Part shown: piece after piece, positions 1 to 64,000 of the stretch
Position numbering within the stretch: position 1 is the first letter of the stretch
Layout of the letters: every line of letters begins with the position of its first letter
DNA from: Nannocystis bainbridge
Lineage (GTDB): Bacteria > Myxococcota_A > Polyangia > Nannocystales > Nannocystaceae
Direction of reading: 5' to 3'
Length of the DNA stretch: 64,000 nucleotides
Assembly: GCF_028368995.1 (NCBI RefSeq)
Contig: NZ_JAQNDL010000001.1
Coordinates: 2,112,001-2,176,000 of the forward strand
The notes under the pieces: generated by a model
Databases searched by the model: none
What the model saw: the letters and a program-made list of their open reading frames with translations, nothing else
What the model was told of the DNA's origin: nothing
Translations under genes and position numbers: made by a program

Positions 1-185
1 GTCGCGGCCAGACGCTGGTCACCCTCGAAGCGATGAAGATCGAGAACGCCCTCGCGGTCGCCATCGCCGGCGTCGTCACCGAGGTCAAGGTGAAGCCCGG
101 CGATCAGGTCCCGCAAGGCCGCCTCCTCGCAGTCGTCACCCCGGACGACGGCCCCGAGCCCGCCGCCGCCTCCGCCGCCGCGTAG
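1..185 (+). CDS. C-terminal part of a biotin-carrier (biotinyl) domain protein, probably an acyl-CoA carboxylase alpha subunit; 5'-truncated by the window
   Basis: Frame from nt 3 reads RGQTLVTLEAMKIENALAVAIAGVVTEVKVKPGDQV, with the EAMK biotinylation motif; TAG at 183-185. Confidence 0.85.
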   Translation, partial: RGQTLVTLEAMKIENALAVAIAGVVTEVKVKPGDQVPQGRLLAVVTPDDGPEPAAASAAA

Positions 186-203
186 GCGTGCTAAGGTGCA
201 GTC

Positions 204-440
204 ATGGACCCCGCGCGCATCCTCGACGAAGCGATGGCCCTGCCCCCCGAACAGCGCCGCGAGCTGGCGCTGCGGCTGCTCGACAGCGTCGAGGAGCCGA
301 GCTCGCCGGAGGTCGAGGAGGCCCAGTATCAGGAGGTCCTCCGTCGCCTCCGTGACGTCGAGGAGGGCAAGGAGAAGCTGGTCGACTGGGAGGATGTCGA
401 TGCCGAACTGCGCGCCAAGATCGCGAGCCACGGCACCTGA
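204..440 (+). CDS. Putative addiction-module antitoxin (TIGR02574-like)
   Basis: 78 aa acidic; 'ILDEAMALPPEQRRELALRLLDSV...EVLRRL..V..G...VDWEDV' pattern; directly upstream of a ParE-like gene. Confidence 0.8.
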   Translation: MDPARILDEAMALPPEQRRELALRLLDSVEEPSSPEVEEAQYQEVLRRLRDVEEGKEKLVDWEDVDAELRAKIASHGT

Positions 441-443
441 ATC

Positions 444-752
444 ATGCAAGATCCCGAGGTCGTCGTCCGCCTGTCTCACCGCGCCGCCCACGATCTCGAT
501 CGCGCCGTCGATTATTATCTGTCCCAAAGACCAGGCCTCGCCCAGCGCCTCCTCGCCGCGGTCGGCGACGAGATCCAGGAGATTCGGCGAGCGCCAGCCC
601 GCTGGGCCGTCTGGCGCACGCCGGATCTGCGACGCATCCTCGTCGCCGGCTTCCCCTACGTCCTCGTCTATCGCATCACCTCGCCGGGTCAGGTGCTCGT
701 CCTGGCGATCCTTCATCAGCACCAGGACCCCAGGCGTCGCTTCCCGCCATGA
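444..752 (+). CDS. Type II toxin, RelE/ParE family
   Basis: 102 aa basic; 'RAAHDLDRAVDYY...FPYVLVYR....VLVLAILHQHQDP' ParE signature. Confidence 0.85.
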   Translation: MQDPEVVVRLSHRAAHDLDRAVDYYLSQRPGLAQRLLAAVGDEIQEIRRAPARWAVWRTPDLRRILVAGFPYVLVYRITSPGQVLVLAILHQHQDPRRRFPP

Positions 753-940
753 CCGACGAGCGTATCCACCTGCCTGCGCCGTCCGCCCCTCCTGCCATCG
801 CCCACGAGGACGCGTGGCTCGCCGAGATCGAGCGACGCCGACGCGCGGTCGAGTCCGGCCTCGAGGCCACCGTCGACCACGAAGAAGCCCTCGCCTTCAT
901 CTTCGCCTCGCCTCGCGCCCGTCCATCGCCCTCTCGATGA
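749..940 (+). CDS. Second, shorter addiction-module antitoxin-like protein
   Basis: 'DAWLAEIERRRRAVESG...VDHEEAL' matches the C-terminal half of TIGR02574-type antitoxins; ATGA overlap with the toxin stop. Confidence 0.6.
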   Translation: MTDERIHLPAPSAPPAIAHEDAWLAEIERRRRAVESGLEATVDHEEALAFIFASPRARPSPSR

Positions 941-959
941 TCCTCGCCTGGACCTCGCC

Positions 960-1826
960 ATGACCCACGACAAAGCGATCGTCACCTGCGCCCTCACCGG
1001 CGTGCTCACCAATCCCAAGCAGCACCCCGTGCCTGTCACGCCGGAGGAGCTCGCGCGCGCCGCCCGGCAGGCGCGGGACGCCGGCGCCTCGGTCGTGCAC
1101 GTCCACTTTCGCCGCCAGGAGCCCGGCATGGGCTTTCTGCCGTCGTGGGAGCCCGAGGTCGCCATCGCCGTGCGCGAGGCCATCCGCGCCGAGTGTCCCG
1201 AGCTCATCTTCAACATGACCACCGGCGTCGTCGGCGACGACATCAGCGGCCCGGTCGCTTGCATGCGCGCCATCAGGCCCGAGATCGCCGCTTGCAACGC
1301 TGGCAGCCTCAACTACCTCAAGGCCAAGAGCGACGGCACCTGGGCCTGGCCGCCGATGGTGTTCGACAACCCCGTCGACAAGGTAAAGGCCTTCCTCGAC
1401 GTCATGGCCGAGTGCGGCACGGCGCCCGAGTTCGAGTGCTTCGACCTCGGCATCGTCCGCTCGGTCGGCCTCTTCGTCGACGTCGGCCTCGCCAGGCACC
1501 CGCACTACAACTTCGTCACTGGCGTCGCCTCCGGCATGCCGACCGACCCCGACCTGCTGCCGTTCCTGCTCAAGTACATCAAGCCCGGCTCGCGCTGGGA
1601 GGTCACCGCCATCGGCCGCGAGGAGATCTGGGCCATCCATCGCCGCACCGCCGAGCTCGGGGGCGACCTGCGAACTGGCCTCGAGGACACCTTCTATTTG
1701 CCTGACGGCAGCCGCGCCGACAGCAACGGCCGCCTCATCGAAGCCCTCGTCGCCAGCGCCCGCGAGGTCGGCCGCGAGATCGCCTCGCCCGCCGAAGCGC
1801 GCCAGCGCATGCACCTCGCGGTTTGA
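960..1826 (+). CDS. Beta-keto acid cleavage enzyme (BKACE / 3-keto-5-aminohexanoate cleavage family, DUF849)
   Basis: IVTCALTG start, P.TPEE, HVHFR Zn motif, GLED motif. Confidence 0.9.
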   Translation: MTHDKAIVTCALTGVLTNPKQHPVPVTPEELARAARQARDAGASVVHVHFRRQEPGMGFLPSWEPEVAIAVREAIRAECPELIFNMTTGVVGDDISGPVACMRAIRPEIAACNAGSLNYLKAKSDGTWAWPPMVFDNPVDKVKAFLDVMAECGTAPEFECFDLGIVRSVGLFVDVGLARHPHYNFVTGVASGMPTDPDLLPFLLKYIKPGSRWEVTAIGREEIWAIHRRTAELGGDLRTGLEDTFYLPDGSRADSNGRLIEALVASAREVGREIASPAEARQRMHLAV

Positions 1827-2033
1827 AATTCACGCCGTCCGATCGGCGACGCAGCGATCGATCGACGCCGCCCGGGCGCGTCATTCGGTCGTCGCCGCAT
1901 TCGCCTGTCGCCGTCGTCATCGTAGCATTCGGCGCGGCCCCGATGTCCTCGCCGCATTCGCCCGCCTGCGGCCGCCGTCCCCCGGCTGCGCCGTGCCCGA
2001 CGCCGGCCGCACCGTGATAAAGTCACCGGCAAA

Positions 2034-3170
2034 ATGCCCGTCCTCGACGACGCCGACCGCGAGGCCTTGCGCGGCACCCTGCGCGCCTTCATCGAGCGCG
2101 AGGTCCTGCCGCACATCGAGGCCTGGGAGGAGGCCGGCAGCTTCCCGCGCGAGCTCTACCACCGCGCCGGTGAGCTCGGCTTGCTCGGCCTCGGCTTCCC
2201 CGAGGACCTCGGCGGCAGCCCCGGCGACAGCACCTCGCTCATCATCCTCTGCGAGGAGTTCGCGCGCACCGGCAGCGGCGGCCTCATCGCCGGCCTGTTC
2301 TCGCACGGCATCGGCCTGCCGCCGATCGTCAACCTCGGCACCGACGCGCAGCAGCGGCGCTTTGTCCCCGACGTGCTCGCCGGCCGCAAGATCGCCGCGC
2401 TCGCCGTCACCGAGCCGTCCGGCGGCTCCGACGTCGCCAACCTCAAGACCACCGCCCGCCGCGACGGCGACAGCTACGTCGTGCACGGCAGCAAGACCTT
2501 CATCACCTCCGGCATGCGCGCCGACCTCGTCACCGTCGCCGTGCGCACCGGTCCGCCTGGCCTCGGCGGCATCTCGCTGCTGGTCGTCGAGGCCGGCACG
2601 CCCGGCTTCACCCGCACCGCGCTCGACAAGAAGATGGGCTGGTGGTGCAGCGACACCGCCACCCTCTACTTCGACGACTGCCGGGTCCCCGCGGACAACC
2701 TGCTCGGCGAGGAGAACGGCGGCTTCCTCGGCATCATGCAGAACTTCAACCGCGAGCGGCTCACGCTCGCGGCCATGGCCGTCGCCTTCGCCCAGGTCTG
2801 CCTCGACGACGCGATCGCCTACGCCCGCCAGCGTGAGACCTTCGGCAAGCCGCTCGTCACCCGCCAGGTCATCCGCCACAAGCTCGTCGACATGGCCACG
2901 CGGATCCACCCGGTGCGGACCTGGCTGTATCAGCTCGCCGCGCGCATCGACGCCGGCGAGTGGCCGATCGCCGAGATTTGCATGCTCAAGAACGCGGCGA
3001 CCCAGTGCGTCGAGTTCTGCGCCAAGGAGGGCGTGCAGATCTTCGGTGGCGCCGGCTTCATGCGCGGCGCGCGGGTCGAGCGGATCTACCGCGAGACCCG
3101 GGTCCTCGCCATCGGCGGTGGCGCCGAGGAGATCATGAAGGACCTCGCCGCCAAGCAAATGGGACTCTAG
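2034..3170 (+). CDS. Acyl-CoA dehydrogenase
   Basis: AVTEPSGGSDVA, GSKTFIT, RETFGKPL, QIFGGAG, IGGGAEEIMK motifs. Confidence 0.95.
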   Translation: MPVLDDADREALRGTLRAFIEREVLPHIEAWEEAGSFPRELYHRAGELGLLGLGFPEDLGGSPGDSTSLIILCEEFARTGSGGLIAGLFSHGIGLPPIVNLGTDAQQRRFVPDVLAGRKIAALAVTEPSGGSDVANLKTTARRDGDSYVVHGSKTFITSGMRADLVTVAVRTGPPGLGGISLLVVEAGTPGFTRTALDKKMGWWCSDTATLYFDDCRVPADNLLGEENGGFLGIMQNFNRERLTLAAMAVAFAQVCLDDAIAYARQRETFGKPLVTRQVIRHKLVDMATRIHPVRTWLYQLAARIDAGEWPIAEICMLKNAATQCVEFCAKEGVQIFGGAGFMRGARVERIYRETRVLAIGGGAEEIMKDLAAKQMGL

Positions 3171-3194
3171 ACAATCACTCGCCAGGAGCACGCC

Positions 3195-4982
3195 ATGGCC
3201 CACGACACCATCCCTGCCCGCTTCCTCGCCCGCGGCCAGGCCCACCCCGACAGACCGGCCTATTACGTGCGCAAGGACGGCGCCTGGCGCCCGACTCGCT
3301 GGCGCGAGTACAACGACCAGGTCCGCCGCGCCGCGCGGGCCATGATCGGCCTCGGCCTGCAGCCCGGCCAGGGCGTCTGCATCCTCTCGTACAACCGCGC
3401 CGAGTGGGCCATCACCGCCTTCGCCGCCATGGCCGCCGGCGGCGTCCCGGCCGGTATCTACACCACCTGCTCCGCCGGCGAGGTGCAGTACATCGTCCAC
3501 CACGCCGAGGCCCCGCTGGTGGTCGTCGAGGACCGCGCGCAGTACGACAAGCTGGCCGCGCAGCGCGACAAGCTGCCGGGCCTGCGCCACATCGTCGTCC
3601 TGCAGGGCGCGGAGGCCATCGGCGACCCGCTGGTCCTCTCGTGGGAGCAGTTCCTCGCCCGCGCCGACGCCGTCGCCGAGGCCGCGCTGAGCGAGCGCCT
3701 GGCGAACCTCCACGAGGACGACACCAGCACGTACATCTACACCTCCGGCACCACCGGCCCGCCCAAGGCCGTCATGCTGTCGCACAAGAGCGTGCTGTGG
3801 ACCACCGAGGTGCTCCTCGAGCTGGTCGAGAACAACCCGGACGATCGCCTGCTGTCGTACTTGCCGCTGTCGCACATCGCCGAGCAGATGCTCTCGATGC
3901 ACGGCCCCGCCTGCTGCGGCTACGCCGTCTACTGGGCCGAGGCGCTCGAGCGCGTGCCCGACAACCTCAAGGAGGCCCAGCCGACCGTCTTCTTCGGCGT
4001 GCCGCGGATCTGGGAGAAGTTCCACGCCGCCGTCGCCGCGCGCCTGTCCCAGACGACAGGTCCCAAGAAACAGCTCGTCGACTGGGCCACCGGCGTCGCC
4101 CGCCGCTACCACGCCCTCGCCACCCGCGGCCGGCCGGTCCCGCTGGTCCTGCGGGCCCAGTACCAGCTGGCGCGGCGCCTCGTGTTCACCAAGCTGAAGA
4201 CCGCGCTCGGCCTCGGCAGCGTGCGCGCCTGCGTGTCCGGGGCCGCGCCGATCGCCGCCCACGTGCTCGAGTTCTTCGCCGGCCTCGACCTCGTCGTCGC
4301 CGAGGTCTACGGCCAGAGCGAGGACTGCGGCCCGACCACCCTCAACATCCCCGGCGCCACCAAGCTCGGCAGCGTCGGCCGCCCCATCCCTGGCCTCGAG
4401 GTCAGGCTCGGCGAGGACGGCGAGATCCTCGTGCGCGGCCCCAGCGTGTTCAAGGGCTACTTCAAGGACCCGGCCGCCACCGACGAGGCGCTGCAGGACG
4501 GCTGGCTGCACTCCGGCGACCTCGGGGCCTTCGACGCCGACGGCTTCCTCTCGATCACCGGGCGCAAGAAGGAGATCATCATCACCGCTGGCGGCAAGAA
4601 CATCGCCCCCAAGAACCTCGAGGCCGCGCTCAAGGAGAGCCCGCTGATCGAGGAGGCGGTGGTGATCGGCGACCGCCGCAAGTTCCTCGGGGCCCTGCTG
4701 GCGATCGACCGCGCCGCCGCGGCCCGGTGGTTAGAGGGCCAGGGCCAGCCCGCCGACGAGCCGCTGCACGACAGCCCGGCGCTGCTCGCCGAGATCGGCA
4801 AGTGGGTCGAGAAGTCCGGCGAGCAGTTCGCCCGCGTCGAGCAGGTGCGCCGGTTCAAGCTGCTGCCGCGCAGCCTCGGCGCCGACCACGGCGAGCTCAC
4901 GCCGACGCTCAAGCTCAAGCGCAAGGTCATCGAGAAGCAGTGGGCCGACCTCGTCGAGGCCATGTACGAGGGCGCCGACTGA
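3195..4982 (+). CDS. Long-chain fatty acid-CoA ligase (AMP-binding family)
   Basis: YTSGTTGPPK, YGQSE, GWLHSGDLG, GRKKEIIITAGGKNIAP, ELTPTLKLKR motifs. Confidence 0.93.
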   Translation: MAHDTIPARFLARGQAHPDRPAYYVRKDGAWRPTRWREYNDQVRRAARAMIGLGLQPGQGVCILSYNRAEWAITAFAAMAAGGVPAGIYTTCSAGEVQYIVHHAEAPLVVVEDRAQYDKLAAQRDKLPGLRHIVVLQGAEAIGDPLVLSWEQFLARADAVAEAALSERLANLHEDDTSTYIYTSGTTGPPKAVMLSHKSVLWTTEVLLELVENNPDDRLLSYLPLSHIAEQMLSMHGPACCGYAVYWAEALERVPDNLKEAQPTVFFGVPRIWEKFHAAVAARLSQTTGPKKQLVDWATGVARRYHALATRGRPVPLVLRAQYQLARRLVFTKLKTALGLGSVRACVSGAAPIAAHVLEFFAGLDLVVAEVYGQSEDCGPTTLNIPGATKLGSVGRPIPGLEVRLGEDGEILVRGPSVFKGYFKDPAATDEALQDGWLHSGDLGAFDADGFLSITGRKKEIIITAGGKNIAPKNLEAALKESPLIEEAVVIGDRRKFLGALLAIDRAAAARWLEGQGQPADEPLHDSPALLAEIGKWVEKSGEQFARVEQVRRFKLLPRSLGADHGELTPTLKLKRKVIEKQWADLVEAMYEGAD

Positions 4983-6596
4983 TCAGGGCACCGTCACCAG
5001 CACGCCCTGACTCTCGACGTTGTGTTTGCCGGCGGCGGTGATCGCCCATGTCCCCGGGGACAGGTCGATGCTCGTCGTCTCGGCCGGGACGACGCGGTCG
5101 ATCACGTACTCCTGGCCCGCCTGGGCGTAGACCACCCAGGCGCGCAGGCTGTCCGGGGCCGCGTGCGACAGCGACGCCTGCGCCCCGGTCAGCGTCACCG
5201 TCGGCGGCGCCACGACCTCGTCGGTCAGCGCCGCGATCGGCGGCGTCAGGGCCGGGGTCGCGTAGAACTCGGCCTTGAACGCGTCGGTGACCCCGAGCAG
5301 GTTGTCCTGCAGCGGCGCGATCTGGAAGAAGATGTTGCCCTGCGAGCCCGACTCCGCGTATTCGCGGCTGAGCACGATCTCCTGCTTGAACTCCTCGAGC
5401 GACCACTTGTCCTCGGTGCCGAGCTTGCTGAGGTAGTTGCCGGCGAAGATGTAGCGCCCGCCGGTGGTGATGCTCGACCACCACGCGATCAGCTTGCCGT
5501 AGGCCTGGGCCGCCTGGGTCGTCGGCCAGTACAGCTGCGGCGCCAGGTAATCGAGCCAGCCCTCTTGCATCCACAGCAGCGGATCGGCGTAGAGGCCCTC
5601 GTATTGATCGAAGCCGACGATGCCCTCGGGGATCCCTGGCCGGTAGATGCCGAACGGGCTGATGCCATAGCGGACGTGCGGCGCCAGGTCGGCGACCGTG
5701 ATGCCGACCGCCTCGACCATCGCGTTGACGTTGTCGCGCCGCCAGTCGGCCCGCGACAGCTGCCCGCCGCTGCCCTGATAGGCCTCCCACGTCTTGTCGT
5801 CGGGGAAGTCTTCGCCGTCGACCGGGTACGGATAGAAGTAATCGTCGAAGTGGACGCCGTCGATGTCGTAGCGGCCCACGAGATCAGCGACGACCGCCAG
5901 CAATAGGTCCTGCACCTCCTTCGCGCCCGGGTCCATCCAAAGGAACGTCGAGTACGCGTAGGCGTACTGCGGCAGCAGGGACGCGACGTGATTGGCGGCC
6001 AGCGGGTGGTTGGCGTTGGCCTTGGCGCGGTACGGATTGAGCCAGGCGTGGACCTCGATGCCGCGGGCGTGGCCCTCGTCGACCAGGAATTGCAGCGGGT
6101 CGACCCCGGGATCCTCCCCTTGTTCGCCTGTGAGGTAACGGCTCCACGGCTCCAGGTCCGACGAATAGAGCGCGTCGCATTCCGGCCTGACCTGGAACAC
6201 CACGGCATTGAGGCCCGCTGCCTGCACGGTATCGAGGATCGCCAGCAGCTCGTCCTGCATCGCCGTCGCCGACAGCCCGGTCGCGCTGGGGAAGTTGATG
6301 TTCGAGACCGTCGCCACCCACACCGCCCGGAACTCGCGGGTATGGCTGACCACCACCAGCTCCTGCGGCTCGCCGCCGGTCGTGCCGCTGCTGGTGCTCT
6401 CGTCGCCGCTGGTCGGCTCGTTCGTCGTCGGGTCGCCGGTCGCTGGCACATCGGAGGTCGTCGCGGTGCCCGGCGAATCGGTCGTGTTCGCGCTCGACGT
6501 CGCGGCTTCGGTGGTCGAGGAAGGCTCTTCGCCGCAGCCGGAGAGCGCCGCCAAGCCGACCACAAATGACAATCCTGCTGAGCGAAACAGCGCCAT
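4983..6596 (-). CDS. GHL10 / YddW(DigH)-like glycoside hydrolase lipoprotein
   Basis: Lipobox LSGC, Thr/Ser linker, EFRAVWVATVSNI, FQVRP..DALY, HAWLNPYR, YDIDGVHFDDYFYPY. Confidence 0.88.
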   Translation of the reverse strand: MALFRSAGLSFVVGLAALSGCGEEPSSTTEAATSSANTTDSPGTATTSDVPATGDPTTNEPTSGDESTSSGTTGGEPQELVVVSHTREFRAVWVATVSNINFPSATGLSATAMQDELLAILDTVQAAGLNAVVFQVRPECDALYSSDLEPWSRYLTGEQGEDPGVDPLQFLVDEGHARGIEVHAWLNPYRAKANANHPLAANHVASLLPQYAYAYSTFLWMDPGAKEVQDLLLAVVADLVGRYDIDGVHFDDYFYPYPVDGEDFPDDKTWEAYQGSGGQLSRADWRRDNVNAMVEAVGITVADLAPHVRYGISPFGIYRPGIPEGIVGFDQYEGLYADPLLWMQEGWLDYLAPQLYWPTTQAAQAYGKLIAWWSSITTGGRYIFAGNYLSKLGTEDKWSLEEFKQEIVLSREYAESGSQGNIFFQIAPLQDNLLGVTDAFKAEFYATPALTPPIAALTDEVVAPPTVTLTGAQASLSHAAPDSLRAWVVYAQAGQEYVIDRVVPAETTSIDLSPGTWAITAAGKHNVESQGVLVTVP

Positions 6597-6738
6597 GCGT
6601 CCCTATAACACGACCACGCCGGCCCGGAGATTTCCAGGCCGGGAGGCCGGGCAAGCGGGCCGCAAATGTGGGCGAACGCGCTTGCGTTCACCGTCACAAT
6701 TCTCCCCCGCGGGGCTTGCGTTGAGTAGGATGCCGCCC

Positions 6739-7257
6739 ATGCGCAAGCACCCCTCTCGCATTTTCGCGGCCGTCGCGGCCGTCGGCCTCAGCGCCTCCCT
6801 GAGCGCTTGTTCGGTGAAGCCCGGCGAATACCGGATCTACAAGATCACCGCTCTGCCCCAGCAGATGGGCGCCGACTGCGGCACGAACCCCGATCCGCGT
6901 GACTCGACCACGTTCTTCGGCGCCAGCACGATCCAGATCTTCGCCACCGACCCCGACGATTACTTCCTCGAGTACGGCACCGACGTGATCATCGGTTCGC
7001 GCTCCGGCACCGATTACACCTTTGAAGGCGACGAGGTCCTGGTCGAGGACCCGATCGACGGCACCACCGTCACGACCACGCGCAGCCTCGACGTCGCCAT
7101 CTCGATCAAGGGCTACAAGATCACCGCCGACTACGTCTCCTTCACCTCGACGGTGTGCGGCGGCAACTGTGACGGCTTCGAGAACGCCCAGTGCACCGTC
7201 ACCGGCTCGTTCTTCGGCGCCGAGCTGAAGGACGTCGAGCTCGAGCGGCCGGTCTGA
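6739..7257 (+). CDS. Hypothetical lipoprotein
   Basis: Start refined to ATG 6739 (MRKHPSRIFAAVAAVGLSASLSAC, lipobox); typical codon usage. Confidence 0.7.
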   Translation: MRKHPSRIFAAVAAVGLSASLSACSVKPGEYRIYKITALPQQMGADCGTNPDPRDSTTFFGASTIQIFATDPDDYFLEYGTDVIIGSRSGTDYTFEGDEVLVEDPIDGTTVTTTRSLDVAISIKGYKITADYVSFTSTVCGGNCDGFENAQCTVTGSFFGAELKDVELERPV

Positions 7258-7266
7258 GCCCCCCTC

Positions 7267-9102
7267 TCAGAACAGCCCGTGAAGCGGTCCGCTCGGGGCC
7301 GCCCATTCGAGGACTCGGCGGGTCACCGCCGGGTCCTCGATCAATTGCGGGGCGTGGTGCGGCTTGCGGCGGGCGTCGATCACCAGCGCGCCCTCGCAGC
7401 CCCAGTGCTTGTGGACCGTGCGCGCCGCGACCCCGTCGATGTCGACCGCCGGGTTCATGCGGGTGAACGTCGCCCACAAGAAGTTGTTGAGCGTGCGCGC
7501 CGCGAACTCGCTGTCGTCGACCAGCACCACCAGCGGGAAGCCGGCCATCGGATCGTTCGGCGCCAGCGCGGCGCAGAACCGCTGCAGCGCCCCGTCGCCG
7601 GGCACCGTGCACTCCGGGCTCGTCACCGCCAGCACCCCGGGCATGCACACGCGCGGGTCCGAGAAGCCCGCCGGCAGCCGCAGCTCGGCCGGCACCTCCG
7701 TCGCCAGCGCGCGGCGGGGCGCCCCGACGGCCGCGATCACCACCTTGCTGCCGACATTGAGCCCGCCGCCCGAGTAGTCGAGCGTGTCGATGGTCGTCTC
7801 GGTGTGGAAATGCAGGTCGCGGCGCCAGTCGACGCGCTCGAGGACATGTCCGAAGAAACCTGTCACATCGTGCAGGTCGAGGTTCGGCGCGTCGTCGGCC
7901 GCGGCGATGATGAGCACTTTGGCCAGCGACATCTGGCCCTGGCCGAGGATCGCGCTGGCCTGCGTCAGCAGCTCGGCGGGGCGGTCGCGCGGGGCGTAGG
8001 GCGTGTAGCGCTCGCTGCCGAGGGCCAGCAGCAGCGGGTGGACCCCGGCCGCGTCGACCGCATGGACCGCCTGCACCCCGGGGATCACCGCCGGGATCGC
8101 CGGCCCCGTGATCTCGTGGATGATCGCGCCGAATTGCGTGTCCTCTTGCGGCGGCCGCCCGACCACCGTAAACGGCCAGATCGCGTCCTCGCGGGCGTAC
8201 ACCTTGTCGACCCGCAGCACCGGGAAATCGTGCGTCAGGCTGTAGTAGCCGAGGTGGTCGCCGAACGGCCCCTCGGGCAGGCGCAGCTCGGGGTCGACGG
8301 TGCCGCAGATGACGAAGTCGGCCTCGCCGGCGAACGGCAGCGCACCTGGCCTTTGGACCATGCGCACCCGTCGCCCCGCCAGCGCCCCCGCGAACGCCAG
8401 CTCCGGCAGCCCCTCGGGCAGGGGCATCACCGCCGCCAGCGCCATCGCTGGCGGGCCGCCGACGAAGATGTTGACGCGCAGCGGCTCGCCCTTGCGGATC
8501 GCCGCCGCGTGGTGGACCCCGATCCCGCGGTGGATCTGGTAGTGCAGCCCGATCTGGCGGTCCTGCGCGTAGCGGTTGCCGCCCAGCTGGACGCGGTACA
8601 TCCCGAGGTTGCTCTTCATCCACCCGGGCTTGTCGGGGTCCTCGCTGTAGACCTGCGGCAGGGTGATGAACGGCCCGCCGTCGCGCGGCCACGAGACCTG
8701 CTGCGGCAGGTCGGAGATCCGGATCTCGCGCGCCATGACGGGCCCGGAGCCGACGAACTTCGGCCGCGCGTGCCAGCCCGTGCGGAGCAGGCCCAGGTAG
8801 CGCCACGGCCGACGCATCACCGCCCCGGGGTCGCCGCGCAGGGCCACCAATTGCTTCACCTGCGCCAGCGTGTCGCGAAAAATGAACTGTGTGCGGGCGG
8901 CCGTCCCGAACAGGTTGCTCACCATCGGGAATCCGCTGCCCTTGACCCGCGTGAACAGCAGCGCCGGACCGCCGGCCGCGAAGACGCGGCGCTGGATCTC
9001 CGCCGCCTCGAGGTTCGGGTCCACCTCGACATCGACGCGCGCGAGGTGACCGTGCCGCTCGAGGTCGGTCACACACGCGCGCAGCGATCGATAAGCGCTC
9101 AT
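7267..9102 (-). CDS. UbiD-family (prFMN-dependent) decarboxylase
   Basis: DGGPFITLP, NLGMYR, EGPFGDHLGYY, GRPPQED, IDTLDYS motifs. Confidence 0.9.
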   Translation of the reverse strand: MSAYRSLRACVTDLERHGHLARVDVEVDPNLEAAEIQRRVFAAGGPALLFTRVKGSGFPMVSNLFGTAARTQFIFRDTLAQVKQLVALRGDPGAVMRRPWRYLGLLRTGWHARPKFVGSGPVMAREIRISDLPQQVSWPRDGGPFITLPQVYSEDPDKPGWMKSNLGMYRVQLGGNRYAQDRQIGLHYQIHRGIGVHHAAAIRKGEPLRVNIFVGGPPAMALAAVMPLPEGLPELAFAGALAGRRVRMVQRPGALPFAGEADFVICGTVDPELRLPEGPFGDHLGYYSLTHDFPVLRVDKVYAREDAIWPFTVVGRPPQEDTQFGAIIHEITGPAIPAVIPGVQAVHAVDAAGVHPLLLALGSERYTPYAPRDRPAELLTQASAILGQGQMSLAKVLIIAAADDAPNLDLHDVTGFFGHVLERVDWRRDLHFHTETTIDTLDYSGGGLNVGSKVVIAAVGAPRRALATEVPAELRLPAGFSDPRVCMPGVLAVTSPECTVPGDGALQRFCAALAPNDPMAGFPLVVLVDDSEFAARTLNNFLWATFTRMNPAVDIDGVAARTVHKHWGCEGALVIDARRKPHHAPQLIEDPAVTRRVLEWAAPSGPLHGLF

Positions 9103-9124
9103 TCCGCCGTCGTGGCAGGGGCCT

Positions 9125-9152
9125 CGGCGCCTGTCTTTCGAGACAGGCGCCG
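9125..9152. terminator. Perfect 12-bp stem-loop between the Cys-rich lipoprotein gene and the ubiD-like gene
   Basis: CGGCGCCTGTCT-TTCG-AGACAGGCGCCG; its core is a variant of the TGTCC-N4-GGACA motif. Confidence 0.55.
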
Positions 9153-9163
9153 GGGCGCTCGCA

Positions 9164-10087
9164 TCACATGCAGACCGAGCCGACCAGCGCGCCCATGTCG
9201 AGGTCGACCGCCGGGTCGCTGCACTGCTGGCCCATCGGGCAGTCCGAGTCGGCGTTGCACTCGCCGCAGACGCCGAGCTTGAGCAGGCCCATCACGCTGG
9301 CCTCGCCGCAGAAGCCCGACTCGCAGGCCTTGTTGCCGGCCGGGTTGCCGCCGTCGTCCTCGAGCGAGCAGCCGAGGTTGGCGGGGACCGAGCCGTCGGC
9401 GACGCAGTCGAGCTTGCCCTTGAAGTTGGGCACGTCGTAGGTCGGGCTGCAGTTGGCCAGGCCGGCGTCGGTGCAGTCGGCGTTGACCTTGCACTGGCCG
9501 CAGGTGGCGACGGTGATGATGCCGGGGACCTCGAGCAGGGTCCCGCAGATGCCGTTCTCGGCCTCGACGCAGACCTCGTCGCTCATGCAGCCCTCGCCAG
9601 CGGCGCCATCGTTGCAGGTCGCGCCGACGCCGGCGATCGGGTTCGGCACGGAGCAGCCGCCGGGGGCGCAGTCGGCATCGGCGAGGCACTCGCCGCAGAA
9701 GCCGCCGAGCGCGGGGACCACGAAGCACTTCTCGGTGTCGCAGCCGCAGCCCGACGAGTCGGTGCACGGGCTGTTGACCGGCTGGTCCTCCATGTCCTGG
9801 CACAGCGAGCCGGTCGTGACCGTCGTCGCGGTGGTGGTGGTGGAGGTCGTCGGCTCGTCGGTGGTCGCGGCGGTCTCGGTGCCGGACTCGGTGCCGGTGG
9901 GCTCCGGGTTCGTGGTCGTCGGCGTGTTGGTCGTCGTCGAGTCGCCCATCGTCGCGTCGGTCGTCGTCGGCGCGGTGGTCGCGTCGGTGGCCGAGGCGGA
10001 GTCGCCCCTGTCGTCGCCGCAGGCGGTGGTGGTCAAGGAAAGCGCCAGCGCGCTGGCGAAGAGGAAGCGCAGGTTGGTACAGGTCAT
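9164..10087 (-). CDS. Cys-rich myxobacterial lipoprotein with Thr-rich linker
   Basis: TTACGDD lipobox, long Thr linker, repeated CGEC..D.DC units; start refined to ATG 10087. Confidence 0.8.
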   Translation of the reverse strand: MTCTNLRFLFASALALSLTTTACGDDRGDSASATDATTAPTTTDATMGDSTTTNTPTTTNPEPTGTESGTETAATTDEPTTSTTTTATTVTTGSLCQDMEDQPVNSPCTDSSGCGCDTEKCFVVPALGGFCGECLADADCAPGGCSVPNPIAGVGATCNDGAAGEGCMSDEVCVEAENGICGTLLEVPGIITVATCGQCKVNADCTDAGLANCSPTYDVPNFKGKLDCVADGSVPANLGCSLEDDGGNPAGNKACESGFCGEASVMGLLKLGVCGECNADSDCPMGQQCSDPAVDLDMGALVGSVCM

Positions 10088-10491
10088 CGCGGTCTCCGTG
10101 GGGGCGTCCCCCAACTCGATAGGATCAAACTCGAAACAGGATTTAGAGAACCAGGGTCCGCAGCCCCGCAGGGCGGACGGAGCGCCCCCGCAGGAGCTGC
10201 AGGAGCAAGGATCGGGCCCGGCGGGCCGTGCAGGAACCAGGGGTTCAGCCGCAAGAGTACACGGTTCAGGATCGGCAGACCGCCAGGGCCGGGGAGCGGG
10301 CGGCCATCAAGGCCGTGGGACGTGAAGCGATCGTCATGGAACGGGGCTCTGGCGGCCCGACTCGGGGATCTTCGCCTTACTACTCCGCTCCTCCATGCCG
10401 GCGCAAGTCCCCGCCGAAAGCGCCCGCGAACCGCGCAACTGCAGCGCATTCGGGCGCGTATGCGCCGCGTCTCGAGCTAGAGTGGCGAGTG

Positions 10492-11358
10492 ATGAACCCC
10501 ACCGTTCGCTGCGGCCTCATCCAGTGCAGTAATCCCATCAACGACGAGAGCGTCCCGGTCAAGGAGATCCAGCAGGCCATGCTCGACAAGCACCTGCCCT
10601 TCCTGAAGGAAGCCGGCCGGCGCGGCGTGCAGATCCTCTGCCTGCAAGAGATCTTCAACGGACCGTACTTCTGCCCGGGTCAAGACCGTCGCTGGTACGC
10701 GGCCGCCGAGCCGATTCCGGGGCCCACGACCGCGCTGATGCAGGAGTACGCGAAGTCGCTCGGCATGGCGATCGTCGTCCCGCTCTACGAGGAGGCGATG
10801 CGCGGCGTCTACTACAACACCGCGGCCGTGGTCGACGCCGACGGCACATACCTCGGCAAGTACCGCAAGCAGCACATCCCGCAGACCTCGGGGTTCTGGG
10901 AGAAGTTCTTCTTCAAGCCCGGTGACCTCGGGTACCCGGTCTTCCGCACGCAGTTCGCGACCATCGGGGTCTACATTTGCTACGACCGCCACTTCCCGGA
11001 GGGGGCCCGCGCCCTCGGGCTCAACGGCGCCGAGATCGTGTTCAACCCGAGCGCGACGGTGGCGGGTCTGAGCCAGTACCTGTGGAAGCTGGAGCAGCCG
11101 GCGCACGCGGTGGCCAACGGCTACTACGTCGGCGCGATCAACCGCGTCGGCACCGAGGCGCCGTGGAACATCGGCAAGTTCTACGGCCACAGCTACTTCG
11201 TCGACCCGCGCGGCAAGTTCCTCGCCGAGGCCAGCGAGGACCAGGACGAGCTCGTGGTCGCCGATCTCGACCTCGCGGTGATCGACGAGGTCCGCCAGAC
11301 CTGGCAGTTCTACCGCGACCGCCGCCCCGAGACCTACGGCGACCTCACCAAGCTGTGA
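10492..11358 (+). CDS. Nitrilase-family beta-ureidopropionase (N-carbamoyl-beta-alanine amidohydrolase)
   Basis: E-K-C triad (CLQE, KYRKQHIP, ICYDRHFPE); directly upstream of dihydropyrimidinase. Confidence 0.85.
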   Translation: MNPTVRCGLIQCSNPINDESVPVKEIQQAMLDKHLPFLKEAGRRGVQILCLQEIFNGPYFCPGQDRRWYAAAEPIPGPTTALMQEYAKSLGMAIVVPLYEEAMRGVYYNTAAVVDADGTYLGKYRKQHIPQTSGFWEKFFFKPGDLGYPVFRTQFATIGVYICYDRHFPEGARALGLNGAEIVFNPSATVAGLSQYLWKLEQPAHAVANGYYVGAINRVGTEAPWNIGKFYGHSYFVDPRGKFLAEASEDQDELVVADLDLAVIDEVRQTWQFYRDRRPETYGDLTKL

Positions 11359-11406
11359 GCGCCCGCCGTCCGCTTTCTTGAGCCCCTGTCCCCCGCGAGG
11401 TCTCGC

Positions 11407-12780
11407 ATGCCCGGCATCGTCGTCCGCAACGGTCAAGTCGTCACCGCCCTCGATCAATTCGTCGCCGACATTTACTGCGAGGACGGCAAGATCGTCGCCG
11501 TCGGCGAGAACCTCGAGGTCCCCGCCGGCACCGAGGTCATCGACGCCTCCGGGCAGCTCGTCATGCCGGGCGGCATCGACGCTCACACGCACATGGAGCT
11601 GCCGTTCATGGGCACCGTCAGCTCCGACGATTTCTTCACCGGCACCGCCGCCGGGGTCGCCGGCGGCACCACCTCGATCATCGACTTCATCATCCCGAGC
11701 CGCAACCAGAGCCTCATCGAGGCCCGCGACTTCTGGATGAACAACGCCAAGAAGGCCTGCGCCGACTACGGCTTCCACATGGCCGTGACCTGGTACGGCG
11801 AGCAGGTCGAGCAGGAGATGCGCCGCGTCTACCGCGAGGACGGCATCTCCTCGTTCAAGGTCTTCATGGCCTACACCGGCGCGATCGGGGTCGACGACGA
11901 CGAGATGATCGGCGTCATCGACACCGCCGCCGACCTCGGCGCCCTCGTCACCGCCCACTGCGAGCACGGCCTCGCCGTGCAGGCGCTGCAGCGCAAGCTG
12001 GTCGCCCAGGGCAAGACCAGCCCGCGCCACCACGCCGAGAGCCGGCCGTCATGGGTCGAGGGCGAGGCGACCAACCGCGCGATCATGCTGGCGCGCTGCT
12101 CGGGCCAGCCGATCTACATCGTCCACCTGACCTGCAAGGAGTCGCTCGACGCGGTCGTGCGCGCCCGCCAGGAGGGCCAGCTCGTCTACGTCGAGACCTG
12201 CCCGCAGTACCTGCTGCTCGACGACAGCGTCTACGACAAGCCCGACTTCGAGGGCGCGGCCTACGTCATGAGCCCGCCGATCCGCCCCAAGGGCCACCAG
12301 GAGGCGCTGTGGCACGCGCTGTCGTGCGGCCTCATCCACCACGTCGCCACCGACCACTGCCCGTTCCGCCAACATGACCAAAAGGTCATGGGCCTGCACG
12401 ACTTCACCAAGATCCCCAACGGCGCCGCCGGCATCGAGAATCGCATCGCCCTGATGTACACCTACGGCGTCGCCACCGGCCGGCTCACGCTGAACCAGCT
12501 GGTCGACGTCTGCTGCACCCAGCCGGCCAAGATCTTCGGCCTCTACCCGCGCAAGGGCGCGATCCGGGTCGGCGCCGACGCCGACCTGTTCACCTACGAC
12601 CCCGCCGCCTCGTCGACGATCAGCGCCCGCACCCACCACCAGCGGGTCGACCGCAACATCTTCGAGGGCTTCGCCATCCGCGGCGCCGTCACCAACACCG
12701 TGGTCGCCGGCAAGCTCGCGTTCACCGGCGGCGAGCTCCGCGTCGAGCGCGGCGCCGGCCGCTACCTCCACCGCGTGTGA
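11407..12780 (+). CDS. hydA: Dihydropyrimidinase (D-hydantoinase)
   Basis: PGGIDAHTHM, SFKVFMAY, ETCPQYL, MSPP.R, TDHCPF, KIPNG motifs. Confidence 0.93.
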   Translation: MPGIVVRNGQVVTALDQFVADIYCEDGKIVAVGENLEVPAGTEVIDASGQLVMPGGIDAHTHMELPFMGTVSSDDFFTGTAAGVAGGTTSIIDFIIPSRNQSLIEARDFWMNNAKKACADYGFHMAVTWYGEQVEQEMRRVYREDGISSFKVFMAYTGAIGVDDDEMIGVIDTAADLGALVTAHCEHGLAVQALQRKLVAQGKTSPRHHAESRPSWVEGEATNRAIMLARCSGQPIYIVHLTCKESLDAVVRARQEGQLVYVETCPQYLLLDDSVYDKPDFEGAAYVMSPPIRPKGHQEALWHALSCGLIHHVATDHCPFRQHDQKVMGLHDFTKIPNGAAGIENRIALMYTYGVATGRLTLNQLVDVCCTQPAKIFGLYPRKGAIRVGADADLFTYDPAASSTISARTHHQRVDRNIFEGFAIRGAVTNTVVAGKLAFTGGELRVERGAGRYLHRV

Positions 12781-12799
12781 GGTTTTGGCTGGCCGATCG

Positions 12800-12855
12800 G
12801 CCATGTCCTGGAAGACAGGCCCACTTCAGCCTGTCCTTTTAGCCATGTGCGCTCG
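12800..12855. repeat. 14-bp-period motif array (4 units)
   Basis: gccatgtcctggaa|gacaggcccacttc|agcctgtcctttta|gccatgtgcgctcg. Confidence 0.65.
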
Positions 12856-13065
12856 CCGGCGCGCAACGGCTCGCACGCGGGGCATGGCGCACCCGCGTCA
12901 GCCCACGCCGGAGCTGTCCCAACGGACCTGCTGCCAAGGACAGCCGCGCGCGGCGGTCCGCACCTGCCCACGGGCCGATCGCCGCTTCGCGGAACGGTCG
13001 TTCCTGTCCTGCAGGTCACTCGTAAACCCGCCCTTGCGGGAGGCACCTGCGGTATTGTGCGCTGG

Positions 13066-14241
13066 ATGCGTGTCTCGCAAGTCTGGCCTGCTGTCCTGGT
13101 AGCTCTGTACTCGACCCTGGCTCTGGCCCAGTCGCCTGCCATCTCTCCAGGTCCGCGGGGCGAGCCGGCCCCGGCCGCCGCTGTCGAGCCCGTCGCCAGC
13201 GAGCCCGTCGCGCCGGAGGGCCCGAGCGAGGACCCGGCCCCCGCCGCCGCCGACCCGGCCCCCGTGCAGCACACGACCGCCCCGCCCTCGTCGCCCGAGG
13301 GCGTCGCCGACTCGTCGCGCACGCCGATCGTCGAGCCCCGCGCCAAGCCTGACGGCACCGGCGAGCTGCCGCCGCTGCCGGCCCGCCATCGCCTCGTCTA
13401 CAGCAACCTGCTGGTCCTGCGCGTCAACCCGCTCGGCGCCGAGGACCGCTTCACCCTCGGCTACAACCTCCGCCTCTACAACAACGCCAAGCCGCTGTTC
13501 CGCGACGCCTACTTCGGCGTCGGCTTCAGCCCGACCTTCTCGCCGTCGATCACCCGCATCGGCGGCAACATCGACTTCGCCCCGCTGACGATCCTCCGCT
13601 TCCGCGGCGCCTACTACCTCGCCACCTGGTATGGCAGCGATCGCTTCAAGGCCCACCCGTACTCGTCGCCGACGGCCGAGTACGGCCCCGCGAAGCTCAA
13701 GGACGAGGCGGGCACCAGCACTCTCGGCGGTCAGGCCGAGCTCAGCGCGCTGTTCCAGGTCCGCGTCAAGATGATCGCGATCCGCAACGAGGTCACGTTC
13801 TATCACAACAACATCCGCCTCCCGAGCGGCAGCGACGTGTTCTACGACCTGCGCCACGACGTGCTCGTGCCCGGCAAGGGTTGGTTCCTCACCAACGACA
13901 CCGACCTGCTGTACATGACGAAGTTCGGCCTCAACGCCGGCGTCCGCAACTCGCTGGTCCACGTGTTCTACCGCTCGGACATGTACGGCCCCGGCGAGGA
14001 CGCCTCGGTCAACCCCAACACGCCGATGGACCGCCTCGGCCCGGTCCTGACCTACACCTTCTTCGACCGCCCCGAGAAGCGCTTCAACAAGCCCACTCTG
14101 GTGTTCGCCGCCCAGTGGTGGCTAAAGCACCGCTACCGCGGCCAGGGAGCGCCGGGCATGGAAGACCGGATCCACCAGGGCATCCCGCTGTTCCTGCTCG
14201 GCTTCTCGTTCACCGGCGAGCTGGTCAAGAGCAAGCACTGA
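13066..14241 (+). CDS. Secreted / outer-membrane beta-strand-rich protein, hypothetical
   Basis: Signal peptide (..LALAQ), Pro/Ala-rich linker, amphipathic aromatic beta strands, C-terminal GFSFTG. Confidence 0.7.
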   Translation: MRVSQVWPAVLVALYSTLALAQSPAISPGPRGEPAPAAAVEPVASEPVAPEGPSEDPAPAAADPAPVQHTTAPPSSPEGVADSSRTPIVEPRAKPDGTGELPPLPARHRLVYSNLLVLRVNPLGAEDRFTLGYNLRLYNNAKPLFRDAYFGVGFSPTFSPSITRIGGNIDFAPLTILRFRGAYYLATWYGSDRFKAHPYSSPTAEYGPAKLKDEAGTSTLGGQAELSALFQVRVKMIAIRNEVTFYHNNIRLPSGSDVFYDLRHDVLVPGKGWFLTNDTDLLYMTKFGLNAGVRNSLVHVFYRSDMYGPGEDASVNPNTPMDRLGPVLTYTFFDRPEKRFNKPTLVFAAQWWLKHRYRGQGAPGMEDRIHQGIPLFLLGFSFTGELVKSKH

Positions 14242-14320
14242 GCCGCCGCCCCCTCCGAGTCGCCGCGATGCCCCGCGCTCGCGGCGATTTTTTTGCCCGC
14301 GGATCCGCCGGCCTCGCAAA

Positions 14321-14348
14321 CACATGTCCTTTGGGACATGTCCTGAAG
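14321..14348. repeat. 14-bp-period motif array (2 units)
   Basis: cacatgtcctttgg|gacatgtcctgaag. Confidence 0.7.
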
Positions 14349-14453
14349 ACCGCACGCCTCGCGGGTCTGCTCGATCCGCGGGCCCGGGGCGATCGCTCCG
14401 CCCGCGGCGATCTCCTGGAGCAGGCACACCGCGGCCCTGCTACGATCGCGCCG

Positions 14454-15386
14454 ATGACGAAGCGCGACTGGACCACCGCGGGCGCCGGCGGCGAGCCCCT
14501 GTTGCGGGCGCTGGCCGGCTTGCCGGGCTCGGTGTTGACATCGTTCCTGCTGACCCTCGCCGACCTTCGGGCCCGCGAGCGCAGCCCCGCCGACGTGCTC
14601 CGACAGTGGGAGGTCGACACCTTCACCGGCCTCGCCGCCGTCGACCTGCGCCGGCTGCTGCGGGCCGAGCTGCGGCTGCTCGACGCCGCCGCCGGGTTCG
14701 AGGCCGTCGAGCTGGCGCCGCTGGCTCCGCTGGCCACCTGCGCCGCCGTCGGCCCGACCAGCCAGAACAAGATCGTCACCACCATGCGCGGCACCGAGGT
14801 CGTATCCGACTCGACCAATGTCCTCGCGCTCGAGTGTGCCCGTCGACTCCGACGCGACCCCCATACACCCGTGCGATTGGCCACCTGCCAGCGCGTCGTC
14901 CGGGCCCAGGAGGTCCCGCGGCGGCCCGGCTACGCCCACCACTTCAAGCTGTTCTCGCTGGCCACGGCCGGGCGACAGACGCGAGATCATGGTTTTCTGG
15001 TCGATGCCTTGGTCGAGCATGTGCGGACCCTGCTCCGTGGATTCGATCAATTGACCCAGGAAGGTTTCACATTTGGCCGACGGTCCGTCCGCTTGCTGGC
15101 CACCACCGCCCGCAATGCGGTCGCCGATCGCATCGCCGAGCAATTGGCACCAGTCGTCGACCTCGCCCGCAGACCGCTCGATCACGATTATTACGACGGT
15201 CTGCGCTTCATCATCGAGATCGAGGCCCCGGACGGCAGCGTGGTCCCGATCGCCGATGGCGGCGCTTTCGACTGGGTGGCCCGCCTGGCCGCCAACCGCC
15301 GCCTGGTGTTCGTCGCCAGCGGTCTCGGCACCCAGTTGGTGGTCCTGTTGTTCGGAGGCTCGGCCTCTTTACAGTCGCGGAAGTGA
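14454..15386 (+). CDS. Hypothetical protein with class II aminoacyl-tRNA-synthetase-like catalytic motifs
   Basis: RVVRAQ...HFKLF resembles motif 2; YYDGLRF...IADGG.FDW...VASGLGTQL resembles the HisRS motif 3 region; no anticodon-binding domain. Confidence 0.6.
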   Translation: MTKRDWTTAGAGGEPLLRALAGLPGSVLTSFLLTLADLRARERSPADVLRQWEVDTFTGLAAVDLRRLLRAELRLLDAAAGFEAVELAPLAPLATCAAVGPTSQNKIVTTMRGTEVVSDSTNVLALECARRLRRDPHTPVRLATCQRVVRAQEVPRRPGYAHHFKLFSLATAGRQTRDHGFLVDALVEHVRTLLRGFDQLTQEGFTFGRRSVRLLATTARNAVADRIAEQLAPVVDLARRPLDHDYYDGLRFIIEIEAPDGSVVPIADGGAFDWVARLAANRRLVFVASGLGTQLVVLLFGGSASLQSRK

Positions 15387-15486
15387 CAGCCATCATTCGC
15401 CGGGCGTGGCCGCTGATCCCTCCGACGTCGCTCGGGCAGAAGGTCCACCGGGCCGCGATGCCGACGGAATCTCGCGCCCCGCAGGT

Positions 15487-16422
15487 ATGGCGGACCGCGG
15501 TCCCGTCAATGGCGCCCGGCACCTGTCCCAACCGCCAGCTGCGGACAATGGCCACCCGCTGCGGCCGCTGCTGCGGACCGGCGCGACCCGGGTCGCGTCG
15601 CGGCTGTCCGGCCCCGCCGCACATGTCCCGTGGGCCATCCTCCACGGCGACGTGCGCGACGGCCTGGCCGCGCTGGCCGACGAGTCGGTCGCCTGCATCG
15701 TCACCAGCCCGCCGTACTTCTGGCAGCGCGACTACGGGGTCGCCGGCCAGCTCGGGCACGAGCCCACCATCGCCGGCTACGTCGCCGCGATGCGCGAGGT
15801 GTTCGCCGCGGCCCGGCGCGTGCTCAAGAAGGACGGCGCGCTGTTCCTCAACCTCGGCGACACCTACTACTCGGCCAAGGGTCGCCCGCACGGCCGCGAC
15901 GACAAGCACCGCGGCCGCATGCTCGCGCGCAGCACCCTGCGCGCGGTCGACGGCCCCGGCCTCGGCCTGCCGCGCAAGAGCCTGATCGGCATCCCCTGGC
16001 GGGTCGCGCTCGCGCTGCAGGAGGACGGCTGGACCCTGCGCAGCGACATCATCTGGAAGCGCCCGGCCACCATGCCCGAGCCGACCGCCCGCGACCGCCC
16101 GTGGAACACCCACGAGCACGTGTTCCTGTTCTCCCTCACCCCGCGCTACCACTTCGACCGCGGCGGCCTCCAGGGCGAAGAGGACATCTGGCAGATCACC
16201 GCCCGCCCCGACAACCCCGCCGCCCACTTCGCCCCGTTCCCCGCCGCCCTCGCCGAGCGCTGCATCCGCACCGGCTGCCGCCCCGGCGGCGTCGTGCTCG
16301 ACCCGTTCGCCGGCTCCGGCACCACCCTCCTGGCCGCCCGCGCCCTCGGTCACCCGGCCGTCGGCATCGAGCTGTCCCCCAGCTACTGCGAGGCCATGGT
16401 CACCGCGCTCGGCGGCACATGA
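15487..16422 (+). CDS. Orphan site-specific DNA methyltransferase (N4-C/N6-A, beta class)
   Basis: VTSPPY (motif IV) precedes VLDPFAGSGTT (motif I); start uncertain, between about 15487 and 15630. Confidence 0.88.
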   Translation: MADRGPVNGARHLSQPPAADNGHPLRPLLRTGATRVASRLSGPAAHVPWAILHGDVRDGLAALADESVACIVTSPPYFWQRDYGVAGQLGHEPTIAGYVAAMREVFAAARRVLKKDGALFLNLGDTYYSAKGRPHGRDDKHRGRMLARSTLRAVDGPGLGLPRKSLIGIPWRVALALQEDGWTLRSDIIWKRPATMPEPTARDRPWNTHEHVFLFSLTPRYHFDRGGLQGEEDIWQITARPDNPAAHFAPFPAALAERCIRTGCRPGGVVLDPFAGSGTTLLAARALGHPAVGIELSPSYCEAMVTALGGT

Positions 16423-16457
16423 CCTCGGCGACATGTCGACATGGCCATGTCCGATCG
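16416..16457. repeat. 14-bp-period motif array (3 units) between convergent genes
   Basis: cacatgacctcggc|gacatgtcgacatg|gccatgtccgatcg. Confidence 0.7.
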
Positions 16458-16462
16458 GCCAG

Positions 16463-17605
<1,143 letters not shown>

Positions 17606-17625
17606 CGCAGCCTCTTATCGCACAA

Positions 17626-18069
17626 TCACAGGAACGGGGCGACCACCGCCTCCAGCTGCGGCCCGAACACCGCGCCCGGCTGACGGAACGCCAGCGCTCC
17701 GTTCGCGTACACGCACAGCGTCGGGATCGACTGGATCTGCAGCGCCCCCGCCGTCTCGCGGTGCTCCTCCGTGTTCAGCTTCAGCACCAGCAGCTTGCCC
17801 GCGTGCCGGCCCGCGAGGTCGGCGATGTGCGGCGCGAGCTGGCGGCACGGCCCGCACCACGGGGCCCAGAAATCGACCAGAACCGGCACCGGCGAGCTGG
17901 CCACCGCGCGCTGCAGCTCCGCGTCGCTCACGTCCTGCGGGTGCCCGGTGGTGTCGAGCTTCTGCTTGCAGCGCCCGCACTTCGGCGCGTCGAAGCGGCG
18001 CGCGGCCGCGATCTTGTTCAACTGCCCGCACGCCCCGCATCGGAACAACAGCCCGTCGCTCATCGTCAT
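17626..18069 (-). CDS. trxC: Thioredoxin 2 (Zn-finger TrxC type)
   Basis: N-terminal CGAC...CGRC Zn site plus DFWAPWCGPC active site. Confidence 0.88.
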   Translation of the reverse strand: MTMSDGLLFRCGACGQLNKIAAARRFDAPKCGRCKQKLDTTGHPQDVSDAELQRAVASSPVPVLVDFWAPWCGPCRQLAPHIADLAGRHAGKLLVLKLNTEEHRETAGALQIQSIPTLCVYANGALAFRQPGAVFGPQLEAVVAPFL

Positions 18070-18165
18070 CACCTCCGCGCGCCTGCGCGCCGGCAAAACT
18101 AGTCACCGCCGTCGACTCTGGCAACCCGAACGAATCTATCGGGCCCGGCGCGCGTACCACTGCCG

Positions 18166-18987
18166 GTGCCTCGCCTCAGCCCGGTCGTCGCCGCCCTCGC
18201 CCTCCTCGCCTGTGCGGCCCCGTTTTGGCCCGCCTCCGAGGCCCACGCCGGCGACTTCCTGCAGCGGCAGCGCCGCTTCCCGCGGGTCGAGGCCGCGCTG
18301 GAGCGCCACCAGGACGCGCTCGTCGACCGCTTCCGCGCCGCTGGCGCGGCGTGGCCCCCGCGCCAGCTCTTCATCCGCAGCTTCAAGGTCGAGGCCGTCA
18401 CCGAGCTGTGGGCCGCGTCTCGAAACGAGGGCGAGCCGCACGTGCTGGTGCGGACCTTCCCGATCTGCCAGAGCAGCGGCGGGCTCGGGCCCAAGCGACG
18501 CATGGGTGACTTGCAGGTCCCCGAGGGTTTCTACCGCGTCAGCCTGTTCAACCCCCGGAGCAGCTACCACCTCTCGCTCGGCGTCAGCTACCCCAACGCC
18601 GCCGATCGCCGGCACAGCGCCGGCCAGCCGCCCGGCAGCGCCATCATGATCCACGGCGACTGCGTCACGATCGGCTGCATCCCGCTCGAGGACGGGCCGA
18701 TCGAAGAGCTCTACCTCGCCGCCGTGTTCGCCCGCGACGCCGGCCAGCGCGACATCCCGATCCACATCTTCCCGTGCCGCCTCGACGACCCGACCTGTCA
18801 GGCGCGCCTGGCCACCGAGAGCGCCGCACGGCCCGAGCTCGCCGCGTTCTGGGACGGCCTCGTGCCCGGTTACCTCGCCTTCCTCCAGACCGGCGCCCCG
18901 CCGCGGGTGCTCGCCGACAAGGGCGGCACCTACGAGGTCGCCCCGCCGCCGCGCCCGCGTCGCCCGCTCGTCGCCGCCGGCGAGTGA
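18166..18987 (+). CDS. L,D-transpeptidase/amidase family protein (YkuD; YafK/DpaA-like)
   Basis: Signal peptide; GPKR..GD.QVPEGFY, FNPRS.YHLS...SYPN, IMIHGDCVTIGC. Confidence 0.85.
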   Translation: MPRLSPVVAALALLACAAPFWPASEAHAGDFLQRQRRFPRVEAALERHQDALVDRFRAAGAAWPPRQLFIRSFKVEAVTELWAASRNEGEPHVLVRTFPICQSSGGLGPKRRMGDLQVPEGFYRVSLFNPRSSYHLSLGVSYPNAADRRHSAGQPPGSAIMIHGDCVTIGCIPLEDGPIEELYLAAVFARDAGQRDIPIHIFPCRLDDPTCQARLATESAARPELAAFWDGLVPGYLAFLQTGAPPRVLADKGGTYEVAPPPRPRRPLVAAGE

Positions 18988-19027
18988 TATGTCTTTCGGG
19001 ACATGTCGCTCCACACATGTCCCTGAC
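18986..19027. repeat. 14-bp-period motif array (3 units)
   Basis: gatatgtctttcgg|gacatgtcgctcca|cacatgtccctgac. Confidence 0.7.
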
Positions 19028-19137
19028 AATTGTTTCACGTCGCTGCGGCGCGATCGGGACCGCCCTGACGCTCGCAGTCACGCCCGGCTGCAGGGACCGG
19101 ACTTGCCGCGGCCCATGAATCGGGCCAGCATGCCCGC

Positions 19138-20781
19138 ATGCTTGTTAGCCTCCATACACGTATCGAGCCGTTGCGGCTCTCGCTCTTCCTTGCGATGGGT
19201 CTGCTCGGCGCGTGCGGCGACGACGGCGGGACCTCGGCGGGGACCGACAGCGGGACCAGCACCGGCACCACGCAATCCCCCACCACCGGCACCACGGCCA
19301 CCGACACCACCGACACCACCGGCGCCCCCACCACCGGCATGACGGGCACCTCGGAGACCGGCACCGACACCACTTCGACGACGACGACCACCACCACTGG
19401 TGAGACCACCGCCGTCAGCGCCACCACCCTCGACACCACGAGCCTCGACACCACCACCAGCGACACCACGACCTCGACCACGAGCGACACCGACGGCCCC
19501 GACCCCGAGTGCACCGTCCTCATGCAGGGCATGACCGATCCGCCCGTGCCGTCGGGGTGGGTCAAGTGCGGCGACAAGCTGCCGCACCGCGTCGAGGAGG
19601 AGGTGTGCCTCGTGCCCGCGCCGCCCGCGAGCTGCCCGCTGGACAATCAGCCGTGCAAGACCAATGACGACTGCACCGAGCTCCCGTTCGGCTCGTGCCA
19701 GTACTTCAACGTCGGCTTCGAGGGCTGCGGCTGCTCGTACGGCTGCGAGACCGACGCCGACTGCGACCCCGGCTTCGTCTGCCGCTGCGGCGGCGACATC
19801 CTCGGCAAGACCTCGCAGTGCGTCGCCTCCGAGTGCACCAGCGACGCCGACTGCGGCGACCAGCTGTGCCAGTTCTCGCAGTCGATGGGCTACGACTGCG
19901 CCCCCGAGGTCATCAACGGCGCCTGCACCACGCCCAACGACCTCTGCGACATGGACCCGCCCTGCGGCGACACGCCGTGCGCCTACAACACCGACAACGA
20001 CGTGTGGGAGTGCTCGCTGGTCGCCTGCGGCCGCCCGTTCATGGTCGACGACCACGCCGTCACCGCGCCCGCCGCGGCGCGCGACGACTGGCGCGCCCTC
20101 GCCTCGGTCGCCTCGGCGCCGGCCGACGTGCGCGCGGCCCTGGCCGCCCACTGGACGCAGATCGCCCTCGCCGAGCACGCCTCGGTCGCCTCGTTCGCCC
20201 GCCACATCCTCCAGCTGCTCGCCGTCGGCGCGCCGCCGGAGTTCGTGCTCGACACCCAGCGGGCCCTCGCCGACGAGGTCGAGCACGCGCGCCTGTGCTT
20301 CGCCCTGGCCAGCAGCTACGGCGGCGCCGGCGTCGGCCCGGGCCCGCTCGCGCAGGCCCACGAGCCCGGCGCCACCGACCTCGAGGCGGTCGTCGCCGCC
20401 GTCATCCGCGAGGCCTGCGTCGGCGAGACGCTCTCGGCCCTCGAGGCGCGCGAGGCCGCCGAGCGGGCCGCCGATCCGGGCCTGCGACGGATCCTCGCCC
20501 GCATCGCCGACGACGAGCAGCGCCACGCCGAGCTCGGCTGGCGGTTCGTCCGCTGGGCCCGCGAGCAGCTGAGCGACGACGCCCGCGAACGCACCGACGC
20601 GGTGTTCGCCGCCGCCGTCGCCGACGCCGCCGCGAGCGCCGGTCACATGTCCCGAGAGCCAGGTACGCCCGAGCTCCGCGCCCACGGCGTCGTCGACGCC
20701 CCGCTGCGCGCCTCGGTGTGGCTGCGCGGCCTCCAGGGCCTGGTCAACCCGGCCGCCGCCGCCCTCCGCGCCGCCGCCTGA
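19138..20781 (+). CDS. Myxobacterial lipoprotein: Thr linker, Cys-rich region and ferritin-like domain
   Basis: LGACGDD lipobox; CGRP; AEHASVASF...DEVEHAR...EACVGET...DEQRHA di-iron-like ExxH motifs. Confidence 0.85.
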   Translation: MLVSLHTRIEPLRLSLFLAMGLLGACGDDGGTSAGTDSGTSTGTTQSPTTGTTATDTTDTTGAPTTGMTGTSETGTDTTSTTTTTTTGETTAVSATTLDTTSLDTTTSDTTTSTTSDTDGPDPECTVLMQGMTDPPVPSGWVKCGDKLPHRVEEEVCLVPAPPASCPLDNQPCKTNDDCTELPFGSCQYFNVGFEGCGCSYGCETDADCDPGFVCRCGGDILGKTSQCVASECTSDADCGDQLCQFSQSMGYDCAPEVINGACTTPNDLCDMDPPCGDTPCAYNTDNDVWECSLVACGRPFMVDDHAVTAPAAARDDWRALASVASAPADVRAALAAHWTQIALAEHASVASFARHILQLLAVGAPPEFVLDTQRALADEVEHARLCFALASSYGGAGVGPGPLAQAHEPGATDLEAVVAAVIREACVGETLSALEAREAAERAADPGLRRILARIADDEQRHAELGWRFVRWAREQLSDDARERTDAVFAAAVADAAASAGHMSREPGTPELRAHGVVDAPLRASVWLRGLQGLVNPAAAALRAAA

Positions 20782-20824
20782 GCGCCTGTCGCCGAGGGTG
20801 CGCCCTCGGCCCTCTGTCACATCA

Positions 20825-20894
20825 GACATGCTCCAAAGCGCATGTCCGATGTGACATGTCGCCTGGAGCATGCCCCTTCGGGCATGTCCCTTCG
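20825..20894. repeat. 14-bp-period motif array (5 units) between convergent genes
   Basis: gacatgctccaaag|cgcatgtccgatgt|gacatgtcgcctgg|agcatgccccttcg|ggcatgtcccttcg. Confidence 0.85.
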
Positions 20895-20897
20895 GCC

Positions 20898-21473
20898 TCA
20901 GCGCGCCTTGCCCAGCACAGCCGCCATCTGCGCGTCGTCGGCGTAGAACTCCGCCACGCCGCTGCAGTCCGCGATCGACTCGGCCAGCGCGCCGGGGTTG
21001 TGGACCCCGTGGGCCAGCAGGTGGGCCAGCCGACCCTCGACCTGCGCGCGCGAGCGCGGCGTCACCAGCTCGAGCAGCCCCTCGGCCAGCAGGGCGGCCA
21101 CGATCGCGGTCGCCCGCCGATCGGCCGCGTCGTCCGGCGCCGCCGTGTCGCCCCCCTCGTCCTCCTCCTCGAGCCCGAGCACGGCAGCCACGTGCATCAG
21201 GACGCCCTCCGCCGTCGCCTGCGGATCGTCGTCGTCCTCGTCCTCCTCGTCCTCCTCGGCCTCGTCCTCGGCATCCTCGGCCTCGAGCGGCGGGGGCGGC
21301 TCGGCGAAGCACTGCACCCCGGTCGCCGAGATCACGACCACCAGCCCCGCCGGCGCGACGAAGCGGAGCTCCTGCTCGCCGCGACCGCCGACCACCGAGC
21401 ACACCGGGAACGCCTCCGTCACCGCCTCGGCCAGCGCGATCGGGTTGACCTGCGTGTCCTTCGGGAACGCCAT
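20898..21473 (-). CDS. Hypothetical acidic protein
   Basis: Start near MAFPKDTQVN; poly-D/E linker; typical codon usage. Confidence 0.65.
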   Translation of the reverse strand: MAFPKDTQVNPIALAEAVTEAFPVCSVVGGRGEQELRFVAPAGLVVVISATGVQCFAEPPPPLEAEDAEDEAEEDEEDEDDDDPQATAEGVLMHVAAVLGLEEEDEGGDTAAPDDAADRRATAIVAALLAEGLLELVTPRSRAQVEGRLAHLLAHGVHNPGALAESIADCSGVAEFYADDAQMAAVLGKAR

Positions 21474-21871
21474 CGACTCGAGCAAGCGTCGCGTCATGGG
21501 CCGCAGCATACCGCGTCCAGCCGCGCAGCGCCCGATCTGTCCTCCGGGACAGCCCCATCGAACCAGCGGCCGCGGCCGGACCGCAGCACCTCGCGCCGAT
21601 CGACGCGCAGGCGCCGGCGCACGATCCCCCGGCCAAGGGATGGCAGATCCGCCGATCCTTGCGCGCGACCGCCAGCCGCACGGACCCCAGGACCCCCCTC
21701 CGACCTCGCTCGCACCGGAGCGCGAGCCAGCGCGACCCCAGCCACGGCATCCGCACGTCACGCGCCCGCGCGCCAGCGACAGGGTCCATGACCCCCGGTG
21801 AGCGCCAGCGAGCGGCCTCCGCGCGCGCGCTTCATCGCCGGCTGCGATCCGTGGCATCCTCGGCCTGACGC

Positions 21872-22666
21872 ATGCTCGAGGCCCTGGCCATCGACCCGCT
21901 GAGCGCCTCGACCTCGCTGCTCGGCCGCCTGTTCCCGGTGGTCTATCTCGGCGGCCTGGTCGCGCTCGGACTCCTGATCTCGTTCGTGCTGCGCAAGCTC
22001 TCGGCCGTCGAGACCTTCCGCCAGGTGCACCCGTGGATCCCGCTGCTCCACCTCGCGGTGTGGGTGCCGCTGGTGTGGCTGCTGCAGCACCGCTTCGTGC
22101 CCGCGGCCAGCACCGCCGACTGGTGGTCGCGCGGCCTGTGGCTGCTGCTGTTCGCCGCCGCCGGGCTGCCGTGGTTGCGCAGCGTGTTCCTCGGGGTCGT
22201 GTTCGCCGTCGAGGCTCGCTACAAGATCGGCGACGACCTCCGCGTCGGCGACATCGAGGGTCGGCTCGTCGGCGTCGGCCTGCGCGCGATCACCCTGCGT
22301 GGCCTCGCCGGCGTCGACGCCACCATCCCCTACGAGCGCCTGCTCCGCGAGCCCGTCGTGCGCCTCAACCTCGGCGAGCACGACACCCCCTGCGACCTCA
22401 TCCTCGACGTGCCCGCCGGCATCGTCCCCGCGCGCGCCGCCGAGCTCGCCCGCCAGGCCGCGGCGCTCAGCCGCTACGCCTCGCCGCGCCGCCCCCCCGA
22501 GGTCTTCCTCGCCCCGCGCCAGGGCAGCGCCCTCGACCTGCAGCTGCGCGTGCGCGGCTACCTCTACGACCGCGAGCACGACGACCGCTTCCGCAGCGAC
22601 CTCGTCGAGCGCATCCACGCCGCCTTCACCGCCGAGCTCGAAGCGCTGGCCCGCCGCTCGCCGTGA
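21872..22666 (+). CDS. Small-conductance mechanosensitive channel (MscS)-like protein
   Basis: Three hydrophobic helices then YKIGDDLRVGDIEGRLVGVGLRAITL (MscS beta domain). Confidence 0.75.
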   Translation: MLEALAIDPLSASTSLLGRLFPVVYLGGLVALGLLISFVLRKLSAVETFRQVHPWIPLLHLAVWVPLVWLLQHRFVPAASTADWWSRGLWLLLFAAAGLPWLRSVFLGVVFAVEARYKIGDDLRVGDIEGRLVGVGLRAITLRGLAGVDATIPYERLLREPVVRLNLGEHDTPCDLILDVPAGIVPARAAELARQAAALSRYASPRRPPEVFLAPRQGSALDLQLRVRGYLYDREHDDRFRSDLVERIHAAFTAELEALARRSP

Positions 22667-22828
22667 CGTCCGCCTCGACCAGCGCACCCCGCGAGCGCCC
22701 CTTCGTCGCCGGGCTGGACCCGCTCGCCGTGACGCCGCTCGCCGCGAGGCCACCCCGCGAGCGCCTGCGAATCACCGCCTCGCGCATCCTCGTCCCCCCG
22801 CGCCGGTGAGCGCGCGTCTTCGGCTCGC

Positions 22829-23536
22829 ATGCGAATCGCCGCGCTCAGCGACTTCCACATCGGCGCGCGCGCCGGCATGGACGAGTTTCGCCACGACGAG
22901 GCCGCCTTCCTCGAGAGGCTCGCCCGCGTCGTCGGCGAGCACGACCGCGTCGTCCTCGTCGGCGACATCTGGCAGACCGACCACGACCTGTTCCCCGGCC
23001 CGCGCGCCGCGGCCCGCCAGCTCCACCTCGCGCGCCGCCGGCTGCCACGGCTGACCCGCGCCCTCGACCGCCTCGACTACGTCCACGGCAACCACGACTT
23101 CATCGCCCGCGACGAGCTCGGCGCCGCCGCCGAGCTGCAGATCGACGCTGACGGGTGCCGGGTCCTGTTTCGCCACGGTCACCAGCACGACCCCGTGTTC
23201 GCCCGCGCCTACCGGGCCGCCCGCGCCGCCACGTGGTTCACCGGCCGCCTGCGCCGCGCCGGCCTCGGCCCGCTCGCCCACTACTTCGAGCAGCAGGACG
23301 TCGCCATCAAGCACCGCCGCTTCGGCCACGCCGCCGGCCCCTACGCCGCCGCCGCCCGGGCCCTCATGCGCGAGCGCGGCGCCGATCTCGTGGTCATGGG
23401 CCACACCCACGTCGCCCACGTCCATTACCTGTCCGAAGGGACAGTCGTCAACACCGGCACCTGCTCGGCCGGCCGCTTCACCGTCGTCACCATCGACACC
23501 GCCGCCCGCGCCGCCAGCATCACCCACGATCGGTGA
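22829..23536 (+). CDS. Metallophosphoesterase (LpxH / UDP-2,3-diacylglucosamine hydrolase-like)
   Basis: SDFH, VGD, GNHD, HGH, MGHTH, NTG motifs. Confidence 0.8.
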   Translation: MRIAALSDFHIGARAGMDEFRHDEAAFLERLARVVGEHDRVVLVGDIWQTDHDLFPGPRAAARQLHLARRRLPRLTRALDRLDYVHGNHDFIARDELGAAAELQIDADGCRVLFRHGHQHDPVFARAYRAARAATWFTGRLRRAGLGPLAHYFEQQDVAIKHRRFGHAAGPYAAAARALMRERGADLVVMGHTHVAHVHYLSEGTVVNTGTCSAGRFTVVTIDTAARAASITHDR

Positions 23537-23562
23537 CCTGTCCCCGGGGACATCCTCTCCTG
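23535..23562. repeat. 14-bp motif pair
   Basis: Contains the perfect palindrome TGTCCCCGGGGACA. Confidence 0.65.
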
Positions 23563-23570
23563 CGCCGCGC

Positions 23571-24323
23571 ATGCAGCTGCCCCGCGTCACCTCCGCCTCC
23601 GTCTGGCCGCCCGTGCTCGTCACCGCCGGTCCAGGCGCGCGCAGCGAGGCGCACGCGCACCACGCCATGCACCTCGTGCTCGCGCGCGGCGGCACCCTCG
23701 CCATCACCGTCGGCGACACCACCGTGCGGGCCGCAGGCATCGTCACCGCGCCCGACCACGAGCACGCCCTCGACGCGCGCGGCGTCGACATCGTCCTCGT
23801 CTTCTTCGACCCCGAGAGCGACGCCGGCGAGCGCCTGCGCGCCGGCCTCGACGCGCCGGTCCGCACCCTCGACGCCGGCGAGCGCGACGGTCTGCTCGCC
23901 GATCTGCCCGGCGACGCCGACCCCGAGCCGCTCCACGCCTGGGGTCACGCCGCCGCCGAGCGCCTGTCCCGAGAGACAGCCACGCCGCGCGCCCTCCACC
24001 CGCGCGTGCGCAAGCTGCTCCGCGCCCTGCGCAGCGCCGCCCCCGAAGCCGACACGTCCTTGCCGGCCCTCGCCGCCCTCGCCGGTCTGTCCGAGAGCCG
24101 GCTCGTGCACGCCTTCCGCGACTCGGTCGGCATCCCCCTGCGTCCGTACCTCCTGTGGCAGAAGCTGCAGCGCGCCGTGGTCGCCATGGCTTGCGGCGAA
24201 CCGCTGGCCCGCGCCGCTCACTCGGCCGGCTTCGCCGACGCCGCCCACATGAGCCGCACCTTCCGCCGCATGTTCGGCATGACCGCCTCGGAGCTGCAGC
24301 GCAGCCTCCCGCGCCCCGCGTAG
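23571..24323 (+). CDS. AraC-family transcriptional regulator
   Basis: HAHHA cupin-like N-terminus; LSESRLVHAF...GF.DAAHMSRTFRRMFG HTH. Confidence 0.9.
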   Translation: MQLPRVTSASVWPPVLVTAGPGARSEAHAHHAMHLVLARGGTLAITVGDTTVRAAGIVTAPDHEHALDARGVDIVLVFFDPESDAGERLRAGLDAPVRTLDAGERDGLLADLPGDADPEPLHAWGHAAAERLSRETATPRALHPRVRKLLRALRSAAPEADTSLPALAALAGLSESRLVHAFRDSVGIPLRPYLLWQKLQRAVVAMACGEPLARAAHSAGFADAAHMSRTFRRMFGMTASELQRSLPRPA

Positions 24324-24421
24324 CCCCGCGCGCAGCAGCCGTCGCGCGCCACGAGCACCCCTTGCCGATCGTAGCCAGTCCGTTCAAGCCGCCCGCCCGG
24401 CGCCCGCGCTACACCCTCCGC

Positions 24422-24769
24422 ATGCGCCCCGACCTCCTCGCCTGGCAGTTCGAGCACTACCCGCTGAACCACGCCGACCGCGCCAACCTCGCGCTGCACG
24501 CCGTGTCCGTCCCGCTGGTCCTGCTGGGCCTGCCCACCTTCGCGCTCGCCCTCGCCAGCGGCCGCTTCGCCCTCGCGGGCGCCGGCCTCGGCCTAGCGAT
24601 CCTCGCCGTCGCCGCCCAGGGCCGCGGGCACCGCCGCGAAGCCCACGCCCCGGCCCCGTTCCTCTCGCGCGGCGACATGCTGGCCCGCCTGATGGCCGAG
24701 CAGTTCGTCACCTTCCCGCGCTTCGTCCTGTCCGGCGGCTTCGCCCGCGCCTGGCGCTCCGCCGCCTGA
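24422..24769 (+). CDS. DUF962/Mpo1-like membrane protein
   Basis: Y...H..R.N..LH...VP, Q..GH..E motifs; two TM helices. Confidence 0.75.
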   Translation: MRPDLLAWQFEHYPLNHADRANLALHAVSVPLVLLGLPTFALALASGRFALAGAGLGLAILAVAAQGRGHRREAHAPAPFLSRGDMLARLMAEQFVTFPRFVLSGGFARAWRSAA

Positions 24770-24774
24770 GCAGC

Positions 24775-24858
24775 GGCATGCATCTCGGGACATGCCCGAT
24801 CGGCCATGCCCGAATGCACATGGCCGATCGAACCTGCCCGATCGGCCATATCCTGGAC
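24775..24858. repeat. 14-bp-period motif array (6 units) between convergent genes
   Basis: ggcatgcatctcgg|gacatgcccgatcg|gccatgcccgaatg|cacatggccgatcg|aacctgcccgatcg|gccatatcctggac. Confidence 0.85.
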
Positions 24859-24861
24859 GCC

Positions 24862-25281
24862 TCAACCGGAGCGCGCGAGCCCTTGCATCTCGGGGTACTT
24901 CGCCGCGACCTCCTGGACATCCGGCGGGAAGTCGGCCAGCTCCTGCACGCGGCGGACCTCGATCACCTCGTTGTCGCCGGCCGGGCAGCGCGACGCCCAC
25001 GCGATCGCCTCCTCGCGCGACGCCACGTCGATCATCCAGTAGCCGCCGAGCACCTCCTTGGCCTCGGCGAACGGCCCGTCGGTCACCTTCGGCTTGCCGC
25101 CGGAGAACGACACCCGCGCCCCCGTCGACGGCGGGTGCAGCCCGTCGAGCGCCAGCAGCACCCCGGCCCGCTGCAGCGACTCGTTGTAGGCCATCATCGA
25201 GGCGACGGCCTCGGCGCTCGGCGCCTCGTCGGGCGCGGCGGCCTCGTAACCCCTGGGGATCATCAGCATCATGAATCGCAT
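24862..25281 (-). CDS. YciI / DGPF-domain protein
   Basis: VTDGPFAEAKEVLGGYW motif. Confidence 0.9.
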   Translation of the reverse strand: MRFMMLMIPRGYEAAAPDEAPSAEAVASMMAYNESLQRAGVLLALDGLHPPSTGARVSFSGGKPKVTDGPFAEAKEVLGGYWMIDVASREEAIAWASRCPAGDNEVIEVRRVQELADFPPDVQEVAAKYPEMQGLARSG

Positions 25282-25411
25282 CGTCGTGGTCCTCTCCGTC
25301 GTCGTGGTGGGTCGGGCTCCCGGTCCGGTCCGGCCCGCACACCCCCACGTCGAACGGCCCCCGCCGCGATCGACACACCGCTAAAAAATTGTTCGCCCGG
25401 GCGCGGCGGCC

Positions 25412-26143
25412 TCACCCGTCGCGCGACGACACCTGCTCGACGCGGTCCTCTTCCTGGCACCACGCCGTCAGCGGCCCGCCGTACACGCAGCCCGAGTCGA
25501 GGCCCATCGATTTCGGCCCGCGGTAGTGGCCGCGCCACGCCCAGTGGCCGTGGATCACCATCGGCTCGCCGCGGTAGAACTCGTCCCACGGGCGATACGG
25601 CGGCGGGCAGTCCTCGGCCTTGCGATCGAACTTGCTGCGCTCGCCGGAAGCGGTGCAGCAGCGCACCCGCGTCATGAACGACAGCTCCGGCGACTCCAGC
25701 CACGCGTCGTCGTGCGCGGCTCCGTTGACCCGCGCCGCGACCGCGTGCAGGTCGGTCCAGCGCGGATGAAAGCCGGCGTGCACCGCCCACACGTCCGGCC
25801 CCTTCGAGCCCGGCGCGGCGGGCAAGAACTGCAGGCCCGGCATCGCGCGCAGGCGGGCGAGCAGCGCGGGCCCCTCGGGCGCGGCGAGCAGCGGCCCGAG
25901 CGTGTCGTGCTTGCGCGGCCATCGCCCGGCCGCGACCAGCAGCGCGTAGACGTCGTGGTTGCCGACCACGCCGCGCCCGCCGACGTCGCGCCACAAGCGG
26001 ACGGCCGCGAGCGAGTCCGGGCCGCGGTTGACAAGGTCGCCGAGGCACCACAACTCGTCGGCCTGCGGGTCGAAGCGGATCTTCCGCAACAGGTCCTCGA
26101 ACTCCCGGGCGCAACCTTGAAGGTCGCCGATGAACCACCGCAT
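25412..26143 (-). CDS. apaH: Symmetrical bis(5'-nucleosyl)-tetraphosphatase (ApaH-like)
   Basis: IGDLQGC, LGDLVNRGPDS, GNHD, VHAG, GHWA, LDSGCVYGG. Confidence 0.85.
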   Translation of the reverse strand: MRWFIGDLQGCAREFEDLLRKIRFDPQADELWCLGDLVNRGPDSLAAVRLWRDVGGRGVVGNHDVYALLVAAGRWPRKHDTLGPLLAAPEGPALLARLRAMPGLQFLPAAPGSKGPDVWAVHAGFHPRWTDLHAVAARVNGAAHDDAWLESPELSFMTRVRCCTASGERSKFDRKAEDCPPPYRPWDEFYRGEPMVIHGHWAWRGHYRGPKSMGLDSGCVYGGPLTAWCQEEDRVEQVSSRDG

Positions 26144-26250
26144 CGTCCTGGATTGTAGCCGCCTTCCCCCATGTCGGGCGCGCGCGGGCACAAGACCTTG
26201 CCGACAAACGAGCTCGGCTGTATAGGCGAACGCGGGAGGCTATTACCCGT

Positions 26251-27378
26251 ATGCGAACCGTTTGTTCGAGCCACGCCGGCCGCGTCTGCGTCCTCGCCGC
26301 GCTCACCCTCACCGTCGCGGCTTGCGGCGACGACGCCAGCACCACAGGGGCCACCGGCACGCCGACCACCGCCCCGACCACGCTGCCGCCGCTCACCACC
26401 ACCGACGACTCCGCCGGCACCACCGATCCAGGCACCGGCAGCGGCACCGACACGGGCGCCTCCGCCACCTCGACCGGCAACCTCCCCACCACCACCGGCG
26501 GCAGCGACACCGGCGGGATCAAGCTCGACCTCGGCCAGCCCGATTTCCCGAACGACCCGACAGGCGACACCGACGCCGCCAAGGGCTGCACCGCCGTCGA
26601 CCTCCTGTTCGTGATCGACAACTCCGCGTCGATGGGCCAGCACCAGGAGGACCTGAGCGCGGTCTTCCCCGACTTCGTCGACGCCATCATCGACGCCCTC
26701 CCGCCCGGCACCGACCTGCACGTCGGCCTGACGACGACTTCGTTCTACGACGGCGGCTGCTCGGAGAGCACGGTCAACTGCGTCAGCCAGTCGAGCGAGC
26801 AGGAGATCCTCCAGCACTACGTCGCGCCGCCCGCGAGCACCAACGAGAACGGCGGCCAGGGTCGCCTGTTCGAGTGGCAAGGTCAGCACTACTTCTCGCT
26901 CGACACCGACGAGGACCCATCCGCGCTCAAGTCGTGGTTCACCGCCGCAGCGACCGCCGCCGGCGAGACCGGCTGCTCGTTCGAGATGCCGGCCGCCGCC
27001 GCCGGCTGGGCCGCCGACCCCGCGACAGCCCCGACCAACGACGGCTTCATCCGCGACGCCGGCGCAGTGCTGGTCGTCTTCGTGCTCACCGACGAGCCCG
27101 ACAAGTCGCCCGAGCCCGTCAGCCAGTGGGTCGACAAGTTGGTCGCCGCCAAACAAGCGTGCGGCGGCCTCGACTGCATCCTCGCCTCGGGCCTGGTCCC
27201 CGGCTTCTGCTACGACAACCCCGGCGACTCGACCCTCAAGACCTTCCTCCAGTCGTTCTCGGCCCCGCCCTTCACCGGCGACATCGACGGCAACCCCAGC
27301 GACTACGCGATGGTGGTCGGCGACGCCCTCGCGGGGGTGATCCAGGAGAAGTGCGAAGAGATCGAGCCGCCGGCCTGA
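26251..27378 (+). CDS. Lipoprotein with Thr linker and vWA-like (MIDAS DxSxS) domain
   Basis: VAACGDD lipobox; VDLLFVIDNSASM; VLVVFVLTDE. Confidence 0.75.
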   Translation: MRTVCSSHAGRVCVLAALTLTVAACGDDASTTGATGTPTTAPTTLPPLTTTDDSAGTTDPGTGSGTDTGASATSTGNLPTTTGGSDTGGIKLDLGQPDFPNDPTGDTDAAKGCTAVDLLFVIDNSASMGQHQEDLSAVFPDFVDAIIDALPPGTDLHVGLTTTSFYDGGCSESTVNCVSQSSEQEILQHYVAPPASTNENGGQGRLFEWQGQHYFSLDTDEDPSALKSWFTAAATAAGETGCSFEMPAAAAGWAADPATAPTNDGFIRDAGAVLVVFVLTDEPDKSPEPVSQWVDKLVAAKQACGGLDCILASGLVPGFCYDNPGDSTLKTFLQSFSAPPFTGDIDGNPSDYAMVVGDALAGVIQEKCEEIEPPA

Positions 27379-27435
27379 TCTTCACTTCACCCGGGACAAA
27401 CCGCGGCGGGTCGCATCGGCACCAGGGGGCGGAGT

Positions 27436-28005
27436 TCAGCCCGACGCCCGCAGCGCTGCCAGCGTGAGCTGCACCCGTCGCCGCAATGCCGCCTGGGACG
27501 GCAGCGTGTGCGCGTCGCTGAGCGCTGCGATACAGAAGGCGGCCAGCTCGGGCGGCGCGACGTCCTCACGCACCAGTCGTGGCTCGATCGCGTCCTCCAG
27601 CAGCGCTTGCAGGAGCTGGTGGAGCCGCTGAAACCCGCGCGCCACCGACTCGCTGTGCCGCATCCGGGCGACCAGCTCCGAGCCGTGCTCGGCGTGGGCC
27701 AGCCGCGCGTAGGTCTCCAGCACGCGCTCCAGACGCTGCCACGGCGTGCCCTGGCGGTCACGCGCGGCCTCCAGCGCGGCCAGATGACTCGCCACGTCGC
27801 GCTCGTGGAGCGCTACCAGCACCTCGTCGAGCTCGCGAAAGTACTTGTAGAGCGTCGCGCGACCGATGCCCGCGCGCTCGGCGATGGCCAGCATGGTCGT
27901 GGCGCCCAGCCCCTGCTCGCCGATCAGCGCGGCCGTCGCGTCGAGGATCGCCACCTGCATGTCGCGTCGGTGCAGCTCGATGGTGTCCGCCCAGATCTTC
28001 GGCAC
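27436..28005 (-). CDS. TetR-family transcriptional regulator
   Basis: AILDATAAL..EQG....TM.AIAERAGIGRATLYKYF; probable GTG start 28005. Confidence 0.9.
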   Translation of the reverse strand: MPKIWADTIELHRRDMQVAILDATAALIGEQGLGATTMLAIAERAGIGRATLYKYFRELDEVLVALHERDVASHLAALEAARDRQGTPWQRLERVLETYARLAHAEHGSELVARMRHSESVARGFQRLHQLLQALLEDAIEPRLVREDVAPPELAAFCIAALSDAHTLPSQAALRRRVQLTLAALRASG

Positions 28006-28046
28006 CGGCGCAGCATAGCGCGTCGCCGTCCGCGGCCGGATGTTTT

Positions 28047-28090
28047 TAGACATGATGAATTTGACAGTAGACATCGTGTCTTGATAAACG
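28047..28090. promoter_or_regulatory. Divergent tetR/ethD promoter with probable TetR operator
   Basis: TTGACA at 28061-28066; inverted repeat AGACA-TCG-TGTCT at 28069-28081 in the spacer; second TAGACAT half-site at 28047; AT-rich. Confidence 0.6.
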
Positions 28091-28095
28091 ATCGC

Positions 28096-28446
28096 ATGCT
28101 CACGATCCTGGCGTTCCTGGCCAAGCGGCCCGACCTCACGAACGAGGCGTTCGTCGACCATTACGAGAACCACCACGTGCCGCTCATCTGCCGGCTGGTG
28201 GGTTCGCCGCCGGTCTATCGTCGCAGCTACCTGCGGCACGACGACGCCCTGCTGCCCGGCGCGGCGATCGGCTTCGATGTGGTCACCGAGCAGAAATTCG
28301 CCGATCGTGGAGCACTGGACGCGTGGCTGGCGGCGGTGTCACGACCCGAGGTGGCCGCGCAGGTGCGCGCCGACGAGGAGAGCTTCCTCGACCACCGGCA
28401 CTACTTCGCCTACATCGTCGAGGAGCACGTCACGACGGGCGCATGA
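28096..28446 (+). CDS. EthD-family protein
   Basis: KRPDLT.EAF.DHYE..HVPL...FDVVTE..F...VRADEE.F pattern. Confidence 0.85.
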   Translation: MLTILAFLAKRPDLTNEAFVDHYENHHVPLICRLVGSPPVYRRSYLRHDDALLPGAAIGFDVVTEQKFADRGALDAWLAAVSRPEVAAQVRADEESFLDHRHYFAYIVEEHVTTGA

Positions 28447-28580
28447 GGGCGCGACTCGTGGCGACGACGACATCGCCCTCATCGCACGCACGCGCCCCGT
28501 CTGCGGGCGAATGCGCGCGACTTCACGACCGCGTCACGGGTTTGCAACGACTTCGGCTTCCGCACTACGCTCGAACACGT

Positions 28581-30245
28581 ATGAGCACGCTGCGCCCGCC
28601 TGGCCTCGGCCCGATCGTCGGCCACACGACCGACCGTTCCTGTCGCCTGTGGATGCAGGCCGCCACGCTCGACGACCCGCGCAAGATCGTCGCCGACGAA
28701 GATCGGCGCACCATCGGCGTGCTCGTCGTCCTGCAGAAGGACGATCACGTCATCCCCGCGCCCGTGCGGCCGGTGTTTTATTTTCGCCTCCAGCGCGAGT
28801 TCGATCGCACCGGCACCTTCGTGCTCGGCATCGAGGCCGGCCTCGGCGGCACCACCCCCGTCTTCGCGCTCGAGCCTGACACCACCTATCGCGTCCGGCT
28901 CGCCTCGCTCGCCCTCGACGACGCCGAGGACAACGAGCTGCGCGCCAGCGACGAAGAGCTCGCCGCCACCTTGCCGAACCCGCAGGTGTGGGCGGCCCAG
29001 GTCGAGCGCCTGCCGGACGTCGCCTGCGAGGCCGTGTTCCGCACCTGCAGCCCGCGCAGCGTCGCCGCCCCGGCCTTCTCCTTCATGCTCGGCTCGTGCC
29101 GGTATCCCGGCCTGATGTGGAAGGTCAAGGAGTCCGACCGGATCTTCGGCCCCATGTTCAGGGAGCTTGAGAAGGAGAAGCTCGGCGCGCGGCCCAGCCT
29201 CGTCGTCATGTGCGGCGACCAGATCTACGCCGACGCCTTCCACCGCGCCGTCCCGGTCGCGCTCGCCGACACCCACGCCGAGTTCACCGAGCGTTATCAG
29301 CAGGCGTTCGGCTCGTTCAACATGCGCCGGCTGCTGCGACATGTCCCGACGTACATGTGCCTCGACGACCACGAGATCGAGGACAACTGGTCGCAGGACC
29401 GCCTGGGCAAGCCCGGCAAGAAGATCCTTTTCAACCTCGCTATCGGCTCTTACATGAGCTATCAGTGGAGCCACTCGCCGCGCAATTACGGCAAGCGGCT
29501 CTACTACAGCTTCGTCAGCAGCGGCTACCCGTTCTTCTCGCTCGACTGCCGCACCCAGCGTTACATGGACGACGTCCCCGACACCGTCGAGGACAACCAC
29601 ATGCTCGGGCGGCCCTCGCTCGACCCTGACGAGCCGAGCCAGCTCGACGTCCTGTGCGAGTGGCTGCGCGACCAGCAGGCCGACCGCGGCAACGTCCCCA
29701 AGTTCATCGTCAGCGCCAGCGTGTTCGCGCCCAACCCGGTGTTTGCGATGAACGGCGCCAGCGTCCCCCACCTCGAGAAGAGCGACGCCTGGCCGGCCTT
29801 TCCCAACACCCGCAAGACCCTGCTGCAGAACATCGTCGACCACCGGATCCAGAACGTCGTGTTCCTGTCGGGCGACGTCCACAGCGCCTCGGTCGCCCAG
29901 CTCGATTTCCGCGGCGCCGGCAGCGAGGACCTGCGCGCCTACTCCCTGGTCTCCTCGGCCTTCTACTGGCCGTTCCCGTTCGCCGACGGCGACCCCGCCG
30001 AGTTCGTGCACGACTCCCGCGACCCGCGGACCCCCGACACGTTCGAGATCCGCCCCGGCGTGACGATGGACTACCGCGCCTGGAATTTCTGCAACGACGA
30101 CAACTACGCCCGGGTCACCGCCGACCGGGCCAGCCACTCGCTGACGATGGAGCTGATCGGCCGCGACGGCGCCCCGATCGCCAGCAAGGGCCCCTACAAA
30201 AAAACGGTCGACCTCACCAGCCGGCTCGAGCTCGCGCCCTGGTGA
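28581..30245 (+). CDS. PhoD-like alkaline phosphatase family protein
   Basis: LGPIVGHTT, GSC, CGDQIYAD, DDHEI.DNW, LDCR, FLSGDVH. Confidence 0.85.
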   Translation: MSTLRPPGLGPIVGHTTDRSCRLWMQAATLDDPRKIVADEDRRTIGVLVVLQKDDHVIPAPVRPVFYFRLQREFDRTGTFVLGIEAGLGGTTPVFALEPDTTYRVRLASLALDDAEDNELRASDEELAATLPNPQVWAAQVERLPDVACEAVFRTCSPRSVAAPAFSFMLGSCRYPGLMWKVKESDRIFGPMFRELEKEKLGARPSLVVMCGDQIYADAFHRAVPVALADTHAEFTERYQQAFGSFNMRRLLRHVPTYMCLDDHEIEDNWSQDRLGKPGKKILFNLAIGSYMSYQWSHSPRNYGKRLYYSFVSSGYPFFSLDCRTQRYMDDVPDTVEDNHMLGRPSLDPDEPSQLDVLCEWLRDQQADRGNVPKFIVSASVFAPNPVFAMNGASVPHLEKSDAWPAFPNTRKTLLQNIVDHRIQNVVFLSGDVHSASVAQLDFRGAGSEDLRAYSLVSSAFYWPFPFADGDPAEFVHDSRDPRTPDTFEIRPGVTMDYRAWNFCNDDNYARVTADRASHSLTMELIGRDGAPIASKGPYKKTVDLTSRLELAPW

Positions 30246-30254
30246 GCGCCGAAG

Positions 30255-30324
30255 GACATGTCCCCGCGGACATGTCCCTCGTCCCATGCTCTCGAGGACA
30301 TGCCGCCAGGGACATGTCCCCTCT
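30255..30324. repeat. 14-bp-period motif array (5 units) between convergent genes
   Basis: gacatgtccccgcg|gacatgtccctcgt|cccatgctctcgag|gacatgccgccagg|gacatgtcccctct. Confidence 0.88.
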
Positions 30325-30332
30325 TCAAAAAT

Positions 30333-31625
30333 TCAGTGCGCGCCCTTCTTCGGCCGCAGCGGCTTGCCCTCGGACTGGAACTCGTTCCAGGTCGCCGGCT
30401 TGAACCCGTTGTCGACCGCCGCCATGGTGATGCAGTCGGGCACCGGGCACACGATCTGGCACAGGTTGCAGCCGACGCACTCCGACTCGTCGACCACCGG
30501 CACGCGGGTCCCCGCCGCTTTGGGCGCCGGGTGGATGCACTGGTGGGCGCCGTCGTGGCAGGCGACCACGCAGGCGTGGCAACCGATGCACTTGTCGGGG
30601 TCGATCTTGGCCACCGTCTCGTAGTTGAGGTCGAGCTCGCCCCACTCCGAGAACTGCGGCACCGCCTTGCCGCGCATCTCCTCGATCGTCGAGAACCCGT
30701 GCGAGCGCATGTACTCGGTCAGGCCCTCGATCATATCGCCGACCACGCGGTAGCCGCGGAGCATGACCTCGGTGCACACCTGGACCGACGAGCAGCCGAG
30801 CAGGATGAACTCGACCGCGTCGCGCCAGTTGGCGACCCCGCCGATGCCGCTGATCGGCAGGCCGAAGTCGGGGTCGCGGGCCAGGCTGCCGATCATGTGC
30901 ATGGCGATCGGCTTGACCGCCGCGCCGCAGTAGCCGCCGTTGGTCGACAGGCCGGCGACGCGCGGCTCGGGCACGAAGCGGTCGATGTCGACGGCGATGA
31001 GGCTCTTGATCGTGTTGATGAGCGAGACCCCGTGGGCCCCGCCGCGCTTGGCCGCCAGGCCGTGCGGGTTGATGTGGTCGACGTTGGGCGTCAGCTTGAC
31101 CAGCACGGGGATGGTCGAGAACTCTACGGCCCAGCTGGTGATCTTCTCGTTGAGCGCCGGCTCCTGGCCGACCGCCGAGCCCATGCCGCGCTCGCACATC
31201 CCGTGCGGGCAGCCGAAGTTGAGCTCGAGCCCGTCGGCCCCGGCGTCGATGGAGCGCTTGATCATGTCGCGCCACTCGTCGCGCGTCTCGACCATCAGCG
31301 ACACGATCACGCCGTGCTTGGGGTAGCGCTTCTTGACCTCGGCGATCTCGCGGAAGTTGACCTCGAGCGGGCGGTCGGTGATGAGCTCGATGTTGTTGAA
31401 GCCGATCGCGCGGGTGCCCTTGAAGTGGAGCGCGCCGAACCGCGACGACACGTTCTGGATCGGCGTGCCGAGCGTCTTCCACACCGCCCCGCCCCAGCCG
31501 GCGTCGAACGCCCGCATGATCTGCCCGCCCGAGTTGGCGGGCGGCGCCGAGGCGAGCCAGAACGGGTTCGGCGTGACGATCCCGCCGGTGTTCGAGGTCA
31601 GATCGACAGATGTCCCGAAGGCCAT
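30333..31625 (-). CDS. preA: NAD-dependent dihydropyrimidine dehydrogenase subunit PreA
   Basis: NPFWLASAPP, NNIELI, ELNFGCPHGM, KLTPN, SLINT, two C-terminal 4Fe-4S motifs. Confidence 0.95.
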   Translation of the reverse strand: MAFGTSVDLTSNTGGIVTPNPFWLASAPPANSGGQIMRAFDAGWGGAVWKTLGTPIQNVSSRFGALHFKGTRAIGFNNIELITDRPLEVNFREIAEVKKRYPKHGVIVSLMVETRDEWRDMIKRSIDAGADGLELNFGCPHGMCERGMGSAVGQEPALNEKITSWAVEFSTIPVLVKLTPNVDHINPHGLAAKRGGAHGVSLINTIKSLIAVDIDRFVPEPRVAGLSTNGGYCGAAVKPIAMHMIGSLARDPDFGLPISGIGGVANWRDAVEFILLGCSSVQVCTEVMLRGYRVVGDMIEGLTEYMRSHGFSTIEEMRGKAVPQFSEWGELDLNYETVAKIDPDKCIGCHACVVACHDGAHQCIHPAPKAAGTRVPVVDESECVGCNLCQIVCPVPDCITMAAVDNGFKPATWNEFQSEGKPLRPKKGAH

Positions 31626-31640
31626 GTTTGCTTGGATCCT

Positions 31641-32963
31641 TTACTTGCTCGCGCTCGCCGTGAGCGCCCGATCGATCGCCAGCGCCGCCCGCTTGCCCTC
31701 GGCGACCGCGTTGACGACCTCCTTGCCGCCGTTGGCGCAGTCGCCCCCCGCGTATACGCGCGGGTTGCCGGTCGCCCCGTCGGCGTCGACGATGAGCCGC
31801 CCGCCCTCGAGCTGCACGCCGCCCAGCCCCGCGACCAGCTCGCCCAGCCGGGCCTGGCCGATCGCCAGCAGCACCAGCTCGGCCGGCACCTCGAACTCCT
31901 CGCCCGCCAGCGGCCGCTTGTCGGCCCCGAGCTTGACGCAGCGCAGGCCAGCGACCCGACCGTCACGCTCGACGTAGGCTGTCGGCTGCGTGTGCCACAA
32001 CGAGCGCACGCCCTCGATCTTGGCCGCCTTCCACTCGTGCTCGTAGCCGCTCATGGCCGCCTCGTCGCCGCGGTAGAGCATCGTCACCTCGGACACCCCG
32101 AGGCCGACCAGCTCGCGCACCGCGTCGACCGCCGTGTTGCCGCCGCCGACCACCACCGCCCGCTTCACCCCGCCGAGGTCGACGCGGCCGAGCTTGAACT
32201 TCTCGATGAACGCGACCGCGCCGTCGATGCCCGCCAGCTGTTTGCCGGGGATGTCGAGCACGCGGTCGGCGCCGAGGCCGACGCCGATAAACAGCGCGTC
32301 ATGGCGGGCCAGCAGCGCGTCCCAGCCGACGTCGCGGCCGATGTGGACGCCGGACTCGACCGCGATCCCGCCGATGCCGAGCACGTAAGCGACCTCGGCC
32401 AGAGCGTCGTCGGCCCGGAGCTTGTAGGGCGCGACGCCGGTGGTGTTGAGCCCGCCGAGCCAGTGGCCGGCGTCGTAGATCGTGCAGGCGTGGCCGCGGC
32501 GGCGCAGCTCGTGCGCGGCCGCCAGCGAGGCCGGTCCACCGCCGACGAGCCCGACCGAGCGGCCGCTGGCGGGCCCGGCGGTGAAGTAGCGCCAGTCCTC
32601 GGCCAGCGCCGCGTCGGTGACGTAGCGCTGCAGGCGACCGATGGCGATCGGCGGCGCGTCCATCTCGTTGTACACGCAGCCGCCGACGCACAGCACCTCG
32701 ACCGGGCACACGCGGGCGCAGCTCATGCCGAAGATGTTGGCGTCGAGGATGGTGCGCGCGGAGCCCTTGAGGTTGCCGGTGGAGATCTTGCGGATGAACT
32801 CGGGGATATCGATGGCAGTCGGGCACTTCTGCACGCACGGGGCGTCGGCGCAGTAGAGGCAACGGTTGGCCTCGGCGAGCGCCTGCGCCGGACCGAGCGC
32901 GGGCTTGTAGTCGCCGAAGCCAGCCTCGGAGCGGTCCTCTGGGAGGTTGAGCGGATCGACCAT
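31641..32963 (-). CDS. preT: Dihydropyrimidine dehydrogenase subunit PreT (GltD-like)
   Basis: EANRCLYCADAPC..CPT, CARVCP...LC, GGGPA, GGGNTA, YAGGD; upstream of preA. Confidence 0.9.
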   Translation of the reverse strand: MVDPLNLPEDRSEAGFGDYKPALGPAQALAEANRCLYCADAPCVQKCPTAIDIPEFIRKISTGNLKGSARTILDANIFGMSCARVCPVEVLCVGGCVYNEMDAPPIAIGRLQRYVTDAALAEDWRYFTAGPASGRSVGLVGGGPASLAAAHELRRRGHACTIYDAGHWLGGLNTTGVAPYKLRADDALAEVAYVLGIGGIAVESGVHIGRDVGWDALLARHDALFIGVGLGADRVLDIPGKQLAGIDGAVAFIEKFKLGRVDLGGVKRAVVVGGGNTAVDAVRELVGLGVSEVTMLYRGDEAAMSGYEHEWKAAKIEGVRSLWHTQPTAYVERDGRVAGLRCVKLGADKRPLAGEEFEVPAELVLLAIGQARLGELVAGLGGVQLEGGRLIVDADGATGNPRVYAGGDCANGGKEVVNAVAEGKRAALAIDRALTASASK

Positions 32964-33193
32964 CGGCCCGCGATCATACACCCGCCCGCACGCCCGCGCG
33001 GCTTTTCTCGCGGCGGGCCCGGTCCGCGTCCAGCGAACGCCGCCGCCGCCGCGCGGGCCGAGCACCGGGCCCTGCGCAGGCGCCCGGGCGACCGGCGCCC
33101 GAAGGGCAGTTCGTGCGCGTCCTGGCAAGTCCTTTGCGGCCAGGCCGCCGCCCGGGGTATGCTCTCCACAAGCCCCAGGCCGCGCGGACGCCC

Positions 33194-33991
33194 ATGAACG
33201 ACACCGTCAAGATGTTCCTGATCTCGCTGATTACGGCCGTTCTGGTCCAGGTGCTGCTGGGGCCGCAGATCCAGCGGATGCAGCAGCAGCAGCACCAGTC
33301 GCCGGTGGCAGTGGCCCCGACGCCGGTGCAGCCGGCCCCGGCCCAGCTGGCGCCGCAAGTCGCGGCCCAGCCGACGGCGCCGGTCGAAACGGCGATCCCG
33401 GCGCCGGAGTTCGTCGGAACGACGATCAAGGACGCCCGCAAGATCGCGGTGTCGCAGAGCATCATCATCATCCAGGACGGCGACCGCGAGGCGCCGGACA
33501 AGTCGCCGGGCGAGATCCTCGAGCAGAACCCGTCCGCCGGGACCATGCTGACCAGCACCCGCGAGATCCGGGTCATCGTCGCCCGCGCCCGCGAGGCCAA
33601 GGTCCCGAACCTGGTCGGCAAGCCGATCGTCGAGGCCAAGTCCACGCTCGAAGGCCTCGGCGTCGAGTTCACCGAGGTGCCGAAGGACTCGAGCAAGACC
33701 CCGGGCACGGTGCTGGGCCAGAAGCCGGCCGCCGGGGTCAAGGTCCAGCCGGGCACCAGCGTCGAGCTGACGATCGCCGCGCTGCCGCTGATCGAGGTCC
33801 CCGCGGTCACCGGCAAGTACCTCAACAAGGCCAAGACGGTGCTCAAGGACTCGGGCCTCGACACCGGCGACGTGAAGCGCGTCGAGCACGAGGAGCACGG
33901 CGAGAACTACGTGCTCAAGCAGGACCCGCCGGCCGGCGCCAAGGTCCCGTTCGGCACGACGATCACCCTCACGGTGGTCGCGCCCAACTGA
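33194..33991 (+). CDS. Membrane-anchored protein with three PASTA domains
   Basis: N-terminal TM helix, Q/P linker; three repeats of (V/A)P.(L/F/V)(V/T)G....A...L...G.V..Q.P..G. Confidence 0.85.
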   Translation: MNDTVKMFLISLITAVLVQVLLGPQIQRMQQQQHQSPVAVAPTPVQPAPAQLAPQVAAQPTAPVETAIPAPEFVGTTIKDARKIAVSQSIIIIQDGDREAPDKSPGEILEQNPSAGTMLTSTREIRVIVARAREAKVPNLVGKPIVEAKSTLEGLGVEFTEVPKDSSKTPGTVLGQKPAAGVKVQPGTSVELTIAALPLIEVPAVTGKYLNKAKTVLKDSGLDTGDVKRVEHEEHGENYVLKQDPPAGAKVPFGTTITLTVVAPN

Positions 33992-34021
33992 GTTTCTTCT
34001 AAAAGAGACGCCGACCTCCGA

Positions 34022-34053
34022 CGAACCGCCGCCGCGCCTGCGCCGGCGGTTCG
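34022..34053 (+). terminator. Stem-loop after the PASTA gene
   Basis: CGAACCGCCG...CGGCGGTTCG 10-bp inverted repeat. Confidence 0.4.
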
Positions 34054-34276
34054 CTCGCGACCGGCGGCGGCTCTCCCTGCATCGGCGCGCCGGACCTACG
34101 CGCGCTCCGCCTCGCGCCGGCGCCGGACGAGGCGGGTGTGGCTGGCCCGCGTGCACCCGCCGCCTCACGGGCCATTCGCTGCAGTTCCCTCGCGTCGTCC
34201 CTCGCGCCGGTGCCGCCTGCGGCGAACGGTCGTCCGGCTCGCGCGGGCCGGCGTTTTGCGGTTTACTCCCTCGCGC

Positions 34277-34555
34277 ATGGGCCGGATCGCCGCTCTCGTC
34301 CTCACCCTGGCCGCCGCCTGCGCCGGCGAGCCGGAGGTTCGTACCACTCGCTTCGCCGTCGGCGGCATGGTCTGCCACTCGTGCGAGGAGGGCATCTGCG
34401 CGGCCGTGCGCAAGCTCGACGGCGTCGAGGCCTGCACGGCCGACCACGCCGCCGGCGCCGCCGAGGTCCGCCACGATCCGGCCCGCGCCCCGGCCGCCGC
34501 GATCGCCGAGACGATCACCAAGCTCGGCTACACCGCGACGCCGGCCGCTCCGTGA
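34277..34555 (+). CDS. Heavy-metal-associated (HMA) domain lipoprotein
   Basis: LAAAC lipobox; GMVCHSC metal-binding motif; ..LGY. Confidence 0.8.
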   Translation: MGRIAALVLTLAAACAGEPEVRTTRFAVGGMVCHSCEEGICAAVRKLDGVEACTADHAAGAAEVRHDPARAPAAAIAETITKLGYTATPAAP

Positions 34556-34651
34556 CCTGTCCTCCGGGGCATGTCCTCCGGGACATGCCCTTCGGGACCT
34601 GCCCTTTCGCACCTGTCCTTACACACCTGGCCTTCACGACATGTCCTTGCC
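34554..34651. repeat. 14-bp-period motif array (7 units); last unit overlaps the next start codon
   Basis: gacctgtcctccgg|ggcatgtcctccgg|gacatgcccttcgg|gacctgccctttcg|cacctgtccttaca|cacctggccttcac|gacatgtccttgcc. Confidence 0.9.
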
Positions 34652-35432
34652 CTCCGAACTGTGCTGCCCGACCTGCCGCGGACCGCTCGCCGTCGAGGGC
34701 GTCGGCGCTGCTTGCCGCGTGTGTGACCGGCGTTACTCCGGCGACCGCGGCTGGCTCGATTTCCTGCCCGACCTCGGCGCCGCGGGCGACGGCCTCGGCC
34801 CGCGGCTGATGCACAGCCGGGCGCTGGCCCGCGTGTACGAGCGGCTGTGGCGGCCGATGTTCTTCGGCGTGGCGAGCGGCGGCCTGCCTGACTACCGGGC
34901 CGAATTCGAGGCGGTGCTGGCGGCGCTGGCCTCGGCCGAGGGCGGCGCGGTCGTCGACCTCAGCTGCGGCCCCGGCTTCACCGGCCGCCGGCTGGCCGAG
35001 TCGGGCCGGTTCACGCGGGTGTTCGGGCTCGACTGGTCGCTGGCGATGCTGGCGCGCGCGGCCGCCGACAACCGCGGCCTGATGCGGCTCATCCGCAGCG
35101 ACGTCGCCAACCTGCCCTTCAAGACAGCCAGCCTCGCCGGCGCGCACGCGGGCGCCGCCTTCCACATGTGGCCCGACCCGGCCAGCGCGGTCGCCGAGGT
35201 CGCGCGGGTGGTCCGGCCGGGCGGGGCCTTCGTCGCCAGCACCTTCGCCCACACCCGCGGCCTGCGGCGCCGCCTCGAGGTCGCCGCCTCGGCTCTCGGC
35301 CGCTTCCACGTGTTCGAGGTCGATCAATTGCGCGGCATGCTCGGCGCCCACGGCCTCGTCGATTTCGAGTGCGAGCGCCGCGGCTCGCTGATCCTCTTCT
35401 GGGCCCGCCGGGCCGGGGCCGCCGCCGCGTGA
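34641..35432 (+). CDS. Class I SAM-dependent methyltransferase with N-terminal CxxC...CxxC
   Basis: CPTC..CRVC; VVDLSCGPG; GLDWS..ML; EVARVVRPGG. Confidence 0.85.
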   Translation: MSLPSELCCPTCRGPLAVEGVGAACRVCDRRYSGDRGWLDFLPDLGAAGDGLGPRLMHSRALARVYERLWRPMFFGVASGGLPDYRAEFEAVLAALASAEGGAVVDLSCGPGFTGRRLAESGRFTRVFGLDWSLAMLARAAADNRGLMRLIRSDVANLPFKTASLAGAHAGAAFHMWPDPASAVAEVARVVRPGGAFVASTFAHTRGLRRRLEVAASALGRFHVFEVDQLRGMLGAHGLVDFECERRGSLILFWARRAGAAAA

Positions 35433-36376
35433 GCCCGCCGGCTTTCGGGGCCGCTCGCGGGATCTCCGAGCACCCGATCCGCGCCGCCGACGGCTGGCGC
35501 CTCTCGGTCCTCGATCTCGAGCCCGCCGGACCGGCGTGGGGCGTCGTCGTCGCCGGCCACGCCATGATGGTCGACCGCCGCACCCTCCTCCGGCGGGGCC
35601 GCCCATGCCTGGCCCGCAGCCTGTGCGACGCCGGTCTGCGGGTGCTCGTGCCCGATCTGCGGGGCCACGGCGCCAGCGGCCCCGAGCCTGCGCGCGGCGG
35701 CGACTGGTCCTACGATCAATTGGTGGAGGACACCGCGGCCTACCTCGATCTGGCCCGCCGGCTCGCGCCCGACCTCCCGCTGGCCACCCTCGGCCACTCG
35801 CTGTTCGGCCACACCACCCTCGCCTGGTGCACCACCGCCGCCGCGCGCGGGATCGCCCCGGCCGCCCACGTCGCCCTGTGCGCCGACTTCTGGCTGCCCG
35901 GCACCGAGGATCGCCGGCTCGTGTGGGCGCTCAAGCGGCTGATCGTGCGCGTGAGCGCCGGCCTGTCGGGCGTGCTCGGCTCGGTGCCGGCGCGGCGCTT
36001 CGGGGTCGGCAGCGCCGACGAGGCCCACACCTACTTCGACGATTTCCGCCGCTGCATCGCCGAAGGCGGCTGGCGGGCCCGCGGCGGCCACGACTACCGG
36101 GCCGGCCTCGCGGGCGTCGATCTGCCGGTCCTGCTGGTCGTCAGCGACGCCGATCGCCTGGCCTCGCCGCGCACCGCGACCCGGCTGTGGTCGCCGTTGC
36201 CGCGGCTCACGACCTGGCGGCTCACGGCCGCCGGGGCCCACGACCACGGCGGCCGCGCCTCGCCCGAGCTGGCCGGCCTCGGCGCGCCGGGTCACATGGC
36301 CACCGTCACCGATCCCGCCAGCGAGCCGCTGTGGCGGGCGATCGCAACCTGGCTCAAGGGTCAGCTGGTCGCCTGA
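35429..36376 (+). CDS. Alpha/beta hydrolase
   Basis: DLRGHGAS, LGHSLFG nucleophile elbow, D and GH acid/base; GTGA overlap with upstream gene. Confidence 0.8.
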   Translation: MSPPAFGAARGISEHPIRAADGWRLSVLDLEPAGPAWGVVVAGHAMMVDRRTLLRRGRPCLARSLCDAGLRVLVPDLRGHGASGPEPARGGDWSYDQLVEDTAAYLDLARRLAPDLPLATLGHSLFGHTTLAWCTTAAARGIAPAAHVALCADFWLPGTEDRRLVWALKRLIVRVSAGLSGVLGSVPARRFGVGSADEAHTYFDDFRRCIAEGGWRARGGHDYRAGLAGVDLPVLLVVSDADRLASPRTATRLWSPLPRLTTWRLTAAGAHDHGGRASPELAGLGAPGHMATVTDPASEPLWRAIATWLKGQLVA

Positions 36377-36404
36377 GCCGGCGCGGCTGTGCTATCCCCG
36401 CCCG

Positions 36405-37499
36405 GTGCTCCCGCGCGACCGCGACGGACGGATCCTCCTGAAGGGCGTGCCCCGGCCGCAGCTGCTGGCGTGGGCCGGCGCGCGAGGCCTGCGCCCGGGC
36501 CAGGCCGACGCGCTGTGGGCCGCGCTCTACCGCAAGCTGCGGTCCGACTTCGCGGTCATGCCCGAGCTCGACCGGGCGGTGCGCGACGGCCTCGCCGCCG
36601 AGACGCGGCTCGACGTGCTCCGCCTCGAGGCCGTCAAGCAGGCCGCCGACGGCACCAGCAAGCTGGTCTTTCAGACAGACGACGGCGCGGCCATCGAGTC
36701 GGTGCTGATCCCGGGCCCCGAGCGGGCCACCCTGTGCGTGTCGAGCCAGATCGGCTGCGCGATGAACTGTCAGTTCTGCCTGACCGCGACCATGGGCCTC
36801 GCGCGCAACCTGTCCGCCGCCGAGATCGTCGACCAACTGGTGCTCGCCCGCCGCCACTTCCCCGACGTGTGGATCTCCAACGTCGTGTTCATGGGCATGG
36901 GCGAGCCGCTGCACAACCTCGACCAGGTGCTGCCGGCGATCGCGTGCATGGTCGACGACCAGGGGCTCGGCCTGTCGCAGCGGCGGGTCACCGTCTCGAC
37001 CTCGGGGCTGGTGCCGCAGATCCGCCGGCTCGTCGCCGAGAGCCCGGCGCAGCTGGCCGTCAGCGTCAACGCCACCACCGACGAGATCCGCGACGCCATC
37101 ATGCCGGTCAACCGCAAGTACCCGCTGGCGGACCTGTTCGCGGCCCTGCGCGAGCTGCCGCTGGCGCGGCGGGCCCGCGTCACCCTCGAGTACGTGCTGC
37201 TGGCCGGCGTCAACGACAGCCTGGAGGACGCCGAGCGGCTGGCCGAGTTGGTCCACGGCTTGCCGTGCAAGCTCAACCTGATCCCGTGGAATCCCCACCC
37301 CGGCAGCGAGTTTCGCCGGCCCGAGCCCGAGCGGGTGGCGGCCTTCAAGGCTCACCTGCAGGCGCGGCGGCTCAACACCTCGATCCGGACCACGCGGGGC
37401 GACGACACCATGGCTGCGTGTGGGCAGCTCGGCCGGGCCCCCGCGGAGGCCCCACGGCGGACCCGGCGCCCCCATGGGCTCCCCGTGATCGCATCCTGA
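36405..37499 (+). CDS. rlmN: 23S rRNA A2503 C2-methyltransferase RlmN (radical SAM)
   Basis: CVSSQIGCAMNCQFC, MGMGEPL, TVSTSG, EYVLL.GVND, NLIPWN, AACGQL. Confidence 0.93.
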   Translation: MLPRDRDGRILLKGVPRPQLLAWAGARGLRPGQADALWAALYRKLRSDFAVMPELDRAVRDGLAAETRLDVLRLEAVKQAADGTSKLVFQTDDGAAIESVLIPGPERATLCVSSQIGCAMNCQFCLTATMGLARNLSAAEIVDQLVLARRHFPDVWISNVVFMGMGEPLHNLDQVLPAIACMVDDQGLGLSQRRVTVSTSGLVPQIRRLVAESPAQLAVSVNATTDEIRDAIMPVNRKYPLADLFAALRELPLARRARVTLEYVLLAGVNDSLEDAERLAELVHGLPCKLNLIPWNPHPGSEFRRPEPERVAAFKAHLQARRLNTSIRTTRGDDTMAACGQLGRAPAEAPRRTRRPHGLPVIAS

Positions 37500-37712
37500 T
37501 CTCTGCCCGCGCTGCGGCGTCGCCGCAGCTCCGCGGGTGGGGTCTGGTACCTTCAGAACACCGTCCCGAGCGGTGAAATCAGCCGCGCGAACGGATTTTC
37601 CTGGCGCTCTCGCGGCTTGCGGCGGGCCACGTCGGTTCCCACGGCCGCAGCTTGTGGGGTACCATGGCTGCAGGCGCGTGAGCGCCGCGTCCTCTCTCGA
37701 GACACGCCCAGG

Positions 37713-38852
37713 ATGTTCGACCCCTTCAAGAAGCTCAAGCTGGCGAGCGCCTTCCTCGGCGTCGCGGAAGACGCCGTACGGGTGGACGCCAACCTCGAGC
37801 TCGGCGACTTGTTCGGCCGCCTCGACATTCGCAGCCTCGGCCTCGACGTCGCCCGCCTCCTCGATCAGGACGGCGTCCGTCCGCTCTACGACAGTAAATA
37901 CTTGCCGCAGCCGGAGCCGCTCGATCGCCTGCACGCCTATGGCGACGGCACGCTCGGCCGCGAGGTCGCCCGCTACCTGCGGGCGCAAAAGCAGCAGCGG
38001 CTCCTGGGCCCGCCGTCGAACTTCGATTACCGCGACCCCGCCGCCTACCTCGCGCTGCGCGTCCGCATGACGCACCCGATCATCCACGTGCTGACCGAGT
38101 ACGACGCCACCCCGCTCGGCGAGCTCGCGGTCCAGTCGTATTACGTCGGTCAGCTCGGCAACCTGATGAGCGGCGTCATGATCAGCTCGGCGCTGCTGCA
38201 GATCACCCGCGACATGCCCGACAAGCTGGGCGACGCGCTGGCGATCCTCGCCGAGGCCTACCAGCGCGGCCAGACCGCCAAGCCGTTCCTCGGCATCGCC
38301 TGGGAGGAGCTGTGGTCGGCCCAGGTGCCGCAGCTGCGCGAGCTCGCCGACCTCGTGCCGCGCAGCTCCAACACCGCCATGCTCGACCTCGACGCTCTGG
38401 CCGAGCCCGAGCCGCCGCCGCCGCCGCGCGTCAACCTCAGCGGCTTCAGCGGCGGCGCAGCCGAGGTCACCCCGCTGCGCAACGCCGTCGCCGCGCCGGC
38501 CGAGAGCCGGGTCGAGCCGCGCGGTCGTCCGGTGTCACAATCGTCGCTGCTGGCCAGCTTCATGGCCCTGGCCGAGCAGGCGCAGGAGCAGGAGAAGCAG
38601 TCGCACGCCCAGCCGCCGCGCACGCCCGAACCCGAGCCGGACGAGGCCGAGGAGCCCGAGCTCGTCGACCCCTCGCCGCGCCACGTCGCCAAGCCGCCGC
38701 CCCCGCCGCTGCGCGTGCAGTCGCAGCCGCTGCCGCAGCCGCAGCCGCCCCGGCCGCCCTCGCGGCCCGTCACGCAGCCGGGCTTCTCGGTCGAGGAGTC
38801 CGACCCGAAGATCATGCCGGCCATGTCGCCGGACGATCCAGACTTCTTCTAG
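37713..38852 (+). CDS. Coq4-like domain protein with Pro-rich C-terminal tail
   Basis: L..L..Y.DGTLGREV..YL; R.R.THPIIHVLTEY...PLGE (Coq4 HDxxH-like, D replaced by P). Confidence 0.65.
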   Translation: MFDPFKKLKLASAFLGVAEDAVRVDANLELGDLFGRLDIRSLGLDVARLLDQDGVRPLYDSKYLPQPEPLDRLHAYGDGTLGREVARYLRAQKQQRLLGPPSNFDYRDPAAYLALRVRMTHPIIHVLTEYDATPLGELAVQSYYVGQLGNLMSGVMISSALLQITRDMPDKLGDALAILAEAYQRGQTAKPFLGIAWEELWSAQVPQLRELADLVPRSSNTAMLDLDALAEPEPPPPPRVNLSGFSGGAAEVTPLRNAVAAPAESRVEPRGRPVSQSSLLASFMALAEQAQEQEKQSHAQPPRTPEPEPDEAEEPELVDPSPRHVAKPPPPPLRVQSQPLPQPQPPRPPSRPVTQPGFSVEESDPKIMPAMSPDDPDFF

Positions 38853-38858
38853 GACCCC

Positions 38859-39176
38859 ATGCCAGCTCGACTTTCGCCCGAAGCCCGCGCCGCCGCCCTC
38901 GCTGCTCTGCCCGGGTGGCGCGAGGTCGAGGGGCGCGACGCCATCACCCGCAACCTCCGCTTCGCCGACTTCGGCGCGGCGTTCGGGTTCATGGCCCAGG
39001 TCGCCCTCGTGGCCGAGAAGATGGACCACCACCCCGAGTGGTTCAACGTCTACAACAAGGTCGACATCACCCTCAGCACGCACGACGCCCACGGCCTGAC
39101 GCGCCTCGACGTCGAGCTCGCCCAGGCGATCGAGCGCATCGCCGGCGCGCTACCCCAGGCGTCGTCGAGCGGTTAG
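38859..39176 (+). CDS. phhB: Pterin-4-alpha-carbinolamine dehydratase
   Basis: [39 protein letters not shown]. Confidence 0.93.
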
Positions 39177-39188
39177 GCTGGCGCCGTC

Positions 39189-39608
39189 ATGCGCCGCCTG
39201 CTCCTCGCCCTCGCGCCCGCCGTCGTGCTCGCCTGCAGCGGCGCGGGCGGCACCAGCACCCCGCCCGCCGCCAGGCCAGCGCCCTCGACCGAGCCGGCCG
39301 CCGCCGAGAGTGACAGCGCCAGCTTCGCCGCGCCCCCGGCCGCCGACGAGCCGCCGCGCAACGACCCGGCCCAGACCGACGTCTCGCCCGAGCTCACTGC
39401 GCGGATCAAAGAGAAGTTCGGCGAGCGCTGCCGCTACGAGCGGGCCTGCGGCGAGCTGCTCGGCGTCGACTGCGACTCCGCCGTCGACGGCCCCTACCAC
39501 TACGTCCGCCGCGACTCGCTCGAGCTCGTCAGCCGCTGCGGCGGCGCATGCATGGGCGGCGCCTGCACCGACTGCCCGCCCAAGGCATGGACCTGCCCGA
39601 CCTACTGA
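39189..39608 (+). CDS. Small Cys-rich lipoprotein
   Basis: VLAC lipobox; C-terminal CGGACM..CTDCPP..WTC. Confidence 0.7.
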   Translation: MRRLLLALAPAVVLACSGAGGTSTPPAARPAPSTEPAAAESDSASFAAPPAADEPPRNDPAQTDVSPELTARIKEKFGERCRYERACGELLGVDCDSAVDGPYHYVRRDSLELVSRCGGACMGGACTDCPPKAWTCPTY

Positions 39609-39753
39609 CCCGGCGAGCCGCGCGGCCCCGCGTGGCTCGCCCATGGCGTGAACCCGCCCGACCTGCAGGCGGTCTCGCGGCCCCGCGAGCGGCGCGTCCA
39701 TCTTCCCACCCGCCCCGCGATTCTCGCAACGGGCGCCCGCCGCGACGCGTGGT

Positions 39754-39865
39754 CATCTGCCCCTTCGGACCTGCCCCTTCCGACATGCCCATCGGGACAT
39801 GCCCCTTCGGACCTGTCCCATCGGACCTTTTCTATCGGACATGTCCTCGCTGAACTGCCCTCACG
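39754..39865. repeat. 14-bp-period motif array (8 units), the longest in the window
   Basis: catctgccccttcg|gacctgccccttcc|gacatgcccatcgg|gacatgccccttcg|gacctgtcccatcg|gaccttttctatcg|gacatgtcctcgct|gaactgccctcacg. Confidence 0.9.
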
Positions 39866-39877
39866 GAGACCTCGCCC

Positions 39878-40729
39878 ATGTTCGTCCTGCCCCTCGCCGA
39901 GCGCATGATCCGGCGGCGCCTCGTCTCCCTCGGGATCGCCAGCCGGTACCACGCCACGCCGCAGGGGCGGCTGCACTATTATGAGGCCCGCGGCGAGGCT
40001 GAAGCGCCGCCCGTCGTCATCCTCCACGGCTTCGGCGCCAGCGGCAGCAGCTACGGGCGGGTGCTCGCCCTGCTGCGGCGGCGGGTCGGCCAGATCTGGG
40101 TCCCCGAGGCGCCGGCGCACGGGTTCAGCACCAGCGCCAGCGGCCAGCTCACCGTCGACGACGCCTACGCCGCGATGGCGCATTTCCTCGACGCCCGGGT
40201 GCGCGAGCCGGCGATCCTGTTCGGCAACTCGCTCGGGGGCGCGTTCGCCATCCGTTACGCGCTCGAGCAGCCCGACAAGGTCCGCGGCCTGCTGCTGGCC
40301 TCGCCCGCCGGGGCTTTGCTCGACGCCCAGGACTTCGCCGCCCTGACCGGCAGCTTCCGCGTCCGCTCGCTCGGTCAGGCGCGCGATCTCCTCGACCGCC
40401 TCTATCACGAGCCGCCCTGGTACAACACGCTCCTGGCCCCAGACATCCTGCGCCGCTTCGCGCTCGGTCCGCTGCGCCACTGCCTCGAGTCGTTCCGGCC
40501 CGAGCACATGTTTACCGCCGAAGAGCTCGCCGCCCTGCGGCCGCCGACCCTGCTCCTCTGGGGTCGGTCGGAGCGGCTGCTCCCGAGCGCCTCGCTGGAG
40601 TTCTTTCGCCGGGCCGTGCCGGCCCACGTGCGCATCGAGGAGCCGGACGAGTTCGGCCATTGCCCCTATCTCGATCGGCCGCGCGCCGTGGCCGACCGGA
40701 TCGCCGCCTTCGTCGACGAGCTGAGGTGA
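39878..40729 (+). CDS. Alpha/beta hydrolase
   Basis: LHGFG, FGNSLGG, GHCP. Confidence 0.85.
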   Translation: MFVLPLAERMIRRRLVSLGIASRYHATPQGRLHYYEARGEAEAPPVVILHGFGASGSSYGRVLALLRRRVGQIWVPEAPAHGFSTSASGQLTVDDAYAAMAHFLDARVREPAILFGNSLGGAFAIRYALEQPDKVRGLLLASPAGALLDAQDFAALTGSFRVRSLGQARDLLDRLYHEPPWYNTLLAPDILRRFALGPLRHCLESFRPEHMFTAEELAALRPPTLLLWGRSERLLPSASLEFFRRAVPAHVRIEEPDEFGHCPYLDRPRAVADRIAAFVDELR

Positions 40730-40847
40730 ACAGCCCGCGACCTGCGCCTGCGGGGTGAGCCGCCGGTGCGGACCTGTCCGAGACTTCCGGTTTCGCCGCG
40801 CCGCAGGCGCCCTCCGGTTCTCCCGCAAGCGGTGCTAAGGTGGCGTC

Positions 40848-41225
40848 GTGGCCCATCCCGGCGTGGTCTTCCTCGACGATGACGAGGATTTGCGCGAGCT
40901 GTTCGTGGACGTCGTCGCCCTGTTCGCCGAGCGCGACTGCTTGACCGTCGGCAGCGTCGACGAGCTGGTCGAGCAGCGCAAGCGCGTGCTCGCGGCGGAG
41001 CTCATCATCCTCGACATCAACCTCGGGCCCGGCCTGCCGAGCGGGCTCGACGCCTACAAGTGGCTGCGCGAGCAGAACTACGGCGGCCGGGTCGTGTTCC
41101 TCACCGGTCATGCCGCCTCGCACCCGCTGGTCGCCGAGGCGCGGCGGCTCGCCGGCGTGCGGGTCTACGAGAAGCCGCTGCCGGTGCCGACCATCGCGCG
41201 GCTGCTCGAGCGGGAGCCGGATTGA
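40848..41225 (+). CDS. Single-domain response regulator (receiver)
   Basis: FLDDD, ILDINL, FLTG, EKP. Confidence 0.88.
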   Translation: MAHPGVVFLDDDEDLRELFVDVVALFAERDCLTVGSVDELVEQRKRVLAAELIILDINLGPGLPSGLDAYKWLREQNYGGRVVFLTGHAASHPLVAEARRLAGVRVYEKPLPVPTIARLLEREPD

Positions 41226-42088
41226 CGACCCGCGGCTTCGCGGCGCTGCACGCCCGTCACGTCTGGCGCGGCACGTTCATCGCCGCGGCGCTCAACGCCT
41301 GCCTCTACCCGCTCGACCTCCTGCGCGGGCGCGACATCGGCCCGGCCCCGTGGTGGCCCGTCCTGGGCTCGAGCGTGATCGGCCTGGCGATCGCCGTCTT
41401 CATCCTCGTCGTCCATCGCCGGCGGCCGCAGAGCGTGCGCTTCGGCTCGGCCCTCTTCATCGTCAACCAGGCCGCCATCCTGCTCGCCGCCCAGCTCATG
41501 GGCCCGCATCAGCTGCAGGACCCGAACCTCATCCCGTTCCAGGTCCACAAGCTCGGCACCTTGACCGTCGCCATCCTCGCCCCCGAGCGCTGGGCCGGCC
41601 TGCTCTGCATCGCCGCGTTCGCGCTGATCCCGTTCTTCCAGTTCTTCCGCCTGGACCCGGGGCAGCAGGCCCGCATCGACACCAGCGAGCCGCTGGTCCT
41701 GCTCGTCTACGGCGCGGTCGCGGCCGTGCTGCTGCTGTACCGCCTGCGCGGCCTCGCCACGGAGCGCGCGCTCGTCCAGGTCCAGACCGAAGCCGCCGAC
41801 GCCCGCCGCACCGCCCGCCTGCTGCTCGCGGTGCGCGACCTCTCGAACACGCCGCTGCAGGTCATCGCGCTCGCCAGCGCCGCCGCGCGCCGCCGCAGCC
41901 CTGGGCTCGGCGAGCCGCTCGACCGCCTCGACCGCGCGCTCGAGCGGCTGCGCGCCCTGCATCAGCCGCTCAAGATGTACGAGGCCGATCTCGAGTGGCG
42001 CCCCGGCGACGAGTCGATCGACGCCGAGGCGGTCCTGGCAGCCGCCGAGTTCGAGGCCCGCGCCCGCCGCTCGAGCAGCTCGCTCTGA
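41222..42088 (+). CDS. Multi-TM membrane protein with degenerate HisKA-like helix and no ATPase domain
   Basis: About 6 TM segments; AVRDLSNTPLQVI resembles the H-box 'HDLxNPL' with His replaced by Arg; TTG start overlaps the receiver stop. Confidence 0.6.
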   Translation: MTTRGFAALHARHVWRGTFIAAALNACLYPLDLLRGRDIGPAPWWPVLGSSVIGLAIAVFILVVHRRRPQSVRFGSALFIVNQAAILLAAQLMGPHQLQDPNLIPFQVHKLGTLTVAILAPERWAGLLCIAAFALIPFFQFFRLDPGQQARIDTSEPLVLLVYGAVAAVLLLYRLRGLATERALVQVQTEAADARRTARLLLAVRDLSNTPLQVIALASAAARRRSPGLGEPLDRLDRALERLRALHQPLKMYEADLEWRPGDESIDAEAVLAAAEFEARARRSSSSL

Positions 42089-42158
42089 GCCGCACGACCC
42101 GAGCAGCGCGAGGCGTCACGTCGCTCGCGGCGGCGCCGTCGCGCGAACATCTCGCGCC

Positions 42159-42186
42159 GACATGTCCCGTGGGCCATGTCACGAGG
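42159..42186. repeat. 14-bp motif pair
   Basis: gacatgtcccgtgg|gccatgtcacgagg. Confidence 0.6.
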
Positions 42187-42284
42187 ATCGCCAGTCGGCG
42201 CTCCCGGGATGTCCGCCAGGACATCTCTCGTCATTCACACGCCAGCGAGACGGACACACCAACCTGTCCGGAAGAACAGATTGA

Positions 42285-42467
42285 CCGCACACCCCGCCAA
42301 CGCCGAGCGCCGGCCTTTCGCGCCGGCGCCGGTCACATGTCCCTCGGGACAGCTTGCTACAGCTTGAACTCGATCGTCCGCACACCCCGCAAACGCCGAG
42401 CGCCGGCCTTTCGGGCCGGCGCCGGTCAGCTGTCCCACGGGACAGCTTACTGCAGCTTGAACTCGAT
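42285..42467. repeat. Tandem 90-bp direct duplication (42285-42374 and 42378-42467) of the ompA-like gene 3' end and its terminator
   Basis: Both copies read CCGCACACCCCGC.AACGCCGAGCGCCGGCCTTTCG.GCCGGCGCCGGTCA..TGTCCC.CGGGACAGCTT.CT.CAGCTTGAACTCGAT. Confidence 0.9.
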
Positions 42468-43901
42468 GCGGCGGTTCTGCGACTTGCCCTTGGCCGTCTT
42501 GTTGTCGGCGATCGGCTCGTCGGGGCCGGCGCCGCGGGTGGTGATCCGGCCGGCGTCGAGGCCCTTGTCGACCATGTACTGCTTGACCGCGTCAGCGCGC
42601 CGCTTCGAAAGGTCGACGTTGTGGTCGCGGTCGCCGGTGCTGTCGGTGTGGCCGCTGACCTCGACCTTGACGTCGGGGAAGTCCTTCAGGACCTTGACCG
42701 CGTTGTCGAGGGTCGGCCGCGACGTCTTCTTGATCGTGTCCTTGTCGACGTCGAAGAAGATGCCCTTGATCACCCCGGTGAACTTGGTGACCTGCTTCGG
42801 GATCTCGTCGGCGCAGCCGTCGGAGTCCTGGTAGTTGTTCTTCGTCTCCGGGACGTCCGGGCACTTGTCCTCGGCGTCGGGGATGCCGTCCTTGTCGCGG
42901 TCGGGCGGCGGGCAGCCGTCGGGCGCCACGCCCGGGACCTGCGGGCACTGGTCCTTGCTGTCGACGAAGCCGTCGCCGTCGCTGTCCTTCTCCGGGCAGC
43001 CGTCGGGCGCCACGCCCGGCTCCTGCGGGCACGCGTCCTGGCTGTCGAGGAAGCCGTCGCCGTCGCTGTCCGGCTCGGGAGTGGCCAGCGGGCAGCCGTC
43101 GGGCGCCACGCCCGGGGTCGTCGGACACTTGTCGACCTTGTCCTTGTAGCCGTCGCCGTCGCTGTCCGGCTCGGGCGCCGGCGCCGGCTTCTTCTTGTTG
43201 AGGACGAGCGACAGGCCGAGCAGCACCTCGAGGTGGTTGGTGCGGCCGCCGTCGGTCCGGTACTGCGCGGTCGCGTTGTCGCGGACGTCGACGCGCAGCA
43301 GCAGGCGCTCGTTGACGTAGAACTTCACGCCGCCGCCGAAATGGAGCGTCGGGTCGATGTCCTTACCCAGTCCGCTGGTGCCCATCAGGCCGTACCCGAT
43401 GAGGGCGAACGGAGCCACCCGATACGGCAACTGCAAGATACCGTAACCGCGGAACATCCCGATCACCGCGCTCTGATTCGAGGTCGCGGTCTTGGTCGGC
43501 GCCACTCCGCCCTCGATCTCGAGGCCGAGGAACGGCAGCGGGTAGTAACCGAACCGCAGGCCGATGTCGGGCGCGACCGTCTTGTACGGCTGCCAGGTCA
43601 CGCTGGGGTCGCTGGGGTTGTAGAGCTCGTGCTCCTTCGACGGCAGCAGGATGCCGCCGTAGATGCCGAGCTCGAGCTGATGGCGGGTCGGGCGGTGGCG
43701 CTTGATCCACGGCGTGCCGTCGCGGTCGGCCGCGCGCTCCTTCTTCTTCGCCTGCTTCGACGCCTTGGCGTCGGTCGACGCGCCGGCCGGCGAGACGGTC
43801 ACCGAACCGCCCGCTGCCGCGCCGGCGGGCTCGGCCGCGCGCGCGGTCGAGGAGATGGAGAGGGCCACGGCTGCCACGACAGAGGACGAGAATTTGGACA
43901 T
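42447..43901 (-). CDS. OmpA-family outer-membrane protein: beta-barrel, TSP type-3 repeats and OmpA_C (TraB-like architecture)
   Basis: Signal peptide; DSDGDG..D..D.CP..PG....GCP repeats; GHTDSTG....N..LS.RRA..V; NRRIEF. Confidence 0.9.
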   Translation of the reverse strand: MSKFSSSVVAAVALSISSTARAAEPAGAAAGGSVTVSPAGASTDAKASKQAKKKERAADRDGTPWIKRHRPTRHQLELGIYGGILLPSKEHELYNPSDPSVTWQPYKTVAPDIGLRFGYYPLPFLGLEIEGGVAPTKTATSNQSAVIGMFRGYGILQLPYRVAPFALIGYGLMGTSGLGKDIDPTLHFGGGVKFYVNERLLLRVDVRDNATAQYRTDGGRTNHLEVLLGLSLVLNKKKPAPAPEPDSDGDGYKDKVDKCPTTPGVAPDGCPLATPEPDSDGDGFLDSQDACPQEPGVAPDGCPEKDSDGDGFVDSKDQCPQVPGVAPDGCPPPDRDKDGIPDAEDKCPDVPETKNNYQDSDGCADEIPKQVTKFTGVIKGIFFDVDKDTIKKTSRPTLDNAVKVLKDFPDVKVEVSGHTDSTGDRDHNVDLSKRRADAVKQYMVDKGLDAGRITTRGAGPDEPIADNKTAKGKSQNRRIEFKLQ

Positions 43902-44284
43902 GGTCGAACCCACGCTGAGACGACGACCGTCACGCGAGCGACGGCGACCGGTTTGTACATAAGATCGCGGGCGCTGCCTAGACGAATTGCTCGCGATGCG
44001 ACGACGGCGATCCCACGGATCCGCCACCAACCTCCCCAAACGCGACCTGTACGTTACGCCAGGTTGGCCGCTTTGGGGCTCGTAAACGGGCGTTTTGGCG
44101 GGAATTATTGCGAGCACCTGGGCGCCCGATCCGCGCCCGCCCGCGCCCGCCCGCCCGCCATCTGTATTTTGGGACATGTCGCCAGGGACCCGGGGAGGTC
44201 GTCGTCGCCCCCGGGTTTGCCTGTGCGCGAGCGACGTCGTCGCCACGCTTGACGCCTCGGTACGGCCGCGCTCACCATCCCCGC

Positions 44285-46630
44285 ATGTTTCGAATTGATG
44301 TGCGAACCAGCTTGGTAGGCGGCCTCGGCCTGCTCGCGCTCGAGGGCTGCGGCAACGTGTGCGGCGACGACGGCCTCGTGTGGAATCAGGCCGACAACCC
44401 CGCGTGTCAGCAGGTCACCGCGAGCGTGGGCGACACCGAGACGACCGAGTCGACGACGAACGATCCGACCGACACCGCGCCGACGACGACGACGACCGAC
44501 ACGCCGACGTCGACCATGGGCTCGGGCGAGATGTGGTGCAAGGACGCCGACGGCGACGGCTTCGGCGACCCGACGATGTGTCAGCCGGACATGTTCCCCG
44601 GCTCGGTGCCGAACGCCGACGACTGCGCCGACGACAACGCCGACGCGTTCCCCGGCTCGGCGGAGCTCGACTCGATGACCGCGTGCATGGAGGACGCCGA
44701 CGGCGATGGTTGGGGTGACAGCGATCCGCCCGAGGGCGTCGAGCCTGGCACCGACTGCGCCGACGACAACGCCAACGCGTACCCGGGCGCGGCCGAGATC
44801 GAGTCGATGACGGCCTGTATGGAGGACGCCGACGAGGACGGCTGGGGCGACGACATGCCGCCCGAGGGCGTCACGCCCGGCACCGACTGCAACGACGACA
44901 ACAGCACGATCTTCCCCGGCGCGGCCAAGGACCTGCCGCCCGACCAGTGCACGCAGGACTCCGACGGCGACGGCTCGGGCGACAGCATGCCCGACGACCC
45001 CGACGTCCCGCCGGGCAACGACTGCGCCGACGACGACCCGTTCACCTTCCCCGGCGCCGCGCCCAACGACAGCGCCGAGGCGTGCATGACCGACGCCGAC
45101 GGCGACGACTGGGGCGACGACATGCCGACGGTGCCCGAGGCGGTGCCCGGCACCGACTGCGCCGACGACAACCCGCACGCCTTCCCCGGCTCGGCCGAGA
45201 ACGACTCCGCCAACGCCTGCATGGAGGACGAGGACGGCGACGGCTGGGGCGACGACATGCCGCCCGAGGGCGTCACGCCCGGCACCGACTGCAATGACAC
45301 CGACGCGGCCACCGGCCCCGGCGTGGCCGAGAACGAGGTCGACCCGAACGTGTGCCAGACCGACGGCGACGGCGACGGCTGGGCCGATCCGGACCCGGAC
45401 GACGACGACGCCGTGCCCGGCACCGACTGCGACGACAACGATCCGTTCACCTTCCCCGGCGCCGCGCCCAACGACGACCCGACGGCGTGCATGACCGACG
45501 CCGACGAGGACGACTGGGGCGACATGATGCCGGGCTCCGGCGTCACGCCCGGCACCGACTGCACCGACCGCGACCCGCTCGTGCACGAGAACTGCGCCCG
45601 CTGCGAGCCGAACCAGGTCAAGTGCGTCGACAAGGACCTCCACACCTGCAACGGCGAGGGCTCCGCCGAGAGCGTCGTCACCTGCGACAACGGCTGCGAC
45701 GACGCCGGCCTCAAGTGCTGGGACCCGCTCTCGGTCGAGGCTGGCGACAGCATCTGCGTCGACCTCGGCATGCCGGCCCAGCTGAGCGCCGTGGCCATGG
45801 GCGGCGACGGCGACTACGACTACAGCTGGTCGCCGGCCGCCACCCTGAACGATCCGGCGATCGCCAACCCGGCGGCGACTCCGCTCGGTCCGACCACCTA
45901 CACCATCGACGTCAACGACGGCGAGGGCAACACCGCGTCGGACAGCGTCACCGTCTACCTCAAGAACCAGACGCTGCAGCTCGACCCCGACATCTGCGAC
46001 ACCTACGACTTCCCGGGCGCCGGCGAGGACGCCGATCCCGCGACCAACTGGTCGTGGAACGACAACACGCAGACGCTGTGCCAGACGGTCAACGGCAAGA
46101 GCGCGGCGCTGTTCTGCGGCTGGGACCTCGACAACGCCACCATCACCGGCACCTTCCAGGTCACCGACGACGTCAACGACGACGACTGGATCGGCTTCAT
46201 GTGGGGCCTCCAGAACACCGACCACTACTACCTGTTCTCGTGGAAGCGCATCGGTCAGAACTTCGCCAACTGCGGCGGTCAGCTGCCCGCGGGCATGCAG
46301 GTCAAGGTCATCGACGTCGCCGACCCGATGGTCGCCCCGCAGACCTGCGCCGACCGGCTCCAGCCGGCCGACACCGTCAACTCGAAGCTGCTCGTGCCCG
46401 TCGGCGAGTTCACCACCACCGGCTGGGCCGAGGCCACCGAGTACACCTTCGAGCTGACCCACAAGGCCGGCGGCGAGATGACCATCATCGTCCGCCTCAA
46501 GGCCAACAACAACGTCGTCGCCATGAAGACCTTCATGGACACGACCTACGCCAGCGGCAAGTTCGGCATGTACACCAAGTCGCAGGTCAACGCCTGCTTC
46601 TCCAACTTCGTCGCCAGCTGCGTGCCCTGA
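44285..46630 (+). CDS. Thrombospondin-like lipoprotein: Ca-binding DxDGDG/DC.D repeats plus TSP C-terminal (L-lectin) domain
   Basis: LEGC lipobox; about 8 repeats of C..D.DGDGWGD...PGTDC.D.....FPGAA; DDDWIGFMWG...YYLFSWK...TYASGKFGMYTKSQ..FSN...C. Confidence 0.8.
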   Translation: MFRIDVRTSLVGGLGLLALEGCGNVCGDDGLVWNQADNPACQQVTASVGDTETTESTTNDPTDTAPTTTTTDTPTSTMGSGEMWCKDADGDGFGDPTMCQPDMFPGSVPNADDCADDNADAFPGSAELDSMTACMEDADGDGWGDSDPPEGVEPGTDCADDNANAYPGAAEIESMTACMEDADEDGWGDDMPPEGVTPGTDCNDDNSTIFPGAAKDLPPDQCTQDSDGDGSGDSMPDDPDVPPGNDCADDDPFTFPGAAPNDSAEACMTDADGDDWGDDMPTVPEAVPGTDCADDNPHAFPGSAENDSANACMEDEDGDGWGDDMPPEGVTPGTDCNDTDAATGPGVAENEVDPNVCQTDGDGDGWADPDPDDDDAVPGTDCDDNDPFTFPGAAPNDDPTACMTDADEDDWGDMMPGSGVTPGTDCTDRDPLVHENCARCEPNQVKCVDKDLHTCNGEGSAESVVTCDNGCDDAGLKCWDPLSVEAGDSICVDLGMPAQLSAVAMGGDGDYDYSWSPAATLNDPAIANPAATPLGPTTYTIDVNDGEGNTASDSVTVYLKNQTLQLDPDICDTYDFPGAGEDADPATNWSWNDNTQTLCQTVNGKSAALFCGWDLDNATITGTFQVTDDVNDDDWIGFMWGLQNTDHYYLFSWKRIGQNFANCGGQLPAGMQVKVIDVADPMVAPQTCADRLQPADTVNSKLLVPVGEFTTTGWAEATEYTFELTHKAGGEMTIIVRLKANNNVVAMKTFMDTTYASGKFGMYTKSQVNACFSNFVASCVP

Positions 46631-46632
46631 GA

Positions 46633-46660
46633 GACATGTCCTTCGGGACATGACCCGAGA
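46633..46660. repeat. 14-bp motif pair
   Basis: gacatgtccttcgg|gacatgacccgaga (contains TGTCC-TTCG-GGACA). Confidence 0.7.
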
Positions 46661-46689
46661 GGCCGCCGCGTCCCCGACGCGGCGGCCTC
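46659..46689. terminator. 14-bp perfect hairpin between convergent genes
   Basis: GAGGCCGCCGCGTC-CCC-GACGCGGCGGCCTC. Confidence 0.6.
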
Positions 46690-46699
46690 GCTGCGTGGG

Positions 46700-47866
46700 T
46701 CAGCCCACCGTCAGCGGCAGCGCCCGGCCGTCGGCTTCGACGCGCAAGGCCCAGCGGCGCCCCTCGTCGGCGAGCATCACGATCGCGTGCTGCCCGCGAT
46801 CGAACACCTCGGCCATCGGGTACTCGCCCGCCCCCGTCACGCGGAACACCTCCGGCGCGTGCTCGGCGTCGGTGAGCGTACCGAGCCGCCCGACCAGCGC
46901 CTCCTCCTCGGTCCACAGGCCGAGCACGCGCTCGCCCAGCAGGTGCAGCGCGCCGCCGAGGAAGCGCTCCTCGTCGCCGCGCAGGTGCTCGGTGGCGAAC
47001 GCCTCGGGCCCGGGGACCGTCAGCAGGGTCCACGCCGAACCGCGGTCGTCGCACCAGAACACCCGGCCGACGCCGTCGATGTCGTTGACCTGCAGCGCCA
47101 GGCTCTCGAGCGGCAGCTGCTCGAGCGGCGTCCATCGGCCCGCGCGCACGAACGCCGTCACGAGCAGCGGCGGATCTGCGCCCATCGACACCCCGATCGC
47201 CAAAAAGCCGTCGTCCGAGCCGCCGCGCAGGTGCGCCCAGCACGGGTAATAGTGCTCCTGACCGAACTCGAGCCGACCCAGATCGATGCGCGGCCCCAGC
47301 CCGGTCGCCTCCACCCGTCGCAGCAGCAGCTCGCGCCCGTGGCCCTCCCGGCGCGAGCTGAACAGCCACTCGCCGTGGACCCCCTGGAACTCCTCGCCCG
47401 GCAACCAGTCGGCCAGCGGCGCGCGCGTCACGGCGCCGTCGGGCCGGCCGATCGCCACCAGCGGGCGGTGGTCGGCCTCGACGCCGAGGAACGAGCCATC
47501 GGCCAGCACGCATTCGACCGCCGTGCGCCCGAGCACCGCCGCGATCGGCGGCTGGCCCTCGAGCGGGAGCAACAGCGTCTCCCCGTGAGTCCTACGCTGG
47601 CGCAGCCACCAGCCGGAGGCGCTCGGGATCAGCGCGAACTCGTCGGCCGCGAACTCGTCGGGGTCGCCGAGGCGAAGCTCCCGCACGACCCGCCGCCGCA
47701 CCGGCGCTGTCGGCTCGTCGGCGAACACCAGCAGCGTCGGCGGGGCGAAGAAGAACAGCGCCACCTCGGCCGCGGACCGGCCGACGAGCGGCGGCCTGTC
47801 GGCCTCGATCAAGACCGCGAGCGGCACCGCCTCGCCGCCCGCGTGGAGCATCGGCATCTGGCTCAT
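46700..47866 (-). CDS. Hypothetical protein (possibly beta-propeller)
   Basis: Start refined to MSQMPML; typical codon usage; no motif recognised. Confidence 0.55.
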   Translation of the reverse strand: MSQMPMLHAGGEAVPLAVLIEADRPPLVGRSAAEVALFFFAPPTLLVFADEPTAPVRRRVVRELRLGDPDEFAADEFALIPSASGWWLRQRRTHGETLLLPLEGQPPIAAVLGRTAVECVLADGSFLGVEADHRPLVAIGRPDGAVTRAPLADWLPGEEFQGVHGEWLFSSRREGHGRELLLRRVEATGLGPRIDLGRLEFGQEHYYPCWAHLRGGSDDGFLAIGVSMGADPPLLVTAFVRAGRWTPLEQLPLESLALQVNDIDGVGRVFWCDDRGSAWTLLTVPGPEAFATEHLRGDEERFLGGALHLLGERVLGLWTEEEALVGRLGTLTDAEHAPEVFRVTGAGEYPMAEVFDRGQHAIVMLADEGRRWALRVEADGRALPLTVG

Positions 47867-47923
47867 GCCGCCGGCATATCGCGCCGCCACCCGCCTGTCG
47901 AGCGTGCACCGCGGCCGACTTCG

Positions 47924-47965
47924 AACATGTCCTTCAGAACATGTCTCGGACACCATGTGACAGTC
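47924..47965. repeat. 14-bp-period motif array (3 units)
   Basis: aacatgtccttcag|aacatgtctcggac|accatgtgacagtc. Confidence 0.7.
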
Positions 47966-47978
47966 GAACCGCAACGAC

Positions 47979-48012
47979 GAGAGGCGCGCAGGCCAGAGCC
48001 TGCGCGCCTCTC
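47979..48012 (-). terminator. 15-bp perfect hairpin downstream of the hsp20 operon
   Basis: GAGAGGCGCGCAGGC-CAGA-GCCTGCGCGCCTCTC. Confidence 0.65.
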
Positions 48013-48071
48013 AGGATGCGCCTCTCGACGTGAACCTCCCTTCGCTCGGACGCGGGACGGAAGTGGTGCGA

Positions 48072-48483
<412 letters not shown>

Positions 48484-48527
48484 GGCTGAAAGTTCCTCTC
48501 GAGTGAATTCGTGGGGGTCGCGCGCGC

Positions 48528-48968
48528 TCAGGCCGCCTTGACGGTGATCTGCTTCGGCTGCGCCTCGGGGTGCTTGGGCATGGTCACGACCAGGAGCCCG
48601 TTCTTGAGCTCGGCGCTGACCTTGTCCACGTCGATGCGGGCCGGCAGCGCGAAGCTGCGGGAGAAGCGGAGGTCGCCGCGCTCGCGCCGGTGCACCGCGT
48701 AGCCCTTGGGGGCGGTCGCCTTGCGCTCGCCGGTGACGGTCAGGCTCTCCTGCGTGGCCGACAGTTGCAGCTCGGCGTCGGTGAGCCCGGGCACCTCGGC
48801 GACCAGGACGAACGCGTCCTTGGTGTCGCGCAGGCCGGCGCGCGGGAAGGCCAGCGGCTGGCCGCGGCCCTCGGTGTCGGCGTACTCGCGCAGCGCCTGG
48901 TCCATGCGCCGGCGGAGGCTGTCAAAGGTGCGCATTGGGTCGTTGAAGTCCATCCAGTAGCTCAGCAT
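48528..48968 (-). CDS. Hsp20/alpha-crystallin small heat-shock protein
   Basis: AEVPG...GER...RRER....FSRSF.LP..ID..KV.A.LKNGLL.VTMPK.....PKQITV. Confidence 0.92.
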   Translation of the reverse strand: MLSYWMDFNDPMRTFDSLRRRMDQALREYADTEGRGQPLAFPRAGLRDTKDAFVLVAEVPGLTDAELQLSATQESLTVTGERKATAPKGYAVHRRERGDLRFSRSFALPARIDVDKVSAELKNGLLVVTMPKHPEAQPKQITVKAA

Positions 48969-49146
48969 GGTCGTGTCTCCTGTGTCGCTCGTCGTCGGTT
49001 TTGGTGGTGCGTTCGAGGCTCCGCCGCGACCATCGGCCGGGCGGGCGCGTGACGGCCCGCCGATCGGTGGTAGCGTGGGTCTGCGCGCCGGAGCCCTCTG
49101 CGGGCTCCCCGGCGGCCTCGGCGGGTCGTCCCGCACCGGCGCTGAC

Positions 49147-49174
49147 AAACTATTGCCGCGTCTCCGAGTGTCAA
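49147..49174 (-). promoter_or_regulatory. Sigma70-like promoter for the hsp20 operon
   Basis: Minus strand TTGACA-N16-TAGTTT, about 180 nt upstream of the ATG. Confidence 0.45.
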
Positions 49175-49284
49175 GGGCGTCGCGAATCGCCGCGTCGTGT
49201 CCGCCTCACGCGCGCCCGACGCCGGCTCGCCCGCGACCCACTGTCACTCGCGACCGGCTGAGCTCGGCGCCAGGGCCGGCGCTG

Positions 49285-52023
49285 TCAGAACTCGAGCCGC
49301 ACGCCGAGCGACGGCAAGATCGGCAGGCCGGTCTGCAGCTGGCGCTGCTGCAGGTTGTACGAGTAGACCCACGCCTCGCCGTTCTGGCGGTTGTAGACGT
49401 TGATGATGTCGAGATAGAAGTTCGCCGTCACGCGCTTGAACGTGAAGCGCTTGTCGACGCGCAGGTCGAGCTGGTGGAACGCCGGCAGCCGCCCGTCGCG
49501 GCCGAACCACGGCTCGTAGCCGTCCTGCACGAACGCGCTGTCGAAGTAGGAGACCGACGGGTTGCCGCTGACGAGGCGGAAGCGGCCGCCGATCTGCCAG
49601 CCGCGCGGCAGCTTGTAGACGGCGAGGATGGTGAGGATGTGCGGCTGGTCGAAGCTGAACGGCCGGTAGTCGGCGCCGGGCCGGGCCTGGATCAGGCTCT
49701 TCATCAAGGTGTAGCTGACCCACCCGAACAGCCGCTTGGTCAGCGCCTTGCGGACCAGCAGCTCCATGCCGAAGATCTGGCCGGTGCCCTGGTTGGCGAA
49801 GTTCTCGAGCCGGATGTCGCCCGAGACCGGGTCGCGCATCAGCACGCTCGAGGAGGTCGAGCGGTCGAACACGTACTTGTAGAATCCGGTGACCTCGGCC
49901 TCGATGCCGACGCTGTCGAACACCTGGGCCACGCCGAGGCTGGTGTGGACCGCCCGCTCGATGCCCGAGCGCGGGTTGCCCCACACCGGCGCGAGGCTGA
50001 TGAGGTCGGGGATCTGGCTGTAGAGGCCGACGCCGCCCTTGACCGCCGTGTTCTCGCCGACCTGCCAGTTGAAGCGCACGCGCGGGTCGACCGTGGCCTT
50101 CTTGATCTGCAGCGCGTAGTAGGTCACGCGCGCGCCGGGGTAGATCGTGAACTTCTCGCCGAGGCCGATCGTCGCCGTGGTGTAGATCGCCGGCGTGGCG
50201 TAGTTCTGGCCGATGTCGGCGACGTTGTAGACGCCGGTGTCGCCGGTCCCGGCCCCCGCCGGCACGCCCGGCGCGCGGGCCCCGATCTCGTAGCGACCGG
50301 CCTGCAGCTCGGTGCCGACGCGGATCGCCGCTCGCTTGCTCAGCTGCCGCGACGCCTCGGCGCGCCAGCTGAACTCGTACTTGGGGAAGTTGAAGGTGAA
50401 GAGCCCGCCGAACGCGCCCGACAGCGACTGGTAGTTGATCGACGGCGTGATCAGGAAGTCCCACGGCCCGTCCTGCTTGCGGTAGACGAGGTCGAGCCGG
50501 TGGAACAGGATCGCCGTGCGCGCCTGGTTCTCCGAGCCCGTCATCGTCTCGTTCGGGCCCTGCGCGATCACCCGCAGGCGGTCGTCCGAGCCGAACCACC
50601 GCACCGACAGCTCGCCGCCGCCGACCGGGTAGTCGAACAGGAACTGATAATCATAGTAGCGCGGCGCCTGCGACAGCCCGAGGCCGATGTCTTTCGGCAG
50701 CGCCGCCTTGAGGATCGCGTCGACGTAGCTGCGGCGGAAGCTGGTGACGAAGCTGCCCTTCTTGATCGGGCCCTCGAGCATGATCCCGGCGTCGAACACG
50801 TCGGCGTCGACGTAGCCGTGGTAGCCGTCGCGTCGGCCCTTGCGCGGGTTGACGTTGATGATGCCGCCGATCGCGTCGCCGAACCGGCTGTCGAAGTTGC
50901 CGGGGATGAAGTCGATCTGCGCGAGGATGTCGGAGTTGAAGGTCGACGACAGGGCCCCGAAGTGGAACAGCTGCGGGATCTCGTGGTAGCCGAGGTACGT
51001 CTTCGAGTCGCCGGGCGCGGCGCCGCGGATGATCAGCAGGCCGAGGCCGAACGGCGCCCGCGCGACGCCGGGGAAGTTCTGCAGCGACTTGAGCGCGTCG
51101 CCCTGCGTGCCCGGCAGGTTGAAGATCTCCTCCGGCGTGATGGTGCGACGCGCGACCTCTTCACGGGCGTCGCGGCGCTGCTTCACCACCGTGCGGAACG
51201 GGTTCGACACCAGCCGCCGGGCGAAGTACTTGACCTCGAGCAGGTCGCCCTTGGCCAGCTCCTCGACCACCTCGTAGCGGTCGAAGCCCTGCGCCAGGGC
51301 GATGATGCGGACCTTGCCGTCGGGCACGCCGCGCAGCTCGAACGAGCCGTCGGGGGCGGTCTCGGCGCGCATGGTCCAGGCCGGTTCGGGCTCGTCGCCG
51401 TAGATCTTTTTGGTGACCTGTCCCACCGGCCAGTCCGGCGGCGCGGGCACCACGAGCACGCTCGCGCCCGACACCGGGACGCGCTGGCCGGCCTCGAGCA
51501 GCACGCCGCGCAGCCGCACCGGACCTGTCCCTTGGGACTGCTGGGCGGGTTCGCCCGCGTCGGTCTCGGGCTCGCCGGCGTCGACCTCGGGCTCGCGGTC
51601 CGCGGGCTCCGGCGGCAGCGGCGGCGGGGCGGCGATGTCGATGCCGACCTTGAGCACCACCTCGATCGGCCGGCCCTTGTAGAGCCCGGGCGTGTAGCGC
51701 AGCTGGGCCACGGCGGACTTGGCGAGCGCGTCGAGCTCGGGGTGCACGCTCTGCACGACCTCGAGCTCTTTCGGCACCCCGTCGACGCCGACCACCAGCT
51801 TGACGACGACCTGTCCCTGCGGCGGCGCGGGCAGGCGGCGCAGATCTTCGGGGTACTCGAGCTCGACGCTGTTCTGCAGCGCCGGCTGGACCAGGTCGGC
51901 CGGGTCCTGCGCACGCGCGGAACCGGCGTGCAGCGCCGCGGCCAGGGTCAGCACCGCGCCCAGGCCGTGCAGGCCGGCGGTCCCGATCCGGAGGCTGGCG
52001 AGGCGGCGAGGTCGCGGGCGCAA
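49285..52023 (-). CDS. TonB-dependent receptor with N-terminal TonB C-terminal domain and carboxypeptidase-regulatory-like domain
   Basis: YP..L....QG.VVV.LVVGVDG (TonB_C); PGT.GD.LKSLQNFPGV...IIRGA plug; C-terminal PILPSLGVRLEF; start uncertain (TTG 52023 assumed). Confidence 0.88.
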   Translation of the reverse strand: MRPRPRRLASLRIGTAGLHGLGAVLTLAAALHAGSARAQDPADLVQPALQNSVELEYPEDLRRLPAPPQGQVVVKLVVGVDGVPKELEVVQSVHPELDALAKSAVAQLRYTPGLYKGRPIEVVLKVGIDIAAPPPLPPEPADREPEVDAGEPETDAGEPAQQSQGTGPVRLRGVLLEAGQRVPVSGASVLVVPAPPDWPVGQVTKKIYGDEPEPAWTMRAETAPDGSFELRGVPDGKVRIIALAQGFDRYEVVEELAKGDLLEVKYFARRLVSNPFRTVVKQRRDAREEVARRTITPEEIFNLPGTQGDALKSLQNFPGVARAPFGLGLLIIRGAAPGDSKTYLGYHEIPQLFHFGALSSTFNSDILAQIDFIPGNFDSRFGDAIGGIINVNPRKGRRDGYHGYVDADVFDAGIMLEGPIKKGSFVTSFRRSYVDAILKAALPKDIGLGLSQAPRYYDYQFLFDYPVGGGELSVRWFGSDDRLRVIAQGPNETMTGSENQARTAILFHRLDLVYRKQDGPWDFLITPSINYQSLSGAFGGLFTFNFPKYEFSWRAEASRQLSKRAAIRVGTELQAGRYEIGARAPGVPAGAGTGDTGVYNVADIGQNYATPAIYTTATIGLGEKFTIYPGARVTYYALQIKKATVDPRVRFNWQVGENTAVKGGVGLYSQIPDLISLAPVWGNPRSGIERAVHTSLGVAQVFDSVGIEAEVTGFYKYVFDRSTSSSVLMRDPVSGDIRLENFANQGTGQIFGMELLVRKALTKRLFGWVSYTLMKSLIQARPGADYRPFSFDQPHILTILAVYKLPRGWQIGGRFRLVSGNPSVSYFDSAFVQDGYEPWFGRDGRLPAFHQLDLRVDKRFTFKRVTANFYLDIINVYNRQNGEAWVYSYNLQQRQLQTGLPILPSLGVRLEF

Positions 52024-52286
52024 GCGGCAGGAGCATGCTCCAAGCCCGGCGCCCCTGGCTAGTGCCGCCGAAGCCGGCGCGCGCGGTCTGGCCGGCGTGC
52101 GCACGGCCGGGAAGCCCGGGCCCCACCTCCTGCGTAATGTCTCTTCCCGGGGCTTGCCTCGGCGTCCCACCGGACAATCGTTCCCCTGCGGGGTCGAAAG
52201 CCGCGCCGACGCGGCAAGGCCGCTGGCCCCCGGTGGTACACTCGTAACGGCTCCCTGCGGCCCGTTGGCCGCGCAGCTCCGCTCCC

Positions 52287-54530
52287 ATGCGCTCCTTCGG
52301 CTGGCTTCACTTCACGGACCTCCACCAGGGCCTCGACGCCCAGGGCTGGCTGTGGCCGGGCGTCCGCGAGGTCCTGCTGGCCGACCTCGAGAAGCTGCAC
52401 GCCCGCTGCGGCCCGTGGGACCTGGTCCTGTTCAGCGGCGACCTGACCCAGCGGGGCAGCGCCGCCGAGTTCGCGCGCCTCAACCAAACCCTGCAGCAGC
52501 TGTGGGATCACCTCCGCGCCCTCGGCTCGACCCCCGCGCTGGTGACCGTCCCCGGCAACCACGACCTCATCCGCCCCGACCCGCGCCGCCCCGAGTCGCT
52601 GGTGCTCGGCCGCTGGGACACCTATCCCGAAGTTCAGGTCGAGTTCTGGCGCGACGCCAGCTCGCCCTACCGCGCCCTCGTCGACCAGGCGTTCGCGCCG
52701 TACAGCGACTGGCTCAAGAGCCACCCGTTCGCCGGCCTGCAGCTGCAGCGCGGCATGCTGCCCGGCGACTGCTCGGCGGTGCTGGCCAAGGACGGGCTCA
52801 AGCTCGGCGTCGTCGGCCTCAACAGCGCCTTCTTGCAGCTCGGCGATGGCGACTACACCGGCAAGCTCGCGCTCGACGTCCGCCAGCTGCACGCGGCCTG
52901 CGGCGGCGACGGCCCGGCGTGGGTCAAGGAGTGCGACTTCGCGTTGCTGATGACGCACCACCCGCCGACCTGGCTGCAGGCCAAGGCCCGCGACGAGTTG
53001 GTCGCCGAGATCGCCCCGCCCGGGCGGTTCGTCGCTCACGTCTACGGCCACATGCACGAGCACGCGAGCAGCGTGATCGCCATCGGCGGCGCGCAGGGTC
53101 GGCGCGAGCTCCAGGGCAGCTCGCTGTTCGGCCTCGAGGTCTACGGCGGCAAGGTCGATCGCCGCCACGGCTACACCGCCGCGCGCATCACCGTCGACGA
53201 CAACAACGAGGCGACCTTGCGGCTGTGGCCGCGCGTCGCCAAGAAGCACGCCGCCGGTCACTGGCGCGTCGTCCAGGACCTCGACGCCTTCGAGCTCGGC
53301 GACGATCAGGGCACCCGGCCCGAGCCGCTGCCGCCGCCGCGTCGGCGCACGCCCCCGCCTCCGCCCCCGCCCCCGGTCAACCCGGCCAACCTGGTCGCCA
53401 CCGGACCTGTCCTTTCGGCCAGCACGTCCGGATCGCACCCTTCGATCTCGCAGACCGCCCCGATCCCGCTCGGCGTGATCACCTCGCTGTCGGGCGGCGC
53501 GCCCGGCGACTCGGGCATCTTCTACTCGTCGATCGCCGCCCGCGTGCAGCCACCGGGCGCGCCCTACAACATCAACTGGCACGTCCACCGCGCCGAGGAG
53601 GAGCGCACCGCGCTCAACTACCTCGATCAGCCGGGCGCGCCGGTCGTGCTGTGGGGCCCCGACAAGTTCGGCAAGACCTGGATGTCGCAGTTCTTGACCG
53701 ACATGGTCTACCAGGCCGACGGCGGCGCATGCCGGGTCGTCGCCATCAACCTCGACACCTTCGACTACGAGTCGCGCAGCGACTACGGCAACTTCATCCG
53801 CGAGTTCGCGTTCCAGATCGTCGGCTCGATCGGCGGCCCCGAGGACTGGGTCCCGACCTTGTGGAAGTCGCCGGGCAGCGTCAACCAGAAGCTCGGCCGG
53901 CTGATGCGGGACAACGTGCTGCCGCTGGCGAGCACGCGGGTGATCCTCGCGCTCGACCGCGTCGACGCCGTGTGGGGCCTGCCGTTCAAGGACGACTGGT
54001 TCGGCATGCTGCGCGCGTGGGCCGAGGATCCGCGGCTGGAGAAGCTGCGGCTCGTGCTCGGCATCAGCACCACGCCGCGGCGGTTGATCGAGCGGACCAC
54101 GCAGTCGCCGTTCAACCTGAGCCCGCCGATCGTGCTCGGTGACCTCACGCGCGAGCAGGTCGAGAACCTGTCGCAGCTGTACGGGCTCGACTGGACGCCG
54201 CAGGACTTCGGCGCGCTGATGAGCCTCGTCGGCGGGCACCCCTACCTCGTACGCCTGGCCATGCACAGGGCCAACCTCGCCGGCGGGCTGTCGGCGCGCG
54301 AACTGCTGGCCGAGCCGTCGAACCTGTTCGACGACTTCCTCCAGCGCTACGCGCGGCGCCTCCACCTCCACCCCGAGATGATGGCCGGCGTGAAGCGGCT
54401 GCGCAGCGACGCGCTGGCGGAGCTCGACTCCGACGCCTCGGCCGCGCTCGAGAGCAGCGGCATCGCCGTCGAGGAGAAGGTCGGCTTCTACCGCCTGCGC
54501 TATCGGCTGTACGAGCGGCTGCGGCCATGA
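52287..54530 (+). CDS. Calcineurin-like metallophosphoesterase fused via a Pro-rich linker to an AAA_35-type ATPase
   Basis: TDLH, SGDL, PGNHD, HHP, GHMH; Walker A WGPDKFGKT; Walker B VILALDRVD; SPFN; GGHPYLVR. Confidence 0.85.
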   Translation: MRSFGWLHFTDLHQGLDAQGWLWPGVREVLLADLEKLHARCGPWDLVLFSGDLTQRGSAAEFARLNQTLQQLWDHLRALGSTPALVTVPGNHDLIRPDPRRPESLVLGRWDTYPEVQVEFWRDASSPYRALVDQAFAPYSDWLKSHPFAGLQLQRGMLPGDCSAVLAKDGLKLGVVGLNSAFLQLGDGDYTGKLALDVRQLHAACGGDGPAWVKECDFALLMTHHPPTWLQAKARDELVAEIAPPGRFVAHVYGHMHEHASSVIAIGGAQGRRELQGSSLFGLEVYGGKVDRRHGYTAARITVDDNNEATLRLWPRVAKKHAAGHWRVVQDLDAFELGDDQGTRPEPLPPPRRRTPPPPPPPPVNPANLVATGPVLSASTSGSHPSISQTAPIPLGVITSLSGGAPGDSGIFYSSIAARVQPPGAPYNINWHVHRAEEERTALNYLDQPGAPVVLWGPDKFGKTWMSQFLTDMVYQADGGACRVVAINLDTFDYESRSDYGNFIREFAFQIVGSIGGPEDWVPTLWKSPGSVNQKLGRLMRDNVLPLASTRVILALDRVDAVWGLPFKDDWFGMLRAWAEDPRLEKLRLVLGISTTPRRLIERTTQSPFNLSPPIVLGDLTREQVENLSQLYGLDWTPQDFGALMSLVGGHPYLVRLAMHRANLAGGLSARELLAEPSNLFDDFLQRYARRLHLHPEMMAGVKRLRSDALAELDSDASAALESSGIAVEEKVGFYRLRYRLYERLRP

Positions 54531-57500
54531 CCCCGCCACATCCGAGCTCGGGCGCGGGTCTCCACGGCGCCCAGTTCCAGGTCGGCGGCGCGGTCCAGGC
54601 CGGCGCCTTTTACATCGAGCGCAAGGCCGACCGCGAGCTGCTCAGCGCGCTGATGCGGGGCGAGTTCTGCTACATCCTCGCCCCGCGGCAGATCGGCAAG
54701 ACCAGCCTGCGCGTGCGCGCGGCCAAGCGGCTGCAGGGCGGCGGCGTCCGCTGCGTCAGCATCGACCTCACCAACATCGGCTCGACGCTGGTCTCGATCG
54801 ACGACTGGTACTTCAGCATCGCCCTCGAGATCGCCGAGGCGATGGGCCTGCCGAGCCCCGAGCTGTTCTGGAGCACCCACCAGAACCTCACCCCCGTCCA
54901 CCGCTGGTACCGCTTCCTCCGCAACGAGCTGCTCGACCGCACCGAGGCGCCGATCGTCGTCTTCATCGACGAGGTCGAGTCGGTGCAGGCGCTGCCGTTC
55001 AGCGCCGACGACTTCTTCGCCTCGATCCGCTCGGCCTTCAACCTGCGGGCCGAGGACCTGGCCTACGAGCGCCTCACCTTCTGCCTCCTCGGCGTCGCCG
55101 CCCCCGCCGACCTGATCTCCAACTCGGTCCGCACCCCGTTCAACATCGGCCGCGAGATCCGCCTCGAGGACTTCTCGCGCGGCGAGCTCGACGCCTTCCG
55201 GCCTGGCCTCGAGGGCCTGGGCGGCAGCCCCGACGCCCTGCTCGACGCCGTGTACGCCTGGACATCTGGCCATCCGTACATGTCCCAAAGGCTATGCGAC
55301 GACCTGGTCCGGCGCGGCCCGGTCAGCGACAAGACCGAGGCCGAGCGGGTCGACGACTCGGCCTACACCCTGTTCCTGCGCAACGGCCGGACCGCCGACG
55401 CCAACCTCGCCTACGCCGAGAAGCGGCTCAACGCCAACGCCTCGCGGGAGCGCTCGCGCGACCTGCTCGACCTCTACCGCCGGCTCCTCAGCGGCGAGCC
55501 GGCGCCGGCCGAGCCGAACAACCCGCTGCAGATCGAGCTGCGCCTGACGGGGCTCGCGGCCGAGGCGCGCGGCGAGCAGGGCGACATCCACCTGCAGGTC
55601 CGCAACCTCGTGTTCGCCGAGGTCTACGACCACAAGTGGCTGCGCGAGCGAGAGAAGGAGCAGCGGCTGGCCGAGTTCGTGGCCCGCTGGGAGGGCAAGG
55701 GCCGCCAGGACGACTACCTGCTGCGCGGCACGGCGCTCGAGGACGCGCTGGCGTGGTCGCACGGGCGCAGCGACCTGACCCTCGGCGACCACGAGTTCCT
55801 GCTCGCCGGCCTCAACTTCGCCCGCCGCGAGGCCGAGGCGCGCCACCGGCTCGAGGAGGCCGCGCGCATGCAGGAACAGGCCCGCCTGGCCGCGCTCGAG
55901 GAGCAGCGCAAGGCCGAGCGCGAGCGCTACCGGGCCGACATCGAGCGAGAGCGGCGCGAGCGGGCCGAGGAGGGCGCCGTCTCGCAGCGGCGCACCATCT
56001 CGATCCTCACCGGCACCGTCGCCACCCTCGGCCTCCTGCTGGCCCTCACCGTGTGGCAGTTCGTGGTCGCCGAGCAGAGCAAGGACCAGCTGTCGCGGAT
56101 CTCCGAGCGTCGCAACGAGGACGCCCGGCTCGACCGCCTCGGCGCCGACGCCCTCCTCTACGCCCAGCAGCCCGGCAAGGAGCGCGACGCCCTGCTGACC
56201 GCGATCAAGGCCGCCGCCGACGCGCTCGCCCGCGACGGCGAGGTCCCGCCGCGCGTCATGCAGGGCCTGGCCGCCGCGGTCGCCACCCCGGTCCAGCGGC
56301 CGCTGGTGCTGCGCCACGCCGAGGCCGTGCACGGGGCCCACTTCTCGCACGACGGCACCCGCGTGCTCACGGCCAGCAAGGACGGCACCGCCCACCTGTG
56401 GGACGCCGTCTCGGGCAAGACGATCCGCGTGCTCGAGCACGCCGCGCCTGTCCTTTCAGCCAGCTTCTCGCGCGACGACACCCGCATCTTCAGCGTCGGC
56501 GCCGACAAGAGCGCGCGGCTGTGGAACGCCGCCACCGGCGACAACCTCGAGGAGTACAAGAACGTCGCCGTCCCGCCGCAGCGGATGATCGCCGGCCTGG
56601 CCGACAACGGCTACAGCGTCTACTTCCTCGGCGTCGACCGCGGCGCCCACCTGGTCGACATCCGCGGCAACAAGGCGCGCGACCTGCCGCGCACCCTCAG
56701 CGGCAACGTCACCGCGATCGCCCTGGCCGACGGCGAGCCGCTGGCGGCCACCGGCGGCAGCGACGGCGTCGTGCGCCTGTGGGACCTCGACACCGGCGAG
56801 CTCCAGATCGAGCTGAAGCGGCACAAGGGCAACGTCGCCGCGGTGCTGCTGTCGCCGCTCGGCGGCCGGCTCGTCAGCGTCGGCGAGGACGGCGACGCCC
56901 GCGTGTGGACCACCGCCGGCGCCGCGGTCGCGACCCTCCAGCACGGCGATCCTGTCCTCGGGGCCAGCTTCTCCGCCAGCGGCGACCGCTTGCTGACGTG
57001 GAGCCTGGCGCGGGCGGTCGTGTGGTCGAGCGCCGGCAAGCAGCTGGCCAGCCTCACCGACCCGCGCGAGCTGCTCAAGCAGGCCGCCTTCTCGCCCGAC
57101 GACCGCCGCGTCGCCACCGTCGGCGCCGGCACCGGCGGCGGCGCGGGCACGGCGGTCAAGCTGTGGGACCCGGTCAAGGGCGAGGTCGCGGCCACCCTCA
57201 CCGGTCACACGGGACAGGTCCTTTCGGTCAGGTTCTCGCTCGACGCCTCGCGCGTGCTGACGACCAGCGAGGACAACACCGCCCGGCTGTGGAACAGCGC
57301 CGGCGGCCAGCCGCTGGCCACCCTCGAGGGTCACACGGCGCCCGTGCTGGCCGCCGAGTTCTCGCCCGACGGCGCCCGGATCCTCACCGTCGGCGGCGAC
57401 AACACCGCGCGGATCTGGGACGGCTCGCTCAACAACGCCGTGCCGACCCTCAAGGGCCACGGCGCCTCGGTGCGGCTGGCCCGCTTCTCGCCCGACGGCA

Positions 57501-58561
57501 GCCGGATCGTCACCACCAGCGACGACAAGACCGCGCGTCTGTGGGACGTCGTCAGCACCCGCAACATCCGCACCCTCGAGGGCCACGGCGGCCCCGTCGT
57601 CGCCGCCGTGTTCGCCGGCGACGGCTCCGGCCGGCTGCTCACCTGGGCCGAGGAGGACTCCAACCTGCGCCTGTGGGACGCCAGCAACGGCGACGAAGTC
57701 GCCGTGCTCGGCCACGCCGGACATGTCCTCGGGGCCAGCTTCTCCCGCGACGGCGCGCGCATCGTCTCGGCCGGCGCCGACGACACCCTGCGCCAGTGGG
57801 ACGCCACCACCGGCGCGGTCGTCGGCGAGCCGTGGCAGGGCACCCGCGGCCAGCAGACCGTCGCCGGCTTCGCCCCCGGCGGCCGCTACGTCGTGCTCGC
57901 CAGCCGCGACAGCAACACCGCCCAGCTGATCGACGTCGAGGCCCAGCGCTTCATCACCGACCTCGTCGGTCACAGCGCCCCGGTCGAGGGCGCCGTGTTC
58001 TCGCCCGACGGCGAGACCGTCGTCACCCTCAGCGCCGACCACACCGCCAAGCTGTGGGTCGCCCGTTACGGCAGCGAGATCGCCACCCTCGACCCTGCCG
58101 CCGGCGCCATCGCCTCGGCCGCGTTCTCGCGCGACGGCGGCCGGCTCGTCCTCGCCACCGCGCGCGACGCCTGGGTGTGGTCGCTCACCGGCCCCGACGA
58201 CCGCCCGCAGGTGCTCGCCACCCTGCTCGGCCACTCCGCCTCGCTGCTCCACGCCACCTTCTCCGTCAACGGTGGGCGCATCGTCACCGCCTCGTCCGAC
58301 AACACCGCCAAGCTGTGGGTCGCCCCCGTCGACTCCTCCAACTACGACTTACTGGCGACGCTGCACGGCCACGCCGCCGCCGTCAACTACGCCGAGTTCT
58401 CGCCCGACGGCCGCAACATCGTCACCGCCGGCCGCGACGGCCGCATCAAGCTGTTCCCGACCTCGGTCGAGGACCTGCTGCGCAAGGCCTGCGACGAGCT
58501 CCGCCCGCACCGCGACGACTACGAGCAGGTCGAGGCCGACTGCCGCCTCGCCGGCGGCTGA
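54527..58561 (+). CDS. AAA_35-type ATPase, coiled coil, TM helix and about 15 WD40 repeats
   Basis: YIERKAD, LAPRQIGKTSL, VVFIDEVE, TPFNIG, WTSGHPYM.Q; YLLRG..L..A..W; TM ILTGTVATLGLLLALTVW; repeated GH...V..A.FSPDG.R..T.S.D.TA.LW; ATGA overlap with upstream gene. Confidence 0.9.
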   Translation: MTPPHPSSGAGLHGAQFQVGGAVQAGAFYIERKADRELLSALMRGEFCYILAPRQIGKTSLRVRAAKRLQGGGVRCVSIDLTNIGSTLVSIDDWYFSIALEIAEAMGLPSPELFWSTHQNLTPVHRWYRFLRNELLDRTEAPIVVFIDEVESVQALPFSADDFFASIRSAFNLRAEDLAYERLTFCLLGVAAPADLISNSVRTPFNIGREIRLEDFSRGELDAFRPGLEGLGGSPDALLDAVYAWTSGHPYMSQRLCDDLVRRGPVSDKTEAERVDDSAYTLFLRNGRTADANLAYAEKRLNANASRERSRDLLDLYRRLLSGEPAPAEPNNPLQIELRLTGLAAEARGEQGDIHLQVRNLVFAEVYDHKWLREREKEQRLAEFVARWEGKGRQDDYLLRGTALEDALAWSHGRSDLTLGDHEFLLAGLNFARREAEARHRLEEAARMQEQARLAALEEQRKAERERYRADIERERRERAEEGAVSQRRTISILTGTVATLGLLLALTVWQFVVAEQSKDQLSRISERRNEDARLDRLGADALLYAQQPGKERDALLTAIKAAADALARDGEVPPRVMQGLAAAVATPVQRPLVLRHAEAVHGAHFSHDGTRVLTASKDGTAHLWDAVSGKTIRVLEHAAPVLSASFSRDDTRIFSVGADKSARLWNAATGDNLEEYKNVAVPPQRMIAGLADNGYSVYFLGVDRGAHLVDIRGNKARDLPRTLSGNVTAIALADGEPLAATGGSDGVVRLWDLDTGELQIELKRHKGNVAAVLLSPLGGRLVSVGEDGDARVWTTAGAAVATLQHGDPVLGASFSASGDRLLTWSLARAVVWSSAGKQLASLTDPRELLKQAAFSPDDRRVATVGAGTGGGAGTAVKLWDPVKGEVAATLTGHTGQVLSVRFSLDASRVLTTSEDNTARLWNSAGGQPLATLEGHTAPVLAAEFSPDGARILTVGGDNTARIWDGSLNNAVPTLKGHGASVRLARFSPDGSRIVTTSDDKTARLWDVVSTRNIRTLEGHGGPVVAAVFAGDGSGRLLTWAEEDSNLRLWDASNGDEVAVLGHAGHVLGASFSRDGARIVSAGADDTLRQWDATTGAVVGEPWQGTRGQQTVAGFAPGGRYVVLASRDSNTAQLIDVEAQRFITDLVGHSAPVEGAVFSPDGETVVTLSADHTAKLWVARYGSEIATLDPAAGAIASAAFSRDGGRLVLATARDAWVWSLTGPDDRPQVLATLLGHSASLLHATFSVNGGRIVTASSDNTAKLWVAPVDSSNYDLLATLHGHAAAVNYAEFSPDGRNIVTAGRDGRIKLFPTSVEDLLRKACDELRPHRDDYEQVEADCRLAGG

Positions 58562-58564
58562 AAT

Positions 58565-58637
58565 CACATGTCCTCGCGGACAGGTCGGTGCCCGCGCGAC
58601 GGCGCGAGTGGCCTGTCCCATCGGCCATGTGCGCAGC
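58565..58637. repeat. Two 14-bp motif pairs
   Basis: cacatgtcctcgcg|gacaggtcggtgcc ... ggcctgtcccatcg|gccatgtgcgcagc. Confidence 0.6.
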
Positions 58638-58902
58638 GCCTGGACCCCGCGCCACGCCGCCGACGAGCCCGCGACGATCGTCGCGCGGGACCGACGACAC
58701 CACCAGCGCGCGCTCCTGCGGCCCGCAGCGGAGCGGGCGCTCCACGACATCCTCCCGCGGCTCTGCCTGCGGGTCCGGGCCACCTCGACGGCGCGCCGCG
58801 GCCCGACCTCACCGCGCTGACAGCTCCCCGCGCCGCCTCCGTGAGCGCCGCGCAGGCCGCGGCGGTGGCATCAGCGCGCGTTCTGGGCTATCCCCGGGGC
58901 GC

Positions 58903-60642
58903 ATGCGCCCTCGCCCGCTCGCCCTCGCCGCCCTCGCGCTGACGCTCGCCGGCGGCTGCCTCAAGATCCCGGCCGAGCCCAAGTCCCCGGAGACAGGTCC
59001 CGAAGGACAGGTCGCGACCCTGGCCTGGCCCGGCGCCGCGATCGACAAGCTGTACCGCCCCGGCGAGGTCCGCGTGTACACGATGATGCAGTCCGGCAAG
59101 CCGATCGGCACCTCGTGGGGCCGCTACGAGGGCCCGGTCGACGGCGAACCCGGCCACTTCCGCTTCGCCACCCGCATCGAGCTGCGCCCGCCCGGCCGCG
59201 ACGGCAAGCCGGCCGAGCCGCTGCGCAGCTCCGGCGAGATCGTCGTCGACGCCCGCGGCGACCTGATCCGCGGCTTCGAGCGCAGCAACGCCGCCGAGCT
59301 GGTGTTCGAGCGCAAGGGCGACGCGCTCCACTTCAACTCCGGCCGCGAACGCGACGAGATCACGTACCGCAGCGGCGACGCGTTCATGGCGTTCTCGGCG
59401 ATCTTCCACGAGGAGCTGATGTTCGGCCTGCGCCGCCTCGAGGCCGGCGAGCTGGCGTGGCGCCTGGTCAGCCTGTCGGGCTCGATGCCGACCGAGTGGA
59501 CGGCGACGCTGACGATCCCCGACCCGGCGGCGCCCGGCCGGGCCACGGTCAAGACCAACCTCGGCGAGACGGTCACGCTGCGCGACGGCCGGATCGAGAA
59601 GGTCCAGATCGAGGCCGACGACGTCGAGATCCAGGTGCCGGTGCAGCCGCCGACCTGGCCCGAGTGGCAGATCGCCGGGCCACCTGTCCTCAAGTACAGC
59701 TCGCTCCCGGGCGCCCGATTCACCCGCCGCGAGGTCGAGCTGCCCGGACGGCCCGGCGAGCCCGCGCTGGCCGGCGAGGTCCTGCTGCCGCCCGGTCCGG
59801 GCCCGTTCCCCGCGGCGCTGCTGCTGCCCGGCACCGGCCAGCAGGACCGCTTCGGCTTCGCCGGCCCGCCGCCGGTCGACCTCGGCAGCCACACGATCAC
59901 CGACGCGCTCGCCGAGGCCGGCTTCGCGGTCCTCCGCTTCGACGAGCGCGGCTTCGGCAGCAGCGCCGACGGCCCGATCTCCTACCTCGGCCAGCTCGAG
60001 GACGCCCGCCGCGCGCTGCGGACCCTGCTGGTCCAGGACGAGGTCGACCCCGACCGCGTGGTCCTCGTCGGCCACGGCGAGGGCGGCTGGAAGGCGCTGA
60101 CGCTGGCCGCCGAGGACCCGAGCGTCAAGGCGGTGGCGCTGCTGGCCACGCCCGGCCGCCCGTACGAGCAGATCCTGCGGGCGCAGGGCGAGGCGGCCCT
60201 GCAAGCGGTGCCGCCCCAGCTCCGCGACGACGCCCGCAAGACCCAGAACAAGACGCTGCAAGCGCTGAAGACCGGCCACGGGGTGCCGCCGGAGCTGGCG
60301 GCGCAGGCGCTGTGGGTGCGGGAGATCCTTCAAGTCTCGCCGGAGGCGCTGATCGCCGGCAGCGAGGCGCCGCTGTGGATCGCGCAGGGCAACAAGGACT
60401 TCGAGGTCGACCCGAACCGCGACCCCCAAGAGCTGGTGAAGCTGGCCAAGCGCCGCAAACGCAAGGCCGAGCTGCGCTCGTTCGCCGACCTCGACCACCT
60501 TTTTAAACCCGAGCCCGAGAACTCCAACCCGGCCCGCTACCTCGACGCCGCCCGCACCGTCGACCACGCGTTCCTCGGCCAGCTTACGACCTGGCTGCAA
60601 GGCCAGATCAAGGCCGCGCCCGCCAAACCGCGCGGCAATTGA
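58903..60642 (+). CDS. Lipoprotein with C-terminal alpha/beta-hydrolase fold lacking the nucleophilic Ser
   Basis: LAGGC lipobox; PGTGQQDR, LRFDERG.G.S, VGHGEGG, QG.KDFEV, LDHLF. Confidence 0.8.
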   Translation: MRPRPLALAALALTLAGGCLKIPAEPKSPETGPEGQVATLAWPGAAIDKLYRPGEVRVYTMMQSGKPIGTSWGRYEGPVDGEPGHFRFATRIELRPPGRDGKPAEPLRSSGEIVVDARGDLIRGFERSNAAELVFERKGDALHFNSGRERDEITYRSGDAFMAFSAIFHEELMFGLRRLEAGELAWRLVSLSGSMPTEWTATLTIPDPAAPGRATVKTNLGETVTLRDGRIEKVQIEADDVEIQVPVQPPTWPEWQIAGPPVLKYSSLPGARFTRREVELPGRPGEPALAGEVLLPPGPGPFPAALLLPGTGQQDRFGFAGPPPVDLGSHTITDALAEAGFAVLRFDERGFGSSADGPISYLGQLEDARRALRTLLVQDEVDPDRVVLVGHGEGGWKALTLAAEDPSVKAVALLATPGRPYEQILRAQGEAALQAVPPQLRDDARKTQNKTLQALKTGHGVPPELAAQALWVREILQVSPEALIAGSEAPLWIAQGNKDFEVDPNRDPQELVKLAKRRKRKAELRSFADLDHLFKPEPENSNPARYLDAARTVDHAFLGQLTTWLQGQIKAAPAKPRGN

Positions 60643-60649
60643 GCGGGCC

Positions 60650-60698
60650 CGCGAGGCCGCGCAAGGCAGCCGCGAGGCCCCGCGAGGCCGCGCGAGGC
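60650..60698. repeat. About 10-bp GC-rich tandem repeat (GCGAGGCC core, 5 copies)
   Basis: cgcgaggccg cgcaaggcag ccgcgaggcc ccgcgaggcc gcgcgaggc. Confidence 0.55.
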
Positions 60699-60744
60699 AA
60701 TCGCCCGCCACGGGCCGGCGGCCGACTCTGCGCCGGAGCAGCCG

Positions 60745-60828
60745 AGCATGTCCCCTTTGACATGCACTCGTGGACATGCCCTCGCGGACATGTCCCTTCG
60801 CGCATGCCCTTCAGGCCATGTTTTTTTA
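60745..60828. repeat. 14-bp-period motif array (6 units) between convergent genes
   Basis: agcatgtccccttt|gacatgcactcgtg|gacatgccctcgcg|gacatgtcccttcg|cgcatgcccttcag|gccatgttttttta. Confidence 0.88.
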
Positions 60829-61881
60829 GGAATCCATCAGCGCCGACAGCGTCGCCGGGCGGAACACCCCGCGCTCGGTGATGAACGCGGTCACCAATTC
60901 GGCCGGGGTGACGTCGAAGGCCGGGTTGCGGGCGCCGACGCCGGCCGGGGTCATGCGGCGGCCGCCGTGGAGGTGGACCTCGTTGTGGTCGCGCTCCTCG
61001 ATCGGGATCTCCGCCCCGCTCGCGGTCGCCGGGTCGACCGTCGACCACGGCGCCGCCACGTAGAACGGGATCTGGTGGTAGCGGCACAGCACCGCCACCG
61101 TGTACGTCCCGATCTTGTTGGCGACATCGCCGTTGCGGGCGATCCGGTCGGCGCCGACGATGGCCGCCTGGACCTCGCCGCGGGCCATCAGCGCGCCCGC
61201 CATGTTGTCGGCGATGATGTCGACCGGGATCCCGTCGTGGCGCAGCTCCCACGCGGTCAGCCGCGCGCCCTGCAGCACCGGCCGCGTCTCGTCGGCCAGC
61301 ACCCGCAGCTTCTTGCCGTTCGCGTGGGCCCGCCGGATCACCCCGAGCGCCGTGCCCCAGCCGGCCGTCGCCAGCGCGCCGGTGTTGCAGTGCGTCAGCA
61401 CCGTGCCGACGTCCGGCAGCAGCGGCGCGCCGTGGTCCGCCATCGTCAGGCACGCGCGCAGCTCGTCGTCGACGTAGCGCAGCGCCGCCGCGTGCAGGTG
61501 CCCCCGCACGCCGGCGACCGTCAGCCCGGCCGGGCACTCGACCAGCGCGCCGCGCATGTGGCCGATCGCGTGGAACAGGTTGACCGCCGTCGGCCGCGTC
61601 CGCGCCAGCCGCTCGAACGCCATCAGGCACGACTCGCGGAACATCCCCGCGTCGTCGGAGAACCGCCACGACGACGCCACCAATCCCAGCGCCGCCGCGC
61701 AGCCGATCGCCGGGGCCCCGCGGACCGCCAGCTTCTCGATCGCCTCCGCCACCGCCTCGACGTCGTCGAGGTCGAGCCAGTCCTCGCGCTCGGGCAACGA
61801 GCGCTGGTCGAGCAGGTGCAGCACCCGACCGTCGGGGCTCAGCTTGACCGGACGGAGCATCGCGCTGGATTCGCTGGTCAT
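60826..61881 (-). CDS. mtnA: S-methyl-5-thioribose-1-phosphate isomerase
   Basis: [71 protein letters not shown]. Confidence 0.95.
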
Positions 61882-62940
61882 GTCGTGTCGTCTCCTGGGG
61901 GCGGCGAATGTAGCGCCACCACGAGGAGTTTGTGGACGCGTCGCGGGTCGGTTCGCCCCCGCAGCGCCTGCATGACCCGGCCAATTAGGTACCCCCATAA
62001 CGCCGCCTTTCCCGCGCGATACTGCGCGACCTGCTGCGGGTAACCTCGCAGCACGCCGACGATCGCCGCCGTAAGGGCTGCGTCGTCATCCTCGAGGACC
62101 AGGCCCTCGCGCGCGGCGATCCCCCCCGGGACGCCGCCCTCCACCACCAGAAGATCCAGGATCTGTTGAGCTGCCGGCGCGCTCACCTCAGCGGCCTCGA
62201 GCATACGCACAAGGTCCGCCAGCGCCGCCGGCGCCACCTTCGCCGAACTCAGCTGCTTCGTCGGCACGCGCCGGATCAGCTCGGCCGTCAGCCAGTGACA
62301 CAGCCGTCGCGCCAGCGCCGGCCCGCGCGGACCGAGGCTCGTCAGCGCCGCGTCGAACCAGGCCCCGAGGATCGGCTCGTCGACCAGCAGGCTCGCCTCC
62401 GCCGGCGCCAGCCCGAGCACGCAGTAGCGCACACGTGTCCTTTCGGGCAGCTCCGGCTGACCCTCGCGGGCCCTCGCCATCGCCGCCGGAACGACGCGCC
62501 GCCAGCGGTATTCGAGCTCTGTCTGCTTCACGCGCATCCCCTGCACCGCCGCGCGGGCCACGTCGTCGCGCAGCGTCACCGCGTACCGGCGACCCTGCGG
62601 CGATCCGCGCCTCCTGGCGTTCGACCTCGGCCGTCACGGCCCGCTCGATGAAGTTGAACGAGTTCAGGTCCTCGCTCTCACAGCGCACCCTCGGGGCCGC
62701 GGGGCCGCGGCGCTGCAGCGAGACATTCACGTCGCAGGGCGGCGAACCACCCGCCATCGTGGCGGCGGACACATCGAAGCGCAGCCGCAAGAGACGCGGC
62801 GCCCGCAGCTCCCGCGCAGCCTCCGCAGCGCCGCGGATCACAGGCGCTGTCACGATCCCGAGCAGCGCCGCGCCGGCGCGGCTGGAATCGAGCGAGGGCC
62901 CGGCGAGCACCTCGCCGGCGTCCTCCTCGAGGCGCCCGCG
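61878..62940 (-). pseudogene. gatB: Degenerate gatB (Asp/Glu-tRNA amidotransferase subunit B) remnant, N-terminally truncated and frameshifted near 62580
   Basis: RLEEDAG...D.SRAG..L..IVT.P.I....EA...CDVNVS...E...LNSF.FI.RA...E..RQ in one frame; MR.K....EYR and YqeY-like V.QYRAGK....GYLIG.VM in another. Confidence 0.75.
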
Positions 62941-64000
62941 TCACGGCTCGCGATCGAGCCGCAGCGCGCGCCCCGGCGGACAGATCAGCGCCCACGTCCC
63001 CGCGGAGCCCGGCTCGCCGTCGTCGGGCGCGACCAGGGCGCAGCCGTTCTCTGCGACCGCCTCTGGCCGCGACGCCAGCCGCAACATCCGCGCTCCCTCG
63101 AGGTCGACCGCGAATACCCGATCCTCGATCTCGATCACCCCGGGCTGCCGCGTCTTTTCGTGCGGCGGCATCCGCCGCGACCGCCCCGTCGTCACCTGAT
63201 AGGCGTGGCGGCTCCCGACCAGCCATCCGCGACGATCCTGCCGCACGCTGTGCTCGTCGGGCGGGAGCTCGACCCCGCCGCGATCGAGCTCGAGCGATCC
63301 GTCGGCGAGGTCGATCCGCCCGAGCAGCTCCCGGCCGTCGACCTTCACCCGCGCGGCGCTCCACAGCGCTCCGTCGCGGCCGAGCACCGGCAGCATGAAC
63401 AACTTCTGCAACCCCGCGATCGTCTGCGCCCCACCGATCACCGACCGCAGCTCCCGCACCCCCTCCGGACAGACCAGCGCCGCCGCCACCGCGGCGAATT
63501 CTTGCCTCCACTCGCACCCCACGGGCGCGTCGACGCTCGTCCCGTCGGCGTGCACCACTCCACTGGTCACCCCGAACGTCCCGTACGTGTCCGCTCCGAA
63601 CGGCACCCACGGCTCCCCCGACTCCTCCTCCATCGGCTGCGGCGCCGCCTTGTAGCCCGAGTAGACCCGCGCCCCGCCCGCGTCCGCCAGCACCGCCGCG
63701 GACAGGTCACCCATGCGCGTCGGCGGCACCATGAACGCGTCGTGCCAGTCTCTCCAGTCGATCCACGGCTCGCACGTATGATCGCGCCACGGGAACGTCA
63801 GCGCCCCGTCGCCATCGGTGTCGCGCGGCACCACCAAGAATCGCACCCACCCCGGCGCCCCGGTCGGCTCGGCGCGCCACAGCTTGTACGGCGGCGCCAC
63901 GACCTCGCGCTCGTGCCCGTCGCTCAGCCGGCGGATCACCGCGCGATCCGGATCTGTCCGCAAGTACAGCAGCTCGCCGCCCCACGGATCGAACATCGCC
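62941..64000 (-). CDS. Hypothetical protein, 5'-truncated by the window end
   Basis: Open frame to the window edge; contains a DTDGDG motif; no family recognised. Confidence 0.5.
   Translation of the reverse strand, partial: AMFDPWGGELLYLRTDPDRAVIRRLSDGHEREVVAPPYKLWRAEPTGAPGWVRFLVVPRDTDGDGALTFPWRDHTCEPWIDWRDWHDAFMVPPTRMGDLSAAVLADAGGARVYSGYKAAPQPMEEESGEPWVPFGADTYGTFGVTSGVVHADGTSVDAPVGCEWRQEFAAVAAALVCPEGVRELRSVIGGAQTIAGLQKLFMLPVLGRDGALWSAARVKVDGRELLGRIDLADGSLELDRGGVELPPDEHSVRQDRRGWLVGSRHAYQVTTGRSRRMPPHEKTRQPGVIEIEDRVFAVDLEGARMLRLASRPEAVAENGCALVAPDDGEPGSAGTWALICPPGRALRLDREP

Follow-up and report, generated by a model that had tools for sequence, protein, structure and literature searches.

A hyper-abundant gapped palindrome in Nannocystis bainbridge, apparently a counterpart of the cyanobacterial HIP1 word

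The DNA-uptake signals of Pasteurellaceae (USS) and Neisseriaceae (DUS) are oriented, ungapped words, specific to their taxa and present at about one copy per kb. They occur both within coding DNA and outside it, concentrate after genes and are kept at synonymous sites. Rickettsia palindromic elements (RPEs; 100-150 bp) lie in frame within protein-coding genes, and mycobacterial MIRU arrays (units of 40-100 bp) overlap stop and start codons of the genes on either side. FNR-type sites (TTGAT-N4-ATCAA) and the tandem 8-bp met-boxes of MetJ occupy a few promoter sites per genome. The REP and BIME elements of enterobacteria and pseudomonads are RAYT-associated palindromic repeats of 20-40 bp, present in hundreds to thousands of copies, which gather just past stop codons and in the gaps between convergent genes but seldom occur in promoter regions; binding by proteins (gyrase, IHF) has been proposed for BIMEs. 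The REP/BIME roles listed in one source are supercoiling, termination and mRNA stability (PMC3733652). Highly Iterated Palindrome 1 of cyanobacteria (HIP1, GCGATCGC) is put at 15- to 300-fold over-representation in PMC5861425, and its proposed role lies in nucleoid structure or DNA uptake (PMC5861425, PMC13756078).

We searched the genome of Nannocystis bainbridge (11.05 Mb, 71.5% GC) for the 14-bp gapped palindrome TGTCC-N4-GGACA, here called P14. The window, the whole 64,000-nt stretch of DNA that was analysed, holds 12 perfect copies against 0.07 expected, a number reached by none of 100 shuffles of the window. An earlier note, made from the letters alone, had called the word pervasive, and the genome-wide count bears this out: 1987 perfect copies against about 11 expected from an order-3 Markov background, an over-representation of about 180-fold, with 3 copies of the backwards-read control word. 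The gap is strict, since spacers of 0-3 and 5-12 bases yield 0-16 copies each (16 for N3 and 5 for N5). Matches at nine of the ten core bases number 4258 against 184 expected; at eight or more matches, the excess over expectation reaches about 10,000 units, or roughly one per kb when degenerate units are counted. The half-site TGTCC occurs 12,351 times, 1987 of them within perfect P14. When 2820 units are oriented by transcription, their profile is mirror-symmetric, and P14 is depleted in atypical low-GC regions. A literature search found no description of this palindrome.

On the best reading, the closest relative of P14 would be HIP1, with a REP/BIME-like placement. Both P14 and HIP1 are short, hyper-abundant palindromic words, comparable in excess (about 180-fold for P14, within the HIP1 range given in PMC5861425), lineage-wide, found inside and between genes, and conserved beyond neutral expectation; on these grounds the HIP1-like character suggested earlier is supported. 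They differ in that P14 is gapped (5-N4-5) and belongs to Myxococcota, whereas HIP1 is a contiguous octamer; unlike HIP1, P14 is biased to gene 3' ends, forms exact head-to-tail arrays, some translated in frame, and has no matching orphan methylase among the 3 of 11 genes profiled. P14 resembles REP/BIME in being a palindromic repeat of comparable copy number with the same preferred and avoided places, but its unit is 14 bp, lacks a GTAG or CGTC tag, stands head to tail without linkers, shows no covariation between its arms, and lies within genes in 42% of perfect copies, in a genome that lacks a RAYT gene. With USS and DUS it shares density, taxon specificity, coding and non-coding spread, post-gene enrichment and synonymous-site maintenance, although it is a gapped palindrome in tandem arrays rather than an oriented word. 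Like RPEs its arrays are translated in linkers, and like MIRUs they embed stop and start codons, but neither system has a 14-bp lattice or thousands of conserved singletons. The 5-N4-5 dyad has FNR-type geometry and the contiguous boxes in strict register resemble MetJ met-boxes; P14, however, has some 10,000 units that avoid promoter-side spacers.

The phase of the arrays is exact. Genome-wide, matches to GGAC[AC]TG lie 14 bp apart in 358 pairs, 13 bp apart in 1 and 15 bp apart in 0, and pairs recur at multiples of the period (223 at 28, 200 at 42, 84 at 56, 42 at 70 and 21 at 84 bp). Tandem Repeats Finder independently reported period-14 arrays in the window at 20868, 24788, 34548, 39757, 47919 and 60759. 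The motif is present at all 15 window clusters that had been described as arrays of 2-8 units; 13 are in-phase arrays, but those at 23535 and 58565 are single perfect units, the latter with a 2-unit array 45 nt further on (Table 1). The basic, autonomous unit is the single 14-mer, not the array or the 14-bp lattice, since 1145 of the 1987 perfect copies (58%) have no neighbouring half-site, as against just 196 of 956 GGACATGTCC decamers without an N4-spaced partner. A deeper-branching genome of the genus, G009, repeats the palindrome also at periods of 17, 25, 33 and 38 bp, so that cooperative binding at exactly 14 bp is not required; this observation speaks against a fixed cooperative lattice.

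Arrays grow by duplication of units, filtered by the reading frame in genes. In intergenic arrays, spacers are identical in 3.1-4.0% of pairs at unit distances 1-3 (4.0% for adjacent units) against 1.15% of random pairs, whereas in coding arrays identical spacers are confined to unit distances 3 (7.4%) and 6 (11%). The spacer identity of adjacent units, together with unit numbers that vary between species, corrects the earlier view that the units are too divergent for recent slippage.

Table 1. P14 units and arrays in the window (positions of the 64,000-nt stretch; strand not assigned)
Feature	Position	Context
Single perfect unit	5049..5062	Within called gene 4983-6572 (minus strand)
4-unit array	12790..12845	Begins 10 nt past the stop of an amidohydrolase gene (11407-12780)
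2-unit array, first unit perfect	14325..14352	Gene 13057-14241 to gene 14331-15386
4-unit array	16406..16461	Fills the convergent spacer between a DNA methylase gene (15487-16422, +) and an acyl-CoA dehydrogenase gene (16463-17605, -); overlaps the methylase stop codon (16420-16422) and ends 2 nt before the dehydrogenase gene end
3-unit array	18990..19031	Begins 3 nt past the stop of gene 18166-18987
6-unit array	20815..20898	Convergent spacer 20781-20898; weaker in-phase unit at 20787
Single perfect unit	21538..21551	Divergent spacer 21509-21872
Single perfect unit	23430..23443	Within a metallophosphoesterase gene (22829-23536)
Single perfect unit	23539..23552	Begins 3 nt past the stop at 23536; register +2
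6-unit degenerate array, TGCCC/GGCCA variants	24779..24862	Fills convergent spacer 24769-24862
6-unit array	30245..30328	Fills the convergent spacer between a PhoD-like gene (28581-30245) and a DHODH-like gene (30333-31625)
7-unit array	34558..34655	Fills the entire gap from the HMA gene stop (34555) to the next gene; the ATG at 34641 is that of a CATG junction
8-unit array	39758..39869	Ends 9 nt upstream of the hydrolase gene start codon (39878)
2-unit array (42163-42190) and single units at 42210, 42265, 42338 and 42431	42163..42444	Convergent spacer; unit 42431 lies 3 nt beyond the stop codon of an OmpA-family gene (42447-43913, minus strand)
3-unit array	46623..46664	The spacer of the first unit holds the stop codon (46628-46630) of gene 44300-46630
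2-unit array	47928..47955	
Perfect single unit and 2-unit array (58614-58641)	58569..58641	Single unit begins 8 nt past the stop at 58561
5-unit array	60749..60818	Convergent spacer 60642-60826

Placement was scored on gene calls from a purpose-made codon-likelihood caller rather than a curated annotation. The earlier observation that arrays sit at stop codons or between convergent genes holds throughout the genome: arrays occur in 36% of convergent spacers but 3% of divergent ones, lie a median 15 nt after a stop as opposed to 166 nt before the next start, and have units starting in sharp stop-codon registers at -3 (64 cases) and +2 (91 cases), which one-step changes inside the lattice (TGT to TGA and GGA to TGA) explain. 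Unit density per kb falls from 12.7 in convergent spacers through 3.8 in tandem and 1.08 in divergent spacers to 0.46 in coding DNA; the convergent value exceeds the coding one 28-fold, and among convergent spacers 50-400 bp long 53-64% are occupied. Describing the motif as intergenic was nevertheless too narrow, as 834 of the 1987 perfect copies (42%) and 156 arrays of at least four units fall within called genes. Arrays translated in frame are seen, for example, in the hypervariable linkers of two Lhr helicase paralogues, where units occur in 3/3 orthologues within the genus and 0/7 from other genera, as well as in a kinase-GAF-sigma54 activator, a TPR protein, an Omp85-family protein and a HEAT protein. 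In-gene copies prefer fast-evolving parts of proteins (flank mismatch ratios 1.2-1.7), and density drops from 0.47 to 0.09 per kb across deciles of codon-usage score.

The core of in-gene P14 is under purifying constraint. In about 500 kb aligned between two species (G000 and G001), identity at third codon positions was compared with a base-specific expectation. Core third positions are identical at 120/120 in 31 perfect in-gene sites, where 76.3% is expected (p = 8e-15); identity is 95.4% against 75.7% expected for the 103 sites matching 9/10 and 90.3% against 78.8% for those matching 8/10, and the chance-level matches at 7/10 (n = 1445) and 6/10 (n = 9027), which serve as an internal control, behave as expected. 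The 4-base spacer is not conserved. When mismatch ratios (observed over expected) at 79 isolated coding sites are folded about the dyad, the outer pairs T0/A13 and G1/C12 stand at 0.11 and 0.00, the inner positions at 0.28-0.44, the spacer at 1.41 and 1.08 and the flanks at 1.2-1.7. In-gene singletons change through substitution, not insertion or deletion.

Arrays persist at fixed loci beyond species lifetimes, whereas the number of units in them keeps changing. In 230 orthologous spacers the unit counts of the two species correlate (rho 0.886), and presence or absence agrees in 210 (135 empty and 75 occupied in both species); of the 42 spacers in which at least one species has three or more units, 41 are occupied in both species but only 5 show equal counts. 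Within the window, the 30245 array is found in the same place in 4/5 sister genomes, while in the fifth (G003) the orthologous spacer is 2139 nt long with units at its far end only. The 34558 array has orthologues of 5-7 units in 6 species, and the 39758 array is kept in 6 species although the remaining spacer is not alignable.

The word is lineage-specific. All 11 Nannocystis genomes are hyper-abundant (114-1987 copies against 1-5 of the control word; 25-180 per Mb), two sister genera are mildly enriched (87-169 copies in g2 and 67-161 in g4; 8-19 per Mb), and the rest of the family stands at background, with 2-10 copies in ten other genera and 6-20, at most slightly above, in genus g32. The sister genera carry dispersed singletons only, 10/16 of them in genes.

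P14 is probably a site on double-stranded DNA for a putative dimeric protein; selection or drive would maintain it, and slippage would have built the arrays. Symmetric constraint, a fixed but free N4 gap and the absence of arm covariation are consistent with a dimer that recognises duplex DNA: among 1527 unbiased middle units, Watson-Crick pairing between arms is 0.437, 0.536 and 0.557 where 0.395, 0.522 and 0.547 are expected from the marginals. These features agree with the earlier idea of binding arrays for a dimeric protein; the 14-bp lattice that came with it needs changing, given the solitary majority, the sister genera with singletons alone and the G009 periods. We propose that a homodimeric, sequence-specific protein would recognise P14, each monomer reading one TGTCC half-site, with TG most important, and the half-sites held exactly 4 unread base pairs apart. 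Selection, or a transmission or repair drive, would keep the word at about one per kb chromosome-wide, genes included, and replication slippage or unequal exchange would multiply whole units where DNA length is free, namely after stop codons, in convergent spacers and in disordered protein linkers. Head-to-tail arrays would then place adjacent half-sites into GGACA|TGTCC decamers every 14 bp. As to what such reading might achieve, we tentatively rank highly occupied landing pads where transcription units end, with a nucleoid, supercoil or boundary function of the kind suggested for BIMEs and HIP1, above a doubtful role as a 'self' tag for DNA uptake or recombination. Complete conservation at some 10,000 sites, which goes against the dimer-site reading, would come more easily from drive than from selection acting on each site in turn for the sake of a structural protein.

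It is rather unlikely that P14 is itself a DNA-uptake or 'self-recognition' signal like USS and DUS, a role now also proposed for HIP1. Molecular drive would in that case maintain and multiply it: fragments with more and better sites would be taken up or recombined more often, and arrays would be drive-favoured duplications in free DNA. We know of no report on competence or uptake bias in Nannocystis. HIP1 offers a precedent, as it enhances transformation and is proposed as an uptake sequence in PMC13756078 and bioRxiv 10.1101/2024.09.10.611283. Density, the graded lineage-specific range, the spread over genes and spacers with its preference for fast-evolving protein parts, the complete synonymous-site conservation, the low-GC depletion and multiplication in G009 at whatever period was available all suit this account. 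It sits poorly with a gapped palindrome, and the convergent excess and occupancy exceed what drive plus tolerance would obviously predict. That P14 is a selfish palindromic repeat of the REP, MITE or RPE type, without host function and settling where least harmful, we consider improbable. The density order from convergent spacers to coding DNA follows tolerance, and the in-frame arrays in hypervariable linkers of real proteins, the genus-restricted Lhr units and the turnover of unit numbers are as expected; gene conversion among copies would mimic conservation. Yet no recent mobility is seen, with 210 of 230 orthologous spacers concordant between the two species, in-gene singletons vary by substitution and exceed neutral conservation, a 14-bp insertion cannot be in frame, the sister genera hold only dispersed singletons, and the Y1/RAYT transposase family (PF01797) has no match in the genome. 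The last result also supports the earlier view that this is not a classical REP, with the RAYT type excluded, and the view that it is not a CRISPR stands as well.

Very improbable, in our judgement, is an orphan DNA methyltransferase target whose abundance would stem from biased methyl-directed repair or from functions that depend on methylation, an idea also discussed for HIP1, which is recognised by two orphan methylases according to PMC4390886 and PMC13756078. The genome does hold 10 PF01555 loci, counting the gene in the window, and a single PF02086 locus. However, C5 methylases (PF00145) are absent, which leaves no VSP-type repair drive; the half-site alone is not obviously enriched; and none of the 3 PF01555/PF02086 genes profiled as candidate binding proteins, of 11, follows the motif's taxonomic range, a result that counts against the dimer-site reading too. 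The window's methylase is found in no other of 30 genomes searched apart from one 42%-identical partial match, the strongest PF01555 gene occurs in 29/30 family genomes, including genera without the motif, and another is absent from g2. An RNA or single-stranded-DNA hairpin, in which adjacent units pair as 10-bp stems and end or stabilise transcripts or stall ribosomes at stop codons, as some REPs do, appears quite unlikely. The 3'-end placement, the sharp stop-codon registers and the strong predicted folds speak for it, as does a slight sense-strand bias to G.U-compatible over A.C variants (401 against 342, p = 0.03; 312 against 258, p = 0.03), and mirror symmetry alone leaves room for it because a perfect palindrome gives the same RNA hairpin from either strand. 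Against it, the arms show no compensatory changes, constraint is strongest at the open stem end (TG/CA) rather than at the loop-closing pairs, loop length is strict, 156 arrays of at least four units are tolerated within genes, and the registers follow from one-step codon changes. U-tracts follow 4-5% of arrays, the same as in controls; a simple terminator scan found none at arrays, and arrays had no match in Rfam.

The small G.U excess on the sense strand also goes against the dimer-site reading, and so does the strong single-strand folding of arrays, whose z values range from -1.6 to -7.7 and whose energies reach -51 kcal/mol (-43.4 kcal/mol, z -7.7, for the array at 60749..60818).

The 14-bp gapped palindrome TGTCC-N4-GGACA (P14; one copy is a unit, and units abutting every 14 bp form an array) is a real feature of the Nannocystis bainbridge genome (G000; 11.05 Mb, 71.5% GC, five contigs). 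The window, G000:C1:2112001-2176000, alone carries 12 perfect copies against 0.07 expected, a number reached in 0 of 100 shuffles, and all 15 clusters described in an earlier note made without database searches are present, 13 as arrays and two as single units. That note had proposed counts against a Markov background and a 14-bp autocorrelation as checks, and both bear the motif out. Genome-wide there are 1987 perfect copies where an order-3 Markov simulation gives about 11, and 4258 sites matching nine of the ten core bases where it gives 184. The control word, P14 read backwards, occurs three times, and for every other spacer length up to 12 bases the identical half-sites number 0-16. A de novo scan of contig C3 over all patterns of a 5-mer, a spacer and the reverse complement ranked P14 far on top (451 vs 3.0 expected). 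The excess over expectation, summed at eight or more matches, amounts to ~10,000 units, and P14 covers about 1.3% of the 11-Mb genome.

Spacing is equally strict. Successive hits of GGAC[AC]TG lie 14 bp apart in 358 cases, 13 bp apart in one and 15 bp apart in none, with echoes at 28, 42, 56, 70 and 84 bp. Seeding at nine or more matches with in-phase extension yielded 5281 loci, 682 of them with at least five units and the longest with 12. The earlier note's view that these are not CRISPR arrays stands: a CRISPR has unique 25-40-nt spacers between its repeats, whereas here the units abut every 14 bp with four variable bases in between. Its attention had been drawn to the decamer GGACATGTCC, which lacks an N4-spaced partner in merely 196 of 956 occurrences, and 1145 of the 1987 perfect P14 copies have no adjoining half-site. 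The decamer is therefore the seam of abutting units, and the autonomous unit is the 14-mer.

Placement was scored against 8117 genes (85% coding) from a codon log-likelihood caller trained on G000, which is not a curated annotation. Unit density falls from 12.7 per kb in convergent spacers to 3.8 in tandem spacers, 1.08 in divergent spacers and 0.46 in coding DNA. Arrays of at least three units occupy 515 of 1438 convergent, 434 of 4246 tandem and 42 of 1443 divergent spacers. At least one site with nine matches is found in 53-64% of convergent spacers of 50-400 bp, and among spacers of 100-200 bp the proportion with a site is 64% for convergent but 5% for divergent pairs. Roughly two-thirds of convergent gene ends are marked by P14. 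Arrays in tandem spacers begin a median of 15 nt past the upstream stop and lie 166 nt ahead of the next start. Unit starts fall in sharp registers at gene boundaries: in 64 cases the stop TGA takes up positions 0-2 of the unit (register -3), in 91 cases the stop is the GGA of a preceding half-site turned TGA (register +2), both registers having 14-bp echoes, and in 44 cases the start is the ATG of a CATG seam (register +1). Density averages 28 sites per 50 kb across G000 (range 2-60) and correlates with GC (rho 0.53); no origin or terminus gradient is visible along the five contigs. Two P14-poor regions, one on contig C1 and one on C2, may have been acquired or rearranged recently.

Within called genes lie 834 of the 1987 perfect copies (42%), spread across the first eight-tenths of gene length and scarcer in the last fifth. 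Arrays of at least four units that sit inside a single gene number 156, and checks on the six longest hosts showed genuine multidomain proteins: two Lhr helicase paralogues, a kinase-GAF-sigma54 activator, a TPR protein, an Omp85-family protein and a HEAT protein. The Lhr arrays lie, in both paralogues, in the linker between the two RecA-like domains and are translated through all three frames in turn (e.g. ...GHVLEAMPDQTCPEAHVLADS...). This linker is hypervariable across the family; all 3 orthologues examined from the genus have P14 units there, and none of the 7 from other genera does. P14 also moulds protein linkers. The palindromic elements of Rickettsia resemble P14 in this in-gene behaviour.

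Spacer identities reveal how arrays grow. In intergenic arrays, 4.0%, 3.6% and 3.1% of unit pairs at distances 1, 2 and 3 have identical spacers vs 1.15% at random, and in coding arrays identity appears solely at distances 3 (7.4%) and 6 (11%), that is, in 42-bp steps that preserve the reading frame. Arrays enlarge via whole-unit duplication, and coding arrays are under true reading-frame selection, their frame-keeping 42-bp steps accounting for the strong 42-bp peak among the distances between hits. In-gene density drops from 0.47 per kb in the lowest decile of codon-usage score to 0.09 in the highest.

Conservation was measured against the sister genome G001 over 800 kb, of which ~500 kb yielded alignment (identities of ~0.93, 0.95 and 0.85 at the three codon positions), using those core bases of in-gene sites that occupy third codon positions and a base-specific expectation. 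The 31 perfect sites offer 120 such bases, and all 120 are identical, vs 76.3% expected (p = 8e-15). Identity is 95.4% vs 75.7% expected at 103 sites with nine matches and 90.3% vs 78.8% at 239 sites with eight, and it is as expected at sites with seven or six, which are mostly chance matches and serve as a neutral control. Folding the mismatch ratio (observed/expected) of 79 isolated coding sites on the dyad gave a footprint of 0.11 at T0/A13, 0.00 at G1/C12 and 0.28-0.44 at the inner positions, with 1.41 and 1.08 in the spacer and 1.2-1.7 in flanking coding bases. The below-expectation identity of the spacer had raised a suspicion of hypermutability, which we dropped on seeing the flanks equally elevated; the spacer is merely neutral, and the sites lie in fast-evolving parts of proteins.

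Arrays persist as loci while their lengths change. Unit counts in 230 orthologous spacers correlate between the two species (rho 0.886), and of the 42 spacers in which either species has at least three units, 41 are occupied in both, yet the number is equal in only five. Across six species, four of five window spacers checked keep an array of 5-8 units in phase wherever the spacer could be anchored, the rest of the spacer being unalignable; the fifth has scattered units whose places differ.

The survey of Nannocystaceae against other lineages suggested in the earlier note returned a graded pattern. All 11 Nannocystis genomes have a large surplus of P14 (114-1987 copies vs 1-5 for the backwards-read control). 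The word is moderately enriched in two sister genera (87, 121 and 169 copies in one, g2; 161, 87 and 67 in the other, g4), perhaps slightly enriched in another genus (20, 6 and 20) and at background (2-10 copies) in ten genera. In g2 and g4 it occurs as singletons; of 16 distinct sites examined there, 10 are in genes. The double decamer occurs in 8 of the 10 other genomes of the genus, in 0 of 14 from the family's other genera and in 0 of 16 from the class's other families. The two genus genomes devoid of it are fragmented bins, and P14 arrays are likely prone to break short-read assemblies. A scan of 185,579 species, each represented by a single genome, gave 78 double-decamer stretches, by record title 64 from Nannocystis, nine from one Nannocystaceae bin, two from one 'Myxococcales' bin and three lone stretches in unrelated taxa, about the chance expectation; in viral contigs the double unit was absent. 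P14 is a clean genus-level signature that could aid binning of Nannocystis DNA. Genome G009, which branches deeper in the genus, has P14 repeated every 14 bp as well as inside tandem repeats of 17, 25, 33 and 38 bp; here it is the palindrome itself, not the 14-bp spacing, that gets multiplied. Small samples of three other genera (140, 42 and 120 kb) contained no comparable hyper-abundant palindrome.

Coordinates of features in the window and in other stretches of Nannocystaceae genomes
Location	Feature	Observation
Window 13057-16422	Probable island	Synteny with sister genome G001 broken
Window 15487-16419	PF01555 N6/N4 DNA methylase gene	Two Pfam-less genes upstream
Window 34641	Gene start	ATG of the CATG seam; arrangement kept in six species
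Window 39758-39869	Array	Eight abutting 14-mers
Window 42088-42447	Spacer with scattered units	Unit positions differ among species
Window 42285-42467	93-bp tandem duplication	2.0 copies, 92% matches
Window 42447-43913, minus	OmpA-family gene	
Window 42447-46630	Two neighbouring thrombospondin-type-3-repeat protein genes	TSP_3 + OmpA and TSP_C
Window 54527-58558	Gene for a 1344-residue protein of STAND-like architecture	AAA_35 ATPase fused to many WD40 blades; perfect P14 8 nt past the stop
G000:C1:1100000-1300000	P14-poor region	5- to 10-fold sparser, GC lower, flat GC skew
G000:C2:750000-800000	P14-poor region	5- to 10-fold sparser, GC lower
G000:C1:2094285-2096339	Methylase gene L201	PF01555, 685 residues
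G001:C1:9700001-9840000 (L010-L016)	140 kb non-syntenic with G000	Lower GC (68.2%), no perfect P14
G009:C1:200001-600000 (L166-L185)	Intergenic tandem repeats	One CTG(G/T)CC-N4-GGACAG per 17-, 25-, 33- or 38-bp unit
G019:C1:1-120000 (L144-L149; another genus of the family)	Strong 7-bp-period tandem signal	Self-matches at 7, 14, 21, 28 and 35 bp; sequence unrelated to P14

What reads the motif was approached through the profile of 1527 units picked solely for having good units on both sides. Conservation is 88-95% at the outer TG and CA and 49-73% at the inner three positions, the spacer centre is A/T-enriched, and Watson-Crick pairing between the arms does not exceed what column frequencies predict. 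Four results speak against a hairpin kept for its pairing: the N4 spacer is fixed in length but free in sequence, the footprint is dyad-symmetric and peaks at the outer TG/CA, compensatory change is absent, and the profile oriented by transcription shows mirror symmetry. We nevertheless keep an RNA or single-stranded-DNA role as a very slim possibility because the perfect palindrome would give an identical RNA hairpin from either strand, G.U-compatible changes are in small excess on the sense strand (401 vs 342), and arrays fold strongly in silico. Intrinsic, Rho-independent termination fails as an explanation, since a U-tract follows arrays at a rate like that of mirrored controls (4.3-4.8% vs 1.9-4.0%) and a terminator scan of window positions 28000-47999 placed none at any array. 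The window has no Rfam family match, and a search of public runs returned no RNA run of N. bainbridge, only metagenome contigs, which do not reveal transcript ends and contained no more than 0.13 of the sampled words.

Among non-coding classes, divergent spacers have the least P14, which speaks against a promoter operator array. Its position past stops and in convergent spacers is that of REP/BIME elements. REP sequences, however, are strictly extragenic, whereas P14 is found in genes as well, and they are imperfect hairpins of 20-40 nt kept by compensatory change, whereas P14 spans 14 bp with arm pairing as the marginals predict. The RAYT gene of REPIN-RAYT systems was not found either: the Y1 HUH profile PF01797 has no match in G000 (90.5% complete), and the same search was positive in 6 of 14 control genomes. 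A REP/RAYT element, a CRISPR, an intrinsic terminator and a promoter operator array were all considered, and P14 lacks the defining properties of each. Singletons conserved inside genes, loci that stay put and the missing RAYT gene argue against a selfish element currently on the move. Tolerance nonetheless clearly shapes where arrays can expand. The fixed N4, the dyad footprint, the lack of compensation and the mirror symmetry fit a putative homodimeric reader of duplex DNA. Complete conservation, graded taxonomic build-up and depletion from atypical regions are as expected under selection or under a drive acting through transmission or repair; the debate on HIP1 concerns the same alternatives.

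A bolder reading, to which we give somewhat less than even odds, is a genome-wide word system in Nannocystis and its nearest relatives: a dedicated dimeric P14 reader would drive the word to ~10,000 copies by uptake, recombination or repair bias, and the resulting DNA-level pressure would be strong enough to freeze synonymous sites, write stops and starts, and insert 14-residue-periodic three-frame peptides into proteins such as helicases, kinases and those of the outer membrane. In its workings P14 is closest to HIP1, whose function, to our knowledge, has stood unsolved for about 30 years. It shows the over-representation by one to two orders of magnitude that marks HIP-type words, and it lies within and between genes, conserved beyond neutrality. 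HIP1 is a contiguous 8-bp palindrome, whereas P14 is gapped (5-N4-5) with an unconstrained spacer. P14 also resembles USS/DUS words in its density (~1 per kb), its lineage specificity and its occurrence in coding and non-coding DNA. One account describes HIP1 as conserved within and between ORFs and possibly acting in nucleoid structure (PMC5861425); another, which applied phylogenetically corrected regression to HIP1, presents it as a possible uptake sequence read by two orphan methylases (PMC13756078; see bioRxiv 10.1101/2024.09.10.611283).

P14 is an apparently undescribed palindrome of the highly-iterated-palindrome kind; the literature searched, with subscription journals and supplementary files outside its coverage, yielded no prior description. 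As an independent case just as extreme as HIP1, and one found in cultivable myxobacteria, it offers a second system for seeking a reader protein and for testing the nucleoid-structure explanation against the DNA-uptake one. If the proposed reading is true, the P14 word system would be a second, independent and experimentally tractable HIP1-like case, and P14 would belong to a broader class, as yet without a name, of phased palindrome arrays at the ends of bacterial genes. Because P14 constrains synonymous sites, it would bias dN/dS and codon-usage analyses.

Methylases were surveyed as candidate partners. A C5 methylase (PF00145) is absent from G000, which has 11 PF01555/PF02086 genes; three of these were profiled and none fits P14's taxonomic range. 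The PF01555 gene of the window, whose nearest solved structures are N4-cytosine methyltransferases, has no counterpart elsewhere among the 30 genomes searched except for one 42%-identical partial match, and its island is probably a strain-specific restriction-modification island. Methylase locus L198 is family-wide. L201 is genus-restricted, absent from g2 and represented elsewhere by weak 35-37% homologues alone, in two of three g4 genomes; compared with a sister species it is 90% identical over residues 1-420 and 59% over its C-terminal 175 residues.

Repeats other than P14 were seen too. The non-syntenic stretch of G001 shows a periodicity of 18 bp (247 seven-mer self-matches at that distance), and GTCCG-N6-CGGAC and CGGAC-N2-GTCCG are in excess there. 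The two thrombospondin-type-3-repeat genes of the window contain long tandem DNA repeats of 84-135 bp (and 270/402 bp). Each copy of the neighbouring 93-bp duplication comprises the final ~25 nt of the OmpA-family gene, a single P14 and a GC-rich, terminator-like hairpin (GCGCCGGC...GCCGGCGC), and the orthologous spacers in sister genomes are very unequal in length, at 253-633 nt.

Follow-up and report, generated by a model that had tools for sequence, protein, structure and literature searches.

A highly iterated interrupted palindrome within and between the genes of Nannocystis, probably acting as a DNA-level word

The interrupted palindrome TGTCC-N4-GGACA, with a length of 14 bp, is probably a highly iterated DNA word specific to the Nannocystis lineage, recognized in the duplex by a putative factor with two-fold symmetry. 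It occurs in 1987 exact copies in the 11-Mb Nannocystis genome (approximately 0.18 per kb). When scored against the 14-mer TGTCCNNNNGGACA, which has 10 specified bases, approximately 6200 copies with at most one mismatch are found, spread over all five contigs at 48–71 per 100 kb. The gap spectrum has a lone peak at N4 (n = 1987), the other gaps from 0 to 17 giving 0–19 copies each. Units have a period of 14 bp and often lie in tandem; GGACA and TGTCC are separated by 0, 14, or 28 nt in 956, 638, and 275 cases, respectively. The motif is symmetric between the strands, degeneracy included, and the position logo shows that the 4-nt spacer leans to YYRR, which lengthens the palindrome. Intergenic density is 0.651 per kb, while 777 of the 1987 exact copies (39%) lie in predicted CDSs, the genes being called by our own GC3/codon-likelihood caller and some of these copies probably being miscalled intergenic arrays.

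In the window, i.e., the whole 64-kb stretch of DNA that was analyzed, the initial annotation had described motif copies embedded in genes at the cost of rare codons. The strings that it quoted are indeed present, codon-aligned, in the three called genes (Table 1). Of the copies in these genes, those at 53408, 55251, 57724, and 58996 stand at one mismatch, while those at 56449, 55267, 55281, and 57203 are weak singly. Two-mismatch 14-mers are not enriched genome-wide (4098 vs. 4633 in shuffles), and the latter four can therefore not be called individually on the 14-mer score alone. The 15-base pattern GGACATGTCCNNNNGGACA, covering one and a half units, is enriched 13-fold at up to two mismatches (741 vs. 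56); by reading of the strings, it would support the copies at 53403, 57212, 57719, and 58993. From the other in-gene sites that had been named, those at 5049, 7842, 29342, and 51526 were recovered, whereas the one at 31611 is only marginally in-gene.

Table 1. Motif copies and flagged genes in the window.
Feature	Position	Description
Metallophos+AAA_35 gene	52287-54530	flagged gene 1 (called gene)
AAA_35+WD40 gene	54527-58561	flagged gene 2 (called gene)
alpha/beta-hydrolase gene	58903-60642	flagged gene 3 (called gene)
in-CDS copy GGACC/TGTCC-TTTC-GGCCA	53403..53421	Metallophos+AAA_35 gene; 14-mer at 53408, 1 mismatch; rare codons GGA, CCT, CTT
three degenerate in-CDS units	55251..55294	AAA_35+WD40 gene; 55251 1 mismatch, 55267 and 55281 2 each
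in-CDS copy TGTCC-TTTC-AGCCA	56449..56462	2 mismatches; WD40 repeat position; weak alone
in-CDS copy TGTCC-TCGG-GGCCA	56953..56966	1 mismatch; same WD40 repeat position as 57724; absent from the initial annotation
two adjoining degenerate in-CDS units GGTCA-CACG-GGACA and GGTCC-TTTC-GGTCA	57203..57230	2 mismatches each (57203, 57217); rare codons GGA, CTT, AGG
in-CDS copy GGACA/TGTCC-TCGG-GGCCA	57719..57737	14-mer at 57724, 1 mismatch
intergenic copies 3′ of WD40 gene	58569..58627	exact copy 8 nt past stop codon; 1-mismatch copy at 58614
two adjoining in-CDS units	58982..59009	58982 2 mismatches, 58996 1; near N-terminus, alpha/beta-hydrolase gene; rare codons ACA, GGT, GAA, GGA
in-CDS copy	59685..59698	1 mismatch; alpha/beta-hydrolase gene
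exact in-CDS copy TGTCCCCGGGGACA	5049..5062	GHL10-family gene 4983-6563, minus strand
in-CDS junction decamer GGACATGTCC	7842..7851	
exact in-CDS copy CTG TCC GAA GGG ACA (LSEGT)	23430..23443	metallophosphoesterase gene
exact copy	23539..23552	3 nt past stop codon of metallophosphoesterase gene
one-mismatch copies	29342, 51419, 51526	
one-mismatch copy	31611	overlaps predicted start codon
intergenic array beginning GGACATGTCC-ccgc-GGACATGTCC	30254..30314	3′ of PhoD-like gene; 24-mer with 10-bp stem, -16.6 kcal/mol
intergenic array	39758..39841	six period-14 units
intergenic array	60749..60818	five units, between convergent genes

The presence of the motif in genes far exceeds what their proteins and codon usage, both of which are retained in synonymous-codon shuffles, would give. 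Genome-wide, the 777 exact CDS copies compare with 23.9 ± 3.9 in 20 shuffles (approximately 32-fold) and the 1758 one-mismatch copies with 422 ± 21 (approximately 4-fold). The initial annotation would have been refuted by in-CDS counts equal to those of such controls, an outcome that is decisively absent genome-wide and in the flagged genes. The junction decamer GGACATGTCC is found 308 times in CDSs vs. 32 in shuffles, and composition-matched reversed patterns are not enriched in the CDS shuffle control (2 vs. 2.0 and 1 vs. 1.9). The three flagged genes hold six copies with at most one mismatch where 0.06 are expected, a number reached in none of 2000 shuffles; for the 51 genes that lie entirely within the window, this is 18 vs. 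1.75, with none of 500 shuffles as high. The exact copies are hosted by 587 genes of many families, CDS copies are evenly distributed along gene length, and 473 of the 777 lie in a robust coding context, with a distance of 150 nt or more to either gene end and the same high-GC3 frame on both sides. A local artifact, due to paralogy of the WD40 repeats, intragenic gene conversion, amino-acid composition, or chance, is refuted as a general explanation, and most improbable, by the shuffles of the flagged genes, by the variety of host genes, and by the different, ordinary codons that distant orthologs carry at the WD40 positions. It is favored by the lack of enrichment of two-mismatch 14-mers and by the copies at 56449, 56953, 57217, and 57724, which take the equivalent position in four WD40 repeats, 56951 and 57722 sharing approximately 21 nt. 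Paralogy or intragenic conversion may therefore contribute locally, to the likeness of two WD40 copies.

The codon cost that had been proposed is visible as well. A/T-ending codons are scarce in the flagged genes (29/748, 33/1345, and 26/580, in order of position), and motif-like copies, which make up 2.8% of the WD40 gene, contain 13 of its 33. Clusters of such codons (at least three in five codons) overlap a motif-like copy in four out of six cases in the flagged genes, and 1097 clusters overlap copies in the genome vs. 8–17 in five shuffles. The three reading frames are used by 443, 270, and 64 CDS copies, the commonest being the one that gives the preferred codons GTC and GAC. Genes in the top GC3 decile contain 0.129 copies per kb, those in the middle deciles 0.34–0.39.

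Aligned orthologs of the flagged copies and of 23430 have standard G/C-ending codons without any indel. For instance, the codons ACA TCT GGC CAT CCG TAC ATG TCC CAA AGG CTA at 55251..55294 correspond to ACC GCC GGC CAC CCC TAC ATG ACC CAG CGC CTG in distant orthologs, and 57719..57737 corresponds to GGC CCC GTC CTC GCG GCC ACC. The copy at 53403..53421 is kept in all five close relatives (L002–L006), the three distant ones not being alignable there, and the position of 56449 carries a one-mismatch copy in the orthologs L007 and L008 and none in L009. At 23430, the copy is exact in four of five named Nannocystis species, the fifth, N. exedens, having TGCCC, and eight outgroups read xxx CC(C/G/A) GAG GGx xxx. 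Motif-length indels are absent from the 109 ascertained CDS copies (53 + 56) in ortholog alignments, while a gap of any kind within 15 columns is seen for approximately 20% of them vs. 12% in the background. These alignments show that the in-gene copies were made by clustered synonymous and conservative substitutions, not by insertion. The indel-free alignments largely refute a mobile REP/MITE-like element that inserts in frame into genes. Such an element, as exemplified by the Rickettsia palindromic elements, which are in-frame insertions into genes, would explain the high copy number, the palindromic units, and the arrays at gene 3′ ends. However, insertion of 14 bp would disrupt the frame that is retained on both sides of the 473 copies mentioned above, and a search for the RAYT family (Y1 transposase, PF01797) gives no match in this genome (90.5% complete), whereas the control search is positive for six of the 14 reference genomes. 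The chance that this explanation holds is very slight.

Conservation was determined by comparison with N. punicea (835.5 kb aligned at 89.5% identity), for copies that are exact in one genome, a choice that should not lower the divergence of the other lineage. Of these copies, 40/49 and 40/53 are exact in both genomes. Arm third codon positions differ in 4/188 and 13/204 cases (2.1 and 6.4%), flanking third positions in 233/1443 and 235/1554 (16.1 and 15.1%), and spacer third positions in 20/53 and 19/57 (33–38% for the 4-nt spacer), the spacer evolving at no less than double the rate of flanking sites. In the window, 5049..5062 is identical in N. punicea, and a copy is present at the position of 23539 in the window and in all five named Nannocystis species, with one arm mismatch in N. 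exedens and varying spacers. From these comparisons, the 10 arm bases diverge far less than the neighboring synonymous sites, a conservation that would follow from strong drive as much as from selection. The proposal that selection or a directed mutational process acts on the DNA motif itself is supported by both the shuffles and the orthologs, although these data do not separate the two.

The sites could be functionless, neutral by-products of a context-specific repair or mutation bias, e.g., methylation-directed repair of the very-short-patch type or quasi-palindrome template switching. This would agree with the construction by clustered substitutions and with the fast spacer, and template-switch correction naturally acts on palindromes. 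The explanation is improbable. A Vsr homolog was found neither in the genome itself nor in the 11 other motif-bearing genomes sampled (three other Nannocystis, four g2, and four g4 genomes), and no C5-methyltransferase (PF00145) was found in the genome itself, G005, G008, or the four g2 genomes. Moreover, template switching would perfect any palindrome and not one specific word, and spacer inversions are seen at 0 of 87 loci.

A purely RNA-level element would place the motif in mRNA hairpins (terminators, 3′-end stabilizers, or processing sites), with in-CDS copies in the same role or as spill-over. Arrays are indeed most frequent in convergent spacers (4.1 per kb, 52% of these spacers being occupied), followed by tandem (1.6) and divergent ones (0.59), and in tandem spacers 1164 lie closer to the upstream stop codon vs. 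476 closer to the downstream start. Motif strings of 14, 20, and 24 nt, the first with one unit and the last with two, are predicted to fold at -5.8, -11.2, and -16.6 kcal/mol, but the advantage of a 34-nt context over random intergenic sequence is just approximately 3 kcal/mol. In 3′ flanks, wobble-keeping variants slightly exceed their mirrors (212 vs. 173 in total); the excess of GGGCA over TGCCC at position 3/12 (89 vs. 49) hints at RNA-level constraint there. In CDS copies, sense-strand G·U tolerance is not found (293 vs. 359), and half-sites decay roughly independently without covariation, compensatory doubles being at most approximately 2–3-fold in excess. These two observations fit a DNA-level word and, together with the 32-fold CDS excess, uphold the earlier case against a purely hairpin or terminator role. 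Further arguments are the even spread along genes, the YYRR spacer that extends the palindrome, the lack of a T-run after copies (the position logo shows no T enrichment past the adjacent unit), and the absence of Rfam matches within the window. Altogether, a purely RNA-level role is unlikely, while the intergenic copies are compatible with an added hairpin- or terminator-like one.

As analogs, the initial annotation had proposed HIP1, uptake sequences, and matS/parS-type sites, the first two of which are apt. HIP1 (GCGATCGC) of cyanobacteria is described as a palindrome of unknown function, hyper-abundant within and between ORFs, lineage-restricted, and conserved at orthologous sites past neutral expectation (PMC5861425), and recognition by two methylases is described for it (PMC13756078). 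The Nannocystis word is likewise many-fold over-represented in coding and non-coding DNA, lineage-restricted, and conserved in its arm bases above neutral sites. However, it is unrelated in sequence, belongs to a different phylum, is less dense, is interrupted (5+4+5, with a free spacer) where HIP1 is a contiguous octamer, and is repeated in tandem with a period of 14, chiefly near the 3′ ends of genes; HIP1 has cognate GATC/CGATCG methyltransferases, whereas no PF00145 hit was found in the Nannocystis genome. For the uptake sequences USS and DUS, thousands of copies are reported, a third to two-thirds of them inside ORFs in frames that follow preferred codons; they are scarce in genes without homologs in relatives and build up after transfer (PMC2817400). 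The share of copies in CDSs, the frame bias, and the depletion in acquired and unshared genes of Nannocystis are similar to those of the Pasteurellaceae (USS) and Neisseriaceae (DUS), but USS and DUS are asymmetric and strand-specific, while the Nannocystis word is palindromic, tandem, and strand-symmetric. In intergenic DNA, DUS form inverted structures on the 3′ side of genes. REP units measure 20–40 bp, and the tags GTAG and CGTC are named in the title of the source (PMC3733652). Short GC-rich palindromes and arrays just 3′ of genes, chiefly between convergent ones, are shared with REP/BIME, but the Nannocystis unit has 14 bp and no GTAG/CGTC head by reading of the logo, its copies are not confined to extragenic DNA, and no RAYT gene was found. 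The Rickettsia elements are palindromic repeats inside protein-coding genes as well, while the Nannocystis copies are substitution-made and add no residues. The matS/parS type, like NBS, comprises tens of regionally confined sites and fits poorly, because the thousands of Nannocystis copies are spread genome-wide.

Nannocystis genomes are rich in the motif, two sister genera have it at moderate abundance, and elsewhere it is at background. A 200-kb acquired island contains 0.10 copies per kb, compared to a genome mean of 0.565, and genes unaligned to N. punicea contain 0.151, compared to 0.297 for shared genes; copies probably accumulate with residence time in the genome.

The excess, the origin by substitution, the conservation of the arms, the strand symmetry, and the taxonomic restriction are shown by the data, while the recognizing factor and the kind of force are inferred. 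Under the preferred reading of a duplex-recognized word, point mutations that better a near-match would be kept by a directional force acting on the whole genome, which may be site selection or recognition-linked drive, in balance with codon usage and protein constraints. This balance would account for the short stretches of A/T-ending codons, the conservative amino-acid changes, the preference for whichever reading frame has the cheapest codons, and the lower copy number in the most codon-biased genes. Freed from coding constraint, mainly just past stop codons, the word would multiply into period-14 arrays, which can fold as hairpins and may also act like REP elements or bidirectional terminators. 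The 3′-end bias of intergenic copies, the wobble hint in 3′ flanks, and the fast-evolving spacer count against this explanation. As to the force itself, the motif could plausibly be a protein-binding site under selection; an uptake or recombination-type drive is a more doubtful origin, and repair bias an improbable one. ComEC and DprA homologs are present, both being near-universal.

A hyperabundant palindrome of this kind appears to be undescribed in myxobacteria. Tentatively, it is a candidate 'self-DNA' recognition word of Nannocystaceae, i.e., an uptake or recombination specificity sequence or a HIP1-like nucleoid-organizing site bound by a symmetric dimer. If it serves uptake or recombination, it would be the first such specificity sequence in Myxococcota. 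The self-DNA reading would imply a pressure sufficient to alter synonymous and conservative positions across hundreds of genes, and motif density could then serve to estimate when DNA entered Nannocystaceae genomes by horizontal transfer.

Copies of TGTCC-N4-GGACA, a 14-bp interrupted palindrome with two 5-nt arms around a 4-nt spacer, had been described in the initial annotation as lying inside ORFs of the window at the cost of rare codons. It was proposed there that some force acts on the DNA word itself. The quoted strings are all present and codon-aligned in the called genes, and the observation of in-gene copies is real (see the table of coordinates below). The gene with WD40 repeats has 33 A/T-ending codons among 1345, and 13 of these 33 fall inside motif-like copies, which make up 2.8% of the gene. 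Of the six clusters of A/T-ending codons in the three flagged genes, four overlap a copy of the motif. Since four of the flagged copies share one WD40 repeat position, local paralogy may increase their likeness.

Coordinates of the genes, motif copies and motif-poor regions discussed in the text (positions without prefix count from the start of the window, which is G000:C1:2112001-2176000; G000, the Nannocystis bainbridge genome; C, contig)
Feature	Position	Remark
Metallophos + AAA_35 gene	52287-54530	flagged gene
AAA_35 + WD40 gene	54527-58561	flagged gene, STAND-like architecture
Alpha/beta hydrolase gene	58903-60642	flagged gene
1-mismatch copies	53408, 55251, 56953, 57724, 58996, 59685	scored on the 10 specified bases
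2-mismatch copies	55267, 55281, 56449, 57203, 57217, 58982	scored on the 10 specified bases
Exact in-gene copy	23430	CTG TCC GAA GGG ACA
Copy 3 nt past a stop codon	23539	
Gene ends with an array starting 0-10 nt from the stop codon	23536-23541, 34553-34560	examples
Longest arrays	G000:C3:1054308, G000:C3:1085844	8 units each
Motif-poor stretch (loci L108-L118)	G000:C1:1100000-1300000	outside the window
Paralogous copies of the motif-poor stretch	contig 2, ~806-826 kb and 1908-1926 kb	

Nannocystis is a myxobacterium, and the genome studied here comprises 11.05 Mb in 5 contigs with 71.5% GC. Orthologs of one window gene, with 88-91% protein identity, occur in N. pusilla, N. exedens, N. punicea, N. 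radixulma and N. sp. RBIL2, and the public sequencing runs that contain the stretch are metagenome-derived contigs only. The first two flagged genes are adjacent, overlap by 4 nt and both encode an AAA_35 NTPase domain, which in the first is fused to a calcineurin-like phosphoesterase through a proline-rich linker and in the second to ~14 WD40 repeats. They form a STAND/NLR-like pair, for which PADLOC returned weak matches only (PDC-S60, 1.4e-10; HEAT-ARM_XIII, 1e-16).

To determine the excess of the word in coding sequences, genes were predicted with a home-made GC3/codon-likelihood caller (8017 genes, 83.4% coding) and synonymous codons were shuffled within each gene as a null model. Exact and 1-mismatch copies far exceed the shuffles, while 2-mismatch copies show no enrichment and reversed control patterns occur at the shuffled level. 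Gene-calling error cannot explain this excess, as 473 of the 777 exact copies come no closer than 150 nt to either gene end, with same-frame 50-codon flanks that have a GC3 above 0.85 on each side.

Motif copies in coding sequences, observed and after synonymous-codon shuffling within each gene
Pattern	Observed	Shuffles
Exact copies, genome-wide	777	23.9±3.9 (max 32 in 20)
1-mismatch copies, genome-wide	1758	422±21
2-mismatch copies, genome-wide	4098	4633
Reversed control patterns	2 and 1	2.0 and 1.9
Junction decamer	308	32
15-base 1.5-unit pattern, 0/1/2 mismatches	53/295/741	0.5/7.4/56
Three flagged genes, at most 1 mismatch	6	0.06 (0/2000 reach 6)
51 genes wholly in the window, at most 1 mismatch	18	1.75 (0/500)

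The in-gene copies are distributed unequally over the reading frames (443, 270 and 64). In the commonest frame the arms carry the preferred codons GTC and GAC, whereas the rarest frame needs TGT and GGA. Copies are sparser in the most codon-biased tenth of genes (0.129 per kb) than in the middle deciles (0.34-0.39 per kb). In the genome as a whole, copies with no more than 1 mismatch coincide with 1097 clusters of A/T-ending codons, compared to 8-17 in five shuffles. Since the genome contains 10,913 clusters of this kind, the motif is involved in ~10% of them, and most runs of rare codons arise in other ways. Synonymous shuffling within genes yields about half as many clusters (~5,120), and the motif accounts for only ~1,100 of the observed ones, a part of that excess.

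The form of the motif was exposed by a gap spectrum of its arms; a maximal-order Markov k-mer ranking missed it because its sub-words are likewise enriched. Genome-wide, TGTCC and GGACA co-occur at a single spacing only, with 1987 occurrences of TGTCC-N4-GGACA compared to 0-19 for every other gap between 0 and 17, and the pattern read backward occurs 3 times. GGACA directly abuts TGTCC 956 times and is separated from it by 14 nt 638 times and by 28 nt 275 times, while same-orientation arm pairs peak at gaps of 9, 23 and 37, which shows that units often stand in tandem with a 14-bp period. The spacer is variable with a YYRR tendency, and the flanks lengthen the palindrome to (A/G)C(A/C)-TGTCC...GGACA-(T/G)(G/C)(T/C). 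Along the chromosome no regular spacing of the motif was seen, gaps being clustered below 100 bp and otherwise approximately exponential (CV 1.53). The two longest arrays contain variants with the junctions GGACAGGTCC/GGACAGGCCC or GGTCATGYCCC instead of GGACATGTCC, which indicates that the unit has sub-families.

The origin of the in-gene copies was studied at orthologous loci retrieved from ten congeneric genomes, eight of which were aligned. The window shares ACA TCT GGC CAT CCG TAC ATG TCC CAA AGG CTA at 55245-55300 with five close relatives, while three distant relatives have ACC GCC GGC CAC CCC TAC ATG ACC CAG CGC CTG, at equal length and with a nearly unchanged protein (A→S, T→S). Similarly, GGA CAT GTC CTC GGG GCC AGC at 57713-57751 faces GGC CCC GTC CTC GCG GCC ACC in the distant orthologs, and in 8 outgroups from other lineages the exact copy at 23430 aligns, with no indel, to xxx CC(C/G/A) GAG GGx xxx. 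In 835 kb aligned to N. punicea, there was no motif-length gap among the CDS copies ascertained in N. bainbridge (53) or in N. punicea (56). Gaps within 15 columns of a copy occur at ~20% of copies against a background of 12%, and mostly resemble alignment noise or miscalled arrays. As the aligned orthologs show no motif-length indel, the in-gene copies are clustered synonymous or conservative substitutions, not insertions.

Besides their origin, the conservation of the copies was determined against N. punicea in megablast HSPs from one 1.2-Mb block, i.e., against a single relative and for copies selected for being exact in one of the two genomes. Arm third positions differ at 4 of 188 sites (2.1%) for copies ascertained in N. 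bainbridge (n = 49) and at 13 of 204 (6.4%) for those ascertained in N. punicea (n = 53), compared to 233/1443 (16.1%) and 235/1554 (15.1%) at flanking third positions and 20/53 (37.7%) and 19/57 (33%) at spacer third positions. As background, 13.2% of non-coding sites differ, and codon positions 1, 2 and 3 diverge by 6.8%, 5.3% and 14.4%, respectively. In total, 40 of 49 and 40 of 53 CDS copies are exact in the other genome too, where background rates lead to an estimated fraction of ~0.38 for unconstrained arms. Intergenic copies behave similarly (arms 14/210 and 7/180, spacers 27/84 and 25/72). The copy at 23539 occupies the same position in the window and in all five named Nannocystis species, with differing spacers and, in N. 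exedens, one arm mismatch. The arms are thus nearly invariant, while the spacer, both at genic third positions and in intergenic DNA, diverges by 33-38% and evolves at least twice as fast as neighbouring sites. This fast spacer may reflect the true neutral rate under strong GC3 pressure or a hypermutable site; spacer inversion, a sign of cruciform or flip-flop recombination, was seen at 0 of 87 loci. Together, the excess over synonymous shuffles and the conservation of the arms support the proposal of a force directed at the DNA word as such.

A palindrome could also act as an RNA hairpin. Single-arm variants are common, and doubly mutated variants that are still complementary exceed the frequency predicted from the singles by a factor of at most ~2-3, which amounts to no real covariation. 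On the sense strand of CDSs, variants that keep a wobble pair show no excess over their mirror images (293 vs 359), and 3′ flanks have slightly more of the wobble-keeping form (212 vs 173), driven by GGGCA (89) over TGCCC (49). The predicted folding energies are -5.8 kcal/mol for the 14-nt unit, -11.2 for a 20-nt extended-arm string and -16.6 for the 24-nt string of two adjoining units, and the 34-nt motif context folds only ~3 kcal/mol better than random intergenic DNA. No T-tract was found 3′ of the copies, and an Rfam scan of the window matched 0 families. We read the word as a putative duplex-recognised site; the arrays at gene ends may have a further role as RNA hairpins. The density of arrays with one or more good units is 4.1 per kb in convergent spacers, 52% of which are occupied, 1.6 in tandem and 0.59 in divergent ones. 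Those of tandem spacers are found closer to the upstream stop codon than to the downstream start (1164 vs 476), often within 20 nt of the stop.

Many arrays begin within 0-10 nt of a stop codon, and the stop codon itself (TGA in TGACCTGTCC) often belongs to a degenerate unit ahead of the array. Of the arrays in tandem spacers, 55 extend over the end of the gene and 191 begin no more than 10 nt from it. In L045, a locus from a metagenome-assembled genome of a different genus of the Nannocystaceae, CCTGACCGCTCGGACA followed by TTTTTT lies just past the stop of the metallophosphoesterase ortholog. This copy, which has one mismatch and a T-run, occupies the equivalent place behind the stop and suggests that the family may also contain an older, terminator-like version of the element.

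Exact units number 1987, 1793, 563 and 333 in four Nannocystis genomes, against 2-5 for control patterns. Two other genera of the family contain 87-169 and 67-295 units, a fourth genus 6-20 and thirteen more genera 0-10. The two-unit pattern is present in 8 of 10 other Nannocystis genomes, but was found in 0 of 8 genomes from the family's other genera and 0 of 12 from other families in the class. Its occurrence in 1 contig of a viral contig collection is uninformative. Within N. bainbridge, a sharply bounded stretch of ~200 kb has 5-10-fold fewer copies (0.10 per kb, genome mean 0.565), and its GC is reduced to 0.66-0.70. Its products include Ser/Thr kinases, an AcrB pump, a terpene synthase fusion and an SNF2-type helicase whose gene adjoins that of an Eco57I-like methylase. 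When a 20-kb sample was compared, N. punicea and another close relative (G003) gave no match, and the best one among the remaining congeneric genomes was 83% identical. Two paralogous copies on contig 2 are equally motif-poor, and we consider the stretch a probable acquired or mobile island with several copies. Genes without an alignment to N. punicea likewise hold fewer copies than shared genes (0.151 vs 0.297 per kb), and both observations argue that the word accumulates in long-resident DNA.

Several candidate drivers were rejected. No Y1 transposase (RAYT) was found in the N. bainbridge genome, Vsr was found in none of the sampled motif-bearing genomes, and a C5-methyltransferase was not found in the N. 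bainbridge genome, its family-wide presence being uncorrelated with motif abundance. ComEC and DprA homologs are present, but these are near-universal. It is supported that a force acts on the word, and selection for a putative bound site and a recognition-linked drive are both candidates for its nature.

The closest analogue is HIP1, the cyanobacterial Highly Iterated Palindrome 1, followed by the DNA uptake sequences. HIP1 is reported to be 15- to 300-fold over-represented and conserved within and between ORFs, with unknown function (PMC5861425). For uptake sequences, a frame choice that tracks preferred codons, absence from homolog-less genes and accumulation after transfer are reported (PMC2817400), three features that are all paralleled by the Nannocystis motif. 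Unlike HIP1, uptake sequences and REP, the motif is an interrupted palindrome with a free spacer and period-14 arrays at gene ends, it occurs in a different phylum, and an associated gene was not found among the candidates tested. No description of it was found in the literature on this motif in myxobacteria or on repeats and palindromes in Nannocystis, supplementary files being outside the scope.

HIP1, USS/DUS and Chi are the main cases among the few short DNA words known to be kept within genes in spite of codon preference. Each of these exposed a genome-wide DNA transaction such as uptake, recombination or possibly nucleoid structure. The Nannocystis motif is a further case, in large myxobacterial genomes. 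It unites in-gene copies of the HIP/USS type with REP-like arrays at the ends of genes, and its clear signature is that the 5-bp arms are conserved around a 4-bp spacer that evolves fast. A local run of rare codons in these genomes is therefore not necessarily a sign of translational tuning. Moreover, the motif is a tractable handle on a putative recognising factor, and its density could serve as a compositional clock for acquired DNA in Nannocystis.
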